Virus record (IMG/VR): IMGVR_UViG_3300021399_000131
Span: 26,387-90,386 of that record
Length of the DNA: 64,000 bases
DNA from: a virus
Lineage: Duplodnaviria; Caudoviricetes
Reading direction: 5' to 3' (one strand)
This document shows, piece after piece, positions 1-64,000 of the stretch; positions within the stretch are counted from its first letter, which is position 1; the number at the start of each line of letters is the position of its first letter. The notes under the pieces were generated by a model. That model saw only the letters and a list, made by a program, of their open reading frames with translations. It did no database searches and had not been told where the DNA came from. A program made the translations under genes and the position numbers.

Positions 1-1
1 T

Positions 2-103
2 TCAGATGTACTGATGGGAGTGATGGAAGAAGGCGAATTGAAGATTGTCGAGAATGTTGACCTCAGTCCCGATGATTATGAACTTGCAGAAGAGGTTAAA
101 TAA
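2..103 (+). CDS. C-terminal fragment of an upstream gene (SDVLMGVMEEGELKIVENVDLSPDDYELAEEVK*)
   Basis: Open frame from the window edge to TAA at 101-103; acidic C-terminus; not in the ORF track because truncated. Confidence 0.6.
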   Translation, partial: SDVLMGVMEEGELKIVENVDLSPDDYELAEEVK

Positions 104-162
104 GTAGTTTTACTACATTTTTTAATTATCATTTTTTATTAACTTTTAAAACTTTAATTATT

Positions 163-960
163 ATGATTAAGTTAGGTAACAAATTGAGTTTTGGTTTCAG
201 TGCTGTAGTAGCAGGTCAGAAAAATGCAACAGTAAATGCAGAACCTCGTCTTATTGCTAATTCAACAACTGGTAAGTTTGTAGTTACTGCACCTGTATCA
301 AAGGCTATGAATGTAGCTGTAGGTGAAAACATCATGTTTGTTAACAATATTGCTCAGGTTGAAGCAGCTATCAACGCAAAGGTTGAGGATATTGTTGCTT
401 GGGCAAATGAGAATGGTGTTGATCTTAATACTCGTGAGGGTAAAGATGAAGCTCTTAAGGCATTTACCGTTTGGGCTATTGCTAAGGGAGTTAAGAAATA
501 TACTTCTAAGGGTGAGCCTGTAATGGCAAAGGAGCGTTTTAGCAAGGAGGACAAGCAGAAGTTCATTGAGGCTCATGGTGAAGAGCTTGTAGAAGCTAAT
601 CGTGAAGCTCTCATTGCTCGTGTTGGTAATCCTGACGCTACTGATGAGGAACTGCTTGCATCTATCACTGTTGATGATGTAGAGGCTCCTACTTTCCACG
701 ACGCTGAAGGTTCTAAGACTGCTACTACTTCTAGTGCTACTGGAGTTGGTTGCCAGCTTAACTTTACCGATACTTCAATTTGGAATACTCTTAAGGCTGA
801 CCTGGGAGAGGACAAGGAGAAGAAGAATCGTGTATTCGATGTGCTGCTCGATGAGGCATTTGAAATGCAGATTTCAAACGGCTACGAGGTGGTAAGCACA
901 ATGGCATACCCGATTGAGTTCAAAGCTGATGAAGACCCTATCGTTCGTGAGAAGAAGTAA
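163..960 (+). CDS. Conserved crAss-like replication-region protein, possibly ssDNA-binding
   Basis: 265-aa ORF with highly-expressed-type codon bias, followed by a terminator; lies directly before SSB and primase. Function inferred from context only. Confidence 0.6.
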   Translation: MIKLGNKLSFGFSAVVAGQKNATVNAEPRLIANSTTGKFVVTAPVSKAMNVAVGENIMFVNNIAQVEAAINAKVEDIVAWANENGVDLNTREGKDEALKAFTVWAIAKGVKKYTSKGEPVMAKERFSKEDKQKFIEAHGEELVEANREALIARVGNPDATDEELLASITVDDVEAPTFHDAEGSKTATTSSATGVGCQLNFTDTSIWNTLKADLGEDKEKKNRVFDVLLDEAFEMQISNGYEVVSTMAYPIEFKADEDPIVREKK

Positions 961-983
961 TTTCTGATAGGACTATTCAAGCT

Positions 984-1020
984 AAGGGAGTGATATAACT
1001 TCGTATCACTCCCTTTTATT
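984..1020 (+). terminator. Intrinsic terminator
   Basis: Stem AAGGGAGTGATA / TATCACTCCCTT followed by TTATT, just after the stop at 960. Confidence 0.85.
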
Positions 1021-1052
1021 ATCTTTATTAATTAACTAAATCGTTTAACAAA

Positions 1053-1940
1053 ATGGCAGAACAAGTTAAAAAAGCTAGAAGAGGAGTAAGTAATGCTACA
1101 CAAGCAACTTCTCAACTAAAATTTCATGAGAAAGATGCCGCACAAAATGGTTTATTTGTTGGACATCTTGAGTCGATTAGTGTTGAATGGAGCGTAAATG
1201 CTGATGGAAAGATGTTTACAGGATTGAAATGTCCTCGTCTTTCATTACATTTTACTAGTAATCATAGTAATCCTCAAGAACAACGTCATGTTTATCATAG
1301 TATAATGCCAGTTGAGAGTAATGTTGATACAATTCCTGGTGGTAAGGAAGAGTGGAAAGTAAACAATGTTCTTAATTGGATTAAATATGTACTTGACGTA
1401 TTTTATCTTAAAGGTCGTATGCTTACTGAAAAAGAGGAAGAAGCATTAACACTTCCTTTTGAAGATTTTGACGAAAATGGAGAATATGTTGCAGTAGAAC
1501 CTGAAGAGATTCTTAAAGGTTATGCTTTCATCTTTAATAACACAGTAGCAATGATGAATGGTACATTCAATGCTGCTGAAGGAGAAACTCCTAAGCCTTG
1601 TTATAAAGATGCAAATGGTAAACCAATAAATCTTTGGATGAAACTTCTGCGTCATAAGAAAGTTAAAGGTGAATGGAAGAATGTTGGTACTAATGGAGAT
1701 TTAGGTTTTGATAGTTTCATTGGAGCTGGTGTAATCGAGATTCAGAAACCTAACACTCCACCTGCTATTCTTCGTATTGACATTTCCAAAGAATCAATTA
1801 CTCCTAAAGAAATCAAGAAGACACCCACAGTTGGTGTTCCAATGGGAGGAGTAATGATGGGAGGTCCTGCTCCTGCAATGATGGGAATGAATAATGATAC
1901 GAGTGCATTTGCCGAGGCTGCTGAAGAAATGCCATTTTAA
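1053..1940 (+). CDS. ssb: Single-stranded DNA-binding protein (crAss-type)
   Basis: 295 aa with a Gly/Pro/Met-rich flexible tail ending in acidic AEEMPF, the typical SSB C-terminal tip; located upstream of primase. Confidence 0.7.
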   Translation: MAEQVKKARRGVSNATQATSQLKFHEKDAAQNGLFVGHLESISVEWSVNADGKMFTGLKCPRLSLHFTSNHSNPQEQRHVYHSIMPVESNVDTIPGGKEEWKVNNVLNWIKYVLDVFYLKGRMLTEKEEEALTLPFEDFDENGEYVAVEPEEILKGYAFIFNNTVAMMNGTFNAAEGETPKPCYKDANGKPINLWMKLLRHKKVKGEWKNVGTNGDLGFDSFIGAGVIEIQKPNTPPAILRIDISKESITPKEIKKTPTVGVPMGGVMMGGPAPAMMGMNNDTSAFAEAAEEMPF

Positions 1941-1960
1941 ACGTTATATTTAATCTTTTT

Positions 1961-1998
1961 AAGGGTGCTGCTCGTATGAGTGGTACCCTTTTTTTTTT
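1961..1998 (+). terminator. Intrinsic terminator
   Basis: Stem AAGGGTGCTGCTC-GTAT-GAGTGGTACCCTT followed by a long T run. Confidence 0.85.
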
Positions 1999-2001
1999 GA
2001 C

Positions 2002-3219
2002 ATGAAGAGGAATCCGAATACTAATCATCTAACTAAAGACTATATCGAATCAAAGATTAGTCAAGTTAGTATTATGTCTAAATATCTTGACATACCTGTT
2101 GAGGTAATCAATGATTGTATAGAACATAATAAGCTTATTCCTTCTGTCTTTCGAGATGATGGAAAACGTCCTAGTATGGGATTTGCTATAAATAAAAAAG
2201 GACGTTTGAAAGTTAGAGATTTTGGAGGTATTGGAATATTCTTCGATGTCTATGATACTGTCGCTTATGTATTAAGTTTTATGTATGATAGAATAATAGA
2301 ACCTAATAAAAAGTCGGATTTCTATTTTATTCTTAAACATATTGCTTATACATTTAGCGACATTGTTGATAATAAAGAAGTAGATGAAAATATAGACGTT
2401 GAACTTCAAAATGCTTTAAGGAAGGGAAAACAAGCTCAAGCAATTATTGAAATTGTACCTCGTAGTTGGAACCGACATGATAAAGAAATATGGAATAAAT
2501 GGGGTATAAGTCTTAATTATCTTAATACTCACTTTGTTATACCAGTAGAACAATATTATATTAATAGAACTGCTGAAAGTGACCCAAAGTATTATTATAA
2601 AGAAAAAGACCCTTGTTATGCGTATATGTTAGGACAAAATAGAAGGGGAATTTATCTTATTAAATTATATTTTCCTCTTCGTAATCGTTTTGTAGATTTA
2701 AAGTTTATAACTAATTGTAATGTTCTTGAAGGTTTACCTAATTTAGAATTAGATAATTATGATTATATTCTTATTACTAAATCTAGTAAAGATAGATTAT
2801 CTATAGGAAATCATATTGCCAACAATCCTTTCTATAGGGGGGCTAATAAGCTAAATGTTGGTATTATTAATTTACCTAGTGAAAATTATAGATTAAAACA
2901 GAATGAATATGATTATCTTGTAAATAAGTTAAAACCTGAAGGACAAATATTTAGTTTATTAGATTTTGATGCTACTGGACGAAGTGGTGCTAAATATTTA
3001 CAAGAAACCTATGATATTCCATATTTATTTATTACCCGTGGCGAATTTGGTTTAGTAAATTACAAATGTAAAGATTTTGCTGAACTTTATGAGCACTATT
3101 CTAAACAAGAAATTACTAATTTTGTAAATGAAACTTTAACTTATGCGACTATTAAATATCCCGTATGTAGTGAGAGTGGAAGTGAACAAGCCTTTTCAGA
3201 TTATAACTTGCCATACTGA
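2002..3219 (+). CDS. DNA primase (DnaG/TOPRIM type)
   Basis: N-terminal SVFRDD..PSMGF...VRDFGG region and C-terminal TOPRIM DxD (LLDFDATGRSGAKYL...KDFAE); replication-gene context. Confidence 0.8.
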   Translation: MKRNPNTNHLTKDYIESKISQVSIMSKYLDIPVEVINDCIEHNKLIPSVFRDDGKRPSMGFAINKKGRLKVRDFGGIGIFFDVYDTVAYVLSFMYDRIIEPNKKSDFYFILKHIAYTFSDIVDNKEVDENIDVELQNALRKGKQAQAIIEIVPRSWNRHDKEIWNKWGISLNYLNTHFVIPVEQYYINRTAESDPKYYYKEKDPCYAYMLGQNRRGIYLIKLYFPLRNRFVDLKFITNCNVLEGLPNLELDNYDYILITKSSKDRLSIGNHIANNPFYRGANKLNVGIINLPSENYRLKQNEYDYLVNKLKPEGQIFSLLDFDATGRSGAKYLQETYDIPYLFITRGEFGLVNYKCKDFAELYEHYSKQEITNFVNETLTYATIKYPVCSESGSEQAFSDYNLPY

Positions 3220-3601
3220 AAAAGGAAGAACTTGTGAAATAATCATGACCTATCTCACTGAAGAAGAAGAATATAAGATTGATAACGATGAAGTTGTTAA
3301 ACTTGAAAGAGGTTCAGTAACTTTTGAAGTTAGTAAATCTAAAATCTACGCTTACGGAGAAATTGATTTTCGTACAGGAAGCGAAGATTATGAAGTTCTT
3401 GCTGATATGACTTGGCTTAATCATTGTACTCTGAGAGGGGTGAATGTGTTAAGTAATTATAATTATAAACATAATACAGCAACTTCGGATATTCCTAGTG
3501 GTAGATACTATGACTCAATGAGTCCTGAAGTAGTTGCACAATTTAAACATGGACAACTAGGAAAACCGAAACGTACTGTTATATTCAAAAGAATAATATG
3601 A
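3143..3601 (+). CDS. Hypothetical protein
   Basis: 152-aa ORF overlapping the primase end and ATGA-coupled to the next gene; the start codon is uncertain. Confidence 0.65.
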   Translation: MRLLNIPYVVRVEVNKPFQIITCHTEKGRTCEIIMTYLTEEEEYKIDNDEVVKLERGSVTFEVSKSKIYAYGEIDFRTGSEDYEVLADMTWLNHCTLRGVNVLSNYNYKHNTATSDIPSGRYYDSMSPEVVAQFKHGQLGKPKRTVIFKRII

Positions 3602-4047
3602 CAGAATTAGATGATTATACTGTTTCTTTGGATAAAAGTGATATTCTGTTAATAGAACAAAATATAGCTAAAAATGGGGCTGAGCAAGAATTTCTTAATC
3701 AGCTCCATTTTTTAGATTGTTCTAAAGAATTAACTTCTACTAATGGTACTAAAATTAGAGCAATTCAAACTATAGATTATAGATACCAAGATCATGTTTC
3801 TCAAGCTGTATACATACTAAATAATTACCTCTCCCGTAGAGAAGATTTGTTTAATCAACTTGTAGAACTTCATAGAGCTAATCTAAAGTTTGAAGAAGAT
3901 AATCCTCCTGTATGGTACACAAAGAAGAAATGGACTAAAAAGAGGAAAGCTAATGTTGTTCCAAAAGAACCTAAGAAACGTATTACTAAAGAAAGTGTTA
4001 AACAAATAAGACTTAATAGTCTAGTATTAAAACTTAAACCAAAATGA
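3598..4047 (+). CDS. Hypothetical protein with basic C-terminus
   Basis: 149 aa, ATGA overlaps on both sides. Confidence 0.7.
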   Translation: MTELDDYTVSLDKSDILLIEQNIAKNGAEQEFLNQLHFLDCSKELTSTNGTKIRAIQTIDYRYQDHVSQAVYILNNYLSRREDLFNQLVELHRANLKFEEDNPPVWYTKKKWTKKRKANVVPKEPKKRITKESVKQIRLNSLVLKLKPK

Positions 4048-5249
4048 ATTTTCAAAGATTATTTAAACGAAATGCTCATGGTGAAATATTAGAATGGATG
4101 ATAAGTCGAAGAGATGATGGAACTCTAGATATTGTACATGGTGTATATGGTAAAAAACATATTACTGATGTAATTTTACCCACAAAAAAGAAAGTAGATG
4201 AGTTAGAATCTAGAGTACAAGAGAAACGTAAACAAGGTTATAAAGCATTAACTGATTTGTATGATAATGCACCAGAATCTTTAAAAAGCGTTAAAGATGA
4301 ATATAATTATCTTAATACTTATCTTCCTAAATATAACACTACTTCTGAAGGTTTTGTTCTTCCAATGTTAGCTAAAACATTAGAAGATAACAAACCTTTT
4401 GAAAGACTTGGTTCTATGTTAGGACAATGGAAAATTAATGGTCTTAGATGCATTGTTGGTGCTGAAACTACAGATGATATGTTTAAACCTATTAAGTTTA
4501 CGTATCATAGTAGAGAAGGTATTGATTGGACTGAAAATATGGCATGGTATGATGAAATTCTAATAGAACAAATAAATAAAGATTTACTGGAAAGTATGGT
4601 TTATTTAGATGTTTGTTTAGATGGTGAATTATATCTACCAGGATATTCAGTAAATGAAATTAATTCTTTTGTTAAAAATAGTAAACTTCCTCAACATTAT
4701 CTATTGCAATATTGGATTTATGACCTTTGTGATACTGATACTTCAGCATTATTCAGAGAATATAAGATAATTAAAGGATTCAAATGTGGAGTTTGTGATT
4801 TTATAACTAGTAAAGAACGTCATTTGAGTAATGAAAAACAATTAATAGTTTTACCTAGTCATGAAATAGCTGATATAACTAAAGCTATTCAATTTAGAGA
4901 TGTTTTTATAGGTCTAGGATTTGAAGGTCTTATAGTTCGTGACACTAACGCTGATTATCAGTTTGGTAAACGTAATAGCGCAATGTTCAAATATAAAAGG
5001 AAAGAAGATGGTTTGTTTGAAGTAGTAGATATTAAAGAAGATAAACGTGGTTTACCTATTTATACTCTTAAAAATGATATTAATGATGAATTATTTGAAT
5101 GTACTATTAATCTCCCTCAATCAGCTCAGAAAACTCAACTTAGTATGAAAGATCAACTTATTGGTAAAAAAGGCTTAGTTGAGTATCGTGAGCGTAGTGG
5201 TGTTAAAGAAGTTCCATTTCACGCAAAATTAATAAAAATATTCGTATGA
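4044..5249 (+). CDS. ATP-dependent DNA ligase with N-terminal extension
   Basis: Motif I QWKINGLRC, motif III LDGELY, IIIa YWIYD, IV FEGLIVR, V MFKYK, and a C-terminal OB-fold region. Confidence 0.9.
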   Translation: MNFQRLFKRNAHGEILEWMISRRDDGTLDIVHGVYGKKHITDVILPTKKKVDELESRVQEKRKQGYKALTDLYDNAPESLKSVKDEYNYLNTYLPKYNTTSEGFVLPMLAKTLEDNKPFERLGSMLGQWKINGLRCIVGAETTDDMFKPIKFTYHSREGIDWTENMAWYDEILIEQINKDLLESMVYLDVCLDGELYLPGYSVNEINSFVKNSKLPQHYLLQYWIYDLCDTDTSALFREYKIIKGFKCGVCDFITSKERHLSNEKQLIVLPSHEIADITKAIQFRDVFIGLGFEGLIVRDTNADYQFGKRNSAMFKYKRKEDGLFEVVDIKEDKRGLPIYTLKNDINDELFECTINLPQSAQKTQLSMKDQLIGKKGLVEYRERSGVKEVPFHAKLIKIFV

Positions 5250-5440
5250 ATGAAGAATGGTTATATATAATGGATTATGCTGATTGTAATATTTATAAAT
5301 TAAATATTACAGATATAGAAGATGACGATATTGAACGAATAATTGGACCTTATGGGTTTAATATTGACGAATGTGCTTATATGTATAGTGATTCTGAATT
5401 AGATAGTATTAAAGAATTAACAGAGGAGGACAAAGTATGA
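5246..5440 (+). CDS. Small acidic hypothetical protein
   Basis: 64 aa, ATGA-coupled to the ligase and to the next ORF. Confidence 0.65.
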   Translation: MNEEWLYIMDYADCNIYKLNITDIEDDDIERIIGPYGFNIDECAYMYSDSELDSIKELTEEDKV

Positions 5441-5700
5441 TTATATTTGCAATTTTAGGAATAATCTTTCTTGTAGCTATATTAGTAAATATTGTTGTTG
5501 CTATTATACAAGAAGTGTTATCGAAAGAAGACAATAGAGTTTATTGTATAAGTCATTGTTTTTATAAAGGCATTGATTGGATGATTATACCTACTATAGT
5601 TGTAGAGAAAGGTCATCTAGATAAGCATAGTGCTTTAAGTATTAGATTTCAATGGCTTTGCGTCAATTACGAATTGTTTTATCATATTAAAGAAGAATGA
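5437..5700 (+). CDS. Small membrane-anchored hypothetical protein
   Basis: N-terminal hydrophobic helix IIFAILGIIFLVAILVNIVVAII. Confidence 0.65.
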   Translation: MIIFAILGIIFLVAILVNIVVAIIQEVLSKEDNRVYCISHCFYKGIDWMIIPTIVVEKGHLDKHSALSIRFQWLCVNYELFYHIKEE

Positions 5701-5767
5701 ATATTGCATCTATAGATGATGAAGATGAAGATTCTATTGCTTATCGTATAGGTTAAATTAGTATTAT

Positions 5768-5818
5768 TAGCACCCCTATAGAAGAAATGTGATGAAATTC
5801 CATTCCTCTATAGGGGAT
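5768..5818. repeat. Inverted pair of CCCCTATAG motifs forming a hairpin (probable terminator or regulatory site)
   Basis: TAGCACCCCTATAGAAG at 5768-5784 and TTCCTCTATAGGGGAT at 5803-5818 are complementary. Confidence 0.75.
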
Positions 5819-5848
5819 TTATCATGCTAATTTGCTAAATTTCCTATC

Positions 5849-5921
5849 TCTCGTAACTTGTATTGCATTTTAGGTACAATATAGATAAGTCGTCCATCTG
5901 ACGAATTATCGTGTCTGAAAT
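5849..5921 (+). repeat. Dispersed ~73-bp intergenic element, copy A
   Basis: Aligns with 13752-13823 (TCTCGTAAC..TTGC.TTTTA..GATAA.TC.T.CATCT..AATTATCGTGTCT.AAAT). Confidence 0.75.
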
Positions 5922-5946
5922 CGCAAATAAAAATTTTGTAAAACTT

Positions 5947-5977
5947 TTTGTTTAATCAAATTAATTTTGTATATTTG
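5947..5977 (+). promoter_or_regulatory. Bacteroidota primary-sigma promoter
   Basis: TTTG (5947-5950), 19-bp spacer, TATATTTG (5970-5977): matches the -33 TTTG / -7 TAnnTTTG consensus. Confidence 0.8.
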
Positions 5978-5980
5978 TGT

Positions 5981-6211
5981 ATGAAAGCAACAATAGAAGT
6001 TTATTTAAATGACATAATTAAAGGTCGTTCAAATAACAAATTATGTCCAGCAGCATTTGCTGCATTACAATCTAAATTAAGACAATTTTTAGATGGTAGA
6101 TATAAAATATTTGTATTAGCTGCTAGTGATACTAGTGCTATAATTAAATATCAAGGTGTCGAATATCATACTTATTATGATTATGAAAAAGAAAAGTATA
6201 TTGTTGAATAA
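5981..6211 (+). CDS. Hypothetical protein (MKATIEVYLND...)
   Basis: The track's start at 5948 overlaps the promoter; ATG 5981 lies just after the -7 element. Confidence 0.65.
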   Translation: MKATIEVYLNDIIKGRSNNKLCPAAFAALQSKLRQFLDGRYKIFVLAASDTSAIIKYQGVEYHTYYDYEKEKYIVE

Positions 6212-6305
6212 GCCCTTCATTCCTTATGAAATTCGTGCTTATGATAAACAAAAACTAAGAGAGAGTATTAATAAAATGTTTAAAGCTAAAATGTTGTGTT
6301 GAATT

Positions 6306-6518
6306 ATGACAAAATATACTAGTACTAGATTTGGTAGGCTATATCAAATAAATAAGACATTTGTAGTAGCCGATAGCATTGAAGAAGCTATAGATTTATT
6401 TAAATTAGATACTGGTGGTGCAACAGAAATCTATGAAATATTTGCTATGAGCAAAATTCATCCTAATTGTTCGCAATTTGTTATTGTAGGAGATAGTGTT
6501 GCATCTGAAGATAAATAA
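6306..6518 (+). CDS. Hypothetical protein
   Basis: 70-aa ORF in a run of short co-oriented genes. Confidence 0.6.
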   Translation: MTKYTSTRFGRLYQINKTFVVADSIEEAIDLFKLDTGGATEIYEIFAMSKIHPNCSQFVIVGDSVASEDK

Positions 6519-6530
6519 ATTAAAAATATT

Positions 6531-6776
6531 ATGATTCATGAAAAATGTAAGAATTGTTCAGAATTAGTTATCCCTTACTTTGGTTTTCATAGAAAACCTA
6601 ATAGAGAACTATCAGAAAAATTGAAAATGGGAACGTGTAAGTGCAATGTAGATGAATTTGATAAAAAAGGTGAAGGGTATTATGGTTATTGTCATCCTGA
6701 TGAATGTAAGGGACCTGGACATAGATATTACTTAAATTATGATATGCTTAATGGTTGTATTAAATTTATTGACTAA
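6531..6776 (+). CDS. Cys-rich small protein, possibly metal-binding
   Basis: CKNC, CKC, CHPDEC and a terminal GC in 81 aa. Confidence 0.6.
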   Translation: MIHEKCKNCSELVIPYFGFHRKPNRELSEKLKMGTCKCNVDEFDKKGEGYYGYCHPDECKGPGHRYYLNYDMLNGCIKFID

Positions 6777-6795
6777 ATTAAACTTGTTATTGACT

Positions 6796-7173
6796 ATGAT
6801 AGAAGAAAGATATTGCTCTTATGAAGTTAGTGACCTTCTTAGAGAAAAAGGTTTTGATGAACCTTGCAGAAGTTATTATCTTGATAAACATGATTATCGC
6901 AAATGTGCTATGAGCCTTAATAAACATAATTTAATGGATTGGAATATCCTTAGACCAACACATCAAATGGCTATGGATTGGTTGAGAGAAATACATAAAC
7001 TGCACATTGAGATATATGCTAATGCCAGTGGTTATAAGTTTATTATCAGTAGGCCTGGTGGTGATGGCACTGACTTGGTGACTGATGCCAAAGGTCCCAA
7101 TGATGGTAATGCTTGGGATGATTATAAAGATGTAGTTGAGGCTGCATTGAAAGTTTGTTTAAATTTTGTTTAA
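6796..7173 (+). CDS. Bacteroidota phage hypothetical protein (MIEERYCSYEVSDLLREKGFDEPC...)
   Basis: Likely start at ATG 6796; contains PTHQMAMDWLRE..LHIEI, a pattern I recall from Bacteroidales phage hypotheticals. Confidence 0.65.
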   Translation: MIEERYCSYEVSDLLREKGFDEPCRSYYLDKHDYRKCAMSLNKHNLMDWNILRPTHQMAMDWLREIHKLHIEIYANASGYKFIISRPGGDGTDLVTDAKGPNDGNAWDDYKDVVEAALKVCLNFV

Positions 7174-7193
7174 CTAATTTAATAAAATAAATT

Positions 7194-7664
7194 ATGGAAA
7201 AAGAAGTAAAAATTGTTCCACCCGAAGGTTATGAGGTGGATAGAGAGAACTCAACATTTGATTGTATTAAGTTTAAACTTATTCAATCTAAAAGATGGAG
7301 AGATAGCAATCCTCGTGTAAACGGGTGGTATTTACGTGATGATAAGATACTAGGTGCGTATGTTGGAGTTACTTGGAAAAATAATTTTGATATATTTGCC
7401 ACTGAGAAACAAGCAAAATCTGCACTTGCTATGGCTCAGATTAGTCAGATTATAGCTAATGATGAAAGATTTGGAGGTGTTGTGACTGATGAAGAGTGGA
7501 AAGATGACACCTTAAAATATGTTCTTGTTCGTAAGAACGAAGAAATATCTACTGAGGCACGATTATACACTTACACTTTTCTTGCCTTCCACACAGAAGA
7601 ACAACGTGATTTGTTCTTAAAAGAGAATGAAGATTTAGTTAAAGATTATTTAATGATTGATTAA
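7194..7664 (+). CDS. Bacteroidota phage hypothetical protein
   Basis: 156 aa; FATEKQAKSALAMAQISQ and FLAFHTEEQRDLFLKEN patterns; AT-rich translation initiation region. Confidence 0.7.
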   Translation: MEKEVKIVPPEGYEVDRENSTFDCIKFKLIQSKRWRDSNPRVNGWYLRDDKILGAYVGVTWKNNFDIFATEKQAKSALAMAQISQIIANDERFGGVVTDEEWKDDTLKYVLVRKNEEISTEARLYTYTFLAFHTEEQRDLFLKENEDLVKDYLMID

Positions 7665-7665
7665 T

Positions 7666-7949
7666 ATGAATAAAATTTGTACAAGTAAAGAACAATCTCA
7701 AAAACTTATAGATTTAGGGATTGATATTAATACTGCTGATATGTATTGGTGGTATTTTAAAAAAGGTTCAAGAAAAGATACTATGTTGGACCAATGGATG
7801 ATGGCTTCAATGAAAAATTAGATGTTCCTGCTTGGAGCTTTTTTGCATTGCTTAAAATGTTGCCACTCCCTACGATAGAGGAAACAATGATAACAACCAC
7901 TGAAACAAAATGGAAATACACTAATTTGTTTGATATTAAAAAGAAATGA
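7666..7949 (+). pseudogene. Frameshifted hypothetical gene (MNKICTSKEQSQKLIDLGIDINTADMYW ... DVPAWSFFALLKMLP)
   Basis: The 5' half from ATG 7666 and the 3' half ending at TGA 7947-7949 are in different frames, switching near TTTTAAAAAAGG at about 7757-7770; both halves look like parts of one phage protein family. Confidence 0.65.
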
Positions 7950-7958
7950 TTGTCAATT

Positions 7959-8960
7959 ATGAAAGCAAGAATAAAGAAAACAGGTGAAATAGTAAATGTT
8001 GCTGAATGGGCTACCCTGGAATTAGAAATGTGTGATTCTTATGGGGACCCTATATGTATGGCACCAGAAGATATAGAACTCATTCAAGAACAAACTGAGG
8101 ATGAGCATTGGAAAGATGTTCGTGAAAGAGCGGCTATTGCTGCTATGCAAGGAATGCTTTGTTCTCCATATATTAAAAATATTGTGGATAACTTTTCATT
8201 GAAAGATGTCGCAAAATGGGCTGTTATACAAGCTGATGTTCTTATTGAAGAACTTGAAAAGCCTCAAGGTAAAGCAGCACTCAAGGTAATTAATGAAGAA
8301 AATGTTGATAATGCAAATAAGATTGAGCCAAAGTTTAAGGTTAAGTATACTGGTAGTTGCTATAATGTTCTTGAGATAAGAAAAATTAACGGAGTAACAT
8401 TCTATGGAATAGAAGATGAGCCTAACCATATTGATTATGTTCTTCCTGATAATTGCGAAATAATTAGTGGTTATGGTGTAAAAGAAAATGGTTCTCCTTA
8501 TCCTACTAAACCTATTGTGTTTTCTGAGCAGAAGCCTGATAATAAGGTTAAACCAAAGTTCAACGAAGGTGATTGGATTGTTTGGCAAGATAAATGCTAT
8601 AAAGTCAACTATAATGGTTGTGGATATGAATTGGTTGATCAAAATGGTTTAAGTACATCATTAGAATATGGAACTATTGATGAAAATGCACACCTTTGGA
8701 CTATTGCATATGCCAAGGATGGTGATGTGCTTGTAGATGTATATGGAAATATAGGTATATATAAGAAACGCGATTATTTTGATTGGACATCTTATTGTTC
8801 CCTTGGATTTCATGGAGGTTTTCAGAATTTTAAAGTGGAACATGAAAATGATAAACTTCATCCAGCTACCAAAGAACAGCGTGACACTCTCTTTGCGAAG
8901 ATGAAAGAAGCAGGATATGAATGGGATAATGACAAGAAAGAGCCGAAGAAAATTAAATAA
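7959..8960 (+). CDS. Mosaic hypothetical protein with repeated PKF.x.GDWI-type modules
   Basis: Likely start at ATG 7959; modules IEPKFKV, VKPKFNEGDWIV, WTIAYAKDGDVL, HPATKEQRDTLFAKMKEAGYEWD. Confidence 0.7.
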   Translation: MKARIKKTGEIVNVAEWATLELEMCDSYGDPICMAPEDIELIQEQTEDEHWKDVRERAAIAAMQGMLCSPYIKNIVDNFSLKDVAKWAVIQADVLIEELEKPQGKAALKVINEENVDNANKIEPKFKVKYTGSCYNVLEIRKINGVTFYGIEDEPNHIDYVLPDNCEIISGYGVKENGSPYPTKPIVFSEQKPDNKVKPKFNEGDWIVWQDKCYKVNYNGCGYELVDQNGLSTSLEYGTIDENAHLWTIAYAKDGDVLVDVYGNIGIYKKRDYFDWTSYCSLGFHGGFQNFKVEHENDKLHPATKEQRDTLFAKMKEAGYEWDNDKKEPKKIK

Positions 8961-9134
8961 AAATTTAAAGGAGGTGATTATATTATACATCAAGGAACTG
9001 GTAACATTTATCAAGTTATTTCTTGTATAGATAATCAATATCAACTTAAATACGAAGATACTTATACTATTCAGAAATGTGATGATGTTGATAGACATGC
9101 AAGATTGTTGGATGTTCCTAAAGATGTTAGATAA
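8961..9134 (+). pseudogene. In-frame orphan module after a stop (KFKGGDYIIHQGTGNIYQV...)
   Basis: The same frame continues 57 codons past TAA 8958-8960 with a further KF..GDYI module and no start codon. Confidence 0.6.
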
Positions 9135-9185
9135 AAAGGATGCTGAAAATAAAGTAACAAAGTCAATTATAAACGAACGATTTAA

Positions 9186-9926
9186 ATGATAATTATTATG
9201 AACCTATTTAAGAAATTATTTAGATGGTTGTTTTGGAGAAAAAAGAAAATCTCCAAACCTGTAGTTGAAGAACCTGTTTATAAACTTATTCAAAATGTTA
9301 AATGGCTTACTTGTCCTAAAGGACCTTCTAGTTGGAATCATGCTGCTGGATTACCTGTAGCTATAGCTGATGATTTCATAAGACTACGTTGTGAAGCAGT
9401 AAATGAAGTAGATTATTTCACTGCTGCTATCAAAACTCTAGTAGGTTATGCTGACGGTAAGTTTGAATGTGAAGCCAGGTTCAATTCTGGTAAAGGTACT
9501 TGGCCTGCTATTTGGTGTAGTTGTATGAATGGTGGAAAGGATTACTCCACTTATTATGAAGTTGATTTAAGTGAATATTACGAAACTCGTGATAATACTG
9601 AAACGACTTATCATTGTCCTGAATCTATGCAAGACAGTAGTAAACATTTTTATAAGAATGTTAAAACTAAGATTAGTCCTAAAGAATGGACTAAGTTCGC
9701 TATGACATGGGATGATAAAGCTATCAAAGTTTATATTAATGACAAGAATGTTATGACTATAAATAATGATAGCAATCCTAAACATTTTCCTGTTGATCCT
9801 AATGATAGAATATTTAGATTTATTCTTAGTATGCAGTATAATAATAAATACTTATCTAAAATTGATTTAACTGAACTTCCTCTTTGGATGGATGTTCGTA
9901 ATATTAAAATTTATGAAAAAGTGTAG
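9186..9926 (+). CDS. Glycoside hydrolase family 16 (beta-jelly roll) protein
   Basis: GKFECEARFNSGKGTWPAIW followed by YYEVDLSEY (catalytic E-x-D-x-x-E, 9558-9575), FAMTWDDKAIKVYIND and MDVRNIKIYE. Confidence 0.85.
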   Translation: MIIIMNLFKKLFRWLFWRKKKISKPVVEEPVYKLIQNVKWLTCPKGPSSWNHAAGLPVAIADDFIRLRCEAVNEVDYFTAAIKTLVGYADGKFECEARFNSGKGTWPAIWCSCMNGGKDYSTYYEVDLSEYYETRDNTETTYHCPESMQDSSKHFYKNVKTKISPKEWTKFAMTWDDKAIKVYINDKNVMTINNDSNPKHFPVDPNDRIFRFILSMQYNNKYLSKIDLTELPLWMDVRNIKIYEKV

Positions 9927-10188
9927 TAATGCAGAAGTTGTAAAAGCTTTTTATAATAAAGAAGAAGCTATTAGTTATACTGGTAATCTAACAAGCTATG
10001 GAGATTCTCTCTTTAGTTATTTTACGTGTATTGCTCAAAGACATTATCTTAATAAAAAGATAATTATCAATCTAACATCCTACTCTAATTCTACTAGTAA
10101 ACATCAACGGAATTTAAATAAACATGATATTGTTGTTTATAATGTTCCTAGAAATACTACTAATTTAATTCCTTATTTACCGAAATGA
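9913..10188 (+). CDS. Hypothetical protein (YSNSTSKHQ motif)
   Basis: ATG 9913 overlaps the GH16 end; ATGA-coupled to the Gp157-like gene. Confidence 0.6.
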   Translation: MKKCSNAEVVKAFYNKEEAISYTGNLTSYGDSLFSYFTCIAQRHYLNKKIIINLTSYSNSTSKHQRNLNKHDIVVYNVPRNTTNLIPYLPK

Positions 10189-10940
10189 ATATTTTTGAAA
10201 TCGAACAAAATCTTCAAGAAATCTTTGATGAGATTGAAGAAAATGGAGGAGAAGTTACTCCTGAAACATTAGAAGTTCTAGAAATTCATCAAGATGAATT
10301 TAATCAGAAAGTACAATCTTATGTTGAAGTTATTAAACGTCTTAAGTCTGATGTCAATCTTATCAAAGAAGAAGAAGCTAGACTTAAAGTTCTTAAACAA
10401 TCTAAAGAAAAACTTCAAGATAAGCTTAGTAAGATAATTATTGATGCTATCGAAAGATTCGGAGATACTTCTAAATCTGGTGCAAAGTTTGTGGATTATG
10501 GAACAGGTAAAGTATCTATTCGTAAATCTGAATCAATAATTACTAATGATAGTTATATTGATGAACTAAATACTACTGTAGCTGCTATCTTTAGAGATTT
10601 ACAAAAGAATAAGCAACTCTACGTTGAAAATCATATTGATACTTCTACTGTAAATGATGTCGTTAAGACTAATTGGGTTAATGGTGGTGCTGATATTGAC
10701 TGTATTATAGATGTATCTGATGAAGATTTGGAAGATATAACTACAAGTGTAACTTTCAAAGCTAAACTTTCAGACCTTATGAACGAACGATTTGGTATTG
10801 TTGCTGATATTCTTTCTACTATAGGTACTATCGACATGAAATCTTCTGTTAATAAAACAGAAATAAAACCTATGCTTAAAAGTGGAAAAGAATCTGCGGT
10901 TGCAGCAATAGTAACAAATAAAAATCTTTCTATAAAATGA
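10185..10940 (+). CDS. Siphovirus Gp157-like protein
   Basis: MNIFEIEQNLQEIFDEIEENGGE.....KVQSYVEVIKRLKSD...IKEEEARLK coiled coil, then GKVSIRKSES. Confidence 0.75.
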   Translation: MNIFEIEQNLQEIFDEIEENGGEVTPETLEVLEIHQDEFNQKVQSYVEVIKRLKSDVNLIKEEEARLKVLKQSKEKLQDKLSKIIIDAIERFGDTSKSGAKFVDYGTGKVSIRKSESIITNDSYIDELNTTVAAIFRDLQKNKQLYVENHIDTSTVNDVVKTNWVNGGADIDCIIDVSDEDLEDITTSVTFKAKLSDLMNERFGIVADILSTIGTIDMKSSVNKTEIKPMLKSGKESAVAAIVTNKNLSIK

Positions 10941-11140
10941 AATTTCGTGTAATTCGTAAACCTTTTTATTTTTCTAGTGCATCTGGTGATGCACTAGAAA
11001 AATATATTAGACCAGTTCTTCAAATGAAAATTCTATTCTTTTGGATTACTATAAAAGAGTTTTTATATGAAGATAAACTTAAAGCAAACAAAAATGCAAA
11101 TAGAGTGTATAATATTTTAATAAAAGAAAAAGAACTATGA
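10937..11140 (+). CDS. Small hypothetical protein
   Basis: 67 aa, ATGA overlaps at both ends. Confidence 0.55.
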   Translation: MKFRVIRKPFYFSSASGDALEKYIRPVLQMKILFFWITIKEFLYEDKLKANKNANRVYNILIKEKEL

Positions 11141-12198
11141 GTTATTCAGTTAAAGGTTTACCATGGTCTAGTGGTATAGGCAAAGATGTAAGAGATTGCA
11201 CTACTGCTAGAGAAGTAATGGAAAAAGCTCATCTTGATTGGGCTGTTGATAAATGTGAACTTGTTGCTAGAATGCCTTTCAGAATTGGAGCAGATAATCA
11301 AGTTAGTGAATTAATGGGTGATTTTGTACATGATGGTAATATTTATCGTGATTGTCCAAACGCTTTTGCTACTTATCGTACTGATAAAAATATTCCTTTA
11401 GGAATTGTTGCTACTAAATATGAAGTTGTTCAGAATATGGATGCTTTTAATTTCTTTGACGATGCTATTGGAAGAGGTAAAGCTGTTTGGCAAACTGCTG
11501 GACAATTTGGTTATGGTCATAAAATATTTATTTCTGCTAAATTACCTATTACTACAAAAGTAAAAGGTGACCCAGTAGAAAATTATCTAGTATTTAGTAA
11601 TTCTCATGATGGAAGTAGCAGTGTAAACATTTTATTTACTCCTATAAGAGTATTTTGTACTAATTGTTTACAAGCTGCTTTTAAAAATTCATCTGCTTAT
11701 CTTCGTATTCGTCATACTAAAAGTGCAAGAACTAGACTTTCTGAAGGAATTGAAATTCTCAAATTAGCTTGTGAATATGCTATAGATGCTCAAGATCTGT
11801 ATAATAGTCTTGCTGCTGTACAGTTAGGAGATAGAGAAGTATTAAGATACCTTGGAAGTCTAATACTTACTACAGGGGAGCAAGCTGCTCTAGAATTATT
11901 TGATGATGTTCGAGGATATGAAAAGCTTGCTTATCGTGATTATCTTACTATGGAACGTACTGGTATTAGTACTCGAAAAGCTAACAAACTTGCTACTATG
12001 TTTGATTATTATCAGAATGGTGTAGCACAAAAGAATATTGTTGGAACTGCATGGGGTGCATATAACGCTGTTACTGGATATTATAGTAATGTAGATAATA
12101 AAGAAGGTGAACGTAGGATGGATTCTCTTCTCTACGGGGGAGCTAATGTTGCTATGACTACCGCTCTTACTAATATTGTTAATCTTAAAGCTGCTTAA
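11137..12198 (+). CDS. DUF932-family (phage/plasmid-like) protein
   Basis: LGIVATKYEVVQN.DAF.FFD, YLVFSNSHDGSSSV, TPIRVFCTNCL, IRHTKS and GTAWGAYNAVT.Y motifs. Confidence 0.8.
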   Translation: MSYSVKGLPWSSGIGKDVRDCTTAREVMEKAHLDWAVDKCELVARMPFRIGADNQVSELMGDFVHDGNIYRDCPNAFATYRTDKNIPLGIVATKYEVVQNMDAFNFFDDAIGRGKAVWQTAGQFGYGHKIFISAKLPITTKVKGDPVENYLVFSNSHDGSSSVNILFTPIRVFCTNCLQAAFKNSSAYLRIRHTKSARTRLSEGIEILKLACEYAIDAQDLYNSLAAVQLGDREVLRYLGSLILTTGEQAALELFDDVRGYEKLAYRDYLTMERTGISTRKANKLATMFDYYQNGVAQKNIVGTAWGAYNAVTGYYSNVDNKEGERRMDSLLYGGANVAMTTALTNIVNLKAA

Positions 12199-12201
12199 AT
12201 T

Positions 12202-12519
12202 ATGAATAAGAATAAGAATGATAATAGCAAGTATAAGAACATAGATTTATCGAATATTGATATTGCTAAGATAGACTATGCTAAAGTATTAAAAGATGCT
12301 AATGTTAATCATCCATCTCATTATTGCAATATAGATGGAATAGAATGTATAGACGTTGCTGAGCACTTTAATTTCAATATAGGTAATGCTATAAAGTATC
12401 TTTGGCGTGCAGGTCTAAAAAATAAAAATAAATATATTGAAGATTTGCTTAAAGCTAAATGGTATATAGATAGAGAAATTAAGCGTGTTAGCCCCCCTGT
12501 AGAAGAAAGTGATAATTGA
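12202..12519 (+). CDS. DUF3310-family protein
   Basis: VNHPSHY...IECID......GNAIKYLWRAGLKN...EDLLKAKWYIDREI. Confidence 0.85.
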   Translation: MNKNKNDNSKYKNIDLSNIDIAKIDYAKVLKDANVNHPSHYCNIDGIECIDVAEHFNFNIGNAIKYLWRAGLKNKNKYIEDLLKAKWYIDREIKRVSPPVEESDN

Positions 12520-12533
12520 TACCAAAGTTAATT

Positions 12534-12591
12534 TAAGTTAAACACTTGTATTATATAATACTTTTTATTATATTTGCGAGTGTTTAACTTA
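12534..12591 (+). promoter_or_regulatory. Bacteroidota promoter enclosed by a 13-bp inverted repeat
   Basis: CTTG 12545-12548, 20-bp spacer, TATATTTG 12569-12576; flanked by TAAGTTAAACACT (12534-12546) and AGTGTTTAACTTA (12579-12591). Confidence 0.7.
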
Positions 12592-12605
12592 TAAATAATA
12601 AGACA

Positions 12606-13046
12606 ATGAAAGTAAAAATAAAGAAACTTAATCCTCTTGCAGTAATTCCGAAATATGCTAAACCAGGAGATGCTGGAATGGATTTAACTGCTGTTAGTTA
12701 TGAATATGATGGTGCTCACGATAATTATATTTATGGCACTGGATTAGCAGTTGAGATACCTGAAGGTTATGTAGGTCTTATATTTCCTCGTAGTTCTAAT
12801 CGTAAAACTTCTGCTTATCTTACTAATCATGTAGGTGTTGTCGATAGCGGTTATCGTGGTGAAATCATGCTTACTTTTAAAGGTCGTGATAGTGGTAGAT
12901 TGTTAATGCCTTATGCTCCATATCAAGTTGGAGATAGAATAGGTCAATTAATTATCATGCCTTATCCAAAGATTGAATTTGAAGAAGTAAACGAACTTAG
13001 TGAAACTGAAAGAGGAGAAGGTGGACATGGAAGTACAGGAAATTAA
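12606..13046 (+). CDS. dut: Trimeric dUTPase
   Basis: All five motifs present: AGMDL, FPRSS, GVVDSGYRGEI, GDRIGQL, RGEGGHGSTG. Confidence 0.97.
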   Translation: MKVKIKKLNPLAVIPKYAKPGDAGMDLTAVSYEYDGAHDNYIYGTGLAVEIPEGYVGLIFPRSSNRKTSAYLTNHVGVVDSGYRGEIMLTFKGRDSGRLLMPYAPYQVGDRIGQLIIMPYPKIEFEEVNELSETERGEGGHGSTGN

Positions 13047-13069
13047 TAACTTTTAAATTTAAAATAATT

Positions 13070-13327
13070 ATGGAAAAATTTGTAGCAAACATGATTGAAG
13101 AACACGCTCAACTTGTTAAGCGTGTTGAACGTCTTCACAACTATGTGTATAGTGAAAAGAGTGATAAAGATGATAAAGTTGAATTTGCTAATAAAGCTAT
13201 TCAGCTTGCTGCAATGAAGAAGTATGAAGAAGCTCTTCGTGCAAGGCTGGAAAATCAAGGTATTATTATTGAAAACGGTGCTTATTATGATAAGCTAGTT
13301 ACTATTGATGATGCAACAGAAAGCTAA
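13070..13327 (+). CDS. Small helical protein resembling the crAss001_48-related family
   Basis: MIEEHAQLVKRVERL...QLAAMKKYEEALRARL pattern; family assignment from memory. Confidence 0.55.
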   Translation: MEKFVANMIEEHAQLVKRVERLHNYVYSEKSDKDDKVEFANKAIQLAAMKKYEEALRARLENQGIIIENGAYYDKLVTIDDATES

Positions 13328-13610
13328 AGTTATTCTTGTAACAACTCAAGGTTGTGAAGGATGTAGAATACAAAAGAATCTTTTAGATAAAGTTTATCAA
13401 GATTATAAAGACAAATACGATTATATAATTATTGATAGAGCTGATATAAAAGAAACTTTTAAAGATATGTCCAATGTAGAAACTGGAATGATGAGTGATT
13501 TCCCAACTACCGTCTTTTGTATTGACGATTGTGTTATTACTAAACTGATTGGTACAAAACCTAGAGGAATCCTCAAACAATATGTCGAAGATATGCTAAG
13601 TAAGTGTTAA
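13308..13610 (+). CDS. Thioredoxin/glutaredoxin-like protein
   Basis: VILVTTQGCEGC (CxxC) and SDFPTTVF (cis-Pro loop); start at ATG 13308 or 13311. Confidence 0.85.
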   Translation: MMQQKAKVILVTTQGCEGCRIQKNLLDKVYQDYKDKYDYIIIDRADIKETFKDMSNVETGMMSDFPTTVFCIDDCVITKLIGTKPRGILKQYVEDMLSKC

Positions 13611-13658
13611 TTAATTGAATCATTTTTGGACTCTAATTAGTATCTTTGTTCATATTGG

Positions 13659-13702
13659 TAATGGTGGTGAAGATGTGAATCTTTGCCACCATTATTTGTT
13701 TC
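13659..13702 (+). terminator. Intrinsic terminator ending the + strand block
   Basis: TAATGGTGGTGAAGAT-GTGA-ATCTTTGCCACCATTA stem, then TTTGTTTC. Confidence 0.75.
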
Positions 13703-13751
13703 TGATTCTGCCAACGAGCATAAAAGAGCATAAATATAGTCTATTTGCTCA

Positions 13752-13823
13752 TCTCGTAACGTCTGTTGCGTTTTATATATGAAGATGATAAATCCTTCAT
13801 CTAAAAATTATCGTGTCTTAAAT
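13752..13823 (+). repeat. Dispersed ~73-bp intergenic element, copy B
   Basis: Aligns with 5849-5921, including identical TCTCGTAAC and AATTATCGTGTCT blocks. Confidence 0.75.
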
Positions 13824-13864
13824 GTAATTTTAAAAGATGAAAGATTTTACTATTAAAACTATTT

Positions 13865-13909
13865 AAGCCCCAGATATTCCATTAGGAGTATTTGGGGCTT
13901 TTTTTTTTT
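13865..13909. terminator. Strong hairpin, probably a bidirectional terminator between the convergent blocks
   Basis: AAGCCCCAGATATTCC-ATTA-GGAGTATTTGGGGCTT plus a T run; close to the stop of the 932-aa gene at 13917. Confidence 0.8.
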
Positions 13910-13916
13910 GAATAGT

Positions 13917-16715
13917 TTAATAACTTAGTTGTCCACCACTTTCTAATCTTCTTCTGACTGCACCACCATATTTCTTTTGACTACGATTTTTATTAACTAC
14001 AAATTCATCGCCAATATAGACACCACGAGATTTAGCATTAGGATTAAGTTTATAGAATTCATCAAGAGTCATTCCGTAACGATGTGCAATAGCCCAAGGA
14101 GAATCACCGCGTTTAGTAACTTTTTTAATTTGTTGGTCATTAGTTATGTTACGTGTAAGATTAACTGAATCACCAACATATACACCACGTTTTTCCATAC
14201 CTGGATTAAGTTCATAAAGAGTATTAATTGTAATACCTGCTTTATCTGCTATTTTCCAAGGAGAATCACCTTTTATTACAGTATAATCTTCATTCTTCGG
14301 AATACTAGCTGTATCACTAGTTGTATACTTAGTTGATAAACTAGTTCCTTTATTAGTAGTCTGTTGAGTTTTATCAGTTTCTCTTACTGCTTTTGCAGGA
14401 CTTTCTGGTTTATTAACTGGCTCTTTAGCAACTTGTTTAGCTTTAACAGTATCATTAGTAGCTATTTGAGTAGCAGGTTTAGCAGGAGCTTTAGCTTTAA
14501 TAGTATCTGTTCTTGCAGTATCTGTTCTTGCAACATTAGGTTTGACATTATTATTTACAGTAGAAGTTCTTACAGTATCAGGTTGTGCTATGTTATTATT
14601 AGTTTGTCTAACAACTTGTCTAGGAGTAGGTTTAACTGTAGCTGTATCTTGTTGTGCAGTAGACTGATTATTATATCTAGGCATCTGAGATATAGAAGAA
14701 TAATTTTTTGGACGATTATTATTAGATTTTACATTATTTCTTATTTTGTTTATATTTGCATCAACTAGCCCTTGTGTAATTACTGAGTTTTTATATTCAT
14801 TAATCAAAGAATTAACTAGTTCTGGAGCATTTTTTGATATATTTCGACCTAATATTTCTAAATTAACATCATCAAGATTACGATTTTCATCCAATCTATG
14901 AAGGAAACCAAGAGTTCTATAATAATTTCTTAAACCATCAGGAGTTCTATTTAATTCAGAAGTCGGTTGATTATAAGGATTTGTAGACATTTGAATTCCT
15001 CTAAAATTCCAAGTAGTAGGAGTAGGTTGATCGTTTACAGTAGGTTCTGGAGAAGAAATAGTTTGAGTAACGGGTCTATTGAATATTAAAGGATAAGCTT
15101 CTTTTAAAGTTTGAGGTCTACCAGTACTCATAGTAATTCCTCTAAAATTCCATGTACCGCCACCTGGAAATTTAACACGACCACCATATTCTTTTTTACT
15201 TCTAAGTTTGTAAGCAATATTATCTAAAGCTGCGTTATATTTATTTGCTACACCATATCCTGCATTAGCTAATCGTAACCCTATTGTAAGGGGTAACCTT
15301 TGATCATCACGAATAGGTTCATAATAACGTCTAGCTATTTGATTACGAACATTATCAAAATTATCAATAGGCATTTTTGGTAATTGTTCTAAATAATTTA
15401 TTGTTTGTTCAGAAGCAGGAATGTTATTTAGAATATAATTAGTATAACTTTGTTTAGCTTTATTTAATAAGGTATTTAATTTTTTACCTATAGGTCCTTT
15501 AGAAGGTCCTCCATACTTATATAAATATCTATTATCTACATAAGTTCTACCGTATTGTTTTGCATCCCTCAACATATTTTCTTTTATTTGCGGAGTTAAT
15601 TGCATAGTTTCATAATAAGTATTATATTCAGGATTATTTTGTAAAAACGGTGTTGGTTCTTTTTCACTTAGCATTTTAAGAGTATTATAAAATTTAATAT
15701 CATCTTCTGTAGGATTATAGTCTTTATACGCTTGTTGCCAATCTAATTCTTCTTGAGTTAGTATGTCATCATTCATTTTTTGCTGATACCTTTCTCTTAT
15801 AGCATTAGCTTTAGCTCTCTTTACACCAGGCATATATCTAATTTGTGCTTTAGTTGTAGCTCTCGGTTCAATATTTTTTCCTGTTGGTTCTATAATTAAA
15901 TTATTACCTCTAGATTCTATTGGATAAACAGCATTAATTTCTGCAGCACTTGGTTTAGTTCCATCAGGTCTAATTCCTCTTGTCATCCAATAATAATCTT
16001 GTCTATTAGCAAGGTTGTTCATTCCTCTAATGTAAGCTCGTCCTAAACCTCTAATGTTAGCACCTGATACACCTCCAAGTACTCCACCAAGTAATCCTCC
16101 TAATTCTGAACCTGCATAATTGCCTGTATAGGGATTATCAAAATTCTGACCAATGTTTGTACCTATTGTTGCTCCTAAAGCACCACCTCCAACACTACCT
16201 AGTAATTCTAATCCTCCCATTCCTGCCGCATAAGGAAGCATAGCAACTTGAGCTAATCCAGAAGCAACATCTTTAGCACTTTGACTATGACGTTTATACC
16301 AATCACTTCCAGGACCAAACATTTGATCTTGTGCTAATTTAGCCCAACCTTGTTGATTAAGTGCACCATCTTTACCAACATATTTTTTATCTTTCATAAT
16401 GTTATTCAGAATACCTACAGTTCTGAAATAATCATTATTGTTTCCGACTCCTCGTTGTTGACTAATTTGATTTGCTAATTGATTTACATATCTAGCTTGC
16501 GGATTAGGAGATTGTCCAACTATTTGAGCAGCAGGAAGACCTACAGCTTGATAATCTCTATTTTCTGCAGTAGGAGCAAATTGAACATTATATCCACCTG
16601 TAGGAGAATATACAGTGTTATTAGAGTTCATAAGATAAGCAAGTAACTCATCTTCATTGCCTACTCTTTTGCCTCTTCTAGCAAGAGGTCTTACATTTTT
16701 TAATTTAATTTTCAT
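13917..16715 (-). CDS. Virion cargo/ejection-type protein with two C-terminal LysM domains
   Basis: YTVIKGDSPWKIADKAGITINTLYELNP...VYVGDSVNL and KRGDSPWAIAHRYGMTLDEFYKLNP...VYIGDEFVV; Gly-rich hydrophobic segment at about aa 160-220; Thr/Ala/Lys/Pro linker. Confidence 0.85.
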   Translation of the reverse strand: MKIKLKNVRPLARRGKRVGNEDELLAYLMNSNNTVYSPTGGYNVQFAPTAENRDYQAVGLPAAQIVGQSPNPQARYVNQLANQISQQRGVGNNNDYFRTVGILNNIMKDKKYVGKDGALNQQGWAKLAQDQMFGPGSDWYKRHSQSAKDVASGLAQVAMLPYAAGMGGLELLGSVGGGALGATIGTNIGQNFDNPYTGNYAGSELGGLLGGVLGGVSGANIRGLGRAYIRGMNNLANRQDYYWMTRGIRPDGTKPSAAEINAVYPIESRGNNLIIEPTGKNIEPRATTKAQIRYMPGVKRAKANAIRERYQQKMNDDILTQEELDWQQAYKDYNPTEDDIKFYNTLKMLSEKEPTPFLQNNPEYNTYYETMQLTPQIKENMLRDAKQYGRTYVDNRYLYKYGGPSKGPIGKKLNTLLNKAKQSYTNYILNNIPASEQTINYLEQLPKMPIDNFDNVRNQIARRYYEPIRDDQRLPLTIGLRLANAGYGVANKYNAALDNIAYKLRSKKEYGGRVKFPGGGTWNFRGITMSTGRPQTLKEAYPLIFNRPVTQTISSPEPTVNDQPTPTTWNFRGIQMSTNPYNQPTSELNRTPDGLRNYYRTLGFLHRLDENRNLDDVNLEILGRNISKNAPELVNSLINEYKNSVITQGLVDANINKIRNNVKSNNNRPKNYSSISQMPRYNNQSTAQQDTATVKPTPRQVVRQTNNNIAQPDTVRTSTVNNNVKPNVARTDTARTDTIKAKAPAKPATQIATNDTVKAKQVAKEPVNKPESPAKAVRETDKTQQTTNKGTSLSTKYTTSDTASIPKNEDYTVIKGDSPWKIADKAGITINTLYELNPGMEKRGVYVGDSVNLTRNITNDQQIKKVTKRGDSPWAIAHRYGMTLDEFYKLNPNAKSRGVYIGDEFVVNKNRSQKKYGGAVRRRLESGGQLSY

Positions 16716-16745
16716 AATAGTACTATTAATATTTATAAGTTAAGA

Positions 16746-16780
16746 TAGAGGAAGCAATACACTTCCTCTATCGGGGAGTT
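16746..16780 (-). terminator. Hairpin after the RNAP gene that includes a CCCCGATAG motif variant
   Basis: TAGAGGAAG (16746-16754) / CTTCCTCTA (16762-16770); lies between the 4951-aa stop and the 932-aa start. Confidence 0.5.
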
Positions 16781-16782
16781 AA

Positions 16783-19700
16783 TCAATCTTCTTCTTTATC
16801 ACTAGTTTTCTTTTTATTTTTCTTCTTCTTTCTAGTTTCTTTTTTACCAACTTCATGTCCTCTTAAATCACCAGCATAACCTCTAGCACTTCCAAATACT
16901 GTACTACCTGTGTCACCAACTTTATAATATTGATTAGAATTAACAATATCAAATAAAGAATACAAACTAGAATACATTGGAATACGTCGTTTAATGTATA
17001 CCCAAAGTTTGTTTTGTCCAGCAAATCGTCCACTTTGATATGTCATATCATAATCTTCATCACCAGTTAACCATTTAAATGCTGCAACGACAGAACTAAA
17101 AGCATCACCTACAACACTTTGTGCAGCTACTGGAGTAGACATAAGTTTTTTAGTTTCACTCATTAATCCCCAAGGATTATACATAAAACATTCACTAGCA
17201 AGTCTATCCATTTCATATACAGCTAAGTTCCAACCAGGATTATCAAGAAACTCATCATCTGTATCTGCAATATACCAAAGAGCAACGAGTGTGAAGAATG
17301 CTCCAAGTGTTCCAGCAAAATCACCAAAATTTCTAAGAATATTGGCTCTTTCATATTCTGGAAGAATATGCCAAGTAGTAGCAAATTGACCAAAGAAATG
17401 TAAACTATGAGCAAAGAAATATTGAAGACCTTGAATAGCACCAAGTTGATCATCAGTTATACTAGGGTCAGAGGCTTTTATTTTTCTCCAGTTAAGAGAT
17501 ACAAAATCAGCCATAGATTGCCATAGTCCTTTTTCAACACTACCTCTAAATTCATTGAATAGTCCTCTGGCTCTATAACGTTTTAGCAGCCCTATAGGAA
17601 GATGTTTATGATATTGCATTACAAGACTTCCCCACCATTGTTTTTCGATATAAGCTGCACCATCTCTGTTATAAACTCCATGGATTTTATTATTGACTTT
17701 TCTTACACGTTCTGCAAAATTACCAAGAAGTTGTTCAGCTTCAGTAACTTTACCATTTCTATAGAATTGATTATGCAATGCTTCTAATTGACTACCTTCA
17801 ACAAAGCTCATATCTCCATCTTCTCCTAGTTTTAACTGAGAATACATATCTGGAAGTTCATCAAACTCTTTTATTAAATCATCTTCTGCTTCTTTACGTT
17901 TAGTAATAAATTCTTTTATTTGTTTTACTCCACTATGAATATAAGCCCATTCTACTAAAAGATTTTTTCTAAACCAAGCATAATCTTTAGCTTTATTTTT
18001 ATCTGCTTTTTCTTGCTCTTTAAATTTCTTAAATTCCTCTTTTTGCTCATCATCTAATATACTATTAAGTATGTCACCTTCTTTGTATCTTAGATATTCA
18101 GCACGATTCATATAAGTTACACCGTTTTCAGTTTCTACAAGTTTATGGCTTTTTAGCATAGCAAATAAAACACTATTTTGCATAAAATGCTCACCAAGAG
18201 TTTGAGGAGAATAAGTAAAGTTTCTTATACCTTCAGAAATAGATTTCAAATCTCTTTCTTTAATTAATCCTGTATGTTCGTCATAATCTACAACATTAAA
18301 ATATTTTATAATAGCATCTTGTTTACTATAAGAAATATTAGAATTATGAATAGTCTGATTATAAGCTCTTCTTGCATAACTTATTAAACCTCTTCGCCAT
18401 TCATTTGTAGCACTTCTCCAATGTTGAAAATATTCACTAGCTACACGTTCTCCAAGAATACCAGTAAGGCCTAATGTTACATTTGCAATACCACCACGAA
18501 TATTAAATGTCATATAGTTAGCACTGGTAAAAGATTGTAGAGCATTAGCAAATTTAGTGTAATTACCTTCTGGTTCTTTCCATTGGTCGAGCAATATTCT
18601 TCGCATAACTACTTCTAACTGCTTTATAACATTGTCATCTGTAGCCATATCATAAACTGTTTCACCGTCTGTATCACTAATTACTTGTAAATCTCCATTT
18701 ATACCATGAGTTCTAGTGTACATTTTCATGCGTTTTAGTTCTTCTTGTAAAAAATAGAGCTTTTGCTTATTTTCTTGAACAGCATTAAATCTACCAGCTT
18801 GAATTAAATAATTTTCTATTACTTTCAGCCAATCTCTGTCCATTAAAGACTCACGTAATTCTTTCAATTCATCTTGTAATTTAGCTATATCTTCTTCATT
18901 TTTTGCTACTCGTTCATTATATTCTTGTTCTGTAGCACATTGTTCAGGTGTAGGAGCATTCTTTCTAAGTTTTTCAATTTTTTCTTCAAGTGTTCTTGTT
19001 TGTTTATTATTTAATTCAGATGTCATAGGCATAATAGGAATTCTGTCATTATCATAATTCATTTCTTTATACCAAGGTTTAGTACCAGATTCTGTAGAAA
19101 CACCTATACCAAACAATTTAAGAGCTTCTTTTATTCCTAATTGTGCTGATAATTCTTCACGTTTTAATTCTTTAGGAAGATTACCATGTTTAAAATAACC
19201 TTTTCCTTGTCTATTTTGAGCACTTTCTAAAAGAGTTTGATACATATAATCTCTAGCAGCTTTTTCTACTTCATTTAAATCTGTATGACTATCATATGCA
19301 CCATTGTCTGAACCAGGAACATAATTTTCTGCAAGTCCTACATTAGGATCATAATTAGGATTCGCTTTATCTTCTTGAACAGTTCTATCAGTCTGAGAAA
19401 TATTAGGAATCCATTTACCTATAACATCTTCAGTATTTGTTTCATCTTCTGCAAAATCCGGATAATTCTCAGCAAAATACTGATTCAAATAATCAACATT
19501 GTATTCACGTCTAGTCCAACAAGAAAGAGGCTCATAACGTTTACTATATGGATTATATACATGATTATTCTCAAACCATTCTTCATAAGTGCCATTTTGC
19601 TCAGCTTCATGTTTAGCTTCGTAGTATGCTGGTAGTATAGTTGTAACAAAGGCATTCTTTATTATTTCTAATGCTTTAACTTTGTCAGTATCAGTATACA

Positions 19701-22700
19701 TTTCTTTTACTTTATCTTTAGGCTTAGCATAAGAGAACAAGAATTTATTAAATATAGGCTCACCATTTTCATCTACTGCTAAATCATCATCATCATCTTT
19801 TTCATACACTATATTTTCACTAATAGCTTGTTGCCATTCAACAGATTTACCGATTCCTCCATTAATAAGCCTATTAATTAAAGTTTTATTTATAACAAAA
19901 TCAACATTCTCATCTATCCATTTTTGAGTTTCTTTTGTTCTTTGATTTTTATTTCTATTTAATCTAAGTTTTTGATAAAGATCACCAATTTCTTTAATAA
20001 GAGCCAAACCTTCAGGAGTATCAGGAATTTTATGAAAATCTATTGTTTTAGTAGCTTCATTATATAATGGTCTAAGCTTTTTATTAAGCTCATCAATTAT
20101 TTTTATTCTTTCTACATTTACAGTAGATGTACCAGAAAGTTTATTATAGAAATATTTAGTGAATACTTCATTAGTTGGCTGAGCATTGCTGAGAAGAATT
20201 CTGTCAGATTCTATAGGAATTAAATCATTATGATAAAAATTATTAAGCATAATTTGTATCTTTTTTAATTCCTCAGGAGTAAGTAATCTAGCATCAATAT
20301 TTCCATATTTATCAGTAATCACTCTATCAGCAGCAATAGATCGTATATACCCCAATACAGCACTCGGTGTAGCGTATCCTTGTAAACCTAATATAGCCTT
20401 AGCTTTAGCAATTAAAGAAGAATACAGTTGTGGTAATCTGGTAGCAGCATCTTTAATTTCAGCTAAAGACATATTTTTTATGTCTAAAGCTTCAACTTTA
20501 ACAAGAACATATTTAGCATTAGTTGCTATCCATTTTTTAGCATTAACATAAGTTTCATTTTCCATTAGTACTGACAAAGGAGTTATTAATTCTCCATCAG
20601 CACCACGTTTTTCAAATGAAGATACAACTTGTAAGTTTCTTTCTAATGTTTCTTTAAAACCAAACTTTTCATCATATAAGAAATATGTTCTATCTAAATC
20701 TTGATTAGCAGTTATAAACTGGTCTAATATTCTTCCAGCTTCAATACTATAAATAGCTTCTTCATCACTGCAATTAGAAAAATCATATTCACTCTCAGTT
20801 AATACACCATATTCATCTAACTTATTTTCTACTCTTAAATTTTCAGCAGAAGTACGTTGAGTATATTCGTTTGTATTAGGGTCAATATAAGTTTCAGATG
20901 AACGAAGACTATAAATTTTATTTGTTATTTTCTGTATTTCTTGTAATTTATCTTCATCAATACCTTCTTCTGTAATATAATCATAAAGTTGAACACGTTC
21001 ATAATATAATTTATAATAAGTTTCTGCTAACCTAGGATTAGTATCTAAGAATCTTTCCAGCATTACACATTTCTGAATATAATATTCAGGAGAAGCTGGT
21101 TGATTACAATGAAGAGCTTTAAATTTATCAAATTCCAATTTAGCTCGCATATGTTTAATACTGCCTAATCCTCCATCAGGATCTTGAATAGCTGCATCAA
21201 TATTTGCTTTAAGTTCTTCTATTTTATCAGTGAAAGAACTATTATAATCTTGTACCCATCTTCCATGTTTATCTACCATCTTAGATACATCAAATCGTAA
21301 ACCTTTACGTTCAGCTTCTTCTTTGAATTTAGTCATTCTATTTCTAAATTCCTTAACATATCTAAGAGTAGCGATTCTTTGGGCATCAATATTACCTAGT
21401 ACATCTTTCATCATTATTTGCAAAAATGGAGTACCATTTTCAGCAATATCATTAAATCTCCACATATCACCATAGGTTTTCCAAAAGCCATCCATTATAT
21501 CTATAAAGTTTTCACGTATAAGTGGATTACTACTTATATCTTCAGCTTTACGATGTTTATACATATCTTTACAATGTTCTATTGGAAGAGCTTTAACCAT
21601 CGCTATATCTGCTTTTATACTCTCTAATGCAAACTTTTCAGCTTCAGTTGGATTTTCTAATTTAATACTTTCATAAATACCGAAATGTCTTATAAAAGAT
21701 TCAGCTTCAAGTATGTTATCAAGATATTCTCTTTCAGCGGTAATATCTGAAAATACATGAATCATGGCTTTATCATCTTGCATTCTTACAGCTCTAACAG
21801 AATCGTCAGGATCAGGTCTAAATACATCAAAATTATGTTTAAGTTGCATAGCTGCAGCATGAGCAAACTTAGCAGTTTCTTGGTCAACTAGAGTTTTATT
21901 TTTATCTATAGTAGAAATACTTCTAGTTACATTATTATTATGCATCATTTGTAAATATTTAAACGATGCTAAATCACCTTTATTTCTAGAAACTCTATTA
22001 GCATAACCTATAGTATCACTATGACAATCTAATATAGTTCTAGCATTTGCAGTATCATCATTATCGTTTTCTGTAGTGCTATCTCTAGAAAAGTCTAAAT
22101 CAACATAATATAGTTGGTCTATAAATTGTTGATTAGAATTTTGAGCAGATTTAATAATTTCTCGTAAAGAAGAATTTTCTTCAGAATTAGGATTTTCTCT
22201 AGGTTTAAAGTTACCTTCTCCATCTTTTGTTGCTAAATATTTGTAATTTATACTGTCCCACCAATCACGAGAAGTTTCTCCTGATGTAGCATATTTACCA
22301 ATTCTTACTTTTAATGCAGTACCATCTGGAAGAACAATTGTTTGTGGTGAGACAAATAAATCCCCTGTAGTATGAATGTATGAAGAAAAAGCTTTATTTC
22401 TAATAAATAGAGTTTGTGTAACTCCAGGTCTAAAGTGAGCTTTAATTCTATTTTTTATTAGTAACCATTGACCACCAACTTTTTCAGCTAATTCGTCAAG
22501 ATTAAACGGGTCTGTAGGAATAGAATCAGTTAAAGCTTTTGCATCTTTATACCATGCAGTTCTTTCTCTAGTTTCTTCAAATCTTTCAATTCTTTCTTTA
22601 ATCCATTCTTTATCAAAATTAGCAACAAAGTTTTCTCTTAATTCTGCTATAATACTTCTATATAAATCTCTATCTAAAATTTTTCTATTATTTTTTGCAT

Positions 22701-25700
22701 CAATACTCCACAGACTATCTTCATTTGTTCTTAGATTAGTCAACGGATATAGTACAACATGAGTAGGAACACCTTTAGAATTAAATAAGAACGGTTCAAT
22801 CTTATATAATGTGTTAGTACCATCAGTATCTATTAGTCTTATATATTTATTGATACCATAATCACCAGTAATGCTGTGTTCATAAATAATTCCAAGTTTA
22901 ACTAAATTATCTACGTGATTAGTGTCACTAGAATTAAGCATTATAAAACCACCATAACTTCTATGAGTAAGATGATATTTTTGTTTACTTCTATTTGTCA
23001 ATCTAGTAGTTTTTATACCTTGAACTTTAGGATGACTTCTTAAATAGTTTTCATACAAATCTTCTATAAACTCTAAATATCTTTTAGATACTCCATTGTT
23101 TAAATCATTTATTCTTGTTTGAACATCTGGAACAAATCTAATACCATCTTTTAACTCACCTTGTAACAGTATATCATTATCTATAACTTTCATAACAGCG
23201 GTTTTAGTCATTCTAAAACCTTCTACTTGAGCAGCATATTTAATTATATCTATAGCAGCAGACATCAAAATAGGATTATTATTACGATAAGCCCGTCTAA
23301 ACAATGAATAAATATGATTTATATCTGTACTGTCTTCTTCAAAAGCTAGCGATTGAGTATTGGCTTTAGTTCCAGCAGCACTTAAATTAACTAATGTAGG
23401 TTTAATATAAGAAAATAATCTAGGTTCTGAAAAATTAGCTCTAATCCAAGCTACTTTTTGAGCAGGAGAAAATTTATCAAATATCTCCATTTCTTCATTA
23501 GTAGGATTATTTATATCTGCAGGTTTAAATTCTACATTTTTACTAGATATGACGTTACCATTTTCATCACGTTCATAAGTAGTAATAAACAATCCAGGTG
23601 GATAACCATATCCATAAATTCTTCTACGTTCTTCTTCTCTATTTAATTCTCCAAAACTTAATTCTGGTTGACCATTATTTACTCTTACTTTTATATTATT
23701 TTTTACAACAACTGTGTCAGAATATAAACTAGCTAGTAAATACTTTTGAAAATCTCTATATTGTTGTTCTGTTAAACGAGGATTATTACCACTTAAAACA
23801 CTACGTAGTCCATTACAAATAGATACAAATCTAGGTTTTTCAGTGTCAAAAAGGTGCTTGCTAAGTATAAGACTAGTACAAGTAGCATTACGTAAAAATG
23901 CGTATAATGTAGGATATTTGCTTAATTGAGTATCTGGTACCTGATTCATATTGCTAATAATATCTTCAGCAATACCATCTGCTACATTACATCCTGGATA
24001 TATAGCTTCTAATATATGTACATCGGCTTTCTTATAGTCTTTTGCTATTAATATTGGTTTTCTAGGAGATTTAGCAAATTGTCTATCTTTAGTAATTACA
24101 CTGCCTTCTTTTTGTTTATATACTGGAGTAACAGTATCTTTTTTATACAAACAGTCATCTATGTTTTCTAGTACTTGCCTAGTTTCATATATGCTTTGTT
24201 TAGCACCAAATTTATCAGGATTACAGCATCTAGCAATATCACTTATATCTTTAGCAATTATTTGAAGATTATTGAAAATAAGAATATTTCCTAAATCAAA
24301 TAATAGTTGATTTAATTTTCCATCAGCTTTGTCGTTAGCAAACATTCCTTCTTCTTGAATTCTATCATTTATAAGTTTTGTGATAATAGGAAAATTAGAA
24401 TTAAATGAAAGATTTTTATATTCTTCTTTACCTGTTTCTTCATTAAATGTAGCTTCTCTTTCAAATATAGTTCCTATTTTATCTCTATATTTCTCGTTAA
24501 TTCTATCAATAATTTTCTCTATAGGGAGGCTATACCCCTCATTATCTGTTGTAGCTATATCTAATTCTGAAGCAATTTGTTTAATAGCATTAACAACAGG
24601 ATTACCATAACTAGCACCAAATACAGAATTTAATCTATTGTAATCATTAATAACTCTTGTTATTCCAGGTTGCATAATAAATGGAATAGCTGCTTCATAA
24701 GAAACACCACAATTAACAAGAGTTTTAAATGCACCAAAACTATAAGTATTTACATTAGGAATATTACCTTCTTTAACTGCATCAAGAATAAGAGCTGTAG
24801 TTTGAGAAGAATAAGCTGTTAGTATTTTGTCAGCCATATTTCTATTTGTTTCACTCCAACCATATTCTTTATGTTCAAACTCTAAACCATACTTATGTTT
24901 TTTAGCCTTTCTACCATAGTTTCTTTTTATAGTATCATTATTAGTTGTTTCAGTTTCTTCATAAACAACTTTAATTTTTTTAGTTAGCGTTGGTCTAACA
25001 GTATTACAAACAGAACAAAAAGTATCAAGTGTTACACTCAATGCTTTCAAGTCTGCTCCACTCATTGCATCTTCTTGATATTGTATTTGATCAAATACAT
25101 TATTTGCACTAGTGTTATTACGACGAGCAGCTTCTAACATATTCATAACAGCATTTCGTACTGCAACAATATCATCAAAATTAGACCTAGATAAATTCTC
25201 TTCTAATGCTGATTCATCTTCCAAAATAGATTGCATAAGTCGCAAAAGTTCATTATCTCTAGCGACTTTACTATTCAATTTCTCAGTATTCTCAGAACTA
25301 ATAAATTCTTCATATGTTAAAAGTCCTGCTTCTTTAGCTATCTTATTATAATCTTCTATATTATTTAATATTTCTTGTCTAAGTTCTTCTCTATATTTTT
25401 CATTATATACTTCTTTTGTACCATTGTTATAATAATCTATAGTATTTGAATAAGCTTCTATCACAGATTTGATAGCTTCTTTAACCTCATCTACACCAGG
25501 AACATTAGGCTTAATTTTATATAATCTTTCAGTAAGTTCTGTTATAAGTCTTTGACTAAAATCTAATTGTATTTCAAAAGGTGTGCCACCAGTTTCTCTG
25601 CTTTCATTAGATACTCTTTTTCTAAGTTTCTTGAATATTTTATCACCTGTTACTTTCTTTGTATCTAACGCATGAGTTTCAGCAAGAACATTTAACAGAT

Positions 25701-28700
25701 TAGCCCATGCTTCTTTATTTCTAGCTTTAAGTTTATTTTTTTCTTCATCTGTTTTAGCTTTTAACTTAGTTCTAGCAGAAGTTTTGTTATTTTTAATACT
25801 GTCATCAACAATTTTATCTTCAAATCTTCTAAGATAATTAATATAATCAAATTCGTCAAACTTTTTTTTATATTGAACGTTTAATAACTCACCATTTCCT
25901 TTTTTGTAAGTATTGTATTGTATTGCATATATAGAGTCAATATCGAAATCAGAACCTGTTTGAGCAACCCATTCGTCAGGTACGACAATAGTAGACCCTT
26001 GAGCATCGTCAAGTAGTCCAACAATCTTCATATTACAAACAGATTGTTTACCTTCTGTAGGAATACGATAACCAATTATATCTAAAAGTCCTTTAGATTC
26101 TAGTTCAACAAGAATTTCTTCTTTAGACATATTCTTATAATAAGAAGAATTTCTATCAAGACCTAAGAAAGATAAAGGAACCATTATTTCTATATAACCT
26201 GCAGTTTTCTTTATTTTCTTTCCATCTTTTTCAATTTCTATTTCTGGATGATAGCGAAGTTTTTTATCGTATGTTACATTTTTAGCATCAAAAGCAGGGT
26301 CATTAAATATATCTCGAATAGATTTAAAGCCTACATTAGTAACCTGAGCAGCATGAAAACCTTTTAAAGTTTGTCTTGTGATACTATGATTTAATACACT
26401 TTGAGCAATAGATTCAAATTTTGTTAGAATATTGTTCATATATGACGGCATATATGGTTCATTAGTATCTATATCTAATGTAACATATTTAAGCATATTG
26501 GTATCCATACCATTACGCATAGCCTCATCTTTGAACTTATCATAAAGAGCTTTCTTATTCAAACCTTTGATAGTTCCATCAGAATTTAAATCTATTTTAC
26601 CATTTTTAGAAGGAATATCCAACTCGTCTAATAAATCAGCTAAAGATTCATCAATATTAGAACAAAGAAGTTTAAAATACTTCGCTTTAATATCCGCTAA
26701 TCTTGGATGATTTGGTGGAATATTATCAATAAGTTTTTTTAGTATCTGAATACCTGCTTTATTTTCAGCATCCATATGTTGTGGAGTTTCTTGCTGACTA
26801 TATAAAGAAGTATAATAATAATTTTGTCCATTAGCATTGAATTCATCAGCAAATTTTTGAATTTTTGCATCACTAATCATTCCATCGTCACCAAGATAAT
26901 CAATATTTCCATCATTGTCCCAAAGTTTCAATACCGTTTCATTAGCTGCTTTAGAAGTTTCAACAGTATTAAGTTGATCTATATTTCCACGTTTCATCAT
27001 TTCATATACTTGATACAACTGAGTACCTCTAATAAAACGAGGAATTAAAACAAATTCTGCGTTCTTGATTTGTCTAGGTGGAAATAAACCATAATCTTCA
27101 TCTTCTATAAAATCATAATAATAGTTTTTTTGTACTTGAACAAAGGCATTTAAATCTTTAGCAGTTAATGGTTGACTTTCATCCATTATTTTTTCTATCA
27201 AAGGCATATATTTTTTCAACATACCTTTTGCATCAAGACGCCTAATAAATTCTTCAAAAGTTATATAAGATTGAGCATCATTAACTTTTGTATCAGTAAA
27301 ACCTCCTCTACGAACAGGTTCACCATTCTTATCTTTCTTTATAGTACCATCAGAATTAAATTGTATTGGACCATAAATTAAAGTTGCAGCTTTAGCTCTA
27401 GCAGCTTCTTCAGTAATTTTAAGTTCTTTCTTATAAATTCTAGTCAAATCATCTACTAATCTGTCAAAGGTTGCATTTCTAGAATTCTTACTATTAGCTA
27501 TAGTTACAGCTCTAAAACCATTTCTAGGACTAATATCCAAACCCCATTTTTTAAATAACGTTTGTACACCAACATCTTCATATTGCAGTTTTCCATCAAC
27601 CTCAACTTGTTCCATAACAGGTTTACCATCTTTCATATATGGTGTTCCATCAGGTTTAAGTTTTTGAGCCATTTTAGGTCGCTGCATTATTCCCTTAGTT
27701 ATAAAACTATTATTTACAGGATGTAATCCAGTATTACCATATTCAGAATCTACTAAACTACCTCTAATAGTTCCAGCTAACTCAGTAAAATCAGCATTTG
27801 AATAAGATTTACCAGCAGCTTGGTCTTGTTTAGCTCTTTTAAATATTGTTCTAGTATCTTTATAAAACTTTGAATCTCCTTCAAAAATATCACTACTAGC
27901 ATTATAAAATAGAAGATAATTTATAGCAAACTCTTCCATTTTATCATAAGTTTTTAAATTATCTTCTGTAATAAATTGTTCAAAGTTATTTATTTCTTCA
28001 ACAGCTTGTTTCAGATATTCTTTAAGAAATGCTTCAATTTTATCACCAACTTTCTTTTCTTGTTCTGGTGTTAAAACAATATCAGCAACTTTCAAGTTAC
28101 TTGATTCATTTGTGTCTTGAGGGTCACTTTCAAAAACAATATGTAAATTAGTTCCAGTTTCATTGCCATAAAGCAAATTTATCATTCCTTTATCAGTATC
28201 GGCTATTTCAGAACTAATACATTCTTCAAGAAATTTTCTTGCTATAATATTACCTTTGTCATCTGTTGGATAATTACCTTCATCATCAGTAGCAAATAAA
28301 TTGAATCTATCAGAATGAAATACATTTCCTAACAAATTAACACCATATTGTTTATGACCATCTTTAGGTTTTTTTGCTTCAAATAATTTTCCATCTTTTA
28401 GATGATAGAAATTATAGCCTCTTAATGTTCCATCTACATTTTTAATTTTAGGGTCATCTTTTAATACAGGAATACCATTTCCATCAATATCTATTTCATA
28501 TGTACCATTAGGGGTTTTAATAAATTTGAAGTAATGATTCAGTGCAGTAGCTGCATCAAGAAGTTCTTGCTTAAAAGTATTAAGCATCATTTTATAAACA
28601 GGGTGTTCTCTATTTATAATTTTATGTATTTGCTTAAATTCTTCACCATTTATAACTTGATTTCCTTGTTCTAATAAGTCAGTCATTTTCTTATCTATTA

Positions 28701-31638
28701 TATTAAATATAACATTGTGACTTAAAAGCCCATCAGGAAAGTTATTAGTTTTAGGTAAAAGAGTATTAAACTGACGACCATTAACTATATTTTTATTAAC
28801 CATTCCTATATACTTAGGTTCAGTTAATAACCATAAAGAATCGTCTACCAATTTCATTACACCTTCTAACACAAATACATCTCCATTGTTATTAGAAAAA
28901 GCAACTCTCGCAGTATTTGATTCAGGGTCTACAATTTTTACATTAACTTTATCTTCTCCTTTTACTCCAACCAATAAATCCCCTGTAGGAAATATGTAAT
29001 TTTCCATACCTATGCTATCTAACATTCCTGCAGGTCTTAAACCATCTACATTTAATTCCTCAGCAGTAGCTATGTTAGCATATCGCATAACTGCTCTATA
29101 TATAGTACCACCAGCACCATCAGCATCAGCATAATCAAATAATCCTTCAGTACTATATTTTGGCATTCTTATGTCATATGTCTTTGGAGCATCAGAAGGA
29201 GTTCGTGGAAAGAAAGTTCCTAATTCTAATCCTTCAAAACGAGTATCTTCTTGTCTATATCCGTCAGCATGAAAAGCTAAATACAATGTAGGTAAATAAT
29301 CACCTTTGGTCATTTTAGAATATCCTGCATTAGTATTATTATCTAAATCAGACGACCCTTGAAATATACCAATTCGTAACAAAGTTTGAGCATATTCAGT
29401 AAGTACAAAATTATCACCTACTTTTCTAAACAAACCAACATTTATTCTATTTCCGTGTTCATCGGTTTGTTCTAATAAAAAAGTACTATATTTATATTGA
29501 TTCTTTTTTAGTTTTCTTATACCCCATTGTTCTAATAATGGATTTCTAAGTTGTCCATTTATTGTAACAAAACCTTCACTAAGACGTTTAATAAAACTAA
29601 AGTGACTGTTATTTATCCAGTCACTTTGATTATTACCATATATATTTCTAGTATTGTTATCTGTATCAGAAACAGTGAATTGAGAAAAAGCATTAGCGAG
29701 CTTAATAACAGTGTCATTTATAGTACCAGTTAAAAAGCCTCTATCTTTTATTGTATCTATATCATCATATTCTGATACAGGAATATCCTCTCCTAATTCT
29801 TGAAGTCTATCTCTTTGTTGATTTTGTATTTCAGCATGACGTATCTCACTGAGTATGTCTTCATAGTTAGTTTTACAATTAGTTGCATCATTTCCTATAA
29901 GAGTCATCCAACTCATAAGGGTATTTAATTGATTGAAAGCATTGGTAATATTATCAACAACTGCATCATTTCTCTCTATAGGGGAGTTAATAACATAAGC
30001 ATATACCATATCTTCCGTTATAGAAGGAAAATATGATTTCATAAACCTAGCTACATTAGCAATAGCTATATAAAGTTGTTCATTTATGTAACGCTTAAAT
30101 TCTTGTTCTGTTTTAAATAATTTTTCTCCTTTAGAATTAGTTTCATCTAAAGGATTTTTAATTATTCTACGAAGTTCACTTCTACTTTTAGGAATTTGAT
30201 TAGTAGAAACTAAGTATCTATGATAACGGTCAATAAGAGGATTTAAACTATTATAACATATACCTTTTTCTAAGGCAAAAGTATAAGAATCATAATCTAA
30301 TATAGTACTCTGAATGTCATCAAAAAATTGGTCTCGAATTATAATAGTTGCATCAGTTTTTTTATTAGCTTGTCTTATTTTACTTTTACCATCTTCTAGT
30401 ACTACTTCATCTTTTGAAAACAATGCTTGTCTAAAATCATGCATAAAAGCATTACAGAAATCAGAATCATTAGCTAAATCGTAGGCTAATTGAGCAAAAG
30501 CTTCAAAACCTTTAACTGTTTTACTTAAATTTCTAATTTCTTTAATCATTTTGACAGGGTTGTCAAAAGTAACTTTTTGTCTTATAGCTTTTACACATTG
30601 TTCAAAATTCATACAATCTGGTATACCATAAGAATTGGAAGTATCTTTTGATCCTGGAATAGGTTGAGTTAAAACATCAAGGCTATTGAAGTAATTTCTA
30701 ATTCTTTCAGAAAAAGCTTTAAGATAAGAACTAGTTTGACCTGAATGATTATTATAAGCACCTATAACATCAACAATATCAGGTTCTTCAGTTTCTTTCA
30801 TAGTTTTATTTTCGCCTTCTTCTCCTTGCCCTTCAGTTTCGCTACGTTGTTCTTCTGCTTTACTTGCATCTATGACACTATCAAGTTCTTTGTCTAAACT
30901 TCTTTTTATAGATTGTAAACTTTTATTACTACTTAAAACTTCGTCAATATATGTGGAAGAATAATAACTTTCTGGGTCTACAAGACCACTAGTTTGTATA
31001 TCAGAACAAAATAGTTCTTTCCATACAGCAAGTTTATTTGCTGCTTGCCTACTTTTATTAACTCCTCCTAGTATTTTATCTAGATAAGCAGCCTTGTCAT
31101 TAGCCTCTTCATAACCACCTTTTAAATCTTCTTTAGTTCTGTTACTTACAATTTCAGCTTCAGTAAGTATATGGTCTAACCATCTATCTTTAAGCAGTCT
31201 AATATAAGGATCTAATCTATTTCCTTTAAGTTCTATTCCTTTATCGACTAATTCATTATGAATCTTCAACAATACATCTCCAACATGACGAACTCCATTT
31301 GTTCTTTCAATATCAGAACTATATCCATAAAAGCTAGACTTATCATCTGCAAATTCTCTAGAAGTAAAATCTGCATCAGGATACTTGCCATAGTAAAATT
31401 TTAATACTTCTGGAACTAACTTTCTAGCTTGAGCTATAGTAAATTTGGTGTCAGTTATATCTATATTGACATCTTCACCTAGAGTTCGTTTTAAATGATT
31501 GACAAGTTCTGAATCAAACTGACCATCTTTATAAAGTATTGTAAAAATATTATCTCTGACAGTAACATTGGGAGTTTTTTCTCCCAATGCTTTAAGAAAT
31601 TTGTTACTTGTTTTTATACCACAAACTGTATTAGCCAT
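16783..31638 (-). CDS. Giant virion-packaged DNA-dependent RNA polymerase (crAss-type, two-barrel)
   Basis: GYRIPTEGKQS and AQTGSDFDIDS (catalytic DxDxD at 25936-25950, about residue 1897); 4951 aa; ejection-protein context as in crAss-like phages. Confidence 0.92.
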   Translation of the reverse strand: MANTVCGIKTSNKFLKALGEKTPNVTVRDNIFTILYKDGQFDSELVNHLKRTLGEDVNIDITDTKFTIAQARKLVPEVLKFYYGKYPDADFTSREFADDKSSFYGYSSDIERTNGVRHVGDVLLKIHNELVDKGIELKGNRLDPYIRLLKDRWLDHILTEAEIVSNRTKEDLKGGYEEANDKAAYLDKILGGVNKSRQAANKLAVWKELFCSDIQTSGLVDPESYYSSTYIDEVLSSNKSLQSIKRSLDKELDSVIDASKAEEQRSETEGQGEEGENKTMKETEEPDIVDVIGAYNNHSGQTSSYLKAFSERIRNYFNSLDVLTQPIPGSKDTSNSYGIPDCMNFEQCVKAIRQKVTFDNPVKMIKEIRNLSKTVKGFEAFAQLAYDLANDSDFCNAFMHDFRQALFSKDEVVLEDGKSKIRQANKKTDATIIIRDQFFDDIQSTILDYDSYTFALEKGICYNSLNPLIDRYHRYLVSTNQIPKSRSELRRIIKNPLDETNSKGEKLFKTEQEFKRYINEQLYIAIANVARFMKSYFPSITEDMVYAYVINSPIERNDAVVDNITNAFNQLNTLMSWMTLIGNDATNCKTNYEDILSEIRHAEIQNQQRDRLQELGEDIPVSEYDDIDTIKDRGFLTGTINDTVIKLANAFSQFTVSDTDNNTRNIYGNNQSDWINNSHFSFIKRLSEGFVTINGQLRNPLLEQWGIRKLKKNQYKYSTFLLEQTDEHGNRINVGLFRKVGDNFVLTEYAQTLLRIGIFQGSSDLDNNTNAGYSKMTKGDYLPTLYLAFHADGYRQEDTRFEGLELGTFFPRTPSDAPKTYDIRMPKYSTEGLFDYADADGAGGTIYRAVMRYANIATAEELNVDGLRPAGMLDSIGMENYIFPTGDLLVGVKGEDKVNVKIVDPESNTARVAFSNNNGDVFVLEGVMKLVDDSLWLLTEPKYIGMVNKNIVNGRQFNTLLPKTNNFPDGLLSHNVIFNIIDKKMTDLLEQGNQVINGEEFKQIHKIINREHPVYKMMLNTFKQELLDAATALNHYFKFIKTPNGTYEIDIDGNGIPVLKDDPKIKNVDGTLRGYNFYHLKDGKLFEAKKPKDGHKQYGVNLLGNVFHSDRFNLFATDDEGNYPTDDKGNIIARKFLEECISSEIADTDKGMINLLYGNETGTNLHIVFESDPQDTNESSNLKVADIVLTPEQEKKVGDKIEAFLKEYLKQAVEEINNFEQFITEDNLKTYDKMEEFAINYLLFYNASSDIFEGDSKFYKDTRTIFKRAKQDQAAGKSYSNADFTELAGTIRGSLVDSEYGNTGLHPVNNSFITKGIMQRPKMAQKLKPDGTPYMKDGKPVMEQVEVDGKLQYEDVGVQTLFKKWGLDISPRNGFRAVTIANSKNSRNATFDRLVDDLTRIYKKELKITEEAARAKAATLIYGPIQFNSDGTIKKDKNGEPVRRGGFTDTKVNDAQSYITFEEFIRRLDAKGMLKKYMPLIEKIMDESQPLTAKDLNAFVQVQKNYYYDFIEDEDYGLFPPRQIKNAEFVLIPRFIRGTQLYQVYEMMKRGNIDQLNTVETSKAANETVLKLWDNDGNIDYLGDDGMISDAKIQKFADEFNANGQNYYYTSLYSQQETPQHMDAENKAGIQILKKLIDNIPPNHPRLADIKAKYFKLLCSNIDESLADLLDELDIPSKNGKIDLNSDGTIKGLNKKALYDKFKDEAMRNGMDTNMLKYVTLDIDTNEPYMPSYMNNILTKFESIAQSVLNHSITRQTLKGFHAAQVTNVGFKSIRDIFNDPAFDAKNVTYDKKLRYHPEIEIEKDGKKIKKTAGYIEIMVPLSFLGLDRNSSYYKNMSKEEILVELESKGLLDIIGYRIPTEGKQSVCNMKIVGLLDDAQGSTIVVPDEWVAQTGSDFDIDSIYAIQYNTYKKGNGELLNVQYKKKFDEFDYINYLRRFEDKIVDDSIKNNKTSARTKLKAKTDEEKNKLKARNKEAWANLLNVLAETHALDTKKVTGDKIFKKLRKRVSNESRETGGTPFEIQLDFSQRLITELTERLYKIKPNVPGVDEVKEAIKSVIEAYSNTIDYYNNGTKEVYNEKYREELRQEILNNIEDYNKIAKEAGLLTYEEFISSENTEKLNSKVARDNELLRLMQSILEDESALEENLSRSNFDDIVAVRNAVMNMLEAARRNNTSANNVFDQIQYQEDAMSGADLKALSVTLDTFCSVCNTVRPTLTKKIKVVYEETETTNNDTIKRNYGRKAKKHKYGLEFEHKEYGWSETNRNMADKILTAYSSQTTALILDAVKEGNIPNVNTYSFGAFKTLVNCGVSYEAAIPFIMQPGITRVINDYNRLNSVFGASYGNPVVNAIKQIASELDIATTDNEGYSLPIEKIIDRINEKYRDKIGTIFEREATFNEETGKEEYKNLSFNSNFPIITKLINDRIQEEGMFANDKADGKLNQLLFDLGNILIFNNLQIIAKDISDIARCCNPDKFGAKQSIYETRQVLENIDDCLYKKDTVTPVYKQKEGSVITKDRQFAKSPRKPILIAKDYKKADVHILEAIYPGCNVADGIAEDIISNMNQVPDTQLSKYPTLYAFLRNATCTSLILSKHLFDTEKPRFVSICNGLRSVLSGNNPRLTEQQYRDFQKYLLASLYSDTVVVKNNIKVRVNNGQPELSFGELNREEERRRIYGYGYPPGLFITTYERDENGNVISSKNVEFKPADINNPTNEEMEIFDKFSPAQKVAWIRANFSEPRLFSYIKPTLVNLSAAGTKANTQSLAFEEDSTDINHIYSLFRRAYRNNNPILMSAAIDIIKYAAQVEGFRMTKTAVMKVIDNDILLQGELKDGIRFVPDVQTRINDLNNGVSKRYLEFIEDLYENYLRSHPKVQGIKTTRLTNRSKQKYHLTHRSYGGFIMLNSSDTNHVDNLVKLGIIYEHSITGDYGINKYIRLIDTDGTNTLYKIEPFLFNSKGVPTHVVLYPLTNLRTNEDSLWSIDAKNNRKILDRDLYRSIIAELRENFVANFDKEWIKERIERFEETRERTAWYKDAKALTDSIPTDPFNLDELAEKVGGQWLLIKNRIKAHFRPGVTQTLFIRNKAFSSYIHTTGDLFVSPQTIVLPDGTALKVRIGKYATSGETSRDWWDSINYKYLATKDGEGNFKPRENPNSEENSSLREIIKSAQNSNQQFIDQLYYVDLDFSRDSTTENDNDDTANARTILDCHSDTIGYANRVSRNKGDLASFKYLQMMHNNNVTRSISTIDKNKTLVDQETAKFAHAAAMQLKHNFDVFRPDPDDSVRAVRMQDDKAMIHVFSDITAEREYLDNILEAESFIRHFGIYESIKLENPTEAEKFALESIKADIAMVKALPIEHCKDMYKHRKAEDISSNPLIRENFIDIMDGFWKTYGDMWRFNDIAENGTPFLQIMMKDVLGNIDAQRIATLRYVKEFRNRMTKFKEEAERKGLRFDVSKMVDKHGRWVQDYNSSFTDKIEELKANIDAAIQDPDGGLGSIKHMRAKLEFDKFKALHCNQPASPEYYIQKCVMLERFLDTNPRLAETYYKLYYERVQLYDYITEEGIDEDKLQEIQKITNKIYSLRSSETYIDPNTNEYTQRTSAENLRVENKLDEYGVLTESEYDFSNCSDEEAIYSIEAGRILDQFITANQDLDRTYFLYDEKFGFKETLERNLQVVSSFEKRGADGELITPLSVLMENETYVNAKKWIATNAKYVLVKVEALDIKNMSLAEIKDAATRLPQLYSSLIAKAKAILGLQGYATPSAVLGYIRSIAADRVITDKYGNIDARLLTPEELKKIQIMLNNFYHNDLIPIESDRILLSNAQPTNEVFTKYFYNKLSGTSTVNVERIKIIDELNKKLRPLYNEATKTIDFHKIPDTPEGLALIKEIGDLYQKLRLNRNKNQRTKETQKWIDENVDFVINKTLINRLINGGIGKSVEWQQAISENIVYEKDDDDDLAVDENGEPIFNKFLFSYAKPKDKVKEMYTDTDKVKALEIIKNAFVTTILPAYYEAKHEAEQNGTYEEWFENNHVYNPYSKRYEPLSCWTRREYNVDYLNQYFAENYPDFAEDETNTEDVIGKWIPNISQTDRTVQEDKANPNYDPNVGLAENYVPGSDNGAYDSHTDLNEVEKAARDYMYQTLLESAQNRQGKGYFKHGNLPKELKREELSAQLGIKEALKLFGIGVSTESGTKPWYKEMNYDNDRIPIMPMTSELNNKQTRTLEEKIEKLRKNAPTPEQCATEQEYNERVAKNEEDIAKLQDELKELRESLMDRDWLKVIENYLIQAGRFNAVQENKQKLYFLQEELKRMKMYTRTHGINGDLQVISDTDGETVYDMATDDNVIKQLEVVMRRILLDQWKEPEGNYTKFANALQSFTSANYMTFNIRGGIANVTLGLTGILGERVASEYFQHWRSATNEWRRGLISYARRAYNQTIHNSNISYSKQDAIIKYFNVVDYDEHTGLIKERDLKSISEGIRNFTYSPQTLGEHFMQNSVLFAMLKSHKLVETENGVTYMNRAEYLRYKEGDILNSILDDEQKEEFKKFKEQEKADKNKAKDYAWFRKNLLVEWAYIHSGVKQIKEFITKRKEAEDDLIKEFDELPDMYSQLKLGEDGDMSFVEGSQLEALHNQFYRNGKVTEAEQLLGNFAERVRKVNNKIHGVYNRDGAAYIEKQWWGSLVMQYHKHLPIGLLKRYRARGLFNEFRGSVEKGLWQSMADFVSLNWRKIKASDPSITDDQLGAIQGLQYFFAHSLHFFGQFATTWHILPEYERANILRNFGDFAGTLGAFFTLVALWYIADTDDEFLDNPGWNLAVYEMDRLASECFMYNPWGLMSETKKLMSTPVAAQSVVGDAFSSVVAAFKWLTGDEDYDMTYQSGRFAGQNKLWVYIKRRIPMYSSLYSLFDIVNSNQYYKVGDTGSTVFGSARGYAGDLRGHEVGKKETRKKKKNKKKTSDKEED

Positions 31639-31656
31639 AATATTTAATGTTTAGAT

Positions 31657-34600
31657 TTAACACTTAATTTCATAAATACCTTCTTCCATAGCTTGTTGAT
31701 AAGCAATTTTAGATTCTAAAGGTAATTTATTTTTAGTATGATTTGCATCTGTAATTCTTACAAAACCATTTTTATCAGGAATATTACTATTATCATTCAT
31801 AGAATAGTCTATAGGAAGTATCATAGAAGGAGATGCATCATCATTTTCTACATCATCATAATCATCGTCACTATCATCATTTTCAGCAGCATCTGCATCT
31901 GGATCATATTCATCATCAGATTCATTATCATCACTACTTGGCTCATTGGATTCATAATCAGATTTATTAGCATCGTCTGATTGCTTTGGTTCATCAGAAG
32001 TATTATCATCTGTTTTCTTGTCAGAAGATGTTGATGAATCAACATTTTGATTATTCTTTACAGGGGTGCTATTGTCAAGATTAATATTAGTATCTAGAAG
32101 ATCTCTAAGAATATTCAATTCTCGTTGCAAAAGACTATCATCTCTAACTTTGTCCCAACCAAAAAGTTCTCTAACAAAATTAAGAATTTTATCAAATAGA
32201 GATTCTTTTTTATTATCTGTAGTTCCAACGGAAGTTATAGCATTTAATATATTATATACTGATTTAGAAGTTAAACTTTCAGCTAAAAGTTCTTCACCAA
32301 GTTTCTCTTTTTTAGTATATATATTTAATGCTTTAGCAAAATAGTTAACATCCTCTTCTGTTATACCATATTTATCCAAATCTTTAGCTAATTTATGGTC
32401 TAAAATCCAATCATTAGCCTTTTTATAGATATTATAAAGTTCATTTATTATCTTTTCTCTAACATCTTTAGGACGTGCTGCAAATTTATTATGAATATTT
32501 TCATGAATTAATGTTTGAATTGCTGCATTTCTTACACCTTTGTAATTAGAAGATATTGCATTAAGCCAATATGCTCCAACTACAACATGTCCTTTTGGCA
32601 CAGTAGGACGTTTAGCTTCATTTTGATTTTCAAGTTCTTCTGTATATGTTCGTCTATATCTTCCATCTAATGTTCCTCTAGCCCAAGCTACTGCACCTAT
32701 CCATTCTCTTTTATCACTGTTATTCTTTTTTCTAAACCCGTTTAATAAATTGTCATAATCAATAATATTTGGAAAGAAATCAGATATATTACCATTTCTA
32801 TTTAATACTTCAGCAAACGTATTTTGTTCATCAGTGTCAAATACAAGTTTAACTATATCTTCTATAGGGTTAGTTTTATTTGAATTAACTACTTGACGAA
32901 TGTTATTCATTCTATTTACAACCTCTGGACTATCATCATCTAAATGAACATAATCATTAGAAGATGTATCAGTACTAGAAGTAGAAGAAGTAGAAGTTAT
33001 ATTATTACTGTTATGCAAAGATATATAAATATTATTTAATGGTGTGTCAGTTTCTGAAAATTTTTCAAAATTTGTTCCGTTTTGTGATTTTTTAAGATTT
33101 ACTCTAACTAAATTGTTTTTAATAACAAAATCACTATAACTATCATATACCATGGAAGTACTAGTTCCAGGAACATTAACAACAACTTTATCATTTATTC
33201 TAGTAATCCATCCATTTAGTTGAGTACTTCCTGGAATATTATCTCTTCGAATAGCATCAAATGACACATTCATCATAACTTTAGGTTTAATAAAATTAGC
33301 AAATGCTTGACCTATACTATCTGAAAAGCCTTTTTCTTTTTCTACCCAACTTTTATTATTTGTTGTAGAGTCTATAGTTAAAGCTCTAACGAAGTATCCT
33401 ATTTGTTCTATACCTGCTTTATTTGTCCAAAGTTGTATAATAAAACTTTCTTTTTCTCCTGTATTTCTATTAGTAAAATCTATTTGAATACTATTATTAG
33501 GTCCATTTTTAATATAAAATGCACCTCCGTTAGCACCTCGTAATAACGCTGTAGGAGAATAAGCTGTAGCTCTAAGACTATTATTTATATGAATTATATT
33601 TTTAATAGTTTTTTCTATATCTACAAAATTCTTTCCTTGGAATACACCGTTTAGATGTGTCAGAGCAGCAGACATCATCCCTTTTACAAACTTGTTATCT
33701 TCATATGCTTGATCTACAGCAGTAATAGGAAACAAAGCTGTATGTGTAGGAGTTCCATTTTCATTATAAACTGTTAAAAAAGTACTAAGAGGACTATAAG
33801 CATTTTCATTATAGGTCATAATACCTTTTCCAGCTATAACTATAGAATTAGCAGCTTCTGCAAAACTTATATTAGCTGTAGTTGAAGCAGCTAATGCTTC
33901 TTGAACTGGAACACAATCATTATACGTAACACTACCAGTGCCTGATGCTTTAACATTTGGAACCATTACACCTCCTGTAATTAAACTAATAGTAGCTGTA
34001 GGATGAGTATTCAAATCAGCACCAGCTATCAATTCATCATTTATAGTAGTAAACCAACTATCTATATTATCAATGACTGCTTGTTTATTAGCAGCTGGAT
34101 CTGTAGTAATATTTATATCTTGAGCATAATTAAGAAGTTCATCTAAATGGTCTAATAATTCTATATCTAATTGAGGTTTGCCTTTAGAAGAATATATCAA
34201 ATTTTGATAGTTATTTTCACCTTTAGAATTATCTATTACTTGTTTTATTATTTTGTTATTTAAAAACTTATTCCAAACTACAGTCCTAATATTTTTATCA
34301 GTATCAAATGCACCAGACTCTTTAGAAACATGATAATAATATAAAATATCTCTGAACTGTTTTGCACTATCTTCATCAGATGTTAATAGTCTAACAAACA
34401 AATCTCTAAGAGGAGAATGTCCCTGATTATCAAATCTAGCAACCCATCCTCTAGTTACATAATATGGTTCTCCAAATGGACTAAAATTTGTCTTAGGATA
34501 AAAACCTATTATTTGTCCATTTTTAGCTAAACCAACTCTAGTATTCATAAGCTTATCAGCATTAACTCCTGCAGCAGTTAAAAATGGACTTCCCTCTAAA

Positions 34601-37600
34601 CTTACAAATTCTAGTGTGTCACCTTCTTGTAAACTATTATAAGCATCTAAAAATTCCTTTCTAGCATCATCTCCAAAATTAGGGTCATTTACATAATCCC
34701 AAACTTCTCGCATCATTGCTCTTATAGGAGCAACAAATTTATGATTATTATGTCGTTTAGTAGAAGAAGCGTTTATATTAGGCAATACGTTGTTACTATT
34801 AACATCATTAATATCTACTAAAATATATTCATTTTTAGCAAATATATCAGTTAGTAAATAGTTTTTAACAACATTATACATTGCTTGTGCTGTGGTAGTA
34901 TCAACAGTATCGCCAAAAGCATTATTACAAAGTTGCAATATATCTGCAAGTTTTATAACTTGCTTGCCATCTACTACAGGTAAAGTAACTAATTTTTTAT
35001 ATTCATCTAAAAATGCTTTAGCACTAAGTTTGAAAGCAGTAGAAAATTTTATAGTAACTGGGTCAAGTAATTTACTAGCCATAGCTAAAGAAGCACCAGC
35101 TTGATTTATCCCAAGAAGATTACTAAATTTACTACGCATATCTACTATTTTTCTAAATTCATCTAGCCATAAAGAATTAATAGAATCTGATTGTCCTATT
35201 AATTCATGCAATTTATCTAATACTAAACTTTCAAATTCCTCTTCATCTAATTCTGGAGCAAATACATCTTCTCTACTAATTTTTTTATCAGTATACAAAC
35301 TATGTAGAACACTAAGTATCGAAGTATTAATACCTTGTTTTATAGTGTATTCACTTATAGCTTGAGCATAACCATATTCTAATTGTTTCTTTACAACATA
35401 ATAACTAATAAAATCCTCTAACTCTTCATTTACTCTAAGCCAAGGATCTAGTGTAGCACGTAAAACACTATTTAAATCAGTAAAATCGAAATTGTATGGA
35501 AACGGTTTGATATTTCTATTATTATGTTCTTGAACAACAATACTAAAAGCTTCATCTAATAAATCTTGAACACTTATAGGATTGTTTTCATCATACAATA
35601 TGTTATATTTTTGTATATCTTTGCCTCCTAGTTTTAATCCATGACCAACAGTTACTGTTTTATGAGTACCTCTATGTTCTTCTGCAGCACTCCTATAAGT
35701 AGTGGTTTTATCCTTTTTGTATTGGTCAGGAGTAGTATCATCAGAGGATATATTACTATCCTCTACAGGGGTGCTAGTTTCTTCGTTTGTATTATTATCA
35801 GTTTTATTTTCAGCAGCATTGTTGTTATTAGTTTGTTCGATGTCTTGCCCCCCTGTAGAAGAATCTTGTGGATTTGCTTCAGTATCATCTAATCTAACAA
35901 TTTGTAATACACCTTTTTTAACTAGATTATATCTGCCAGTACTTTCATCTTTTTCAAACTCAGGAAGTTCTATAAATTTCCAACCTACATCAGGATCTCT
36001 ATAATCTAACTTATCTGGATCCAATATAAATCTTAAAGCAGTTGTACCAGCAAAATATCCCCCTATTGCTTGTATATTAGGGTCATTTACATCAAGAACA
36101 TATCGACTATCTTCAGTTTCTAATATGTGAATAGGAATTGAACGACCTCCACTAGGTTTATTAGGGTCAAGAAAAGAGAATACGTCAAGAAAAGAGGATA
36201 CGTCATCATCAAATACAGCATGAACTTCTATTGGTGTAGCTCCTTGTTTTATATTGACAGATTCTTCTTGCTGATTATTAGAATCAGTAGTAACATCAGC
36301 ATTAGAACTGTTATCAGTGCTAGATGAATCTGTAGAAGGATTTTGGGAATCAGTAGTATCAGTAGTTGCAGTAGAAGCTTCAGGATTATCAATAGCATCT
36401 ATTGCATCACTTACACTTAACGGTTCGGTCGTCGAATCGGCGTTGTTATTATTGTCAGTATCGCTATTTTGTGACCCATCGTCGCTCGTAGTGTTTTGCA
36501 TATTGGTAGATGAAGAATCGTCCGTTGAATTGTTTTGCGTGTCTGTATCGTTATTTTCATTTTTTGTAGAAGATTCTCTTCTTTTTCTATCATATTCTTT
36601 TTGACTTTCTATAACTGACATAATATCTCTAGCAATACCTGCATTAGTCGCATGACTAAATTTAAATACATCTAATGCTGACATAAATGTTTCCACATCA
36701 TTAGGGTCAGTCATAAATGTTTCAAGAATCTTTCTACTTTCTACAGGATTATTATTCATTGCAGCTTCATATAAAGCTTCTTCTATACCTTCAGCATTTT
36801 GTTCTTTATATTTATTGAAAAGTTCTCTAAAAGTTTTATCTGCTTTTTGAATTGCTTTTTCTCTAGCTTCATTCAAACTTGTATGAATAGAATCAAGTTT
36901 AGTTAAAAATTGGTCTTTAGTAACTGCAACGTTTGATAAACTATTATATTTTTTGTATTCTAAAACAGTTCTATTAGCATAATGTTCAAACAATGTAGGA
37001 AACTGATTTGTTAAACTATCAACTTTAGCATTGTCTTTTACATCAGCATCTAATTTAGATGATTGTATAGATATAGATTCTATATCTTCTTTAGTAAAAG
37101 CTTTACCTGTATTATTGATAAGTTTCTCATATTCTTTTATAATGTCTTCATCTGATTTAGCGAAAAACTCTGGATTAGACTTTCCTTGATATTTTATACT
37201 TTCGTTACCACTGGCATCACTTGTTATTACTTTCTCATAATATTGTGCCATTTTTATTGCACTAAGTACTGCAGCATTACCAGCATCAAGTTTACGTAAT
37301 TGAGTAACTATACCTCGTTGATTAGATTCTATTTGATCTATAGCTAGTTTTTGTTCCAAGCTACTTTCTACATTTTCTTTTATATAATTTTTATCAGCTT
37401 CTAGTCTAGAATAAATATCTATCAATACATGGGCTTTAGTACTAGCTTTAGCTTGAGCCATTTTCTGTTGATAATCACGCTTTTCATCTTCATCAGTTAA
37501 ACTATTTAGTATTCTTTGTTCTTCTTCTGCTGTTTGTTTATCAAGTCTTGCTAGTTGTCTATCTACTACTCTACTATTTATAATTGCATCTGTATTAGCT

Positions 37601-39696
37601 TTAGCTATCATGTTTATATATTGAGTAGGAATGTTCATTTCAAAATTCCCACTAGCATTTATCACAGTAGCCATATCTCTAGCTAATGTAGCTTGCTCAT
37701 AGTAAACATCTCTGACTTCATTTAAATCATTTATAGTTTCTGCAACATACGTATCAACATTACTTTGATTTGCTAAACCTAATTCAATCATTGCTTCTTT
37801 CATAGGTTCAGAACGAAAATAATCTACAAGTAAATCAAATGTGCCACTGGCTATAGCATCTGCAGCAAGTTTATCTCTGAATTGTCTTATTCTTTCATCC
37901 TTAGCTTCTGCTTGTTTTACTTCTATAGCTTCATCAGTTCCTTCAAATTTTTTATATGATTGGTCTGAATTAGGCTGTCCAAAAATATCGTAACCTTGAG
38001 TTATAAGATCTAAATTAGAAAGAAGATTTTCCCATTCCTGTGTTCTTCCACCTATTACAGTCTTAGCAGCTTTTACTTCAGGCATATCAAGCAAATCTAT
38101 AAAATCATTGGAATCTTCATCTGGTACATTGTATCCTTTTTCTTTAAGCTCTGCTCTTAATGCTTTTCTCTTTGCTTTAGCTTGATGTCTATTTAATGCT
38201 GAACCTCCAGCATTAAATACAACACCACCCATAACTCCCCAAAATGCACTTTCCCATAATTCAGGAGCATCCATATAATTTTTAAAAGTATCATAAGGAT
38301 GCAACCAAACATCAGTTGCATTTTGAAGAAATCCTTTTTCTCCATGAGTATTACCTTCTAAAAGCATTTTACCATAAGTAATACCTTCTTGTTGTGCTAC
38401 ATAGTTTACTGCTTCTTCTATACCTTCAGTAGATTCTTCCAGTGCTATTAAACCATAGTCTTTTGCAGTATTTTTAGCAGTTTTAAAAAATTTGCCAATT
38501 ATACTAGGTTTTTTAGCAACTTCTTTTGCTGCTTCAGCTGTATTCTCTGCTACTTTAGTACCTGGTTTTTTAAGACCTTTTAAATCTTCTATACTTTTTC
38601 TTTGAGATGCTTTAACTTTTCCTTTTGTTATTTTAGGAACTTTATTTCCTAAATTACCTAAACTCCATAATTGAATAACATCAAATATAGTATTAGCAAA
38701 GTCCATTCCAAAAGTTTTGTCAGCTGCTTTTCTAGCAATAGCTTTAGCTACTTGTTCTTTATTTGTAGTATCTACGCCTTCTAACAATGCTTGATTCGTT
38801 TCTACCCAATTATTATAATCTTCATCAGTCATGTTAGCAAATTTATTTATAGCATTGTCATAAGTTTGCTTATGAACATCTCCAGCTTCCTGATAATTTT
38901 CCATAGTACGCATAAGTAAAGCTTCTGTTGTAACTTTACCTGCAGCGTTAGCTGTTGTAAGAAATTTATCACTATTTAAAAACTTTTGAACTCTATTTAA
39001 ATCAGATATACTTTCTAGCTCTTTTGCTTTTTGTATTTTACCCATTCCAGTAAGAAAACGTCTAGCTTTAGAAAGTTTTTCACCTGCTCCAACAGCTTTA
39101 CCTAATTTTCCTAAACCAGCAGTAACACTTCTAGCAGGAAAAAGTAATGTTAACGAACTAGCAATACTTGGTATATTCTTTGCCCACCAACCTACGTCTC
39201 CTAATCCACCATTGTCAATATTTAAATTAGGATCAGAATGAATAGGCATAACATCTTCATTGAACCAATCTTGTGCTTTAGCTACACCTTGACTAAGAAC
39301 ATTATTATAATTTGAATCTATTAATCCAATTTTCTCTCCTAAAAATCCAAGCAAATCTGTAAAACCTTTTACTGTACCTAATCCTATTTCACTAACTACA
39401 GTTTGACCTACAGAATTAAATATTTTTGCCCAACCACTTTGTTTATCTGCTAGTTCTTTGTCTAAATCTATTCCAGGTCTTGGAGAAACACCATAGTCTT
39501 GATATTTTTTAGTATCTCCCATTAACCAAAAATCACTAGTGGAACCATAAATTCCACTAGCTAAACTATTTCCAACAACATTAGGATTTGACGATAATAT
39601 TGTAGGAGGTTCGTCATTATTCTTTTTCTTTCTTTTATCATAATTAGGATTAGGTATTCTATACCCACCTTCATCAAATATCTTATCAATATCCAT
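31657..39696 (-). CDS. Giant ejection/cargo protein with C-terminal zincin metallopeptidase motif
   Basis: QTLIHENIH (HExxH at 32491-32505) with downstream EELLAE; N-terminal hydrophobic helices; Asp/Ser/Thr/Asn low-complexity linkers. Confidence 0.85.
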   Translation of the reverse strand: MDIDKIFDEGGYRIPNPNYDKRKKKNNDEPPTILSSNPNVVGNSLASGIYGSTSDFWLMGDTKKYQDYGVSPRPGIDLDKELADKQSGWAKIFNSVGQTVVSEIGLGTVKGFTDLLGFLGEKIGLIDSNYNNVLSQGVAKAQDWFNEDVMPIHSDPNLNIDNGGLGDVGWWAKNIPSIASSLTLLFPARSVTAGLGKLGKAVGAGEKLSKARRFLTGMGKIQKAKELESISDLNRVQKFLNSDKFLTTANAAGKVTTEALLMRTMENYQEAGDVHKQTYDNAINKFANMTDEDYNNWVETNQALLEGVDTTNKEQVAKAIARKAADKTFGMDFANTIFDVIQLWSLGNLGNKVPKITKGKVKASQRKSIEDLKGLKKPGTKVAENTAEAAKEVAKKPSIIGKFFKTAKNTAKDYGLIALEESTEGIEEAVNYVAQQEGITYGKMLLEGNTHGEKGFLQNATDVWLHPYDTFKNYMDAPELWESAFWGVMGGVVFNAGGSALNRHQAKAKRKALRAELKEKGYNVPDEDSNDFIDLLDMPEVKAAKTVIGGRTQEWENLLSNLDLITQGYDIFGQPNSDQSYKKFEGTDEAIEVKQAEAKDERIRQFRDKLAADAIASGTFDLLVDYFRSEPMKEAMIELGLANQSNVDTYVAETINDLNEVRDVYYEQATLARDMATVINASGNFEMNIPTQYINMIAKANTDAIINSRVVDRQLARLDKQTAEEEQRILNSLTDEDEKRDYQQKMAQAKASTKAHVLIDIYSRLEADKNYIKENVESSLEQKLAIDQIESNQRGIVTQLRKLDAGNAAVLSAIKMAQYYEKVITSDASGNESIKYQGKSNPEFFAKSDEDIIKEYEKLINNTGKAFTKEDIESISIQSSKLDADVKDNAKVDSLTNQFPTLFEHYANRTVLEYKKYNSLSNVAVTKDQFLTKLDSIHTSLNEAREKAIQKADKTFRELFNKYKEQNAEGIEEALYEAAMNNNPVESRKILETFMTDPNDVETFMSALDVFKFSHATNAGIARDIMSVIESQKEYDRKRRESSTKNENNDTDTQNNSTDDSSSTNMQNTTSDDGSQNSDTDNNNNADSTTEPLSVSDAIDAIDNPEASTATTDTTDSQNPSTDSSSTDNSSNADVTTDSNNQQEESVNIKQGATPIEVHAVFDDDVSSFLDVFSFLDPNKPSGGRSIPIHILETEDSRYVLDVNDPNIQAIGGYFAGTTALRFILDPDKLDYRDPDVGWKFIELPEFEKDESTGRYNLVKKGVLQIVRLDDTEANPQDSSTGGQDIEQTNNNNAAENKTDNNTNEETSTPVEDSNISSDDTTPDQYKKDKTTTYRSAAEEHRGTHKTVTVGHGLKLGGKDIQKYNILYDENNPISVQDLLDEAFSIVVQEHNNRNIKPFPYNFDFTDLNSVLRATLDPWLRVNEELEDFISYYVVKKQLEYGYAQAISEYTIKQGINTSILSVLHSLYTDKKISREDVFAPELDEEEFESLVLDKLHELIGQSDSINSLWLDEFRKIVDMRSKFSNLLGINQAGASLAMASKLLDPVTIKFSTAFKLSAKAFLDEYKKLVTLPVVDGKQVIKLADILQLCNNAFGDTVDTTTAQAMYNVVKNYLLTDIFAKNEYILVDINDVNSNNVLPNINASSTKRHNNHKFVAPIRAMMREVWDYVNDPNFGDDARKEFLDAYNSLQEGDTLEFVSLEGSPFLTAAGVNADKLMNTRVGLAKNGQIIGFYPKTNFSPFGEPYYVTRGWVARFDNQGHSPLRDLFVRLLTSDEDSAKQFRDILYYYHVSKESGAFDTDKNIRTVVWNKFLNNKIIKQVIDNSKGENNYQNLIYSSKGKPQLDIELLDHLDELLNYAQDINITTDPAANKQAVIDNIDSWFTTINDELIAGADLNTHPTATISLITGGVMVPNVKASGTGSVTYNDCVPVQEALAASTTANISFAEAANSIVIAGKGIMTYNENAYSPLSTFLTVYNENGTPTHTALFPITAVDQAYEDNKFVKGMMSAALTHLNGVFQGKNFVDIEKTIKNIIHINNSLRATAYSPTALLRGANGGAFYIKNGPNNSIQIDFTNRNTGEKESFIIQLWTNKAGIEQIGYFVRALTIDSTTNNKSWVEKEKGFSDSIGQAFANFIKPKVMMNVSFDAIRRDNIPGSTQLNGWITRINDKVVVNVPGTSTSMVYDSYSDFVIKNNLVRVNLKKSQNGTNFEKFSETDTPLNNIYISLHNSNNITSTSSTSSTDTSSNDYVHLDDDSPEVVNRMNNIRQVVNSNKTNPIEDIVKLVFDTDEQNTFAEVLNRNGNISDFFPNIIDYDNLLNGFRKKNNSDKREWIGAVAWARGTLDGRYRRTYTEELENQNEAKRPTVPKGHVVVGAYWLNAISSNYKGVRNAAIQTLIHENIHNKFAARPKDVREKIINELYNIYKKANDWILDHKLAKDLDKYGITEEDVNYFAKALNIYTKKEKLGEELLAESLTSKSVYNILNAITSVGTTDNKKESLFDKILNFVRELFGWDKVRDDSLLQRELNILRDLLDTNINLDNSTPVKNNQNVDSSTSSDKKTDDNTSDEPKQSDDANKSDYESNEPSSDDNESDDEYDPDADAAENDDSDDDYDDVENDDASPSMILPIDYSMNDNSNIPDKNGFVRITDANHTKNKLPLESKIAYQQAMEEGIYEIKC

Positions 39697-39697
39697 A

Positions 39698-41491
39698 CTA
39701 TAGTTCGATTAATAGATTTATACTATTCTTAATATAAGTTAAAAGTTCATTTTTTTCTTCTTTTAGAAATTCTTCTTCTCTACTAGAATCCAAACCTAAA
39801 GTCTTTTGAACACTAATTTGTTGCATCCATTCTGGAAACAATTCATATAAGGCTGAATCTACAACTCGCTCAATTTGGAAATCCATATTTCTATTAGGAG
39901 AAAAATTACCATTCGGATCATAGTTAGAACGTAATGCTTTATCTATACATCTATCTATAATAATTTTTCTATTTCTTAAATTTTGAGCTTCATCTACGGA
40001 TATATATTCCATAGTAGCAGGAGAATTTCCATGCTGAGTAAAATGCTTTACAGTTGTATAATCAGTATTTTCTTCATCATAGACTGGTTCCAACCATTCT
40101 TTTGTGCCATCTATACTTTTTGATACATCTAAAGGAGTATGATGAATAAGCATTCTTCCCATATCTGTAGCAGCTATAGTTTTATTATCATTGTATAATG
40201 CATCATCATAGTCACTACCATCTTTAGTAAAATCTACAACGAAAAACTCACGATACATCTTTTCATCAGAATCTTCGTTTTCTTTATCTGCAAGACCTAT
40301 TATAAGTCCAATTTGATCACCTCTTCTACCCATTTCATATACTACTTCTTTACCGTTTTTAATATTGTAGTTTATTAAATCTCGAAGAGGATATTTTTCA
40401 TCATCCGTTAATTTATGTAACACTCCTCTAGCTGCAGCTGAAGCATTAACATCATTTCCATAAACTTCATAATTAGTATAATTAGCACTACGTATATGAT
40501 CCATTATAGCTTGTTCATCTCTAGCTTTATAATTTTTATAATGTTCATTATCTAACATATTATTAGCATATAAATCTTCTATATGTTGCAATGAAGCCGT
40601 TCTCATACCAAGTTTCTGAACTGGCATAGTAACACGTCTATCTTCTATAGTGCCTAGTGCTTTATTATATTCTTCTTCAGCTCTATCAACTAAATCTAAA
40701 ATATTTGATAACGCTACATTTTTTTCTTCTATAGTAGCATCCTTAGTTTCATCAAAGTTAGTATTTAACGGAGTAAGAGCACTAGGACTAGTCAAATTTA
40801 TAGTATGATCTCCTTTGAATTTCCATCTATATTCTCCATTCTTAGGATTACCATCTAATGGCATTCTTCCTCCAACAAGACTATGATTGGTATTTGTATC
40901 TACGAGAGCTTTTAAAACTTTTACTACAGTATCTGAATTAGAAGAATCTATTTCTAAGTTTCTTCCATAATCGTTATGAGAAGTATTATAACCTATACTT
41001 ATTCCCATACTAGCTAATTGGGAATTAGCTTTAAGAGGATCAGAACTAAGACCCAATTGAGTTTTAAATAAATCTAAAGCATCATCCATGTCAGATTCAT
41101 CCTCTGCTAATTCATCTATGCCAAATAAACCATATCTTTTATGTTTAGTACCTTCTATGTCAATTCTAATTTTTCCATCACTGTCAGTTAAAGCATTAAT
41201 ATAATCACAAAATTCCTTATATGGTCCAGGTTTATCAGCTAAACTATTTCCATTAATATAGTCACTTCTAAATTTAATTAAATCTTTATCGACATAAGGA
41301 TTATGCATAACCATATTATATTCATATGATTTTTCTTCTAATTGTCTACAAAGATTTTGAACTTGAGGAATACGTTGTTTATCAACATTAAAACTTTTTA
41401 TATAATCTCTAGCTCCTAAATAATCATTATTATTTAGAAATTCTTGATACTTTCTTTCAAACGTATCTTTATCATCTTGACACCATTCCAT
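39698..41491 (-). CDS. Probable virion cargo protein
   Basis: 597-aa ORF in the ejection-protein cluster; no motif recognised. Confidence 0.7.
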   Translation of the reverse strand: MEWCQDDKDTFERKYQEFLNNNDYLGARDYIKSFNVDKQRIPQVQNLCRQLEEKSYEYNMVMHNPYVDKDLIKFRSDYINGNSLADKPGPYKEFCDYINALTDSDGKIRIDIEGTKHKRYGLFGIDELAEDESDMDDALDLFKTQLGLSSDPLKANSQLASMGISIGYNTSHNDYGRNLEIDSSNSDTVVKVLKALVDTNTNHSLVGGRMPLDGNPKNGEYRWKFKGDHTINLTSPSALTPLNTNFDETKDATIEEKNVALSNILDLVDRAEEEYNKALGTIEDRRVTMPVQKLGMRTASLQHIEDLYANNMLDNEHYKNYKARDEQAIMDHIRSANYTNYEVYGNDVNASAAARGVLHKLTDDEKYPLRDLINYNIKNGKEVVYEMGRRGDQIGLIIGLADKENEDSDEKMYREFFVVDFTKDGSDYDDALYNDNKTIAATDMGRMLIHHTPLDVSKSIDGTKEWLEPVYDEENTDYTTVKHFTQHGNSPATMEYISVDEAQNLRNRKIIIDRCIDKALRSNYDPNGNFSPNRNMDFQIERVVDSALYELFPEWMQQISVQKTLGLDSSREEEFLKEEKNELLTYIKNSINLLIEL

Positions 41492-41501
41492 AATAATTAT
41501 T

Positions 41502-42776
41502 TTATTTAAATCCTAATATAGAACTAGCTTCTTCGGGTTTAGTAACACCTATATGAAACGGCTTACCTTCTCTAGTTTCATCAGTTGGGTCTTGATCTTT
41601 ATAATGAGTGGGAGTTACACCTAAATTATCAGGATCTTCACCGTTTGTTCCTTTGCCATCAGCTGCATTTTTAGCAGCTCTAGCGGCTGCAGCTTTAGCA
41701 GCGTTATCTTGTGGAGCAGATTTATCAGCCGTACTTTTCTTAAATACATTATTCGCAGTTGTATCATACTTAGCTGCACTAAGTATTGTATCATTCATAA
41801 ACTTTTTTGCTATGTCTAAAGCTGTAGTATGTTTATAACCGCCATATTTATCATGAAACTGTTCATAATATTTTAAGTTTTCTATTATTCTTTCTCTCTG
41901 GTCAGGGTCTGTAGTAGTTTCTAATTCAACTCTATATTTTCTTTCTTCATATTCTAAGTTATCTCTTTTTTGAATCAAAGCTTGATTATTTCTATTAGCC
42001 CATTCTTCTAAATTCTTTGTAAGTTTCTCTTTGGATAATATTACTGTACCTGTTTCAGTTGTTATTTCAAGTCCATTAGCACTAGCAGTAAAAGAACTAA
42101 ATTGTCCACCTCTGTAAGTTTCACTATCATTTTTATTTGTAGTGCTATTAGTAGTTTTTTGTTCAGCAGCAGGAGATATAATTTCTTGCATTCCTGCTTT
42201 CCAATCAACATCTGCTACAGGCAATCCACTAACTCCAAACTTCATACTAGTAGCATAAGGCTTGTAACCAGTAACATTACCGTTATCATCGTAGGTTAAA
42301 TTAGTTTTAAATTTATTTTCTGATTCCCAACGTTCTATTGTAGTAGGCTCTAAAGTTTTATCAGTTCGTACTTTATCTCTAATAGTTTTATATTCATTCC
42401 ATGCATTTTCTCTAGCTGTTGTTTCAGCACTAGTTTTAAATTTATTAGCACCATCAATAGCAGCTTTCATAGCACCTTGCATATCTCCTCTGCTACTAGC
42501 TTCATCTATTGAAGCATTGACTTTTTGCAACTCCGAATCAAACCATTGTTGAGTTTCAGCATCATCTCCAAAATTCTTACGAAGCTCTTGAAAAGTATTA
42601 TGAAGATCTTTAGTTTCAGCTATAGCTTTATTTTCTCTATCTTCATAAATTGCTAAAGCTTTTTGAGTAATATTTGGGTCAGGAGCTTCAAATTTAAGTT
42701 CTTGAGGTTTCCAACGATTAGTTGTAAAACTAACTTGTGGAATAGTAAATTTACCGTATTGACTATAATCTGCCAT
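41502..42776 (-). CDS. Probable virion cargo protein
   Basis: 424 aa, helical with an Ala-rich C-terminal part; position between cargo genes. Confidence 0.7.
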   Translation of the reverse strand: MADYSQYGKFTIPQVSFTTNRWKPQELKFEAPDPNITQKALAIYEDRENKAIAETKDLHNTFQELRKNFGDDAETQQWFDSELQKVNASIDEASSRGDMQGAMKAAIDGANKFKTSAETTARENAWNEYKTIRDKVRTDKTLEPTTIERWESENKFKTNLTYDDNGNVTGYKPYATSMKFGVSGLPVADVDWKAGMQEIISPAAEQKTTNSTTNKNDSETYRGGQFSSFTASANGLEITTETGTVILSKEKLTKNLEEWANRNNQALIQKRDNLEYEERKYRVELETTTDPDQRERIIENLKYYEQFHDKYGGYKHTTALDIAKKFMNDTILSAAKYDTTANNVFKKSTADKSAPQDNAAKAAAARAAKNAADGKGTNGEDPDNLGVTPTHYKDQDPTDETREGKPFHIGVTKPEEASSILGFK

Positions 42777-42778
42777 AA

Positions 42779-44887
42779 TTATCCAAATTTAATGTCAGGA
42801 AAACCTTGTCTTAATCTAACTCTTTCTTCAGGACTAGCAGAAGCATATACTGTTTTAACATATCTTGGGTCGATATTATATCCTGCAGACTTTCTATATA
42901 ATAATGAATTAACTTGAGCACCAGGAGTTCCTAAAGCAAGACTATTTAAATAATCCATATCACTCTTGTATGCTGTTTGCCAAGCATTATAATAGTTATT
43001 TCCACTGGTAGTAAAAGCACTACTATATGCATCAGCAGTAGCATTATAAGCATCAGCCTTTGTACTAGCTTCATTAATAGCCATTTGAGATTGAACATCA
43101 GCTGAACCAAGAGTACCTTTATTTCTAATATCGTTATCATACTTAGCAATATCAGCTCTAATATTTGCAAGACTTTGTCTAAGTTGATTAGAAGCTTGAA
43201 TATTAGCAGCAGCCGCTTGATTAATCATTTGATTATTCTTCTGCTTTATATCTTCTTCTCTATTAGCTTGGTCTGCATAAATTTTACTTCTATTTTCTTG
43301 AGCAATTTGTTCAACAGAAGCATTTCTATTAAGTCTAGCAGCAGAACTTAAAGTATTGTTATTTATAGCTTGTTGCTGTCTAAAAGAAGTTCTATTAACA
43401 TCTTGTAATTGAGGATTAACATTTACATTAGCAGAACGAATAGCAGGTAAATAATGAGCAGATCGCCACTGATTAAGGTCATTAAGTCCTAAACTATCTG
43501 GATCAATTTGTTGCAATCTATTATAAGCATCGGTCATTATACTAGCTGCTTTATTGTAAGCATTAGATAATTTGTGTTGACCAATAAGATTACCTATATG
43601 CTGTATTCCAGCTCCTAAAAAATTAACACCTGTATTAATAGCTAAAGCACCATATGGAGAATTCCAAAAATTGGATTTATAAGAAGTATTTCCACTTCCT
43701 ACAGTTCCTGGTACTCCAGTATTTGGATTAGTAAGTTGAGGAGCTTTTAATAAATCCTTGCCCATAGTCCAACCTCCAACACTAGCATTATCGCCTCCGC
43801 CCATTATGTTAACATCTGGAATACTAGCTCCAATACTAGGATTAAATGCGGAATTAGAAGGGACATTATAATTTTGTCTAGGTACAAAAACTTGTAAAGC
43901 ATTAGGAACATAAGGAACATTGTTTTGAGCAGCTATAGCTTGACTTCTTACTATATCTGATTCATACAAATCTGGTTGTAAAAAAGGAGTAATATTTTCA
44001 TTATCATAATAAGTTGTGTATCTATATGGTATAAAATCTCCTAACCTAGCTTTAACTCTACCACCACATCTTAATCTTTTAGCAAAACTAGCTTTTCTTC
44101 TTTTTGCAGCTTCTTGTATATTATAAGCATCTACAGGATGAACACCTCGATTGATTAGTCCAGCAGGATTAATACCGTTAATAGTATGCTTAGAAATAAA
44201 ATACCCGTTATCTGGAGTTACAAGAAGATATTCTCCTTGACCAGTACTTTGATTTCCTTCTCCTTCAACTATGCCTCCATTAGCAAATTTAAATCCTACA
44301 CCACTCTTATATTTACCACCACGAGTTTTATGTTTATGCTCATGATTATCACCGAGAATCTCATAAAGGTCATAACCTTCAGGAGTGCTGCCTTGATAGG
44401 CAACACCTCCACCATCAGTAACTTCGAAAGGCATATTATAGCCCCCCGTTAGAAGAACTGTGGGATTATACCCACCATTCCTCATTCTTTTCTTAATATT
44501 ACCACCTCGTTTTACCATAATTCTTCCTTCAGCAGCACGTTCTTTAGCAGATTCATTACCAGCTAACATCTGAAGATTCATTTGATTAGTGGTAATTGCA
44601 TCAGCTATTTTATTACTTGTTTCTTTTTGTATTTCAACTTGTTTTTCTTGAAGTCTATTATTATTTTCATTTTGTTGCTCTAATGCTCTAGCTTGTTCTT
44701 CTGCTTGTCTTTGTATACTATCAGCTTGTTGACTAGCAGCAGCAGCTTGAGCAGCAGCACCAATACCTGCACCAGTTATTGTAGCGGCAGCTTGAATACC
44801 AGCAGCAGCTAATGCTGCTCCAGCTTCTGGTAGACCAAAAATAGCTTTAGGTCTAGCATTTCTTAATTTTATTTTTTTAGTTCTCAT
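42779..44887 (-). CDS. Cargo/ejection protein with Ala/Gly-rich membrane-spanning N-terminus
   Basis: AGAALAAAGIQAAATITGAGIGAAAQAAAA, then a Gln-rich coiled coil; directly follows the muzzle gene, as cargo protein 1 does in crAss001 (recalled). Confidence 0.7.
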   Translation of the reverse strand: MRTKKIKLRNARPKAIFGLPEAGAALAAAGIQAAATITGAGIGAAAQAAAASQQADSIQRQAEEQARALEQQNENNNRLQEKQVEIQKETSNKIADAITTNQMNLQMLAGNESAKERAAEGRIMVKRGGNIKKRMRNGGYNPTVLLTGGYNMPFEVTDGGGVAYQGSTPEGYDLYEILGDNHEHKHKTRGGKYKSGVGFKFANGGIVEGEGNQSTGQGEYLLVTPDNGYFISKHTINGINPAGLINRGVHPVDAYNIQEAAKRRKASFAKRLRCGGRVKARLGDFIPYRYTTYYDNENITPFLQPDLYESDIVRSQAIAAQNNVPYVPNALQVFVPRQNYNVPSNSAFNPSIGASIPDVNIMGGGDNASVGGWTMGKDLLKAPQLTNPNTGVPGTVGSGNTSYKSNFWNSPYGALAINTGVNFLGAGIQHIGNLIGQHKLSNAYNKAASIMTDAYNRLQQIDPDSLGLNDLNQWRSAHYLPAIRSANVNVNPQLQDVNRTSFRQQQAINNNTLSSAARLNRNASVEQIAQENRSKIYADQANREEDIKQKNNQMINQAAAANIQASNQLRQSLANIRADIAKYDNDIRNKGTLGSADVQSQMAINEASTKADAYNATADAYSSAFTTSGNNYYNAWQTAYKSDMDYLNSLALGTPGAQVNSLLYRKSAGYNIDPRYVKTVYASASPEERVRLRQGFPDIKFG

Positions 44888-47800
44888 TTGTATGGAGTTG
44901 TTATAAACATTACATTTTCTAATTTAAAATTAACTCTAGAATCTAAAACAAATCTACCTATAAAATATTTTCCATATATAAGAGATTTTAAATCAGCATT
45001 AGGATATTGATCAACTCTGCCATCAATACTTTCTAGTTCATAAATCAAATCTTCTTTATACGGTTTAGGAGTAAATGCTCCTACTGTCAAAGGTTGATTG
45101 TTCAATATATTTCTAAAATAATTAAAAGAATATATTCCTAAATTGTAACTAGGATATTTATAAGCGTTTTCACTAGTTATAGTATGGTCATCATCTCTTT
45201 CTAATTCTGTAACTTCTTCACCATTTCCTGTTTTGTATAAAGCAAAATCGTTTCTTCTAGTATTTATAAAATTTAAATCAGTAGAAGCTAAGTCACTGTA
45301 AATTCTTAACCATTCACCAGGATACGGTTCCCCGTATTCTTCAGCCATGAAAGGTTTAAGAGTATATCGTTTAAGACGACCAACTCTTTCTATATTACTA
45401 AGCCATTCATTAGCATATTCAACTACTGCTTTACATGTCCATTGTATAGATTCTAATACTTTAACTTGTTGATATTGCTCATTGTATATAACATCTATAA
45501 TAGAAGCTTTTATATTATAACCGTCAATATTATCTACTATTTTATTAGGAAATAAATCATCGTATCTATCTAGTTCTTTATATCCTATAGCAGTACTATC
45601 TACAACATAAATATTTTTAGTATTCAAAAAATAACATTTGTCTTTAGTTGTTATAGTATGGTCATAATCAAAATCATGAAGACTTACGAAACTGTTAGTT
45701 TTCAAATTATAAGACAGTGTAACAAAATGACCGCTAGCAAATTTTATATTAATAAAAAGTCGATCATTATAAAAATCACAAGCAAAATCTATATTAAGCA
45801 CACGAGAGAAGTTCATCAATTTCTCTATAGGGGAGCTTAATTCTCCAAGTTTATTATCTCCTGCATAACCATAAATTATATTAGAATCTCCATCATAAAA
45901 GAAATAGCCAGCTTGAGTAATAATAGAATTACGCTTATCTTGAAGACCTCCATACCCATATTGAGAACCAAACATTTCTTGAATACCAGATTCAAAGGGT
46001 TGATTTTCTTTTAATGCTACATCTTCACCGCCGTTAGCAGTGATTGTGTTTGAACCAACAAACCTAAATAGAGCATCTTGTGTATGAACAAGTATAGATT
46101 CACCAACAGCAGCTAGATTAGTAATCTTTCCTTTATTAGTAGGAACATTATAGTAATCACCTGATTCAAATCTATAAATATTAACTACAGCTTCATCACC
46201 TTCAAGTTTTGAACTACGAACAGTATTATCAAACGTAGTTAAATTCTTACTAGTAAACTTTCTAAAATAACGCCTACTATAAGAATAATACATTGATTTA
46301 AGTTCATATATATCTGAAAGCTGAATACTATTTATAGCAACAAGTGTAGCTTTAGGTTTCTCTTGTCCTTCTTCATCAATCAATTTTACTTTTGCTACTA
46401 CGTCTAAAGCTAATGATATAAAGTTAAGATTGTAATTAGAATAAACTCTATAAAAATTACTATCTTTGTATTGACTCCAAACACCAACTTCTATTTCATC
46501 AGCTAGCGAAATAGTATCATTTGTTATAGTTTTTGTATAAACATCTGAATCAGAATAATATAAATCTAAACTATCCAAAGGTTTTTTAACTAAACCTATA
46601 TATCCTAAAAGATTTTCTTCTTTGTAATCGCCAAAACTATCGTCTTTTATAAATGGAGTACACTTTACAAGTTTTACATCGTCTGCGTCATTTGTATAGG
46701 GCAAATCTATAAAAGCGTATCCAGGACTAAAATGATTGTCAACTAAAACAACTTTACCACTACTACCAAACAAAACAAGATACGTACTGTCAAAACTGCC
46801 ATAATAATTTCCTAACGTTCCACTAGACCAGTTTTTAGAAACTATTGGAAGTTTAGATACAGGTGATACAAGTCTTGTATCTAAATCAATACAATCTCCA
46901 ACTTTTATATTGTCTAAACTATGTATATTAAAAATTGTAGCAACTTTGTCTTTATAGTGTTGAATAGATATGAAACAAGAATTATATCCTGGTGGATACA
47001 TTATATTAGAAAATATAGGATATATTATAGTTCCTAAAGCATTAGGTTCTTCTATAGTAATGCCCTCTTTATTTCCTATTTGATACCCATTAGTAATCTC
47101 ACCATTTTTATTCATATAGTGAATAAAGAATTTATAACTTTGATAAGGTATCAAAGTAGTAAGATTATTCATCTCTTCTACTATTTCAGTTTCGTGGGTA
47201 TCAATAGTATTACCGTCATAAATTTTAATATTATCAAAGTTGACATCAAATGATATTTCTATTTCATATAATTCAGAAGTATAATTAGGTTTATCACTTT
47301 GTCTATCACTTAATCCTTCTGCTCTATAAATACCTTCTACATATTCTTGCTCATGACCACTATAAGTTCCTGAAAGGTCTTTTACCTTTTTTACATACCA
47401 AAACTTTCTAGCATAAAATTTAGAAGTTTCTATTTTATTTGTATTAGTATTTATTTTAGCAGTTGCAGTGGTAAATAGGGATGTTATTACATTATCTATA
47501 TTTTCACTAAATGTGAGAGCTCCAGACATATCCATAATAGCAGCAATAGGAAAAGCAGGATTAAGTTTTAACCAAGTCTTATATCCACTCAATGCTGCAA
47601 CATCATCAATCCACTGGTCATCGTCAGTAGTTACATAATGCCAATTTGAACTATGACCCACATTGTATAGAGCATTAGCAAATCCTTTATATGTATCACT
47701 AGCATTATACTCATAAGCCGAATACATATATTTACCCTCATCTTCTGTAGTTAAATGAATAGGATAACAATTATATCCCATATTTTTAAAAGGACTGTCA

Positions 47801-49917
47801 TAGAACTGATATTGAAGATAAGCTAATATTTCTGGTATATCAGTAGGTTTAGAATTGTAAGGGTCAGATATATAATTAGCAGTCCAATAGTGTTTACGTT
47901 CTCTTATATCATAATAAACATTATTAGTATCTTGAACTTTAGTTTTAGTTACGTTTAAAGTTATACCTTTTTTAGAATCGATTTGTATAGAAGTTTCATC
48001 GCTAGTTCTAATAAAAGTATTAGCTTGACTAACTAGATTTTTCATTATATCTATAATATCTGTTGAAGATGTTTGATCACCAACAGCAGTTATATAGTTA
48101 CCATTTCTAGTTACAGGCAAACCATTTATATTAGTATCAAAGTCTAATTCTTTTGTACCTATATTAATTTCTACTGTATCAGCATAAGTTTGCAACAGCG
48201 GATTAAAATCAGTTTCTTTATAATTAGCTACATATAGTTTATCTTTGAATGTAGTTATATTTTGAATATTATATAATTGAAAACTCGTATCAGTTAAATC
48301 TTCAATAGGTATTTCTTCTATATATGCTTGGTCATAATCAAAGTATATATTAGTTACACCCATATCAAAATGTTTCCAACTTCTAGCATAATTCTCATCA
48401 TCATGAGAAATAATAAAACCTATTTGGAATTTCTCATATTTTACAGGACTTTCAATAAGTTTTTCTACACTAAAACAAAAACTTCTACCTGCATCATAAT
48501 CTAAATTAATATAAGACAAACCACCTTGATTTGTCTTCTTACCTTCTCTACTACCAGCAAAAAGTTCTTTACTTGCTGGATACCAAGCAGTATAGTAATT
48601 TTCTCTTATTTGATAGCGAATAAAAAATTGATATGTTCCATTTGGTATAGGAGTTGTATGGTAACCAGTAAAATGCAAATTATAAACAGGTACTTCAGGA
48701 GTTTGAGTATAAACACTTTCATCGTCATTAATAGATGATTTATTAATGTTTATACTTTTGAATGGAATAAGAGTTTCATCATCTTTATACTCTCCTATAT
48801 TTAAAATAATGTCACCATTTAAATTAGTAACTGCATTACCAGTTATCTTTCCACCATGACCTGTCCAATTACAATTAATAGGAACAAACTCATTAGTATG
48901 TTCATCATAACAAACAATACTATAAACTACAGGTTTATTAACTATAGTAGTTTTAAGTTTTAAAAACAAATAGAATTTAGTATTATAAGGTATATATCCT
49001 AATATAGTATATTCAGAGCAACTACTAAAATATGTATAAAGATTAGAATAATTTTCAGTAAGATTATTATACTTTTCTATCTTAGCTTGATATGCATTAT
49101 TTTGCAATGTTGCTCCATTACTGATACTTCTAAAGTTTCTAAGACAATCTACAATATCATCAGAGAAATCTCTGACGAAAGCAGAAAGAACTTCATACAC
49201 AGCAGTGCTATAATAATTTCCTATTCTCTCATAAGGTCTTAAATCTACAAAATAAGTATTAAAGAAATTATCATCAAACTCTAAACTACTTTCATTTAAT
49301 AAAGTAGAAATCAAGTCATAGTATTCCTTATAATAAGTTTTATTTTCATCATACGTTGTAGAACCATCAGTCATAGCTCCTAAACCTGAATCACCAAATT
49401 TAGTTTCGTCATATTGCTCTGTAGTAGGATGCCATCTTTGTTGAACATCATTTCTAGCAACAGCATTAAAGAAATCAGCAGAAACAAAAGGAAATTTGAA
49501 TCTATTAGTTTTGGATGTCATAAGATTTAAAACTGCAGTATAATTATCAGTCTTAAAATTATCAACATCTTCAGGATAAAGTTCTATATAGTTTTTTGCT
49601 GTTACATACTGAGAATCATTAAACTTTTCAGTAGATACATAATCTTTAAGTTGTTGCAATTTATTAAACTCGTCTACTTCTATATTTATAGTACTACCAA
49701 TCTTAGTGTATTTATTAGCTTCTGCACTATATGCACTACTAAGAGTAAAACAAGTTTTAGCAATAACAGACATGTCTAAAGGAAGTCTAGTAAGACCAGT
49801 ATCTCTACTTATAGTACCATCTTTAAGTAGTCTAATATTTTTTGCAAATACTAGACTATTATTCTTAACTAACTGAGGAGTTTTATTTAAATTAAGTTCA
49901 CCTACTATATGTCCCAT
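44884..49917 (-). CDS. Tail muzzle / tail stabilisation protein
   Basis: 1677 aa, beta-rich; N-terminal LNLNKTPQLVKNNSLVFAKNIRL and C-terminal beta-propeller-like region (VPTNKGKITNL, YGYGGLQD, FVSLHDF). Confidence 0.7.
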   Translation of the reverse strand: MGHIVGELNLNKTPQLVKNNSLVFAKNIRLLKDGTISRDTGLTRLPLDMSVIAKTCFTLSSAYSAEANKYTKIGSTINIEVDEFNKLQQLKDYVSTEKFNDSQYVTAKNYIELYPEDVDNFKTDNYTAVLNLMTSKTNRFKFPFVSADFFNAVARNDVQQRWHPTTEQYDETKFGDSGLGAMTDGSTTYDENKTYYKEYYDLISTLLNESSLEFDDNFFNTYFVDLRPYERIGNYYSTAVYEVLSAFVRDFSDDIVDCLRNFRSISNGATLQNNAYQAKIEKYNNLTENYSNLYTYFSSCSEYTILGYIPYNTKFYLFLKLKTTIVNKPVVYSIVCYDEHTNEFVPINCNWTGHGGKITGNAVTNLNGDIILNIGEYKDDETLIPFKSININKSSINDDESVYTQTPEVPVYNLHFTGYHTTPIPNGTYQFFIRYQIRENYYTAWYPASKELFAGSREGKKTNQGGLSYINLDYDAGRSFCFSVEKLIESPVKYEKFQIGFIISHDDENYARSWKHFDMGVTNIYFDYDQAYIEEIPIEDLTDTSFQLYNIQNITTFKDKLYVANYKETDFNPLLQTYADTVEINIGTKELDFDTNINGLPVTRNGNYITAVGDQTSSTDIIDIMKNLVSQANTFIRTSDETSIQIDSKKGITLNVTKTKVQDTNNVYYDIRERKHYWTANYISDPYNSKPTDIPEILAYLQYQFYDSPFKNMGYNCYPIHLTTEDEGKYMYSAYEYNASDTYKGFANALYNVGHSSNWHYVTTDDDQWIDDVAALSGYKTWLKLNPAFPIAAIMDMSGALTFSENIDNVITSLFTTATAKINTNTNKIETSKFYARKFWYVKKVKDLSGTYSGHEQEYVEGIYRAEGLSDRQSDKPNYTSELYEIEISFDVNFDNIKIYDGNTIDTHETEIVEEMNNLTTLIPYQSYKFFIHYMNKNGEITNGYQIGNKEGITIEEPNALGTIIYPIFSNIMYPPGYNSCFISIQHYKDKVATIFNIHSLDNIKVGDCIDLDTRLVSPVSKLPIVSKNWSSGTLGNYYGSFDSTYLVLFGSSGKVVLVDNHFSPGYAFIDLPYTNDADDVKLVKCTPFIKDDSFGDYKEENLLGYIGLVKKPLDSLDLYYSDSDVYTKTITNDTISLADEIEVGVWSQYKDSNFYRVYSNYNLNFISLALDVVAKVKLIDEEGQEKPKATLVAINSIQLSDIYELKSMYYSYSRRYFRKFTSKNLTTFDNTVRSSKLEGDEAVVNIYRFESGDYYNVPTNKGKITNLAAVGESILVHTQDALFRFVGSNTITANGGEDVALKENQPFESGIQEMFGSQYGYGGLQDKRNSIITQAGYFFYDGDSNIIYGYAGDNKLGELSSPIEKLMNFSRVLNIDFACDFYNDRLFINIKFASGHFVTLSYNLKTNSFVSLHDFDYDHTITTKDKCYFLNTKNIYVVDSTAIGYKELDRYDDLFPNKIVDNIDGYNIKASIIDVIYNEQYQQVKVLESIQWTCKAVVEYANEWLSNIERVGRLKRYTLKPFMAEEYGEPYPGEWLRIYSDLASTDLNFINTRRNDFALYKTGNGEEVTELERDDDHTITSENAYKYPSYNLGIYSFNYFRNILNNQPLTVGAFTPKPYKEDLIYELESIDGRVDQYPNADLKSLIYGKYFIGRFVLDSRVNFKLENVMFITTPYK

Positions 49918-49919
49918 AA

Positions 49920-50711
49920 TTAATCTCTAGGTCTAAAAGTACTATTATAAAAGAAATTAGCCCAACCTTCATTTTTGTTTTTACTAATATCCATTTTAAC
50001 AGCATTAGCAGCTTTAGTTTTAAGAAGACTCCACTGAATAAAAGGATTAGTAACTTGACTGTTAGACTTTAAATCATATACTGGATGCTTACTTCCACGA
50101 CTTAAATATTTAAACATACAATACCAAGAAAGAGCTTCAAGAAGAAGACCATTGTCGTAGATATAAGGACACTCACAATTATAATATTCATCATAGTATG
50201 TAGCAGTTTCATAACTTTCTACAACTATGCTATCAGTATCAAAATTCAATTCTATGTTGTTTCCATCTAAAACAAAATTTCTACCACTAGCAGAAGTTAC
50301 AGTACCTATTAAAACAGTATTAACTCCTGACTTGTTGGTAGAATCAAATACACCTATTTCCTTGTTATCAGTATTTCCTACAGGGGTGCTAGTATTGCAT
50401 CTACAGTTATCAGCTTTACCAAAATTGTTATTACAATTACATCCTTTACTACTATCAAGTTCTTTTATTTCATTGCCATTACTATCATAAACTTTAAGTT
50501 CTGTAGCATTAAGTTCACAAGGAAATTGAGCTATTCGTTCTGATACTTCTAATGTTCTTCTTTTCTTTTCAGAAGGTAGAATTTTCATTTGTGAAAGAGC
50601 ATCAGTAACCCAAGCAGCAACTCTAGGAATCCAATCACTTTCACTAATATTAAAGTCATTGTCTATTTTTCCTATTAGTCGATGTAGCGTTAATTGATTT
50701 TTGAGCTTCAT
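49920..50711 (-). CDS. Tail ring / tubular protein
   Basis: LIGKIDNDFNISESDWIPRVAAW...ALSWYCMFKYL; position immediately upstream of the muzzle gene. Confidence 0.6.
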   Translation of the reverse strand: MKLKNQLTLHRLIGKIDNDFNISESDWIPRVAAWVTDALSQMKILPSEKKRRTLEVSERIAQFPCELNATELKVYDSNGNEIKELDSSKGCNCNNNFGKADNCRCNTSTPVGNTDNKEIGVFDSTNKSGVNTVLIGTVTSASGRNFVLDGNNIELNFDTDSIVVESYETATYYDEYYNCECPYIYDNGLLLEALSWYCMFKYLSRGSKHPVYDLKSNSQVTNPFIQWSLLKTKAANAVKMDISKNKNEGWANFFYNSTFRPRD

Positions 50712-51612
50712 TTCTTATAAATTTAGTATATAACATTTTATTAACTTTATTACAAAGAGTTAATTTAGTTTTTAAATCTACAGAAAGTTCACAAATTTTA
50801 TCAATATCGCCATTACATTCTTTTATCAGATCTTCATTAGTTTTACCTCTAACTTCAGCTCCTCTATAATCAGTAATGTCTAATTTAAGTTTTCTACCAT
50901 CTATAAGCTTGCAATTAATAAGAGGTATCTCATAACAATATTCATTATTCATAAACACTCTTACATCTTCAGCTTTGTATTCTAAACCATTTCTAGCACA
51001 CCAATCAGCTTCTTCTTTATTATAAATTCGTTTACCTTCTTTTATTAACTCTTCTTTTCTTCTTTTTGTAGCAGCATAATCTAAAGGTCTTTTAGGATTA
51101 TTTAGATGACAACGGTTAATACATATCCAACCCATATTGTTATCAAATACATAACCAGCACCATCTAATATTAACTTCTTATGAACCTCTGTATAATATG
51201 CTTTTAATATATCTTTGTATTGATACAAGCCTAAGCTTAATATCTTATCTACTAAAGCTAAATCCTTTTTGTATAAGTATATTTGTTTTTGATATTTAGC
51301 TAACTTATACAAATCATATAAGTCTGCAACCAACTCATATTCATCGCGTCTATTAACAAAAGCACCTTTACTCGCTTTAAGAAAAGTTCCAGTACTATAT
51401 TCATTATTAACAAACTCAGGATATTTTGTCAAATCAAAAGAATAGTCTTCTTTATATTTAGTTGCATTATCTTTTATTTCATTATATAATTGACTACATT
51501 CTTTTTCTAGTTCTTCTAGTTGTGTAGTAATATTATTTTTCTTGTCTTTACATACTTCCATAAGATGTTTATAGTATGTACGAAAATTAACAGGAGTATT
51601 TTTTATCGCCAT
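50656..51612 (-). CDS. Conserved crAss protein, possibly IHF/HU-like
   Basis: VHKKLILDGAGYVFDNNMGWICINR resembles an HU/IHF core; crAss-like phages carry IHF-like genes in this position (recalled). Confidence 0.45.
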   Translation of the reverse strand: MAIKNTPVNFRTYYKHLMEVCKDKKNNITTQLEELEKECSQLYNEIKDNATKYKEDYSFDLTKYPEFVNNEYSTGTFLKASKGAFVNRRDEYELVADLYDLYKLAKYQKQIYLYKKDLALVDKILSLGLYQYKDILKAYYTEVHKKLILDGAGYVFDNNMGWICINRCHLNNPKRPLDYAATKRRKEELIKEGKRIYNKEEADWCARNGLEYKAEDVRVFMNNEYCYEIPLINCKLIDGRKLKLDITDYRGAEVRGKTNEDLIKECNGDIDKICELSVDLKTKLTLCNKVNKMLYTKFIRNEAQKSINATSTNRKNRQ

Positions 51613-51614
51613 AA

Positions 51615-52304
51615 TTAACTAGCATATTGAATAGTTGAAGGAATTTCATTTGTTTCACGAACAGTAGAAAGTAAATCTCTCTTATAAATAATATCTTTAA
51701 TCTGTCCTAACATATCCTCTGAAATTAAATATTCGTTTTCATCCATGTAAGCATCAAAACCATCTATATCTCCATTTGTTATAGATATATAATTAGGATG
51801 TTCAAATGCTGACTCTATGATAATTTTATTAAAGTTTAAAGTTTTATTATCTGGTGGAAATATATAAAGATACTCGTTAATATAATCATAACAAGGCATC
51901 CCACATAATCCAGGAACAGCTCCTCTAAATCTAGCAGTAGTTTCTTTTATAAAAGGTATTTCCCTATTAGTTTTAAAACCAACAGTACTAACTCTATCAA
52001 ACGGCAAATTATTAACAAGACGAACAGGTCTAGGAACTTGTTGTTTAGTTCTTTTAATTTTAGTTATATCAATGTTTTCATAACCTTCAGGAAAAGTTAT
52101 ATCGCCATCATTGACATCTATAAGAGTAACTTTAAATCTCTGAGTAAGCTCTTTATCTACATAACCATGATTCTCAAAACTTCTTCTAATACACTCGTTT
52201 CTAGTTTGCACTACAAGAAGTTTAAGATTCTCACGAAGAGCTTTATTATTGGGCTGTTTTAAACTATGTGCTAGTTCACTTACAACCATTGCTAGACTTG
52301 CCAT
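51615..52304 (-). CDS. Tail ring / head-tail connector protein
   Basis: 229 aa; VPRPVRL...GFKTNREIPF...YDYINEYLYIF...FEHP; structural-gene context. Confidence 0.55.
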   Translation of the reverse strand: MASLAMVVSELAHSLKQPNNKALRENLKLLVVQTRNECIRRSFENHGYVDKELTQRFKVTLIDVNDGDITFPEGYENIDITKIKRTKQQVPRPVRLVNNLPFDRVSTVGFKTNREIPFIKETTARFRGAVPGLCGMPCYDYINEYLYIFPPDNKTLNFNKIIIESAFEHPNYISITNGDIDGFDAYMDENEYLISEDMLGQIKDIIYKRDLLSTVRETNEIPSTIQYAS

Positions 52305-52321
52305 ATCTCATTTAATTTAAA

Positions 52322-52401
52322 AAGTTGCTATAGACTAATTACTAAACTTTGAGAGAGGGAGGGAGAAATATAGAAAATAGCAATTACATCTATAGCAACT
52401 T
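52322..52401 (-). promoter_or_regulatory. Structured 5' leader: 13-bp inverted repeat around a GA/CT tract
   Basis: AAGTTGCTATAGA (52322-52334) / TCTATAGCAACTT (52389-52401) enclosing GAGAGAGGGAGGGAG. Confidence 0.5.
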
Positions 52402-52447
52402 GAAAATAATTAATAAAACTACTAACTTTACTAACTTTAATCACAAG

Positions 52448-52479
52448 CAAATATACAAAAAGGTTTTCACATAACCAAA
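52448..52479 (-). promoter_or_regulatory. Bacteroidota promoter pointing into the ring/muzzle/cargo operon
   Basis: Minus strand: TTTG (52476-52479), 20-bp spacer, TATATTTG (52448-52455). Confidence 0.7.
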
Positions 52480-52599
52480 CAAAATGGGTGAAATTTAGTG
52501 CCCTGCATAGCCTACAATGCACGAAAATTTTTCATCCTATGGACTTAACCTTTTAAAAATAAACGGCTTACAGAGTGATTTTAAAAGACATAATTATTC

Positions 52600-53010
52600 T
52601 TAATTACATTTATCGAAAACAACACAACTAACAGCATCAAACATTTGTTTAACAATATATCCTATAGTATATGCAGCATCTTCTCCTTTGTCAGGAATAC
52701 GATAATAACTAAATATACCTTGTTTGATATGCTCTGCTTCATGTACTATAGAAGACAAATATTCAGCTTTAGATGTGTGCCTATTAAATATAACAACACT
52801 ACATCTGTGTTTTAGAGAATTTATAGTAACACCATAAGCATCATGAGAGAGATGATATTTGATATTATCAATTTCCTCTACAGGGGTGCTAACATCTAAT
52901 AATTCTCTACGTACAATATTAAAATAGTCATAGTCTATATTATAATAAACTATGACTGTCCAATAATGTTTTATATTAAAAACTTGCTTAATCATATCAT
53001 ATCGTCCCAT
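52600..53010 (-). CDS. Cassette gene 6: small HExxH metallopeptidase-like protein
   Basis: SIVHEAEHIKQ followed by GEDAAY (third-ligand Glu position of minimal zincins). Confidence 0.7.
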   Translation of the reverse strand: MGRYDMIKQVFNIKHYWTVIVYYNIDYDYFNIVRRELLDVSTPVEEIDNIKYHLSHDAYGVTINSLKHRCSVVIFNRHTSKAEYLSSIVHEAEHIKQGIFSYYRIPDKGEDAAYTIGYIVKQMFDAVSCVVFDKCN

Positions 53011-53408
53011 TCAATAGGATTATCCATAAATACAGTATCAGCATAAAAACGATTAAACACAAAACCTTCTTCAGCGTCTACATCATCTAATACGTCTTTT
53101 ACATATTTTATAAGTTGGTCTTCACCTCTAATAGAAGAACCAAGAAAATCAGCTTTACACATATTAGCAACATAAACTGCATCATAAAGTTTATTACGTT
53201 TAATCTCAACTCTATATGTAGCCATAAGATTATCAACATCTTGTTTAGTATATGGAACAATCTTTTCTATTCGTCCATTAGGAGTTTTATGTTCCATTCT
53301 ACTTACAGCTTCATCACAAAGTTTTTTATTAAAGTGACAACCATAATTATTGATATAGATTTTCATTCCCTCAGGAATTTCATCATAACTACCAGTTCTT
53401 CTATTCAT
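52992..53408 (-). CDS. Cassette gene 5: conserved helical hypothetical protein
   Basis: YGCHFNKKLCDEAVSRM...YDAVYVANMCKADFLGSSI...NPIEWDDMI; recalled from Bacteroidales prophage clusters. Confidence 0.7.
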   Translation of the reverse strand: MNRRTGSYDEIPEGMKIYINNYGCHFNKKLCDEAVSRMEHKTPNGRIEKIVPYTKQDVDNLMATYRVEIKRNKLYDAVYVANMCKADFLGSSIRGEDQLIKYVKDVLDDVDAEEGFVFNRFYADTVFMDNPIEWDDMI

Positions 53409-53424
53409 AGCATTTTAATTTAAA

Positions 53425-53469
53425 GGTAGATTGATTACACCCCCTGTAGAAGGAATGTATCAATCTACC
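53425..53469. repeat. Intra-cassette hairpin with CCCCTGTAG in its apex
   Basis: GGTAGATTGAT (53425-53435) / ATCAATCTACC (53459-53469) perfect stem enclosing CCCCTGTAGAAGG. Confidence 0.75.
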
Positions 53470-53477
53470 ACAATTAA

Positions 53478-53699
53478 TTACCTACCCATTCTATATCTTG
53501 AACGATATGAACCTCCACGATATGAAGTATCACCTCTATACATAGGCTCTTCGTAATCATAATCAGATTCATCACCTTCCATTTCTTCCATCTTTTCTTC
53601 AAGACATTCGACTACTTCTTCAATGTCTTTCTTCATTCTTTTAACTTTACGAAGAAGATGCTTTGCTTCTTCAGCTGATTTATATCTAACAATAACCAT
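53478..53699 (-). CDS. Cassette gene 4: small coiled-coil protein with acidic and Arg/Gly/Tyr-rich tail
   Basis: ...EEMEGDESDYDYEEPMYRGDTSYRGGSYRSRYRMGR. Confidence 0.7.
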   Translation of the reverse strand: MVIVRYKSAEEAKHLLRKVKRMKKDIEEVVECLEEKMEEMEGDESDYDYEEPMYRGDTSYRGGSYRSRYRMGR

Positions 53700-53703
53700 A
53701 ATA

Positions 53704-54210
53704 TTATTTTTCTTTAGTTTCAGGTTTAAGAGCGTCTATTAATTGTTTTAATTGTCCACTTAGAGTATTCACTTGATTTTGTAGTTGACTAATAGTATCA
53801 TCTCTTTTAGCTTCCGCTGCAAGTTTAGGATTAACTGTCACAAGAATGTTTTTGCAATCTTCTGCTCTAAGTTTATGTCTATCATAACTTGCTATTATGG
53901 ATTCACTCTCTTGTAATGCATTAGTTAAATAATTAACAAGTGCATCTTTACTATCCATTAATACAAAACCATTATTACTAAAGTCTGCTACTGTAAGACT
54001 ACTAGGTATTTGAGTGAACTCTTTATCTTCTCCTTCTACTTTAACAGATATATCTACTGCATTATTTGTTGGATACATTGCCATAGGATTATATCTAGCT
54101 TGTCTTGCTATAGAAGGAGTAACTTTAATTACTTGACCAACAAGTAATTTATATCTATCTCTCACATCAAGAATGTAGAGATCTTGACCAGCACTTAAAT
54201 TTAGAAACAT
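53704..54210 (-). CDS. Cassette gene 3: beta-rich N-domain plus C-terminal coiled coil
   Basis: MFLNLSAGQDLYILD...IPSSLTVADF...LVTVNPKLAAEAKRDDTISQLQNQVNTLSGQL. Confidence 0.7.
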   Translation of the reverse strand: MFLNLSAGQDLYILDVRDRYKLLVGQVIKVTPSIARQARYNPMAMYPTNNAVDISVKVEGEDKEFTQIPSSLTVADFSNNGFVLMDSKDALVNYLTNALQESESIIASYDRHKLRAEDCKNILVTVNPKLAAEAKRDDTISQLQNQVNTLSGQLKQLIDALKPETKEK

Positions 54211-54229
54211 AGTTATACAATTTAATTAA

Positions 54230-54568
54230 TTATAATATCTGCATCTGATTGGCATTTTTATCATACCATATAAGATATACACCAGGACCAACTAAATCAG
54301 TACCTACAGCCTCAGTACCACCTTTAACAGTTAGAGGTTGAGTAAAGCTATTACTACTAAATATAATTGGAAGTGCGTCTCCTCCTGTAGGTATAGCAAC
54401 ATTTAATCTAAATGCAACAACACCATTAGCACTCAACGCTCTAAATACTCTGTTGGGAAGAGTTATAACAACGTTAGTATCAGTTACTGTAACTGCAGAA
54501 CTTTCAATCATAGGAATACCATTCCTATTAGCAAAGTTAAACGGATAATTAGTAGTAGCACCAAACAT
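54230..54568 (-). CDS. Cassette gene 2: small all-beta protein
   Basis: 112 aa of alternating beta strands ending GPGVYLIWYDKNANQMQIL. Confidence 0.7.
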   Translation of the reverse strand: MFGATTNYPFNFANRNGIPMIESSAVTVTDTNVVITLPNRVFRALSANGVVAFRLNVAIPTGGDALPIIFSSNSFTQPLTVKGGTEAVGTDLVGPGVYLIWYDKNANQMQIL

Positions 54569-54586
54569 AATGATAAGATGTTTTAA

Positions 54587-55603
54587 TTAGTTCCAAAAAT
54601 TAGTTTGTCCCCAAGCACCATAGTTATAACCAACATACGGAGTTGCATTAGCAGCTACAAGATTAGGCCATTGAACAGGTACAGTATTAGGTTGTTTAGC
54701 TGCAATAGCATCAATCTTATCATCTAAAGCATGAAAAGCTGCGTTGAATTGCAGAGTCTGCTTATCATTACTAATTTGATTCCTCAGCTGAGTAATAATA
54801 TCTCCCTGAGTATCAATCTTATTCTGAAGCTCACGTTCTTTCAAATCACAGAACTCTTTTGTAATCATTGTATTCTGATTAGCAATAGCATTTAAGATGC
54901 TAGTTGTATCACGTTCTGCTTGATTTTGAAGTGTATTAGTTTGCTGACAAATAGCAAGATTCTGGTCACCCTTAGCTTCTGCAAGCTGTAAACGAACATT
55001 AGCATCATGCTGAGCAAGTTGGAATTGAGCAGCATTAGCATTACGAGCAGCTTCAGCTTGTAATGTTGCAGTCTGATTAGCAGTTGCAAGACGATTCTCA
55101 CAGCAGCACTCACAAAGCTGACGACCAAGAGTAGCATTACCATTCTGAACTTCATTAATAACCTGAAGAGCAGTAAGACCAAAGCGTTCCCCGATAGAAG
55201 AAAGCTTAGCATTTGCATCAGCAATACCAGCCTTAACAAAGTCAACATTAGTATTTGTAATCTGAGCAAGCTGTGCAATAGCATCAGCACGACCATTAAG
55301 AGCCTGGAGAATCAAATCACGACCTTGGATGTTAGTAAGTTGATTAGAAATAAAGCCAGTACCTGCAACATCAGCAGCTGCAGCAACTCCATTTCCACCC
55401 CAACCTCCAAATCCTCCCCAACCATTTCCAAACATACTAAGGAAAGGAAGAATAAAAGGATACATAAACATCATCCACATCGGATTGTTCATACCACCGC
55501 CCCAACCATTATTAGCATTAAGGGCAGCAATAGTAGCATAATCAGCAATGTTACCACGTCCAGATTGTGAATCTGGAAAAACATAAACACCTTCTTGTGC
55601 CAT
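54587..55603 (-). CDS. Cassette gene 1: Gly/Trp/Met-rich hydrophobic N-terminus, long coiled coil, CECCCEN Cys cluster
   Basis: NNGWGGGMNNPMWMMFMYPFILPFLSMFGNGWGGFGGWGG; QLCECCCENRL; KERELQNKID...ITQLRNQISNDKQT; distinct, highly-expressed-type codon usage. Confidence 0.8.
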   Translation of the reverse strand: MAQEGVYVFPDSQSGRGNIADYATIAALNANNGWGGGMNNPMWMMFMYPFILPFLSMFGNGWGGFGGWGGNGVAAAADVAGTGFISNQLTNIQGRDLILQALNGRADAIAQLAQITNTNVDFVKAGIADANAKLSSIGERFGLTALQVINEVQNGNATLGRQLCECCCENRLATANQTATLQAEAARNANAAQFQLAQHDANVRLQLAEAKGDQNLAICQQTNTLQNQAERDTTSILNAIANQNTMITKEFCDLKERELQNKIDTQGDIITQLRNQISNDKQTLQFNAAFHALDDKIDAIAAKQPNTVPVQWPNLVAANATPYVGYNYGAWGQTNFWN

Positions 55604-55635
55604 AGTTTCATTGATTTGAATTTAATTAATAATAA

Positions 55636-55703
55636 GTTTAACTTCATCTCTAAATACGTATTTAAGATATTGCAAAGTTAAACACAAAAAAGCTATATTC
55701 AAA
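55636..55703 (-). promoter_or_regulatory. Bacteroidota promoter of the cassette with overlapping palindromic operator
   Basis: Minus strand TTTG (55700-55703), 19-bp spacer, TAACTTTG (55673-55680); perfect palindrome TAAATACGTATTTA (55651-55664) inside the IR GTTTAACTT (55636-55644) / AAGTTAAAC (55675-55683). Confidence 0.8.
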
Positions 55704-55715
55704 TCAATGCTAAAA

Positions 55716-55752
55716 TAAAACAAAAATAGCTAACTGATAAACAGTTAGCTAT
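55716..55752 (-). terminator. Intrinsic terminator after the HTH gene
   Basis: ATAGCTAACTG-ATAAA-CAGTTAGCTAT (55726-55752) followed on the minus strand by TTTTGTTTT. Confidence 0.8.
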
Positions 55753-56020
55753 CAAAAGGATTACTAATTTCGTCTTTATACCACACTAATTCATTAAAAC
55801 CTTTTCGTTTCTTGCCTTTATGTATAAAACCATTTCTAATCCAATTATCAAATGTAGCTCTAGAAACATTTAAATAATCACAAGCTTGTTCTTTACTTAA
55901 AGGTTCATGAGCAAGAATAGTAAATAATTGAGAAGATTCTTCTTTAGTTAGTTCACATTTATCTTCTTCAATTTTAGTTGCTACTTCTCTTAATAGTTTT
56001 ATTATTAACTTCTTTAGCAT
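55745..56020 (-). CDS. Helix-turn-helix DNA-binding protein (excisionase/MerR-like HTH)
   Basis: LSKEQACDYLNVSRATFDNWIRNGFIHKG....LVWYKDEI. Confidence 0.85.
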   Translation of the reverse strand: MLKKLIIKLLREVATKIEEDKCELTKEESSQLFTILAHEPLSKEQACDYLNVSRATFDNWIRNGFIHKGKKRKGFNELVWYKDEISNPFDS

Positions 56021-56393
56021 TGTGTTTTAGTTTTAAATAAACAGTTAAAAATAAAGCGACACCAAATAAAATACTATTAATAGTTAGATATAGTTTATTA
56101 GTTGGCATAATATAAAATTTGTAATCTACCCAAGCAAATATTTCACTTATAGTAATATAATGTAGAAACATTCTATGATAGTTACAAAAACCAAAAGCAT
56201 AAGAAGATACATAAAAGAATATAATAGGGAGTACTGACATACCCCCTATTAAACTAAAGAGTTCAATATTAATACCTATAGTAGTTAGAACTACATTTAT
56301 AAAATAAAGAACAGCAATAAGAACTGGTATTCTTTTTAATAAATATAATTCTAACTTGTATAAGTATTTATTTAGTTTTACCTCCTTCACCAT
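55974..56393 (-). CDS. Multi-pass membrane protein
   Basis: Likely start at ATG 56393 (MVKEVKLNKYLYKLELYLLK); about four hydrophobic helices; FGFCNYHRMFLHYI motif. Confidence 0.75.
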   Translation of the reverse strand: MVKEVKLNKYLYKLELYLLKRIPVLIAVLYFINVVLTTIGINIELFSLIGGMSVLPIIFFYVSSYAFGFCNYHRMFLHYITISEIFAWVDYKFYIMPTNKLYLTINSILFGVALFLTVYLKLKHNAKEVNNKTIKRSSN

Positions 56394-56487
56394 AACGTCT
56401 TCTATTTCCATTATATCCAGCTGGAGGGGACATACGATAATCACTCTTTTTAGAAGTTGATTTAGTTGTTGATTTAGTTTTAGCCAT
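56368..56487 (-). CDS. Unannotated 39-aa basic peptide MAKTKSTTKSTSKKSDYRMSPPAGYNGNRRRYGEGGKTK
   Basis: ATG at 56487 in an AT-rich context right after the upstream stop; TAA at 56368-56370; fills the gap between annotated ORFs. Confidence 0.65.
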   Translation of the reverse strand: MAKTKSTTKSTSKKSDYRMSPPAGYNGNRRRYGEGGKTK

Positions 56488-56493
56488 AATTAT

Positions 56494-56685
56494 TCATTTA
56501 AATAAATTGTTATCTATTTTATTACTTATTAAATTAGCAAGTATGTTTCTTAGAAAATCATTGTTATTTTCTTCATTAGCTTTAGAATCAATAAAATTGA
56601 TATAAGCTATTATTTCTTTTAACATTCGATTATTATCTCTAAGAAGAAAAAGAATTTCATCTTCTTTACTTGCAAAATTATTCAT
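56494..56685 (-). CDS. Small hypothetical protein
   Basis: 63 aa, EILFLLRDNNRMLKEII...DFLRNILANLIS. Confidence 0.65.
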   Translation of the reverse strand: MNNFASKEDEILFLLRDNNRMLKEIIAYINFIDSKANEENNNDFLRNILANLISNKIDNNLFK

Positions 56686-56688
56686 AAT

Positions 56689-57213
56689 TTATTCTGCTGG
56701 AAAAAAAGGATTATCAGGTAGAAACTTTCTATAAAAGTCTTCTATAGTAAGACCTGCAAGCTCAAATGCTTCTTGTTGACGACCTCTAAAAGACCCATAA
56801 TATGATAAACACATCTGGATTAATAGAGTTGCACCCATAACACCTGTCCAAAATAAATTAAATGTTGGAGTAGTTTGATTACCTATATCCATAAAACAAG
56901 TACTTATAAGATTAACAGCTTTTGTATTTACTGGACCTAAGTCAGTGCCTCCTGGCATGGAAGTAGTGTCTACTACAAGTTTAATTAATTTACAATCATA
57001 TACTGCTTTAATCATTTTAGCCATAGTTTCCGTAGATGCACTAAAATTCTTATTTGTTAAAGAATCTTTGGATTGTACAGCACCATCTCCAGGTATTACA
57101 TCAAATTCTATTGTGACTATATCACTATCTCCACCACCACTACCTTCTAACACTCTGTCCAAAGTTTTACCTTTATGAACAACTTCACTTGAAAAAATTT
57201 TATTATGTTTCAT
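56689..57213 (-). CDS. Tail-fibre-associated variable protein, paralog 1
   Basis: N-terminal KGKTLDRVLEGSGGG shared with the neighbouring ORF; the remainder is unique. Confidence 0.6.
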   Translation of the reverse strand: MKHNKIFSSEVVHKGKTLDRVLEGSGGGDSDIVTIEFDVIPGDGAVQSKDSLTNKNFSASTETMAKMIKAVYDCKLIKLVVDTTSMPGGTDLGPVNTKAVNLISTCFMDIGNQTTPTFNLFWTGVMGATLLIQMCLSYYGSFRGRQQEAFELAGLTIEDFYRKFLPDNPFFPAE

Positions 57214-57237
57214 AAGATTAAAAATTAGATTTATTTA

Positions 57238-57642
57238 TTAAAGTAAAAACGTACTTTGATATATAATTTCTATTGGTCCAGATGAAGGATTGTTGAATAA
57301 AAATCTTATTTCCACATTATCATAGGAACCATCCATTTCAACTAAAGTAAATTGTAATCCATAAATATGATAAACTGTTTCGTCAGTTATAATTTTAGCC
57401 ACAATATAATTAGTTTTACCATTCGTTATATAGTCTACTACTCCATCTTTTACATCGTCCCAATTAGAAAGATCGAACGTAGCATATCCATTTTCAGTGG
57501 AATAAGAACGGTTTGTAATATTTAATTCTATTGTTTCTACAGGTTCATCAGAACCTCTACCTTTTCCAATTACTTTATCTAATGTTTTACCATCTTTTGT
57601 AAGAATTTGGTCAGCACGACCTAAAATAGGATTTGTTTTCAT
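57238..57642 (-). CDS. Tail-fibre-associated variable protein, paralog 2
   Basis: N-terminal DGKTLDKVIGKGRGS then V.TIE; beta-rich remainder. Confidence 0.6.
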   Translation of the reverse strand: MKTNPILGRADQILTKDGKTLDKVIGKGRGSDEPVETIELNITNRSYSTENGYATFDLSNWDDVKDGVVDYITNGKTNYIVAKIITDETVYHIYGLQFTLVEMDGSYDNVEIRFLFNNPSSGPIEIIYQSTFLL

Positions 57643-57661
57643 AATTGTTTTTTTTAAGTTA

Positions 57662-57862
57662 TTAATCGTTATAGTAATACGTCAAACTGTTTGTTGTAGT
57701 ATCATATTGCAACCACCAATCTCCACTAGTAATAACATTATTAGAAGCTAATTGTGTAAAATCCCAACTATTAACATTCTAAAAGCTAAGTCCATCTTGC
57801 TTATAAAAACTAAAATATTTATTAGGATTTACATAACCAACATCAACACATTCTTGTTTCAT
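57662..57862 (-). pseudogene. 66-codon ORF interrupted by one in-frame TAG
   Basis: MKQECVDVGYVNPNKYFSFYKQDGLSF*NVNSWDFTQLASNNVITSGDWWLQYDTTTNSLTYYYND; TAG at 57779-57781; fills an otherwise empty gap. Confidence 0.5.
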
Positions 57863-57905
57863 AGCTTCACTAGACCTTAAACTTTGTGTACTAGGTACAA
57901 AGCTT

Positions 57906-58274
57906 TTAAGATTCTTTATTAGCTTTAGAACATTTTTTGATAGCTTTGTTATGTAATTGATTTATATCATCTTTAACATAATTCAAACCAAATTTTTCAC
58001 ATATAGGTCTAAATATCCAAGACCATGTTACTGGAGCAAGAATAGCACTATTAAGTATCAATCGATTATCTACACCAAAGATAGAATAAACAATACTAAC
58101 AACAATTATACTAATTATAAGAATTATTCTTTTTCTCCAAGTAGAAATCTTAAATTTAAATTTGCTTTCAGAAAGCCATTTAATAATAAGATATGTCAGA
58201 ACATTTACAACGATACAAAAAGCAAAATCAAAACTAGATAATGTAGTTTCAATGGCACTAGTTATATATTCCAT
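57906..58274 (-). CDS. Holin-like membrane protein
   Basis: Two to three hydrophobic helices and a basic C-terminal tail in 122 aa; adjacent to tail fibre genes. Confidence 0.55.
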   Translation of the reverse strand: MEYITSAIETTLSSFDFAFCIVVNVLTYLIIKWLSESKFKFKISTWRKRIILIISIIVVSIVYSIFGVDNRLILNSAILAPVTWSWIFRPICEKFGLNYVKDDINQLHNKAIKKCSKANKES

Positions 58275-58275
58275 A

Positions 58276-59166
58276 TTAACTTATTTGTTGTTGATACCAA
58301 GCAAGCATATCATCAAGTTTCTTTTTATAATCTCCGGTTATTCCTCCTATGTTAGTATTACCAGCAGATGCTACAGCAGCTCTTAATATCAATCTACCAT
58401 AATCATCAAAACCAAAAGAATCTGAATTGCAACTCAAAGAAATAGTCCATTTTCCATTAGGGTCACCAGTTGAAGGATTAAGTTCAGGTTGTAAGTAAAC
58501 TCCTTGACCTTTACGAACATATTGAAATCCCCAATAAGTTTCGTCATAATAAGCTAAAGGATTATACAAAGAATCTACTTTTTCTTTATCACTAGCACTC
58601 ATTAGACCAGCATAACTTTGTGTAGCTATTGGTATACTGATACCATTAATATCTATCTTTTCACCATTATTATAATATACCAAAGTGAGTTCTAATCTAT
58701 CTTCATAGCTTTGGTCTATTTCTATATCTAAACTATCAAAAGATTCTTTAGTGCAAATTTTATTTATATTAGGTATAGCTGTAGCTAATATAACACCCCA
58801 GTTTAAAGATTCTAGTCGAATTAAAACATTACCTTCGTTTTGTCTATTGCCAATAATATATGTACCAGCTTCAGGAATTTCAACAGTTTCGTCGTTATAA
58901 TGTCTAACATATAAATCAGTAATAGCATACGGGTCATGTTCTTCTGAACCTCCACCAGAACTATTAGCATTAATAGCTATAGGTTGCCAATAATTAGCAT
59001 TGCTCAAAGATACTGCTTTAGGAACAGACTTTTTAGAAATATAACTTCGTATATTATCACTATCTCCAGTATATACTATACAAAGTCTGTCATAAGCTTT
59101 ATTAATATCATGCTTGCCATTACAAGTAATAGATACTTTTCCTAAATATTCTTTAACTAAGTTCAT
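58276..59166 (-). CDS. Tail fibre / hub-attached fibre protein
   Basis: Likely start at ATG 59166; N-terminal LGKVSITCNGKHDINKAYDRLCIV...SYISKKSVP....NANYWQ domain, GGGS linker, and IPIATQSYAGLMSASDKEKVD fibre repeat. Confidence 0.7.
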   Translation of the reverse strand: MNLVKEYLGKVSITCNGKHDINKAYDRLCIVYTGDSDNIRSYISKKSVPKAVSLSNANYWQPIAINANSSGGGSEEHDPYAITDLYVRHYNDETVEIPEAGTYIIGNRQNEGNVLIRLESLNWGVILATAIPNINKICTKESFDSLDIEIDQSYEDRLELTLVYYNNGEKIDINGISIPIATQSYAGLMSASDKEKVDSLYNPLAYYDETYWGFQYVRKGQGVYLQPELNPSTGDPNGKWTISLSCNSDSFGFDDYGRLILRAAVASAGNTNIGGITGDYKKKLDDMLAWYQQQIS

Positions 59167-59887
59167 AATACAACGTTTCTTCTTTAACTTCTGTCTCACC
59201 ATTATAAATAACAGTAACAACAAAAGTATGTTCACCAACTTCAATATCAGTAACATCTTCAAATTTTACTACAGGTTCTCCATCAAATGTATAACTTATA
59301 GCTGCATCATTATAGTTTATTTCTTCTCCATTATAAGATACAAACAAATTACAACAAGCTACAACTTTGTCATCTGTATGTTTATGATAATAAGGAGTAA
59401 ACTCTACATACAAGCCATGTGGAGAACCAGTTGTTTCTAAATCAGATTCGCTAAGTTCAAAATGTTGATTAAATCCATCTCCAAACTTATGAGCATAAAG
59501 TTCTCCATCTTCAACATCGATCTCAAACTTTACTGTTTCTCCACAAGTAATGTAAGATTTAATCATTCCATTTTCATCTATAGGGAAGGTAAATTCTATT
59601 TCACCTTGAGTACCATTATAAATTTGACAAACTTTAGCTTCAACATATTTAATCAAAGTTTCAGCAAGTTTTGTCTTTCCTAGCTTTCTAGCAGCAACTG
59701 CTGCATTAAACATATTAAAACAATCAATAACGTTGCTATTTCTATCTTTGCAGGATGCTTTACAATCTTTAAGCATATCTTCACCATAGTCAGCAAGCAT
59801 TACCATTATTTTATGATATACACAAACATATTCTTTTGGAATAGTTATATATACATATTCAGGATTTATTTCAGTTCGAGCACTCAT
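59153..59887 (-). CDS. Tail hub-type structural protein
   Basis: Cys-containing helical N-domain (DCKASCKDRN..VIDCFNMFNAAVAA) plus beta-rich C-domain; structural context. Confidence 0.55.
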   Translation of the reverse strand: MSARTEINPEYVYITIPKEYVCVYHKIMVMLADYGEDMLKDCKASCKDRNSNVIDCFNMFNAAVAARKLGKTKLAETLIKYVEAKVCQIYNGTQGEIEFTFPIDENGMIKSYITCGETVKFEIDVEDGELYAHKFGDGFNQHFELSESDLETTGSPHGLYVEFTPYYHKHTDDKVVACCNLFVSYNGEEINYNDAAISYTFDGEPVVKFEDVTDIEVGEHTFVVTVIYNGETEVKEETLYYELS

Positions 59888-60120
59888 AAACTTATTACTT
59901 TGTTAAAAAGATTATCTAACTTGTCTTGTTGCTCTTCTGATAGTATATTTACATTTTGATAAGCATGAATTAGAATGCCAGACCATTTAAGAATTGTGTC
60001 TTTATTCTTATTTGGAACATAGCCCTCATTTGTCAATGCTACAATACAATCAGAAATACTTACCACCCTTTTTTCTAAGGTGGCAAGTATTTCCTCTTTT
60101 AAACTATCTTTATACAACAT
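59884..60120 (-). CDS. Small structural protein, possibly second hub subunit
   Basis: 78 aa, ATGA-coupled to the 244-aa gene. Confidence 0.5.
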   Translation of the reverse strand: MLYKDSLKEEILATLEKRVVSISDCIVALTNEGYVPNKNKDTILKWSGILIHAYQNVNILSEEQQDKLDNLFNKVISL

Positions 60121-60125
60121 AAACG

Positions 60126-60749
60126 TTATGTGTTAAAAATTTTGTTATTTACGTACGTGGAATACTCGCTAATACATATACCGAGTCTACTGTTAATTTG
60201 AGTTATTCTAGTAATAGAATCTTGTTCATCATAAACAATAGCTATTATGTTATCTGCAACTTCTCTAATCCAATCGTCTTTAAGTTTAGTTGCTACATTT
60301 GTTTCTTTTACCTCATAAGCAGAAAGAGTTGAATAAAGTTTGTAGTATTCGGTACTAACAAGTTTATTTATATTTCCTGTGATTAAAGATTTATTTTTGT
60401 CAATATTATTATGAGCTATCACATTTGTACATTCTTGTACTATTTTATAAGCAAAAGCTTTAAATGCTAACTCTATCGCATTTTCACATTGACGTATTTC
60501 TTTTCTTTCAGCACCTTGTAAAGTTTTATCTAAAACACTGTTTAGTTTTACTACGTTAGTAGTGTTTTCTTTTATGGCATTAGCCATTTCAATAAGAGGT
60601 CTATTTCTATTCTTAGCTTTAAAGTAATCTATAACTTTTATAATAGACGTATAAATTATAAAAACTACACTAGAAATAATAACAGCTGTATAAGACGAAT
60701 TTTTTACACTTTCATTAACAATATCATTTATTGTCTGAAAATCGTTCAT
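60126..60749 (-). CDS. Membrane-anchored helical protein
   Basis: N-terminal TM helix YTAVIISSVVFIIYTSIIKVI followed by a coiled coil. Confidence 0.65.
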   Translation of the reverse strand: MNDFQTINDIVNESVKNSSYTAVIISSVVFIIYTSIIKVIDYFKAKNRNRPLIEMANAIKENTTNVVKLNSVLDKTLQGAERKEIRQCENAIELAFKAFAYKIVQECTNVIAHNNIDKNKSLITGNINKLVSTEYYKLYSTLSAYEVKETNVATKLKDDWIREVADNIIAIVYDEQDSITRITQINSRLGICISEYSTYVNNKIFNT

Positions 60750-60763
60750 AAGATTAAAAGATT

Positions 60764-60793
60764 GTCTACCATCCCTATAGAGGAATGGTAGAC
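60764..60793. terminator. Hairpin with CCCTATAGAGG apex
   Basis: GTCTACCAT (60764-60772) / ATGGTAGAC (60785-60793); lies between the 287-aa and 207-aa genes. Confidence 0.6.
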
Positions 60794-60802
60794 TATGATA
60801 AC

Positions 60803-61666
60803 TTACTCACCAACACCCAAGATTGTTTCAATAGTTTCTCTAGCAGCTGAATCTTCAGGAACACAAATGTGAACAAGTTGACTAACACGTTCATCTCTAG
60901 TTTTAGAAGCTTTACGACCTACTGCAAAACGAAGAGTATAAACATAATAGTCTGTATCTTCTACAGTTTCTGGATAGCCAGGATAAATAGTAGGACCATC
61001 TTCATAAACATCGTTGAATCCTTTACCTGCTGCACAACGAGAAGCTAAATCTTGAACATATGCTTTATCTCCAAAAGCTTTACAAGCAGGAGTTTCACTA
61101 TCAAGCTCAACACCAGTAAGACCATCAGAAGGAATAACTCGGAATGCGTCACTTTCATTATTACCTGCAAAACTAATAGTAGCACCTGAAATCTGCAAAC
61201 TCATATCAAGTTGTTCAAATTGATTCTTACTAGTAAGTTGCTCATATAAATCTTGAGCAAGCTCTTCAGCAGTCATTTCACTATTAATAGGAATAAACGT
61301 AGTAACTGTATAATTAGTACGCTCATTGAAATGCTTTCCTAATTTTGCAATTACGATTGTATAATTCTCATTTGCTGTAGGTGTAGGAATAGTAAGAGAA
61401 GCGGCATAATTAACACCTGCCTTAGGTTCTGCTTTAGTTACCTGCAAAGTATGATAATCTACCTCAGGAATAATAAGCGGAGTAGCGTTATCTCCACGAC
61501 CTAAAACGATAGCAAAATCTTCCTTAATCTCGGCACTTGCCCAAGCAGAAGGGTCACTCAGCTTATAAAATCCGATACCACCCTTCTTCATACCAGTAAG
61601 ATTCTTAGGTGAAGCAGCCGCACCATTAAGAGCAACTGTGCTATCTACAATAAGTACTTGTTTCAT
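60803..61666 (-). CDS. Auxiliary capsid-type structural protein
   Basis: 287 aa, beta-rich, highly-expressed-type codon usage; position after the MCP and ring genes. Confidence 0.55.
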   Translation of the reverse strand: MKQVLIVDSTVALNGAAASPKNLTGMKKGGIGFYKLSDPSAWASAEIKEDFAIVLGRGDNATPLIIPEVDYHTLQVTKAEPKAGVNYAASLTIPTPTANENYTIVIAKLGKHFNERTNYTVTTFIPINSEMTAEELAQDLYEQLTSKNQFEQLDMSLQISGATISFAGNNESDAFRVIPSDGLTGVELDSETPACKAFGDKAYVQDLASRCAAGKGFNDVYEDGPTIYPGYPETVEDTDYYVYTLRFAVGRKASKTRDERVSQLVHICVPEDSAARETIETILGVGE

Positions 61667-61689
61667 ATTATTAAATTAATTAAAAGTTA

Positions 61690-62655
61690 TTAATCTCTAT
61701 CAGCTCGGGGATTTTGTCCATATCCCTCGTTTCTGTAATTATTTCTCGTATTCTCTCGTTGTTGTTGTTGTTCTTGTTGCTGACTAGCATATAAAGAACC
61801 ATTAACTGCAACACGATACAAATCAACAGCATGTTTAACAATATCAACGTGCATGCTTTCAGGAAGATCACAATCCACATTTAATTCTTCACTAGCAATA
61901 TCTTCTACATATTTAACAACTGCAGGTTTCTTAACATAAGAAATACGAATGTTATAAGGAAGAAGATTATAGTCAAGCATATAAGAATCATCATGTCCTT
62001 GCGCCGCATAATTTTTAAACTTGTCAATATACAAATCTAAAACAGAACCATCATAATCTTGTCTATCACTTGTTTTACTGTTATATACAACAGCTATAGG
62101 ACTTCTAAGTCTAGGCTTTAACACAAAATCATTTAGTGTATCTGCAAGAAATGCATCATCTATAAGTCTAATAGGAAAATAATTTGTTACTTCTCCATCT
62201 TCATCATACTCTACTGTGGCATTTCCATTTACTCCTCTAGTTGCAGGTTTGTAATTTATAGACATATCAACTAAAAATAAATAATCTGGAATAGATACTT
62301 TAGTATAAGAAGAACCAGGTGAAGTCCAAGCAGTACTAAGTTTACCTATTTTTGTTTCAGATTTATTAAGTTGAAACATTGCCCAAGTTATAGAACCTAC
62401 TTCAGTAGGAAGTGTAGGAAGAACAGCTACAGTATAAAGAGTTCTGAAAGCATTGATTTGACCAATTTTAGAATTATCAGTAATAACTCTATCGTTGGTC
62501 AAACCAATATTTTGTTGAATTAGCTGATTGATAGTATCACTGATGCTCGTATTTATCAATAGGTCAATCTGTTCGGGAAGAATAGCTCGAACATTTTGCA
62601 TACCCATTTGTTGAGCATACTGACGAAAAGATACGTGCATTTCAGCTATGTTCAT
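61690..62655 (-). CDS. Tail ring / neck structural protein
   Basis: MHVSFRQYAQQMG...ILPEQIDLLIN...YVKKPAVV...CDLPESMHVDIVKHAV; ring-protein-like termini. Confidence 0.6.
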   Translation of the reverse strand: MNIAEMHVSFRQYAQQMGMQNVRAILPEQIDLLINTSISDTINQLIQQNIGLTNDRVITDNSKIGQINAFRTLYTVAVLPTLPTEVGSITWAMFQLNKSETKIGKLSTAWTSPGSSYTKVSIPDYLFLVDMSINYKPATRGVNGNATVEYDEDGEVTNYFPIRLIDDAFLADTLNDFVLKPRLRSPIAVVYNSKTSDRQDYDGSVLDLYIDKFKNYAAQGHDDSYMLDYNLLPYNIRISYVKKPAVVKYVEDIASEELNVDCDLPESMHVDIVKHAVDLYRVAVNGSLYASQQQEQQQQRENTRNNYRNEGYGQNPRADRD

Positions 62656-62666
62656 AATTACGAGTA

Positions 62667-63770
62667 TTAAAAGATTTTAAGTTTATTTTCGTAAGCAGTA
62701 CGAACATCTTTATTATTAGGATTCTCAAACCATGCAATAGCATCGTTCATATTAGCACCAATAAATGTTCCATCTGCCGTACTAATTTGCTGATTAAACT
62801 CAGAACGTACAAGTTCACCACGAGCAATTAATGTTTCAATGAAAGCTCTAACATTAATATGTTTATCAGTAAGAAGCTTATTAAATTTATCAGGATTAGT
62901 ATTGATATATTCCATCATAATAGCTTCTTTCTGAGTTCTGTCTTTAAGAATAGCTTGACCAATGTTATCACCACGTAAAGAAGAAATCTGAACAAACACA
63001 GCATTGAATTTAGCGTCAGTTCCACCAAGTTCAATAAAGTTCTGCATTGCCTTCATCTTTTCCTTTGTAAGCTTTCTCTGCTTCTCTTCTTCTTTAGCTA
63101 CATCTTTAATATAGAAACGAAGACTAGAATCAGAATTAATCAAAGCTGTATCTTTAGCAACATCATTATATAATAGACAATGTCTATACATAAGATATTC
63201 TTCAAGATTCTCAGGACGTCCATACTTATGTTTAGAACTCTCCAAAGTATTAAGAGCATCTATCTTACGTTTCAAAGCTTCTTTAATTGCTGCAATATTT
63301 GCTCTATCAACTTTTTCATACTCATCATTAATTCTATCTTCTTCAGCTTTTACTTTTAGATAATCAGCCTTTTTACGATAGATAAATGTGGTATTCAGAT
63401 TGTAATCATTCTCACTAATAGTAAACTGAATGTTACTGAGCCAAGACTTAACTCTACTAATAAACTCTGGATTACTAGGTGATAGACCTATAAGAGCAGG
63501 AAAGTAAGCATTTACCTCTTCAGAATTAGAAGAAAGAATTTGACAAGAACGATAAGAAGAACCAATAGTTTCTTTACGATGTCCAAGAACTTTCATATTA
63601 ACTTTACGATAATTTGAATAGTTATGAACAAGACTAATAGTAACTTGTCGTTTATCAATGTATTCTTGGTTGAGAGAATCATCCATTTCTTCTACAGGGG
63701 TGCTAGTCTTTGTAGTAGGCTCTTGAACTTTATTCTCGTCACTAGTTTCATTAGAAATTTTAAGTGCCAT
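62667..63770 (-). CDS. Conserved crAss protein immediately downstream of the MCP
   Basis: 367 aa; GHRKETIGSS, YGRPENLEEYLMYRHCL, FIETLIARGEL. Confidence 0.65.
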   Translation of the reverse strand: MALKISNETSDENKVQEPTTKTSTPVEEMDDSLNQEYIDKRQVTISLVHNYSNYRKVNMKVLGHRKETIGSSYRSCQILSSNSEEVNAYFPALIGLSPSNPEFISRVKSWLSNIQFTISENDYNLNTTFIYRKKADYLKVKAEEDRINDEYEKVDRANIAAIKEALKRKIDALNTLESSKHKYGRPENLEEYLMYRHCLLYNDVAKDTALINSDSSLRFYIKDVAKEEEKQRKLTKEKMKAMQNFIELGGTDAKFNAVFVQISSLRGDNIGQAILKDRTQKEAIMMEYINTNPDKFNKLLTDKHINVRAFIETLIARGELVRSEFNQQISTADGTFIGANMNDAIAWFENPNNKDVRTAYENKLKIF

Positions 63771-63795
63771 GTTCGATTTGTTTTAAGTTTATTAA

Positions 63796-63999
63796 TTAGA
63801 GTACGCACTTGAGGTGCATCATCTTTGTAGCATTATTCACTTGAAGACCATAAGTATTCTTAATCTCATACCTAGACATATCAATCTCAGTAGCAATACT
63901 ATTAGTCGGAACACCACCCCAAGATGGAGGAATAGGAGTAAGACCTTTAAGCACACCACTAAGATAAACTTGTCCCTTCAGACCAACCTTACGAATATT
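63796..63999 (-). CDS. Major capsid protein, C-terminal fragment
   Basis: Frame reads NIRKVGLKGQVYLSGVLKGLTPIPPSWGGVPTNSIATEIDMSRYEIKNTYGLQVNNATKMMHLKCVL*; resembles the crAss MCP C-terminus and sits at the head of the structural operon. Confidence 0.75.
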   Translation of the reverse strand, partial: NIRKVGLKGQVYLSGVLKGLTPIPPSWGGVPTNSIATEIDMSRYEIKNTYGLQVNNATKMMHLKCVL

Positions 64000-64000
64000 A

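Follow-up and report, generated by a model that had tools for sequence, protein, structure and literature searches.

Why does the word CCCCTRTAG recur along this phage genome, on both strands, within genes and between them, and what reads it? The most abundant phage in the human gut is a member of the Intestiviridae, the family to which this phage belongs, and, to our knowledge, replication in this family is largely unstudied. The window (the whole stretch of DNA that was analysed, 64,000 nucleotides of a 90,386-bp genome) contains 15 exact copies of the word vs. 0.2 expected from dinucleotide shuffles, in which the maximum was two, while the complete genome has 20. Every coordinate and strand given for these 15 copies in the original prediction was correct, as were the positions of the 14-mer TAGCACCCCTRTAG, at 5768 on the plus strand and at 35763, 50378, 52878 and 63692 on the minus strand. 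The over-representation is confirmed to be real.

A long, asymmetric motif

CCCCTRTAG is the core of an asymmetric motif of ~22 nt, yTAGCnCCCC-NN-TAGARGAAAt, whose information spans 16-22 nt. Similarity among sites stops at ~22 nt and the flanks are not shared. As a whole, the genome has 34 sites scoring above 15 bits, 24 of which are in the window, vs. less than one site above 12 bits in second-order Markov simulations. The six near-matches listed earlier, at 12132, 16768, 24519, 32058, 59578 and 60772, proved to be genuine weaker members (17-23 bits), to which those at 3831, 17589 and 44444 were added. The 34 sites are split into 16 plus and 18 minus, with a similar balance in the relatives. 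No published description of the motif was found in the literature. The sites of the window, and two of the genes concerned, are the following (G001, G002 and G005 are relatives).

2002-3219, plus: DnaG-family primase gene, candidate reader of the motif (PHROG 12622, E=2e-58)
2823-2846, minus: motif site, 30 bits, antisense within the primase gene
3825-3848, plus: weak site, 18 bits, CTCCCGTAG variant, sense, ORF 3598-4047
5767-5790, plus: 34 bits, intergenic; forms a convergent inverted pair with the next site (left arm)
5799-5822, minus: 23 bits, intergenic, right arm of that pair, 35 bp from 5773
11861-11884, minus: 26 bits, antisense, DUF932 gene 11137-12198
12123-12146, minus: 22 bits, CCCCCGTAG variant, antisense, same DUF932 gene; also present in G001
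12488-12511, plus: 36 bits, sense, ORF 12202-12519, stop 8 codons further on
16759-16782, minus: 23 bits, CCCCGATAG, in the intergenic gap that separates the 4951-aa gene from a 932-aa gene
16783-31638, minus: virion-RNAP-like gene, 4951 aa, DFDID at residue 1897
17583-17606, plus: weak site, 21 bits, antisense, 4951-aa gene
22356-22379, plus: 22 bits, antisense, 4951-aa gene
24510-24533, minus: 23 bits, TCCCTATAG, sense, 4951-aa gene; 194 bp from the place of a same-strand site kept in three relatives
28974-28997, plus: 23 bits, antisense, 4951-aa gene; 807 bp from a site kept in six relatives and missing here
29967-29990, minus: 26 bits, sense, 4951-aa gene
32049-32072, minus: weak site, 17 bits, CCCCTGTAA, sense, 2679-aa gene; 928 bp from a site kept in six relatives and missing here
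35754-35777, minus: 33 bits, sense, 2679-aa gene, one member of a divergent pair
35844-35867, plus: 31 bits, antisense, 2679-aa gene; region and orientation retained in G001, G002 and G005
44438-44461, plus: 21 bits, CCCCGTTAG, antisense, gene 42779-44887
45816-45839, minus: 25 bits, sense, 1677-aa gene
50369-50392, minus: 31 bits, sense, gene 49920-50711
52869-52892, minus: 36 bits, sense, gene 52600-53010; G005 has a site in the same column
53435-53458, plus: 32 bits, intergenic, opposing the direction of the flanking genes
59569-59592, minus: weak site, 18 bits, TTCCCTATAG
60766-60789, plus: 23 bits, ATCCCTATAG, intergenic, within a 7-bp palindrome; G001, G002 and G005 use the same gap and orientation
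63683-63706, minus: highest-scoring site at 38 bits, sense, in gene 62667-63770 at its codon 23

Constraint on the DNA, conservation and spacing

Orientation is independent of transcription, as predicted: 12 of the 34 sites are sense, 11 antisense and 11 intergenic, the latter being co-oriented with transcription in five cases and opposed to it in six. Intergenic DNA is preferred, since it makes up 8% of the total and holds 32% of the sites (P=4e-5), and the 4951-aa virion-RNAP-like gene carries five sites in both orientations. The shared peptides described for the sense copies (STPVE, STPIE, SPIE, PPVEE and others) were also recovered, 11 of the 12 sense copies being in one phase, xCC-CCT-RTA-GAR. 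Since the antisense copies use other frames, two in number, and 11 of the 34 sites are intergenic, it is the DNA that is constrained and not the protein. In 500 runs of a synonymous-codon shuffle that preserved each protein and the codon usage of each gene, a mean of 0.93 and a maximum of three coding copies were obtained, vs. 14 observed. The motif overrides codon choice in essential genes; those coding for the primase, for the virion RNA polymerase and for tail proteins are examples.

Variants of the motif were found in six other Intestiviridae genomes, including those of the prototype crAssphage, crAss002 and Rudgehvirus, and in all Intestiviridae genomes tested the most over-represented word is the genome's own variant. 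The family core reads CCCC-Y-R-T-R-R-A-R-G-A. In all seven genomes its T, which follows a GC-rich run and stands within (R)T(R), is invariant; the conserved flank on the 3' side measures 7-10 nt, and the conserved 5' part ranges from 8 to 14 nt depending on the lineage. An analogous word, CTCCAGAAG, which has no G-T step, is found in crAss001 (Steigviridae). Conservation extends to the sites themselves, several of which share alignment column and orientation at 38-50% protein identity, some occupying the same codons in different subfamilies. The primase-gene site (2823-2846) has identical column and orientation in 7/7 Intestiviridae genomes, and a site in the 127-aa gene that lies directly upstream of the gene for the large terminase is conserved in 6/6.

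Concerning the hosts, the motif shows no enrichment across 41 Bacteroidales genomes (0-9 matches per 2-8 Mb, mostly at or below the reversed-pattern control): it belongs to the phage, not to the host. Selection on the DNA and a phage-specific reader, both put forward in the original prediction, are thus strongly supported by the synonymous shuffle, the conservation of orthologous sites and the unenriched host genomes. The same 41 genomes exclude a host Chi signal, which had been among the suggestions. A DNA uptake sequence was also rejected, the carrier being a phage and the Bacteroidales genomes unenriched. The uptake sequences of Pasteurellaceae and Neisseriaceae (USS/DUS) resemble the motif in their tolerated frames within genes, intergenic inverted pairs and use of both orientations, but they serve duplex uptake by competent bacteria, whereas this motif is carried by a virulent phage and follows per-strand spacing rules.

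These rules emerge from the seven genomes. In 13 of their 14 strand sets, sites of one strand are much more evenly spaced than random (CV 0.31-0.63 vs. ~0.9; combined Fisher P=2e-21), with ~15 sites per strand, a mean spacing of ~6 kb and gaps of up to 10-20 kb; when the strands are pooled, regularity is much weaker. Among the pairs of sites within 1 kb of each other, 51 are on opposite strands vs. only one on the same strand, the latter being 11861-11884 and 12123-12146 of the present genome. Opposite-strand pairs 37-109 bp apart, some of them conserved, occur in 6/7 genomes (all but G001). Plus and minus sites alternate irregularly from one end of the genome to the other, and the KOPS-like polarity that had been considered is absent. 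Also, four sites conserved in the relatives are missing here and each has a same-strand site 194-928 bp away, which suggests that spacing, rather than precise position, is under selection. The best explanation is a putative reader, belonging to the phage machinery, that reads each strand separately.

What might read the motif

A tentative answer, to which we attach a probability of about 0.3, is that the motif is a cis-acting signal used by phage-encoded machinery one DNA strand at a time, and that its sites are preferred primase start sites. Each strand would need to be covered by a site every ~6 kb, at which the phage's own DnaG-family primase would start primers preferentially, perhaps almost obligatorily; plus-strand sites would serve forks moving in one direction and minus-strand sites the opposite forks. 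The C-run would template a G-rich primer, whose annealing would be stable at the genome's 30% GC, and docking would take place on the purine-rich 3' flank. A primase untethered from a helicase would itself require strong sites, and G4-type priming is a precedent for this.

The strand-specific coverage, the replacement of sites with spacing preserved and the restriction of the signal to the phage were counted in favour of priming. A DnaG-family primase is encoded by every motif-bearing genome. GenBank relatives of the product of 2002-3219 are named 'DnaG family primase', and residues ~220-350 of its AF2 model are similar to the TOPRIM part found in DnaG, T7 primase (gp4) and Twinkle, with Z 7.6-8.0, a weak match that may reflect a common arrangement. 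No CxxC pair (zinc finger) was seen in the primase translation and no DnaB-type helicase domain in a six-frame search, both of which were also counted for the priming reading. So was the indifference of the sites to the direction of transcription, which in crAss001 follows ORF orientation (PMC8375218). Among the functions originally listed, a replication signal is the best remaining candidate, whereas the organiser, KOPS, host Chi and mini-hairpin proposals fare worse.

Several points count against priming. A mean spacing of ~6 kb is long for Okazaki fragments, and we know of no primase that needs a 16-22-nt site. Tiling of both strands genome-wide presumes forks going both ways everywhere, as in recombination-dependent or multi-origin replication. 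We infer both the primase as reader and priming as the process, and the motif points to the primase no more than to any other phage protein. Primases of the DnaG/T7 type recognise a core trinucleotide whose central base is a pyrimidine, usually T; the argument from the central T does not extend across families because the crAss001 word lacks the G-T step, and fixed primer length is undefined because the 5' part varies between lineages.

The closest known parallel to the priming reading is phage T7, whose active primase sites consist of 5'-(G/T)2GTC-3' and a 10-nt 3' flank, with ~14 consolidated sites 1-6 kb apart (PMC12839067). In the Intestiviridae as in T7, there is an invariant T after a GC-rich run, a 3' flank of ~10 nt, a restricted number of sites at intervals of a few kb, one-strand reading and a DnaG-family (TOPRIM) primase. 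The T7 core, however, has 5 nt, 177 occurrences and soft site selection (PMC12839067), whereas the putative priming motif described here spans 16-22 nt, is almost absent by chance, is positionally conserved and is found on both strands. Sequence-specific priming without a helicase tether, one site per strand, is known from the G4-type origin and from ssiA/ssiB of RSF1010. On the priming reading, the likeness lies in sequence-specific sites on each strand for which no tether is needed, but those sites are 40-100-nt hairpins present once or twice per replicon, vs. ~15 sites per strand and no conserved hairpin here. What is new is the combination of both strands, even per-strand tiling and spacing-preserving site replacement, for which there is no described counterpart.

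Recognition by a phage nickase, with site-specific single-strand breaks made on both strands of packaged or replicating DNA, is a doubtful though serious competitor. A long, asymmetric, phage-specific and mostly intragenic motif with lineage variants is reminiscent of the phiKMV consensus and of TACTRTGMC, the nick motif of tf and Rembedalsseter (PMC3517423, PMC11780129). The nick motifs of T5, phiKMV-like, tf/LUZ24-like and Rembedalsseter phages are over-represented, mostly coding, 9-19 nt long and conserved by group with co-evolving variants, their function being obscure (PMC3517423, PMC11780129). Strand-specific reading fits as well, and the phage encodes a DNA ligase. However, described nick motifs lie unevenly on one strand, clustered toward one end, whereas both strands are tiled evenly here, and the close opposite-strand sites of 6/7 genomes, if both were nicked, would give staggered double breaks in AT-rich DNA. 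Intergenic enrichment is likewise foreign to Rembedalsseter-type motifs (PMC11780129), and no conserved nickase was identified in the phage.

A Chi-like 'self' mark, by which a phage helicase-nuclease or recombination enzyme would limit degradation or direct recombination from breaks in either direction, is unlikely, although it is with the nickase one of the two main rivals. Oriented one-strand reading, even cover of each strand and one site per ~3 kb do resemble Chi, whose density in E. coli is comparable; the high information content would tell phage from host DNA, and an exonuclease, a Dda/RecD-like helicase and a Mu Gam-like protein are among the products of the phage. Yet known Chi sites (RecBCD/AddAB) are host words of 5-8 nt, much shorter than this motif, with which the chromosome of the host is enriched. 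Among the phage proteins no enzyme like RecBCD or AddAB was recognised, and a Gam-like end protector lowers the need for Chi.

The chances are slim that a duplex DNA-binding phage protein (IHF-like, HTH or small terminase) organises, condenses or packages the genome through these sites. They are many, dispersed and conserved, and the 6/6-conserved one is in the gene just before that of the large terminase, a frequent location of small-terminase genes and pac sites. Such a binder would nevertheless be blind to orientation, so that pooled sites should obey the spacing, whereas mutual avoidance is confined to sites of the same strand. The IHF-like or parS-like organiser proposed earlier leaves this same-strand evenness and avoidance unexplained, and ORF 50656-51612, its IHF-like candidate, has no Pfam, NCBIfam or PHROGs match. 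A parS-type organiser was rejected, clustered palindromic sites being expected instead of an asymmetric, dispersed motif.

Promoters, terminators or other RNA-level signals, e.g. a mini-hairpin promoter for the virion RNA polymerase, are very improbable. The reverse complement, TTCTTCTAYA-GGGG-nGCTA, bears what we take to be a loose resemblance to T7/SP6-type promoters, and some intergenic copies are upstream of genes. The virion RNAP of phi14:2 does transcribe denatured DNA, but its early transcripts have no common motif and its middle promoters are sigma-70-like (10.1101/2020.03.07.982082). Sense and antisense copies are about equal, many sites lie deep within giant genes, and transcription in crAss001 tracks the ORFs; N4-type promoters are argued against because half of the sites oppose transcription. 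The postulated CCT-RTAG-AGG mini-hairpin does not hold either, the relatives' version, CCCCCGTAGAAGAA, being unable to form the stem: no conserved hairpin was found, G005 sites folding no more stably than random windows, and no Rfam family matches the motif. Finally, a selfish mini-element or a peptide constraint, to which the inverted pairs and shared peptide might point, is largely refuted by the lack of common flanks, the orthologous positions over deep divergence and the use of three frames plus intergenic copies.

Significance for the Intestiviridae

After protein coding, the motif is among the strongest constraints on Intestiviridae genomes, and it marks an essential DNA transaction. Its reading would be a protein-DNA interaction specific to the phage, co-evolving lineage by lineage, and the motif itself is a compact marker with which to recognise and classify crAss-like contigs, even where these have been mis-binned into bacterial MAGs. 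As versions of it are carried by cultured phages (crAss001, crAss002 and Rudgehvirus jaberico), the question is open to direct test. One bold and rather doubtful form of the priming reading is a sequence-programmed discontinuous synthesis, in which a primase devoid of zinc finger and DnaB-type partner would start chains only at the ~15 sites of each strand. If true, a conserved, evenly spaced 'priming code' would be superimposed on the genes of these phages, a mode of lagging-strand initiation undescribed for any replicon.

Occurrence of the motif and constraint on the DNA

All 15 exact CCCCTRTAG copies listed in the original prediction lie at the places it gave, against 0.20 expected from dinucleotide shuffles of the window (maximum 2), and the whole 90,386-bp contig (GC 30.8%), of which the window covers bases 26387-90386, contains 20. 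Alignment of the copies extended the motif to about 22 nt and showed it to be asymmetric: yTAGCn-CCCC-NN-TAG-ARGAAAt, in which the spacer NN is variable (TG, TA, GT, TT, CG or GA). A weight-matrix scan put the number of sites above 15 bits at 34 for the genome and 24 for the window, the latter including all six near-matches previously noted; in second-order Markov genomes, even a cut-off of 12 bits left less than one site.

As for their location, 12 sites are in the sense orientation within genes, 11 are antisense and 11 intergenic; since the non-coding share of the genome is only 7.9%, intergenic sites are enriched (P = 4e-5). When synonymous codons were permuted within each gene, leaving proteins and codon usage unchanged, a mean of 0.93 coding copies was obtained (maximum 3 in 500 shuffles) vs. 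14 observed. A single phase, encoding S/T-P-V/I-E, is used by 11 of the 12 sense copies: the phase with TAG in frame is impossible, and the remaining one would impose Cys/Tyr-Arg-Arg. Two further frames, F-Y-R-G-A and T-T-G-E/D, occur in the antisense copies. The recurrent peptides are therefore a tolerated by-product of the DNA word, and selection is on DNA, neither on protein nor on RNA; frame usage and the synonymous shuffle uphold the earlier suggestion of selection at the DNA/RNA level behind the repeated peptides, as far as DNA is concerned.

Concerning structure, an Rfam scan of the window matched zero families and no secondary structure shared by the motif sites was found. The proposed CCT-RTAG-AGG mini-hairpin has an impossible stem in the relatives' version, CCCCCGTAGAAGAA, and the sites of G005, a related IMG/VR contig, fold no better than random windows, a comparison that led to the rejection of a mini-hairpin or single-stranded DNA structure as a shared feature.

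Another word, TAGGGTCA, is also over-represented (8 copies, about one expected):

Window 17463, 20877, 28449, 34680, 36078, 36162, 36702 and 58458, plus strand: copies of TAGGGTCA

These plus-strand copies occur only in minus-strand genes, and so keep one sense with respect to the genes. The reverse complement reads ..GAC-CCT-AAT.., Asp-Pro-Asn; an effect of peptide or codon appears more likely than a second DNA signal.

Counterparts in related phages

An exact-pattern scan of IMG/VR returned many contigs of about 90 kb with several matches each. Five of them, searched whole, hold 6-18 copies of CCCCNNTAGARGRA, with zero matches for the reversed control. Three of these five (G001, G002 and G005) were compared as whole genomes, together with the prototype crAssphage (BK010471), crAss002, Rudgehvirus jaberico, cr127_1, crAss001, cr50_1 and cr124_1; the nearest named relative of the phage is cr271_1 (Crassvirales, Intestiviridae, Obtuvirinae). 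Motif-derived words are the top over-represented k-mers in every Intestiviridae genome tested.

Motif variants and numbers of sites in Intestiviridae genomes
G001, G002 and G005: TAGCtCCCC(C/T)GTAGAAGAA, 24-31 sites
crAssphage: ACtCCCCGT(A/G)GAGGATGGA, 32 sites
crAss002: TTCCCCC(G/A)TA(A/G)AGGAG, 31 sites
Rudgehvirus: CCCCTGTA(A/G)AGGA, 30 sites

The core common to these variants is a C-run followed by Y, R, T, R, R, A, R, G and A. The conserved 5' part varies from 8 to 14 nt depending on the lineage, and a fixed 12-nt "primer-template" length is thus not borne out.

In crAss001 (Steigviridae), where the Intestiviridae core is not present, CTCCAGAAG occurs 29 times (13 sense, 12 antisense and 4 intergenic), with the same regular spacing within each strand; synonymous shuffles average 3.8 copies and reach 10 at most. 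In the Suoliviridae cr50_1 and cr124_1, a simple k-mer screen, which cannot prove absence, gave no comparable signal. Finally, cr127_1 (Crevaviridae, MT774393) carries a different repeat of about 30 nt, possibly a counterpart of the Intestiviridae signal, with the core CGCCCTTGTGGCCAT, in 10 copies, five per strand, that are not at the Intestiviridae site positions; two of them form an inverted pair 200 bp apart (~42040 and ~42240) within the giant gene.

Two sequence records from ruminant guts, L115 (JAGCWW010000084.1, 79 kb) and L118 (JAFRAK010000011.1, 94 kb), are filed under "Acholeplasmatales" and "Bacilli" MAGs. The motif core occurs 13-20 times in them, and their dUTPase shares 64-74% identity with that of this phage. 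Both probably belong to crAss-like phages and ended up in bacterial MAGs by mis-binning.

Strand-specific spacing and conserved positions

Spacing was analysed in seven Intestiviridae genomes (this phage, G001, G002, G005, crAssphage, crAss002 and Rudgehvirus). In 13 of the 14 strand sets, the sites of one strand are spaced much more evenly than random placement would give, with a CV of 0.31-0.63 vs. about 0.9 (combined P = 2e-21), while pooling both strands gives far less regularity (CV 0.63-0.84, with weak significance in four genomes and none in the other three). Only one same-strand pair is less than 1 kb apart, vs. 51 opposite-strand pairs (P = 2e-14), where about 33 and 35, respectively, are estimated by chance; opposite-strand neighbours come as close as 35-50 bp. 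The strands are therefore tiled independently, each with a site about every 6 kb.

A duplex-binding organiser should treat same-strand and opposite-strand neighbours alike, and the strand-specific spacing speaks against this part of the original prediction; for the "IHF-like" ORF put forward with it (50656-51612), none of the three libraries Pfam, NCBIfam and PHROGs gave a family match at the cut-offs applied. Nor does a KOPS-like reading hold, polarity being absent. Close opposite-strand pairs were also rejected as origins, 19 being convergent and 12 divergent, without preference in arrangement or distance.

Two intergenic locations deserve description. A non-coding element of about 73 bp, already recognised as repeated (window 5849-5921 and 13752-13823), starts at 5849, 30 bp past the convergent pair 5773(+)/5808(-); pair and element sit between genes of the replication module, in a gap of 280 bp, and together make a possible origin region. 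At window 60766-60791, an intergenic site lies within a perfect 7-bp palindrome, CTACCAT...ATGGTAG, and three relatives have the motif in the same gap and orientation.

Since proteins of the relatives are only 38-50% identical to those of this phage, saturation would be expected at synonymous positions. Several motif sites nevertheless keep their alignment column and orientation in orthologs, while the flanking nucleotides are fully diverged.

Sites at the same alignment column and orientation
Window 2832, antisense, primase gene: 7 of 7 genomes
479-aa gene after the DNA polymerase, sense: 7 of 7 genomes
127-aa gene immediately upstream of the large terminase, antisense: 6 of 6 genomes

Three more genes have a site conserved in six of the seven genomes. 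Four sites conserved in relatives are missing here, each with a same-strand site 194-928 bp away, for which the chance is about 0.4 per case. This modest but consistent evidence indicates that spacing rather than exact place is preserved.

The DNA polymerase gene itself, upstream of the window (genome 20675-24103; L090:7675-11103), is split into two ORFs of 417 and 350 aa, which align to the halves of a single gene of about 770 aa in G001, G002 and G005. The insert of about 1.1 kb carries a GIY-YIG-type homing endonuclease ORF (genome 22234-22980) and, given the split gene and this ORF, is probably an intron.

Candidate readings of the motif

The reading we tentatively favour, with a probability of about 0.3, is that the motif provides priming sites for the DnaG-family primase of the phage (window 2002..3219, plus strand). 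This gene product has a PHROG match and GenBank homologues named as DnaG-family primase, and its model shows a TOPRIM-like fold (Z ~8); Foldseek returned only weak primase matches, and neither the primase nor the 479-aa protein had a significant PDB match by sequence. Priming is favoured because such a primase is encoded, with no zinc-finger Cys pairs seen in its translation and no DnaB-type helicase domain detected in a six-frame search. It is also favoured by the precedent of T7, where a 10-nt 3' flank forms part of the primase site and some 14 effective sites are spaced 1-6 kb apart (PMC12839067), and by the C-run, which, in AT-rich DNA, would template a G-rich primer. The model assumes forks that would travel in both directions over the whole genome. 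Against it, we know of no primase with so long a site, the G-T step is missing from the crAss001 word CTCCAGAAG, and the length of the conserved 5' part is inconsistent between lineages.

Strand nicking at the sites, the closest described phenomenon, appears rather unlikely: every described case is one-stranded and uneven (PMC3517423, PMC11780129), and opposite-strand pairs so close together would risk double-strand breaks. Improbable, too, is a Chi-like mark read by the phage itself, whose geometry fits but which comes without a candidate reader.

The Chi-like proposal in its host form, or an uptake sequence, is ruled out by 41 Bacteroidales genomes, in most of which the core is no more frequent than the reversed-pattern control; in two "MAGs", every hit was located on a mis-binned phage contig. 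Promoters or terminators fit poorly with sites deep inside the giant genes and with the sense/antisense balance (12 vs. 11), which bears out the earlier remark that orientation is independent of transcription. In phi14:2, early transcripts are without a shared motif and middle promoters are sigma-70-like (10.1101/2020.03.07.982082), and transcription in crAss001 follows ORF orientation (PMC8375218). A methylation target is unlikely, since one preprint found methyltransferase genes in none of its crAssphage genomes.

No account of the motif turned up in literature searches on its sequence and on promoters, nicks, primase and methylation in crAss phages. It is similar in kind to known genome-wide oriented motifs but differs from each in its defining features. 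The present analysis adds the 1-vs-51 strand test, the spacing-preserving replacement, the host-genome control, the crAss001 analogue and the comparison with T7 primase sites.

As a whole, the process that reads the motif must be single-stranded in its action, run both ways over the whole genome, and be harmed by large gaps; lagging-strand priming, strand nicking and the control of a strand-tracking nuclease or recombinase are the candidates.

Follow-up and report, generated by a model that had tools for sequence, protein, structure and literature searches.

The question raised by this locus is what a compact block of six genes, lying among the head and tail genes of a tailed phage, does for the virus that carries it. 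The window analysed here is a stretch of 64,000 nucleotides from an IMG/VR record of the Caudoviricetes (IMGVR_UViG_3300021399_000131, positions 26,387 to 90,386). In an initial annotation the block was described as a moron-like, host-transcribed system inserted in the tail-gene region, whose products would assemble as one membrane-associated machine with a dedicated processing protease, superinfection exclusion, envelope remodelling, dormancy or anti-defence being the roles put forward for it.

Organization and transcription signals of the operon

Six open reading frames were called on the minus strand, here termed A (338 aa, 54587-55603), B (112 aa, 54230-54568), C (168 aa, 53704-54210), D (73 aa, 53478-53699), E (138 aa, 52992-53408) and F (136 aa, 52600-53010), the genes for E and F overlapping; the lengths and tight packing previously ascribed to them are both borne out by these coordinates. 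Upstream, on the same strand, lie HTH91 (55745..56020), an excisionase/AlpA-type helix-turn-helix (HTH) protein with PHROG excisionase/HTH matches and an NCBIfam excisionase-family domain scoring under the cut-off; TM156 (55974..56444), a protein of ~4 TM, its gene overlapping that for HTH91; and TM122 (57906..58274), a small, holin-like membrane protein of ~3 TM that accompanies the cassette and gave no family match.

The promoters, palindrome, terminator and hairpin claimed for the region were all found in their places on the minus strand. The upstream operon ends in an intrinsic terminator (55725..55753) with a 12-bp stem and a T-run, the hairpin having a fold energy of -15.8 kcal/mol (z -6.9). 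Upstream of A there is an exact match to the consensus Bacteroidota promoter, TTTG-N19-TAACTTTG (55673..55703), and just 3' of its -7 box a 14-bp perfect palindrome, TAAATACGTATTTA (55651..55664), forms an operator-like dyad; this palindrome is weak as RNA (z -0.3), and relatives carry dyads of differing sequence at the same position. The D-E spacer is occupied by a stem-loop with a U-rich tail (~53425..53469; -29.5 kcal/mol, z -6.0), and in relatives z was -2.6 or lower in nine of ten such spacers, position and structure being kept but not the sequence. It probably acts as an attenuator or marks where an abundant A-D transcript ends. No clear terminator was seen 3' of F in this window, and another exact consensus promoter, TTTG-N20-TATATTTG (52448..52479), restarts the ring/IHF-like/muzzle/cargo operon. 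The region is hence an independent transcription unit with promoter, operator-like dyad and terminators, as had been proposed.

Promoter consensus matches numbered six in the window against 2.2 expected. Between 13.9 and 64 kb of the window, the intergenic TAnnTTTG boxes of the late strand comprise only the two promoters and one TATTTTTG box (55721-55728), which falls within the T-tract of the terminator, and at 42 of 53 loci a TAnnTTTG box occurs no more than 220 nt upstream of A, mostly at 55-98 nt. The same promoter type precedes other late operons, one example being at genome position 2635, ahead of the genes for the scaffold-like protein and MCP, so that host-type transcription does not single out the cassette; the earlier view of a host-transcribed system stands with regard to the cassette's own host-type promoter and falls as a distinguishing trait. 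An HTH gene is located upstream of A in cr116_1, C3_41T2LP and most loci, and HTH91 is a candidate regulator of the cassette promoter.

From codon usage and RNA contigs, A-D look highly expressed. The share of CGT among Arg codons is 0.82 in A, 0.75 in MCP and 0.67 in an auxiliary capsid-like gene, most others ranging from 0 to 0.33. In two RNA-Seq runs of the source sample, contigs of ~100% identity map to the capsid genes and to A, B, C and D, with none on E, F or the tail genes; these are assembled contigs, in which DNA carry-over is possible. The expression signals suggest a capsid-like output, yet the cassette can be lost.

Distribution, mobility and loss

The A-B-C-D-E-F order recurs in more than 50 loci, being kept in 20 from IMG/VR, 24 that are R2-anchored and 14 from MAGs. 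The full cassette is present in four crassvirus lineages, including Steigviridae cr116_1, and in the cultured B. uniformis siphovirus C3_41T2LP; a Bacteroidales contig with an integrase, probably a prophage, has the cassette as well. Phages of Clostridium perfringens and Butyrivibrio carry an A-B core that shows the same hallmarks; cultured phages infecting C. perfringens and Butyrivibrio fibrisolvens encode A homologues in which the CCCE motif is present, and the copy in Ceridwen sits between annotated predicted terminators. Synteny thus confirmed that the genes co-occur as a unit in unrelated phage backbones (crass and sipho, with A relatives in T5-like phages).

The T5 relative is a distant one. 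T5.077 of coliphage T5, conserved in 223 phage records that are mostly T5-like, was identified as an A homologue (hhalign probability 95.9%, E 6e-9, 159 columns) and shares with A a VxVF motif, a Gly-rich hydrophobic segment and a QLAECCCE motif. The T5.077-T5.078-T5.079 operon likewise has an annotated promoter, P12 (TTGACA upstream of T5.077), and an annotated efficient terminator, but it consists of three genes only and contains no C, E or F; T5.078 is Q/M-rich and gave no alignment with B, and T5.079 is a Cys/Pro-rich peptide. The three genes lie in the early region among tRNA and replication genes, and no paper on them was found in the literature.

In most Bacteroidota contexts a 2-4-TM protein and an HTH protein stand ahead of A, and TM122 is upstream in some relatives and directly 3' of E/F in cr271_1 and Wotdevirus. 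The order is holin, L,D-carboxypeptidase, HTH, cassette in cr116_1 and holin, LysB-like protein, A in cr109_1, and in Ceridwen and XP41-N3 the cassette relatives lie 3' of endolysin/holin, the unit of XP41-N3 also preceding Gam/Erf/SSB. The cassette follows RecT and a Holliday-junction resolvase in C3_41T2LP and in contig L061, precedes the terminase in L069, and is located beside fibre genes in the present clade; in three crassvirus families it is far from replication genes and beside fibre and lysis genes.

The insertion in the tail region, if understood as recent, was not supported, given the deep divergence (A 23-63% identity) at a fixed position in nearly all of 24 relatives, the variants among which are losses. 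Among close relatives, L048 lacks the cassette and L041 retains E only, and contigs of two bovine-gut runs contain a 2,977-bp deletion joint from 52745 to 55723; the cassette is therefore accessory and dispensable. Relatives without the cassette still carry TM proteins.

Morons, known from lambdoid and other phages, are independent units in which a gene has a promoter and terminator of its own. The cassette has its own promoter and insulating terminators and varies in presence or absence among collinear relatives and in unrelated backbones; its recurrence in the latter and its capacity to be lost sustain the moron-like description. As with morons, it lies between unrelated neighbours with a promoter of its own and flanking terminators, is dispensable and moves horizontally, whereas it differs from them in comprising six to nine genes in place of one or two, in being ancient and near-universal in this crassvirus clade, and in being apparently strongly expressed in lytic growth, not from a prophage. 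Taken together, these features make the region an autonomous accessory operon and, strictly speaking, a moron, common to many tailed phages.

Proteins encoded by the cassette

Protein A, assigned to PHROG 16490, is composed of an acidic N-tail, a short aromatic/Gly-rich hydrophobic core, a coiled-coil rod rich in Q/N/A, in which CxCCC and MITKEFCDLKERELQNKI are invariant, and a C-tail of Gly/aromatic character. The protein traits noted earlier, namely the Gly/Trp-rich segment, CECCC and coiled coil of A and the acidic part and RG/Y tail of D, are present. In 90 diverse homologues the core begins near residue 37-56, its 13-residue hydropathy averaging 2.0 and its flanks being almost uncharged; the hydropathy of the segment in the window's own A is marginal, and no positive-inside signal was detected in A. 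Judged by its sequence, A appears to be a membrane-active lead protein, in agreement with the earlier claim of membrane association. The A family is very large, with 914 clusters at 50% identity and, among the candidates scored, upwards of 5,800 at 90%.

B is probably a small beta-rich protein; many of its homologues start with MxCCN, and it was matched to the gene adjoining the A homologue of C. perfringens phage XP41-N3 (hhalign probability 73%, E 3e-5). C combines an N-terminal SH3/Tudor/KOW-like small beta-barrel with two long helices forming a coiled coil (AF2 pLDDT 78), its barrel giving structure matches at Z 5-6.7 and its sequence coiled-coil matches only. D consists of an acidic helix and an RG/Y-rich tail, with RG/SY-rich counterparts in Firmicutes versions of the cassette. 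The A-F sequences show neither a lipobox nor a signal peptide, and PADLOC returned no match for A-F, its sole match being a weak one of mad1 HTH to HTH91. For the cassette proteins neither a paper nor a function was found, DUF7841 is the only curated family among them, and the literature search retrieved no experiment on any cassette member.

E belongs to DUF7841 (PF25223; Pfam 1e-27, 97 bits against a cut-off of 25.2, reproduced on the genome), which was found in none of 14 control genomes. It is the most conserved and most persistent gene of the cassette, with an Asp-rich invariant motif in the alignment, and no credible fused forms of it were found. F, previously taken for an HExxH peptidase, is by its modelled fold a minimal zincin, a PolyVal/SprT/IrrE-like small phage metallopeptidase fold, with activity as a prediction. 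Its HExxH is HEAEH, followed by a conserved Glu 16 residues downstream, and H90, E91, H94 and E110 are invariant in the homologue alignment. In the AF2 model (pLDDT 91), four strands precede helices 81-103 and 110-135, so that the HExxH helix and the third ligand on the next helix stand against a beta-sheet. The best BFVD match was a PolyVal metallopeptidase (E 2e-7, TM 0.75), the fold also resembling many phage proteins of 110-160 aa in that database, and nothing scored above Z 6.1 against PDB structures. Pfam models gave no match to the window's F; one F homologue reaches PF18818 at E 0.029, and that of C3_41T2LP is annotated as a PolyVal-type metallopeptidase. F shares HExxH and the downstream Glu with MPTase-PolyVal/SprT/IrrE-like zincins (PF18818 and relatives) but stands alone, not as part of a polyvalent protein.

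The idea of one machine with a dedicated protease had to be abandoned: a conserved hairpin splits A-D from E-F, E persists alone in L041, and F is missing in many cassette copies. E-F is a separable add-on to the A-D half, and since F-like zincins are widespread in phages without A, a dedicated processing protease remains a conjecture.

Possible functions of the operon

The reading preferred here, with a probability of about 0.3, is that the operon produces an abundant cytoplasmic-membrane assembly that tunes lysis or egress. The host-type promoter, with the operator-like dyad observed beside it, would give a high-output A-D transcript; the HTH protein travelling with the cassette probably reads the dyad, the conserved hairpin would terminate the transcript, and the separable E-F would be read at a lower level. 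A would put its short aromatic, Gly-flanked segment into the host cytoplasmic membrane, bearing a cysteine-clustered coiled-coil rod on which B, C and D, devoid of signal peptides, may assemble. The assembly would act in the second half of infection, tuning lysis or egress with neighbouring holin-like proteins. The lysis genes adjoining the cassette in cr116_1, cr109_1, Ceridwen and XP41-N3 are consistent with this; against it are the MCP-like expression, above that expected of a lysis regulator, five soluble partners, unusual for lysis cassettes, the early-region location of the homologous T5 operon, the position after recombination genes in C3_41T2LP and L061, and the TM proteins kept by cassette-free relatives. 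Among well-established systems, the class III holin T of T4 with its antiholins offers a partial analogy, A having a putatively similar plan of short N-tail, one membrane segment and large C-terminal domain, with lysis genes nearby and accessory regulators; however, the two are not similar in sequence or profile, A forms a long coiled coil bearing a CCC cluster, and cassette-free relatives retain other holin-like proteins. At long odds, the A family may represent a tailed-phage membrane remodeller resembling fusogens. The best matches of A among PDB profiles were influenza HA2 chains, at E 0.02-0.03, below significance, the alignment setting the Gly/aromatic segment and first helix of A over the fusion-peptide end and helix A. 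Such a protein would combine an aromatic/Gly segment akin to a fusion peptide with a heptad rod and a Cys clamp, cleavage and a second, hairpin-forming heptad repeat being hypothetical, and A with B-D could be an abundant membrane-bending or membrane-fusing assembly at egress. In line with class I fusion proteins, database records name A homologues 'spike protein/glycoprotein', whereas the hydrophobic segment of A is internal, ~40 residues from the N-terminus.

Several of the observations that fit poorly with tuning of lysis or egress would suit other roles. Superinfection exclusion or membrane protection, in which A, as the abundant product of a fitness moron, coats or enters the cytoplasmic membrane and keeps later phages from introducing DNA or damaging the membrane, is unlikely: it accords with an independent promoter/terminator unit that is dispensable and mobile across backbones, with the early-region T5 operon, the probable prophage and the seemingly membrane-active A, but known exclusion systems are usually single genes while four to six co-ordered genes are kept here, among late genes with capsid-like codon bias in crassviruses, and A-F lack PADLOC family matches. 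The early T5 location, the recombination genes before the cassette in C3_41T2LP and L061, and Gam/Erf/SSB or the terminase after it in XP41-N3 and L069 would also fit a membrane-anchored organiser of phage DNA replication, recombination or packaging, by analogy with phi29 p16.7 and p1, with A tethering a cytoplasmic coiled coil and the C barrel, like KOW/Tudor/EF-P-type barrels, and the RG-rich tail of D as putative binders of nucleic acid or polymerase; no partner has a signal peptide. This is improbable in view of the distance from replication genes in three crassvirus families, the generic barrel matches (Z below 7) and the absence of DNA-binding family matches.

The capsid-like expression signals raise the possibility of an accessory virion appendage resembling dispensable head fibres or Hoc/Soc, with A and C as a cysteine-stapled fibre, B as decoration or cement and D-F as assembly aids. 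Dispensability and variability, fibrous predictions, GenBank/RefSeq homologues annotated 'outer capsid protein/viral fiber', a weak profile match of B to a cyanophage cement protein (E 0.76) and the adjoining fibre genes in this clade point the same way. The virion structure of crAss001 has been solved, with an atlas of virion proteins (PMC10172136). The cassette is absent from crAss001 and is an extra in cr116_1, which belongs to the crAss001 subfamily; searches with profiles of A, B, C, E and F gave no match in the crAss001 structural region, and hhalign probabilities were below 1% for A against gp27 and for B and C against gp29. The cassette therefore does not build the virion, and an appendage is very doubtful, all the more as A has a hydrophobic, aromatic core, the module is common to crass-type podovirus-like, siphovirus and T5-like phages, whose capsids and tails are unrelated, lies outside the structural modules of those other phages, and has its own HTH and operator. 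A spanin-like fusion of inner and outer membranes at lysis, with A spanning the periplasm, disulfide-linked like Rz/Rz1, and its C-tail reaching the outer membrane, is extremely improbable. Like spanins (lambda Rz/Rz1, T1 gp11), A has a coiled coil, conserved cysteines and adjoining lysis genes, its rod is long enough for the periplasm, and the weak HA2-like profile similarity would fit; but there is no lipoprotein partner, the partners lack export signals, and the module is dispensable, close relatives existing without it. Clear A homologues in C. perfringens and B. fibrisolvens phages, with an adjoining B homologue in XP41-N3, rule out an outer-membrane role, their hosts being Gram-positive.

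Implications for phage biology

Among phages of the human gut no order is more abundant than Crassvirales, from which the A family extends to rumen phages, to cultured phages of C. perfringens and Butyrivibrio and, as a distant relationship, to T5-like phages. The availability of homologues in tractable phages (T5, CPD1-like C. perfringens phages, C3_41T2LP) makes the question directly testable. If A proved to be fusogen-like, its occurrence from crassviruses to Clostridium phages and T5 would amount to an unrecognised, widespread step of the lytic cycle. A high-output, portable membrane module of this kind points to a common, undescribed step of phage-host interaction at the cell membrane.

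Genomic setting of the cassette

The 90,386-bp genome to which these 64 kb belong is that of a crAss-like phage, with nearest relatives among the Intestiviridae/Obtuvirinae, e.g. cr271_1 and Wotdevirus, by protein and DNA similarity; an IMG/VR contig matches the window at 99% identity. Using the annotated crAss001 genome, the crAss001 cryo-EM atlas (PMC10172136) and cr271_1 as references, genes of the late strand were assigned by gene order and length. They comprise gp33-like, ring, auxiliary capsid, tail hub A and B, and fibre genes; a second block made of TM122, three small genes, TM156 and HTH91 (TM122 and TM156 being small multi-TM proteins and HTH91 an excisionase-type helix-turn-helix protein and candidate regulator); the cassette genes A to F; and, after these, the R2 ring protein, an IHF-like protein, the R1 ring protein (P22 gp4-like), the muzzle, the cargo genes and the giant RNAP. 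The two ends of the linear record (window 63800-64000 and genome start, G000:C1:1-1300) apparently cut the major capsid gene in two; circular joining gives only a 431-aa ORF that looks MCP-like by codon bias. Upstream of the cassette, window 56689-57905 holds only p134 and p174, whereas L005, an IMG/VR contig with 99% identity across the cassette, has a 1,213-aa ORF in the corresponding region (1452-5919); on sequence comparison, some 3 kb lying between TM122 and p63 read as swapped, and this may be an exchange of receptor-binding genes. An endolysin search of the neighbouring ORFs returned LysM domains on a 932-aa protein and nothing else, and no homologue of crAss001 gp30 was found in this phage genome.

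A regulated and portable unit in phages of Bacteroidota

The six minus-strand genes (338, 112, 168, 73, 138 and 136 aa; 52600-55703 including the promoter) are real and closely packed, and the regulatory elements proposed in the initial annotation were all recovered: consensus Bacteroidota promoters at 55673-55703 and 52448-52479, an upstream terminator (folding z -6.9), an internal hairpin between D and E (-29.5 kcal/mol, z -6.0) and a 14-bp palindrome directly past the -7 box of the cassette promoter. Within window 13.9-64 kb, the only intergenic TAnnTTTG boxes found on the late strand are those of these two promoters and one in the terminator T-tract. The promoter expected of a host-transcribed moron is present, but it has no distinguishing value, as the same type precedes the scaffold-like/MCP block and other late operons; transcription by the host polymerase is therefore normal here and no mark of a foreign cassette. 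Of 53 loci, 42 have a TAnnTTTG box ahead of A, mostly at a distance of 55-98 nt, and dyad-symmetric elements of varying sequence follow it. As RNA, the leader palindromes fold only weakly (mean z -0.7) and are accordingly read as DNA dyads. In nine of ten relatives, the D-E spacer carries a GC-rich stem-loop that ends in a U-rich tail; the stem-loop sequences differ, so that structure is what is conserved. The 5' region of the F ORF, directly past the E stop, contains a further perfect 13-bp stem-loop (52926-52957, minus strand; z -5.1) with AUUUUA behind it; as judged from its sequence, this may be a second attenuator.

The proposal that the genes form a unit was borne out by synteny, the order A-B-C-D-E-F being kept, with differing flanks, in 20 IMG/VR loci retrieved using A. 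Nearly all of 24 loci retrieved using the neighbouring ring protein R2 bear the cassette at the same position, and their A proteins are only 23-63% identical, which marks it as old in this clade. In the cultured Bacteroides uniformis siphovirus C3_41T2LP it follows RecT and Holliday-junction resolvase genes, with a similar position in a Bacteroidales MAG contig bearing an integrase (L061). Among crassviruses, A, B and a third gene lie immediately 3' of a holin and a LysB-like gene in cr109_1 (Suoliviridae), and in cr116_1 (Steigviridae) the cassette sits between a holin/L,D-carboxypeptidase pair and the scaffold-like/MCP genes; cr116_1 belongs to the same subfamily as crAss001, the genome of which has no trace of the cassette. 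A 2-4-TM protein and then an excisionase-type HTH protein are found upstream of A in most Bacteroidota contexts. Since these genes and the promoter/dyad travel with A, the mobile unit exceeds six genes and carries its own candidate regulator.

In-frame stops break cassette genes in four IMG/VR loci (L020, L022, L023 and L024) and in cr109_1 (L026, 7120-7298), where the annotated gene reads through the stop; they probably reflect stop-codon recoding in some crassvirus lineages. In two bovine-gut runs, contig depth rises 5-40 fold over the conserved A core (the MITKEFCDLKE region, 54673-55339), a stretch that many phage lineages in one sample have in common.

Natural losses and the division of the cassette

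The cassette is dispensable. In locus L048, from a 90.5-kb contig, a fibre gene is followed by TM122, a TM156 remnant and then R2 directly, the cassette being absent; L041, from an 87.6-kb contig, keeps E and TM122 alone, and L045 is without C and F. In two bovine-gut runs from a single study, contigs connect 52745 directly with 55723, the shorter flank of the joint measuring 139 and 180 nt. A-E and two thirds of F are thereby taken out; the 3' end of F remains, which identifies the event as a deletion. The 25-nt filler at this joint was not found in IMG/VR. Contigs in two bovine-gut runs hint at a second joint (50391/57861) that would omit 7,469 bp between R1 and a point just past TM122; it is weak, its shorter side being only 25 nt.

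The initial annotation viewed the products as one machine with a dedicated processing protease, a view that did not hold. RNA-Seq contigs from the source sample fall on A, B, C, D and capsid genes and none on E-F or tail genes; this lack of cover over E-F and 44-52 kb is only a hint, as contigs cannot rank expression. The share of CGT among Arg codons is 0.82 in A and 0.75 in the MCP (GC content 0.40 and 0.39, respectively), with A-like values in the auxiliary capsid-like (0.67) and gp33-like (0.58) genes and different ones in other genes. E, a DUF7841 protein, is the best-conserved cassette gene and can persist alone. For F, a predicted metallopeptidase with an HEAEH motif, the model (pLDDT 91) resembles a wide range of small zincins from phages (PolyVal/SprT/IrrE-like), which also occur where A is absent, and F is missing from many cassette copies. 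Together with the hairpin between D and E, these features divide the cassette, which is thus an apparently high-output A-D core with an E-F add-on. In cr116_1 (L072), F is duplicated and E is missing: the A-D core lies between two F-like zincin genes (6267-6614 and 8847-9242), of which the one with AHECLH precedes A and the other stands at the end. Five fused forms of E were found, all resembling gene-call artefacts.

Protein features and distant homologues

Protein A has an acidic N-tail, a hydrophobic core beginning near residue 37-56 (mean 13-residue hydropathy 2.0) with almost uncharged flanks, and a rod rich in Q/N/A with only 14% charged residues. Its top PDB profile matches are influenza HA2 chains at E 0.02-0.03, below significance, spanning the fusion-peptide end and helix A; this likeness probably explains the 'spike glycoprotein' labels of A homologues in database records. 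The C model shows a small SH3/Tudor/KOW-like barrel and then two long helices, and no signal peptides were visible on inspection of B-F. Pfam, PHROGs, NCBIfam and PADLOC searches with A-F gave DUF7841 for E and function-less PHROGs, PDB profile searches with A, B, C, E and F gave no significant match, and comparison of the F and C models with the PDB (Foldseek, VIA-align) gave nothing above Z 6.7. In the ESM Atlas, A retrieved only unnamed or 'spike' clusters and E none. In hhalign comparisons, A showed no similarity to crAss001 gp27 (LysB-like), nor did B and C to gp29 (head fibre).

The A family comprises 914 clusters at 50% identity, all unfused and of about 280-340 aa; at 90% identity, the scored candidates form >5,800. 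Six cultured Clostridium perfringens phages and Butyrivibrio virus Ceridwen encode homologues that share the hallmarks of the family: a short aromatic core between Gly-rich runs, the CCCE[NST]R motif, another conserved Cys, and a tail rich in Pro/Cys or Gly/aromatic residues. The homologue in XP41-N3 gives direct tblastn matches to crassvirus A proteins, and its adjoining gene aligns to the B profile (prob 73%, E 3e-5). RG/SY-rich proteins like D, which has an acidic part and an RG/Y tail, lie downstream in three (L068, L069 and Ceridwen) of four Firmicutes-type copies examined. In two such copies, the A-B-D core is accompanied by a protein of 119-125 aa whose Cys...His pattern is papain-like (Ceridwen, L073, 7740-8117; L069, 5384-5743, PHROG 3754), in the position of the zincin F of Bacteroidota copies. 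The Ceridwen gene upstream of A resembles C (SH3 plus coil) by eye only, with no hhalign support, and B was supported as related neither to the Ceridwen neighbour gene nor to T5.078. T5.077 aligns to A as a distant homologue (prob 95.9%, E 6e-9) and has a QLAECCCE motif of its own. It is the first of three genes in a unit for which a promoter and an efficient terminator are annotated, and T5.077 itself is conserved across 223 phage records, most of them T5-like. T5.080 (L075, 11792-12739, minus strand), an annotated lipoprotein with a single transmembrane domain, converges on T5.077-079 and has a bidirectional terminator in common with them. A literature search returned no paper mentioning DUF7841 or T5.077, and the one paper it returned on the C. 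perfringens phages, a genome announcement, says nothing on the A-B unit genes.

Possible functions

A role in the virion is unlikely, since the capsids and tails of the phages that bear the module are unrelated, siphoviruses and T5 carry it apart from their structural modules, the solved crAss001 virion lacks it, and the lead protein A is hydrophobic. A spanin role is rejected on account of the presence of the A family in phages of Gram-positive hosts, and E or F is unlikely to be an endolysin, because cr116_1 has its own L,D-carboxypeptidase adjoining the cassette. Among the remaining readings, an accessory fibre is the least credible and a membrane-anchored DNA organiser is improbable, while superinfection exclusion is a doubtful candidate that ranks second. 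The favoured reading, itself tentative (probability roughly 0.3), is an assembly tuning lysis or egress, because a strong, regulated and portable unit repeatedly adjoins holin/endolysin genes and travels with small multi-TM proteins. The cassette products would then form an abundant assembly at the cytoplasmic membrane, and this assembly would tune the lysis of the host or the egress of the phage.
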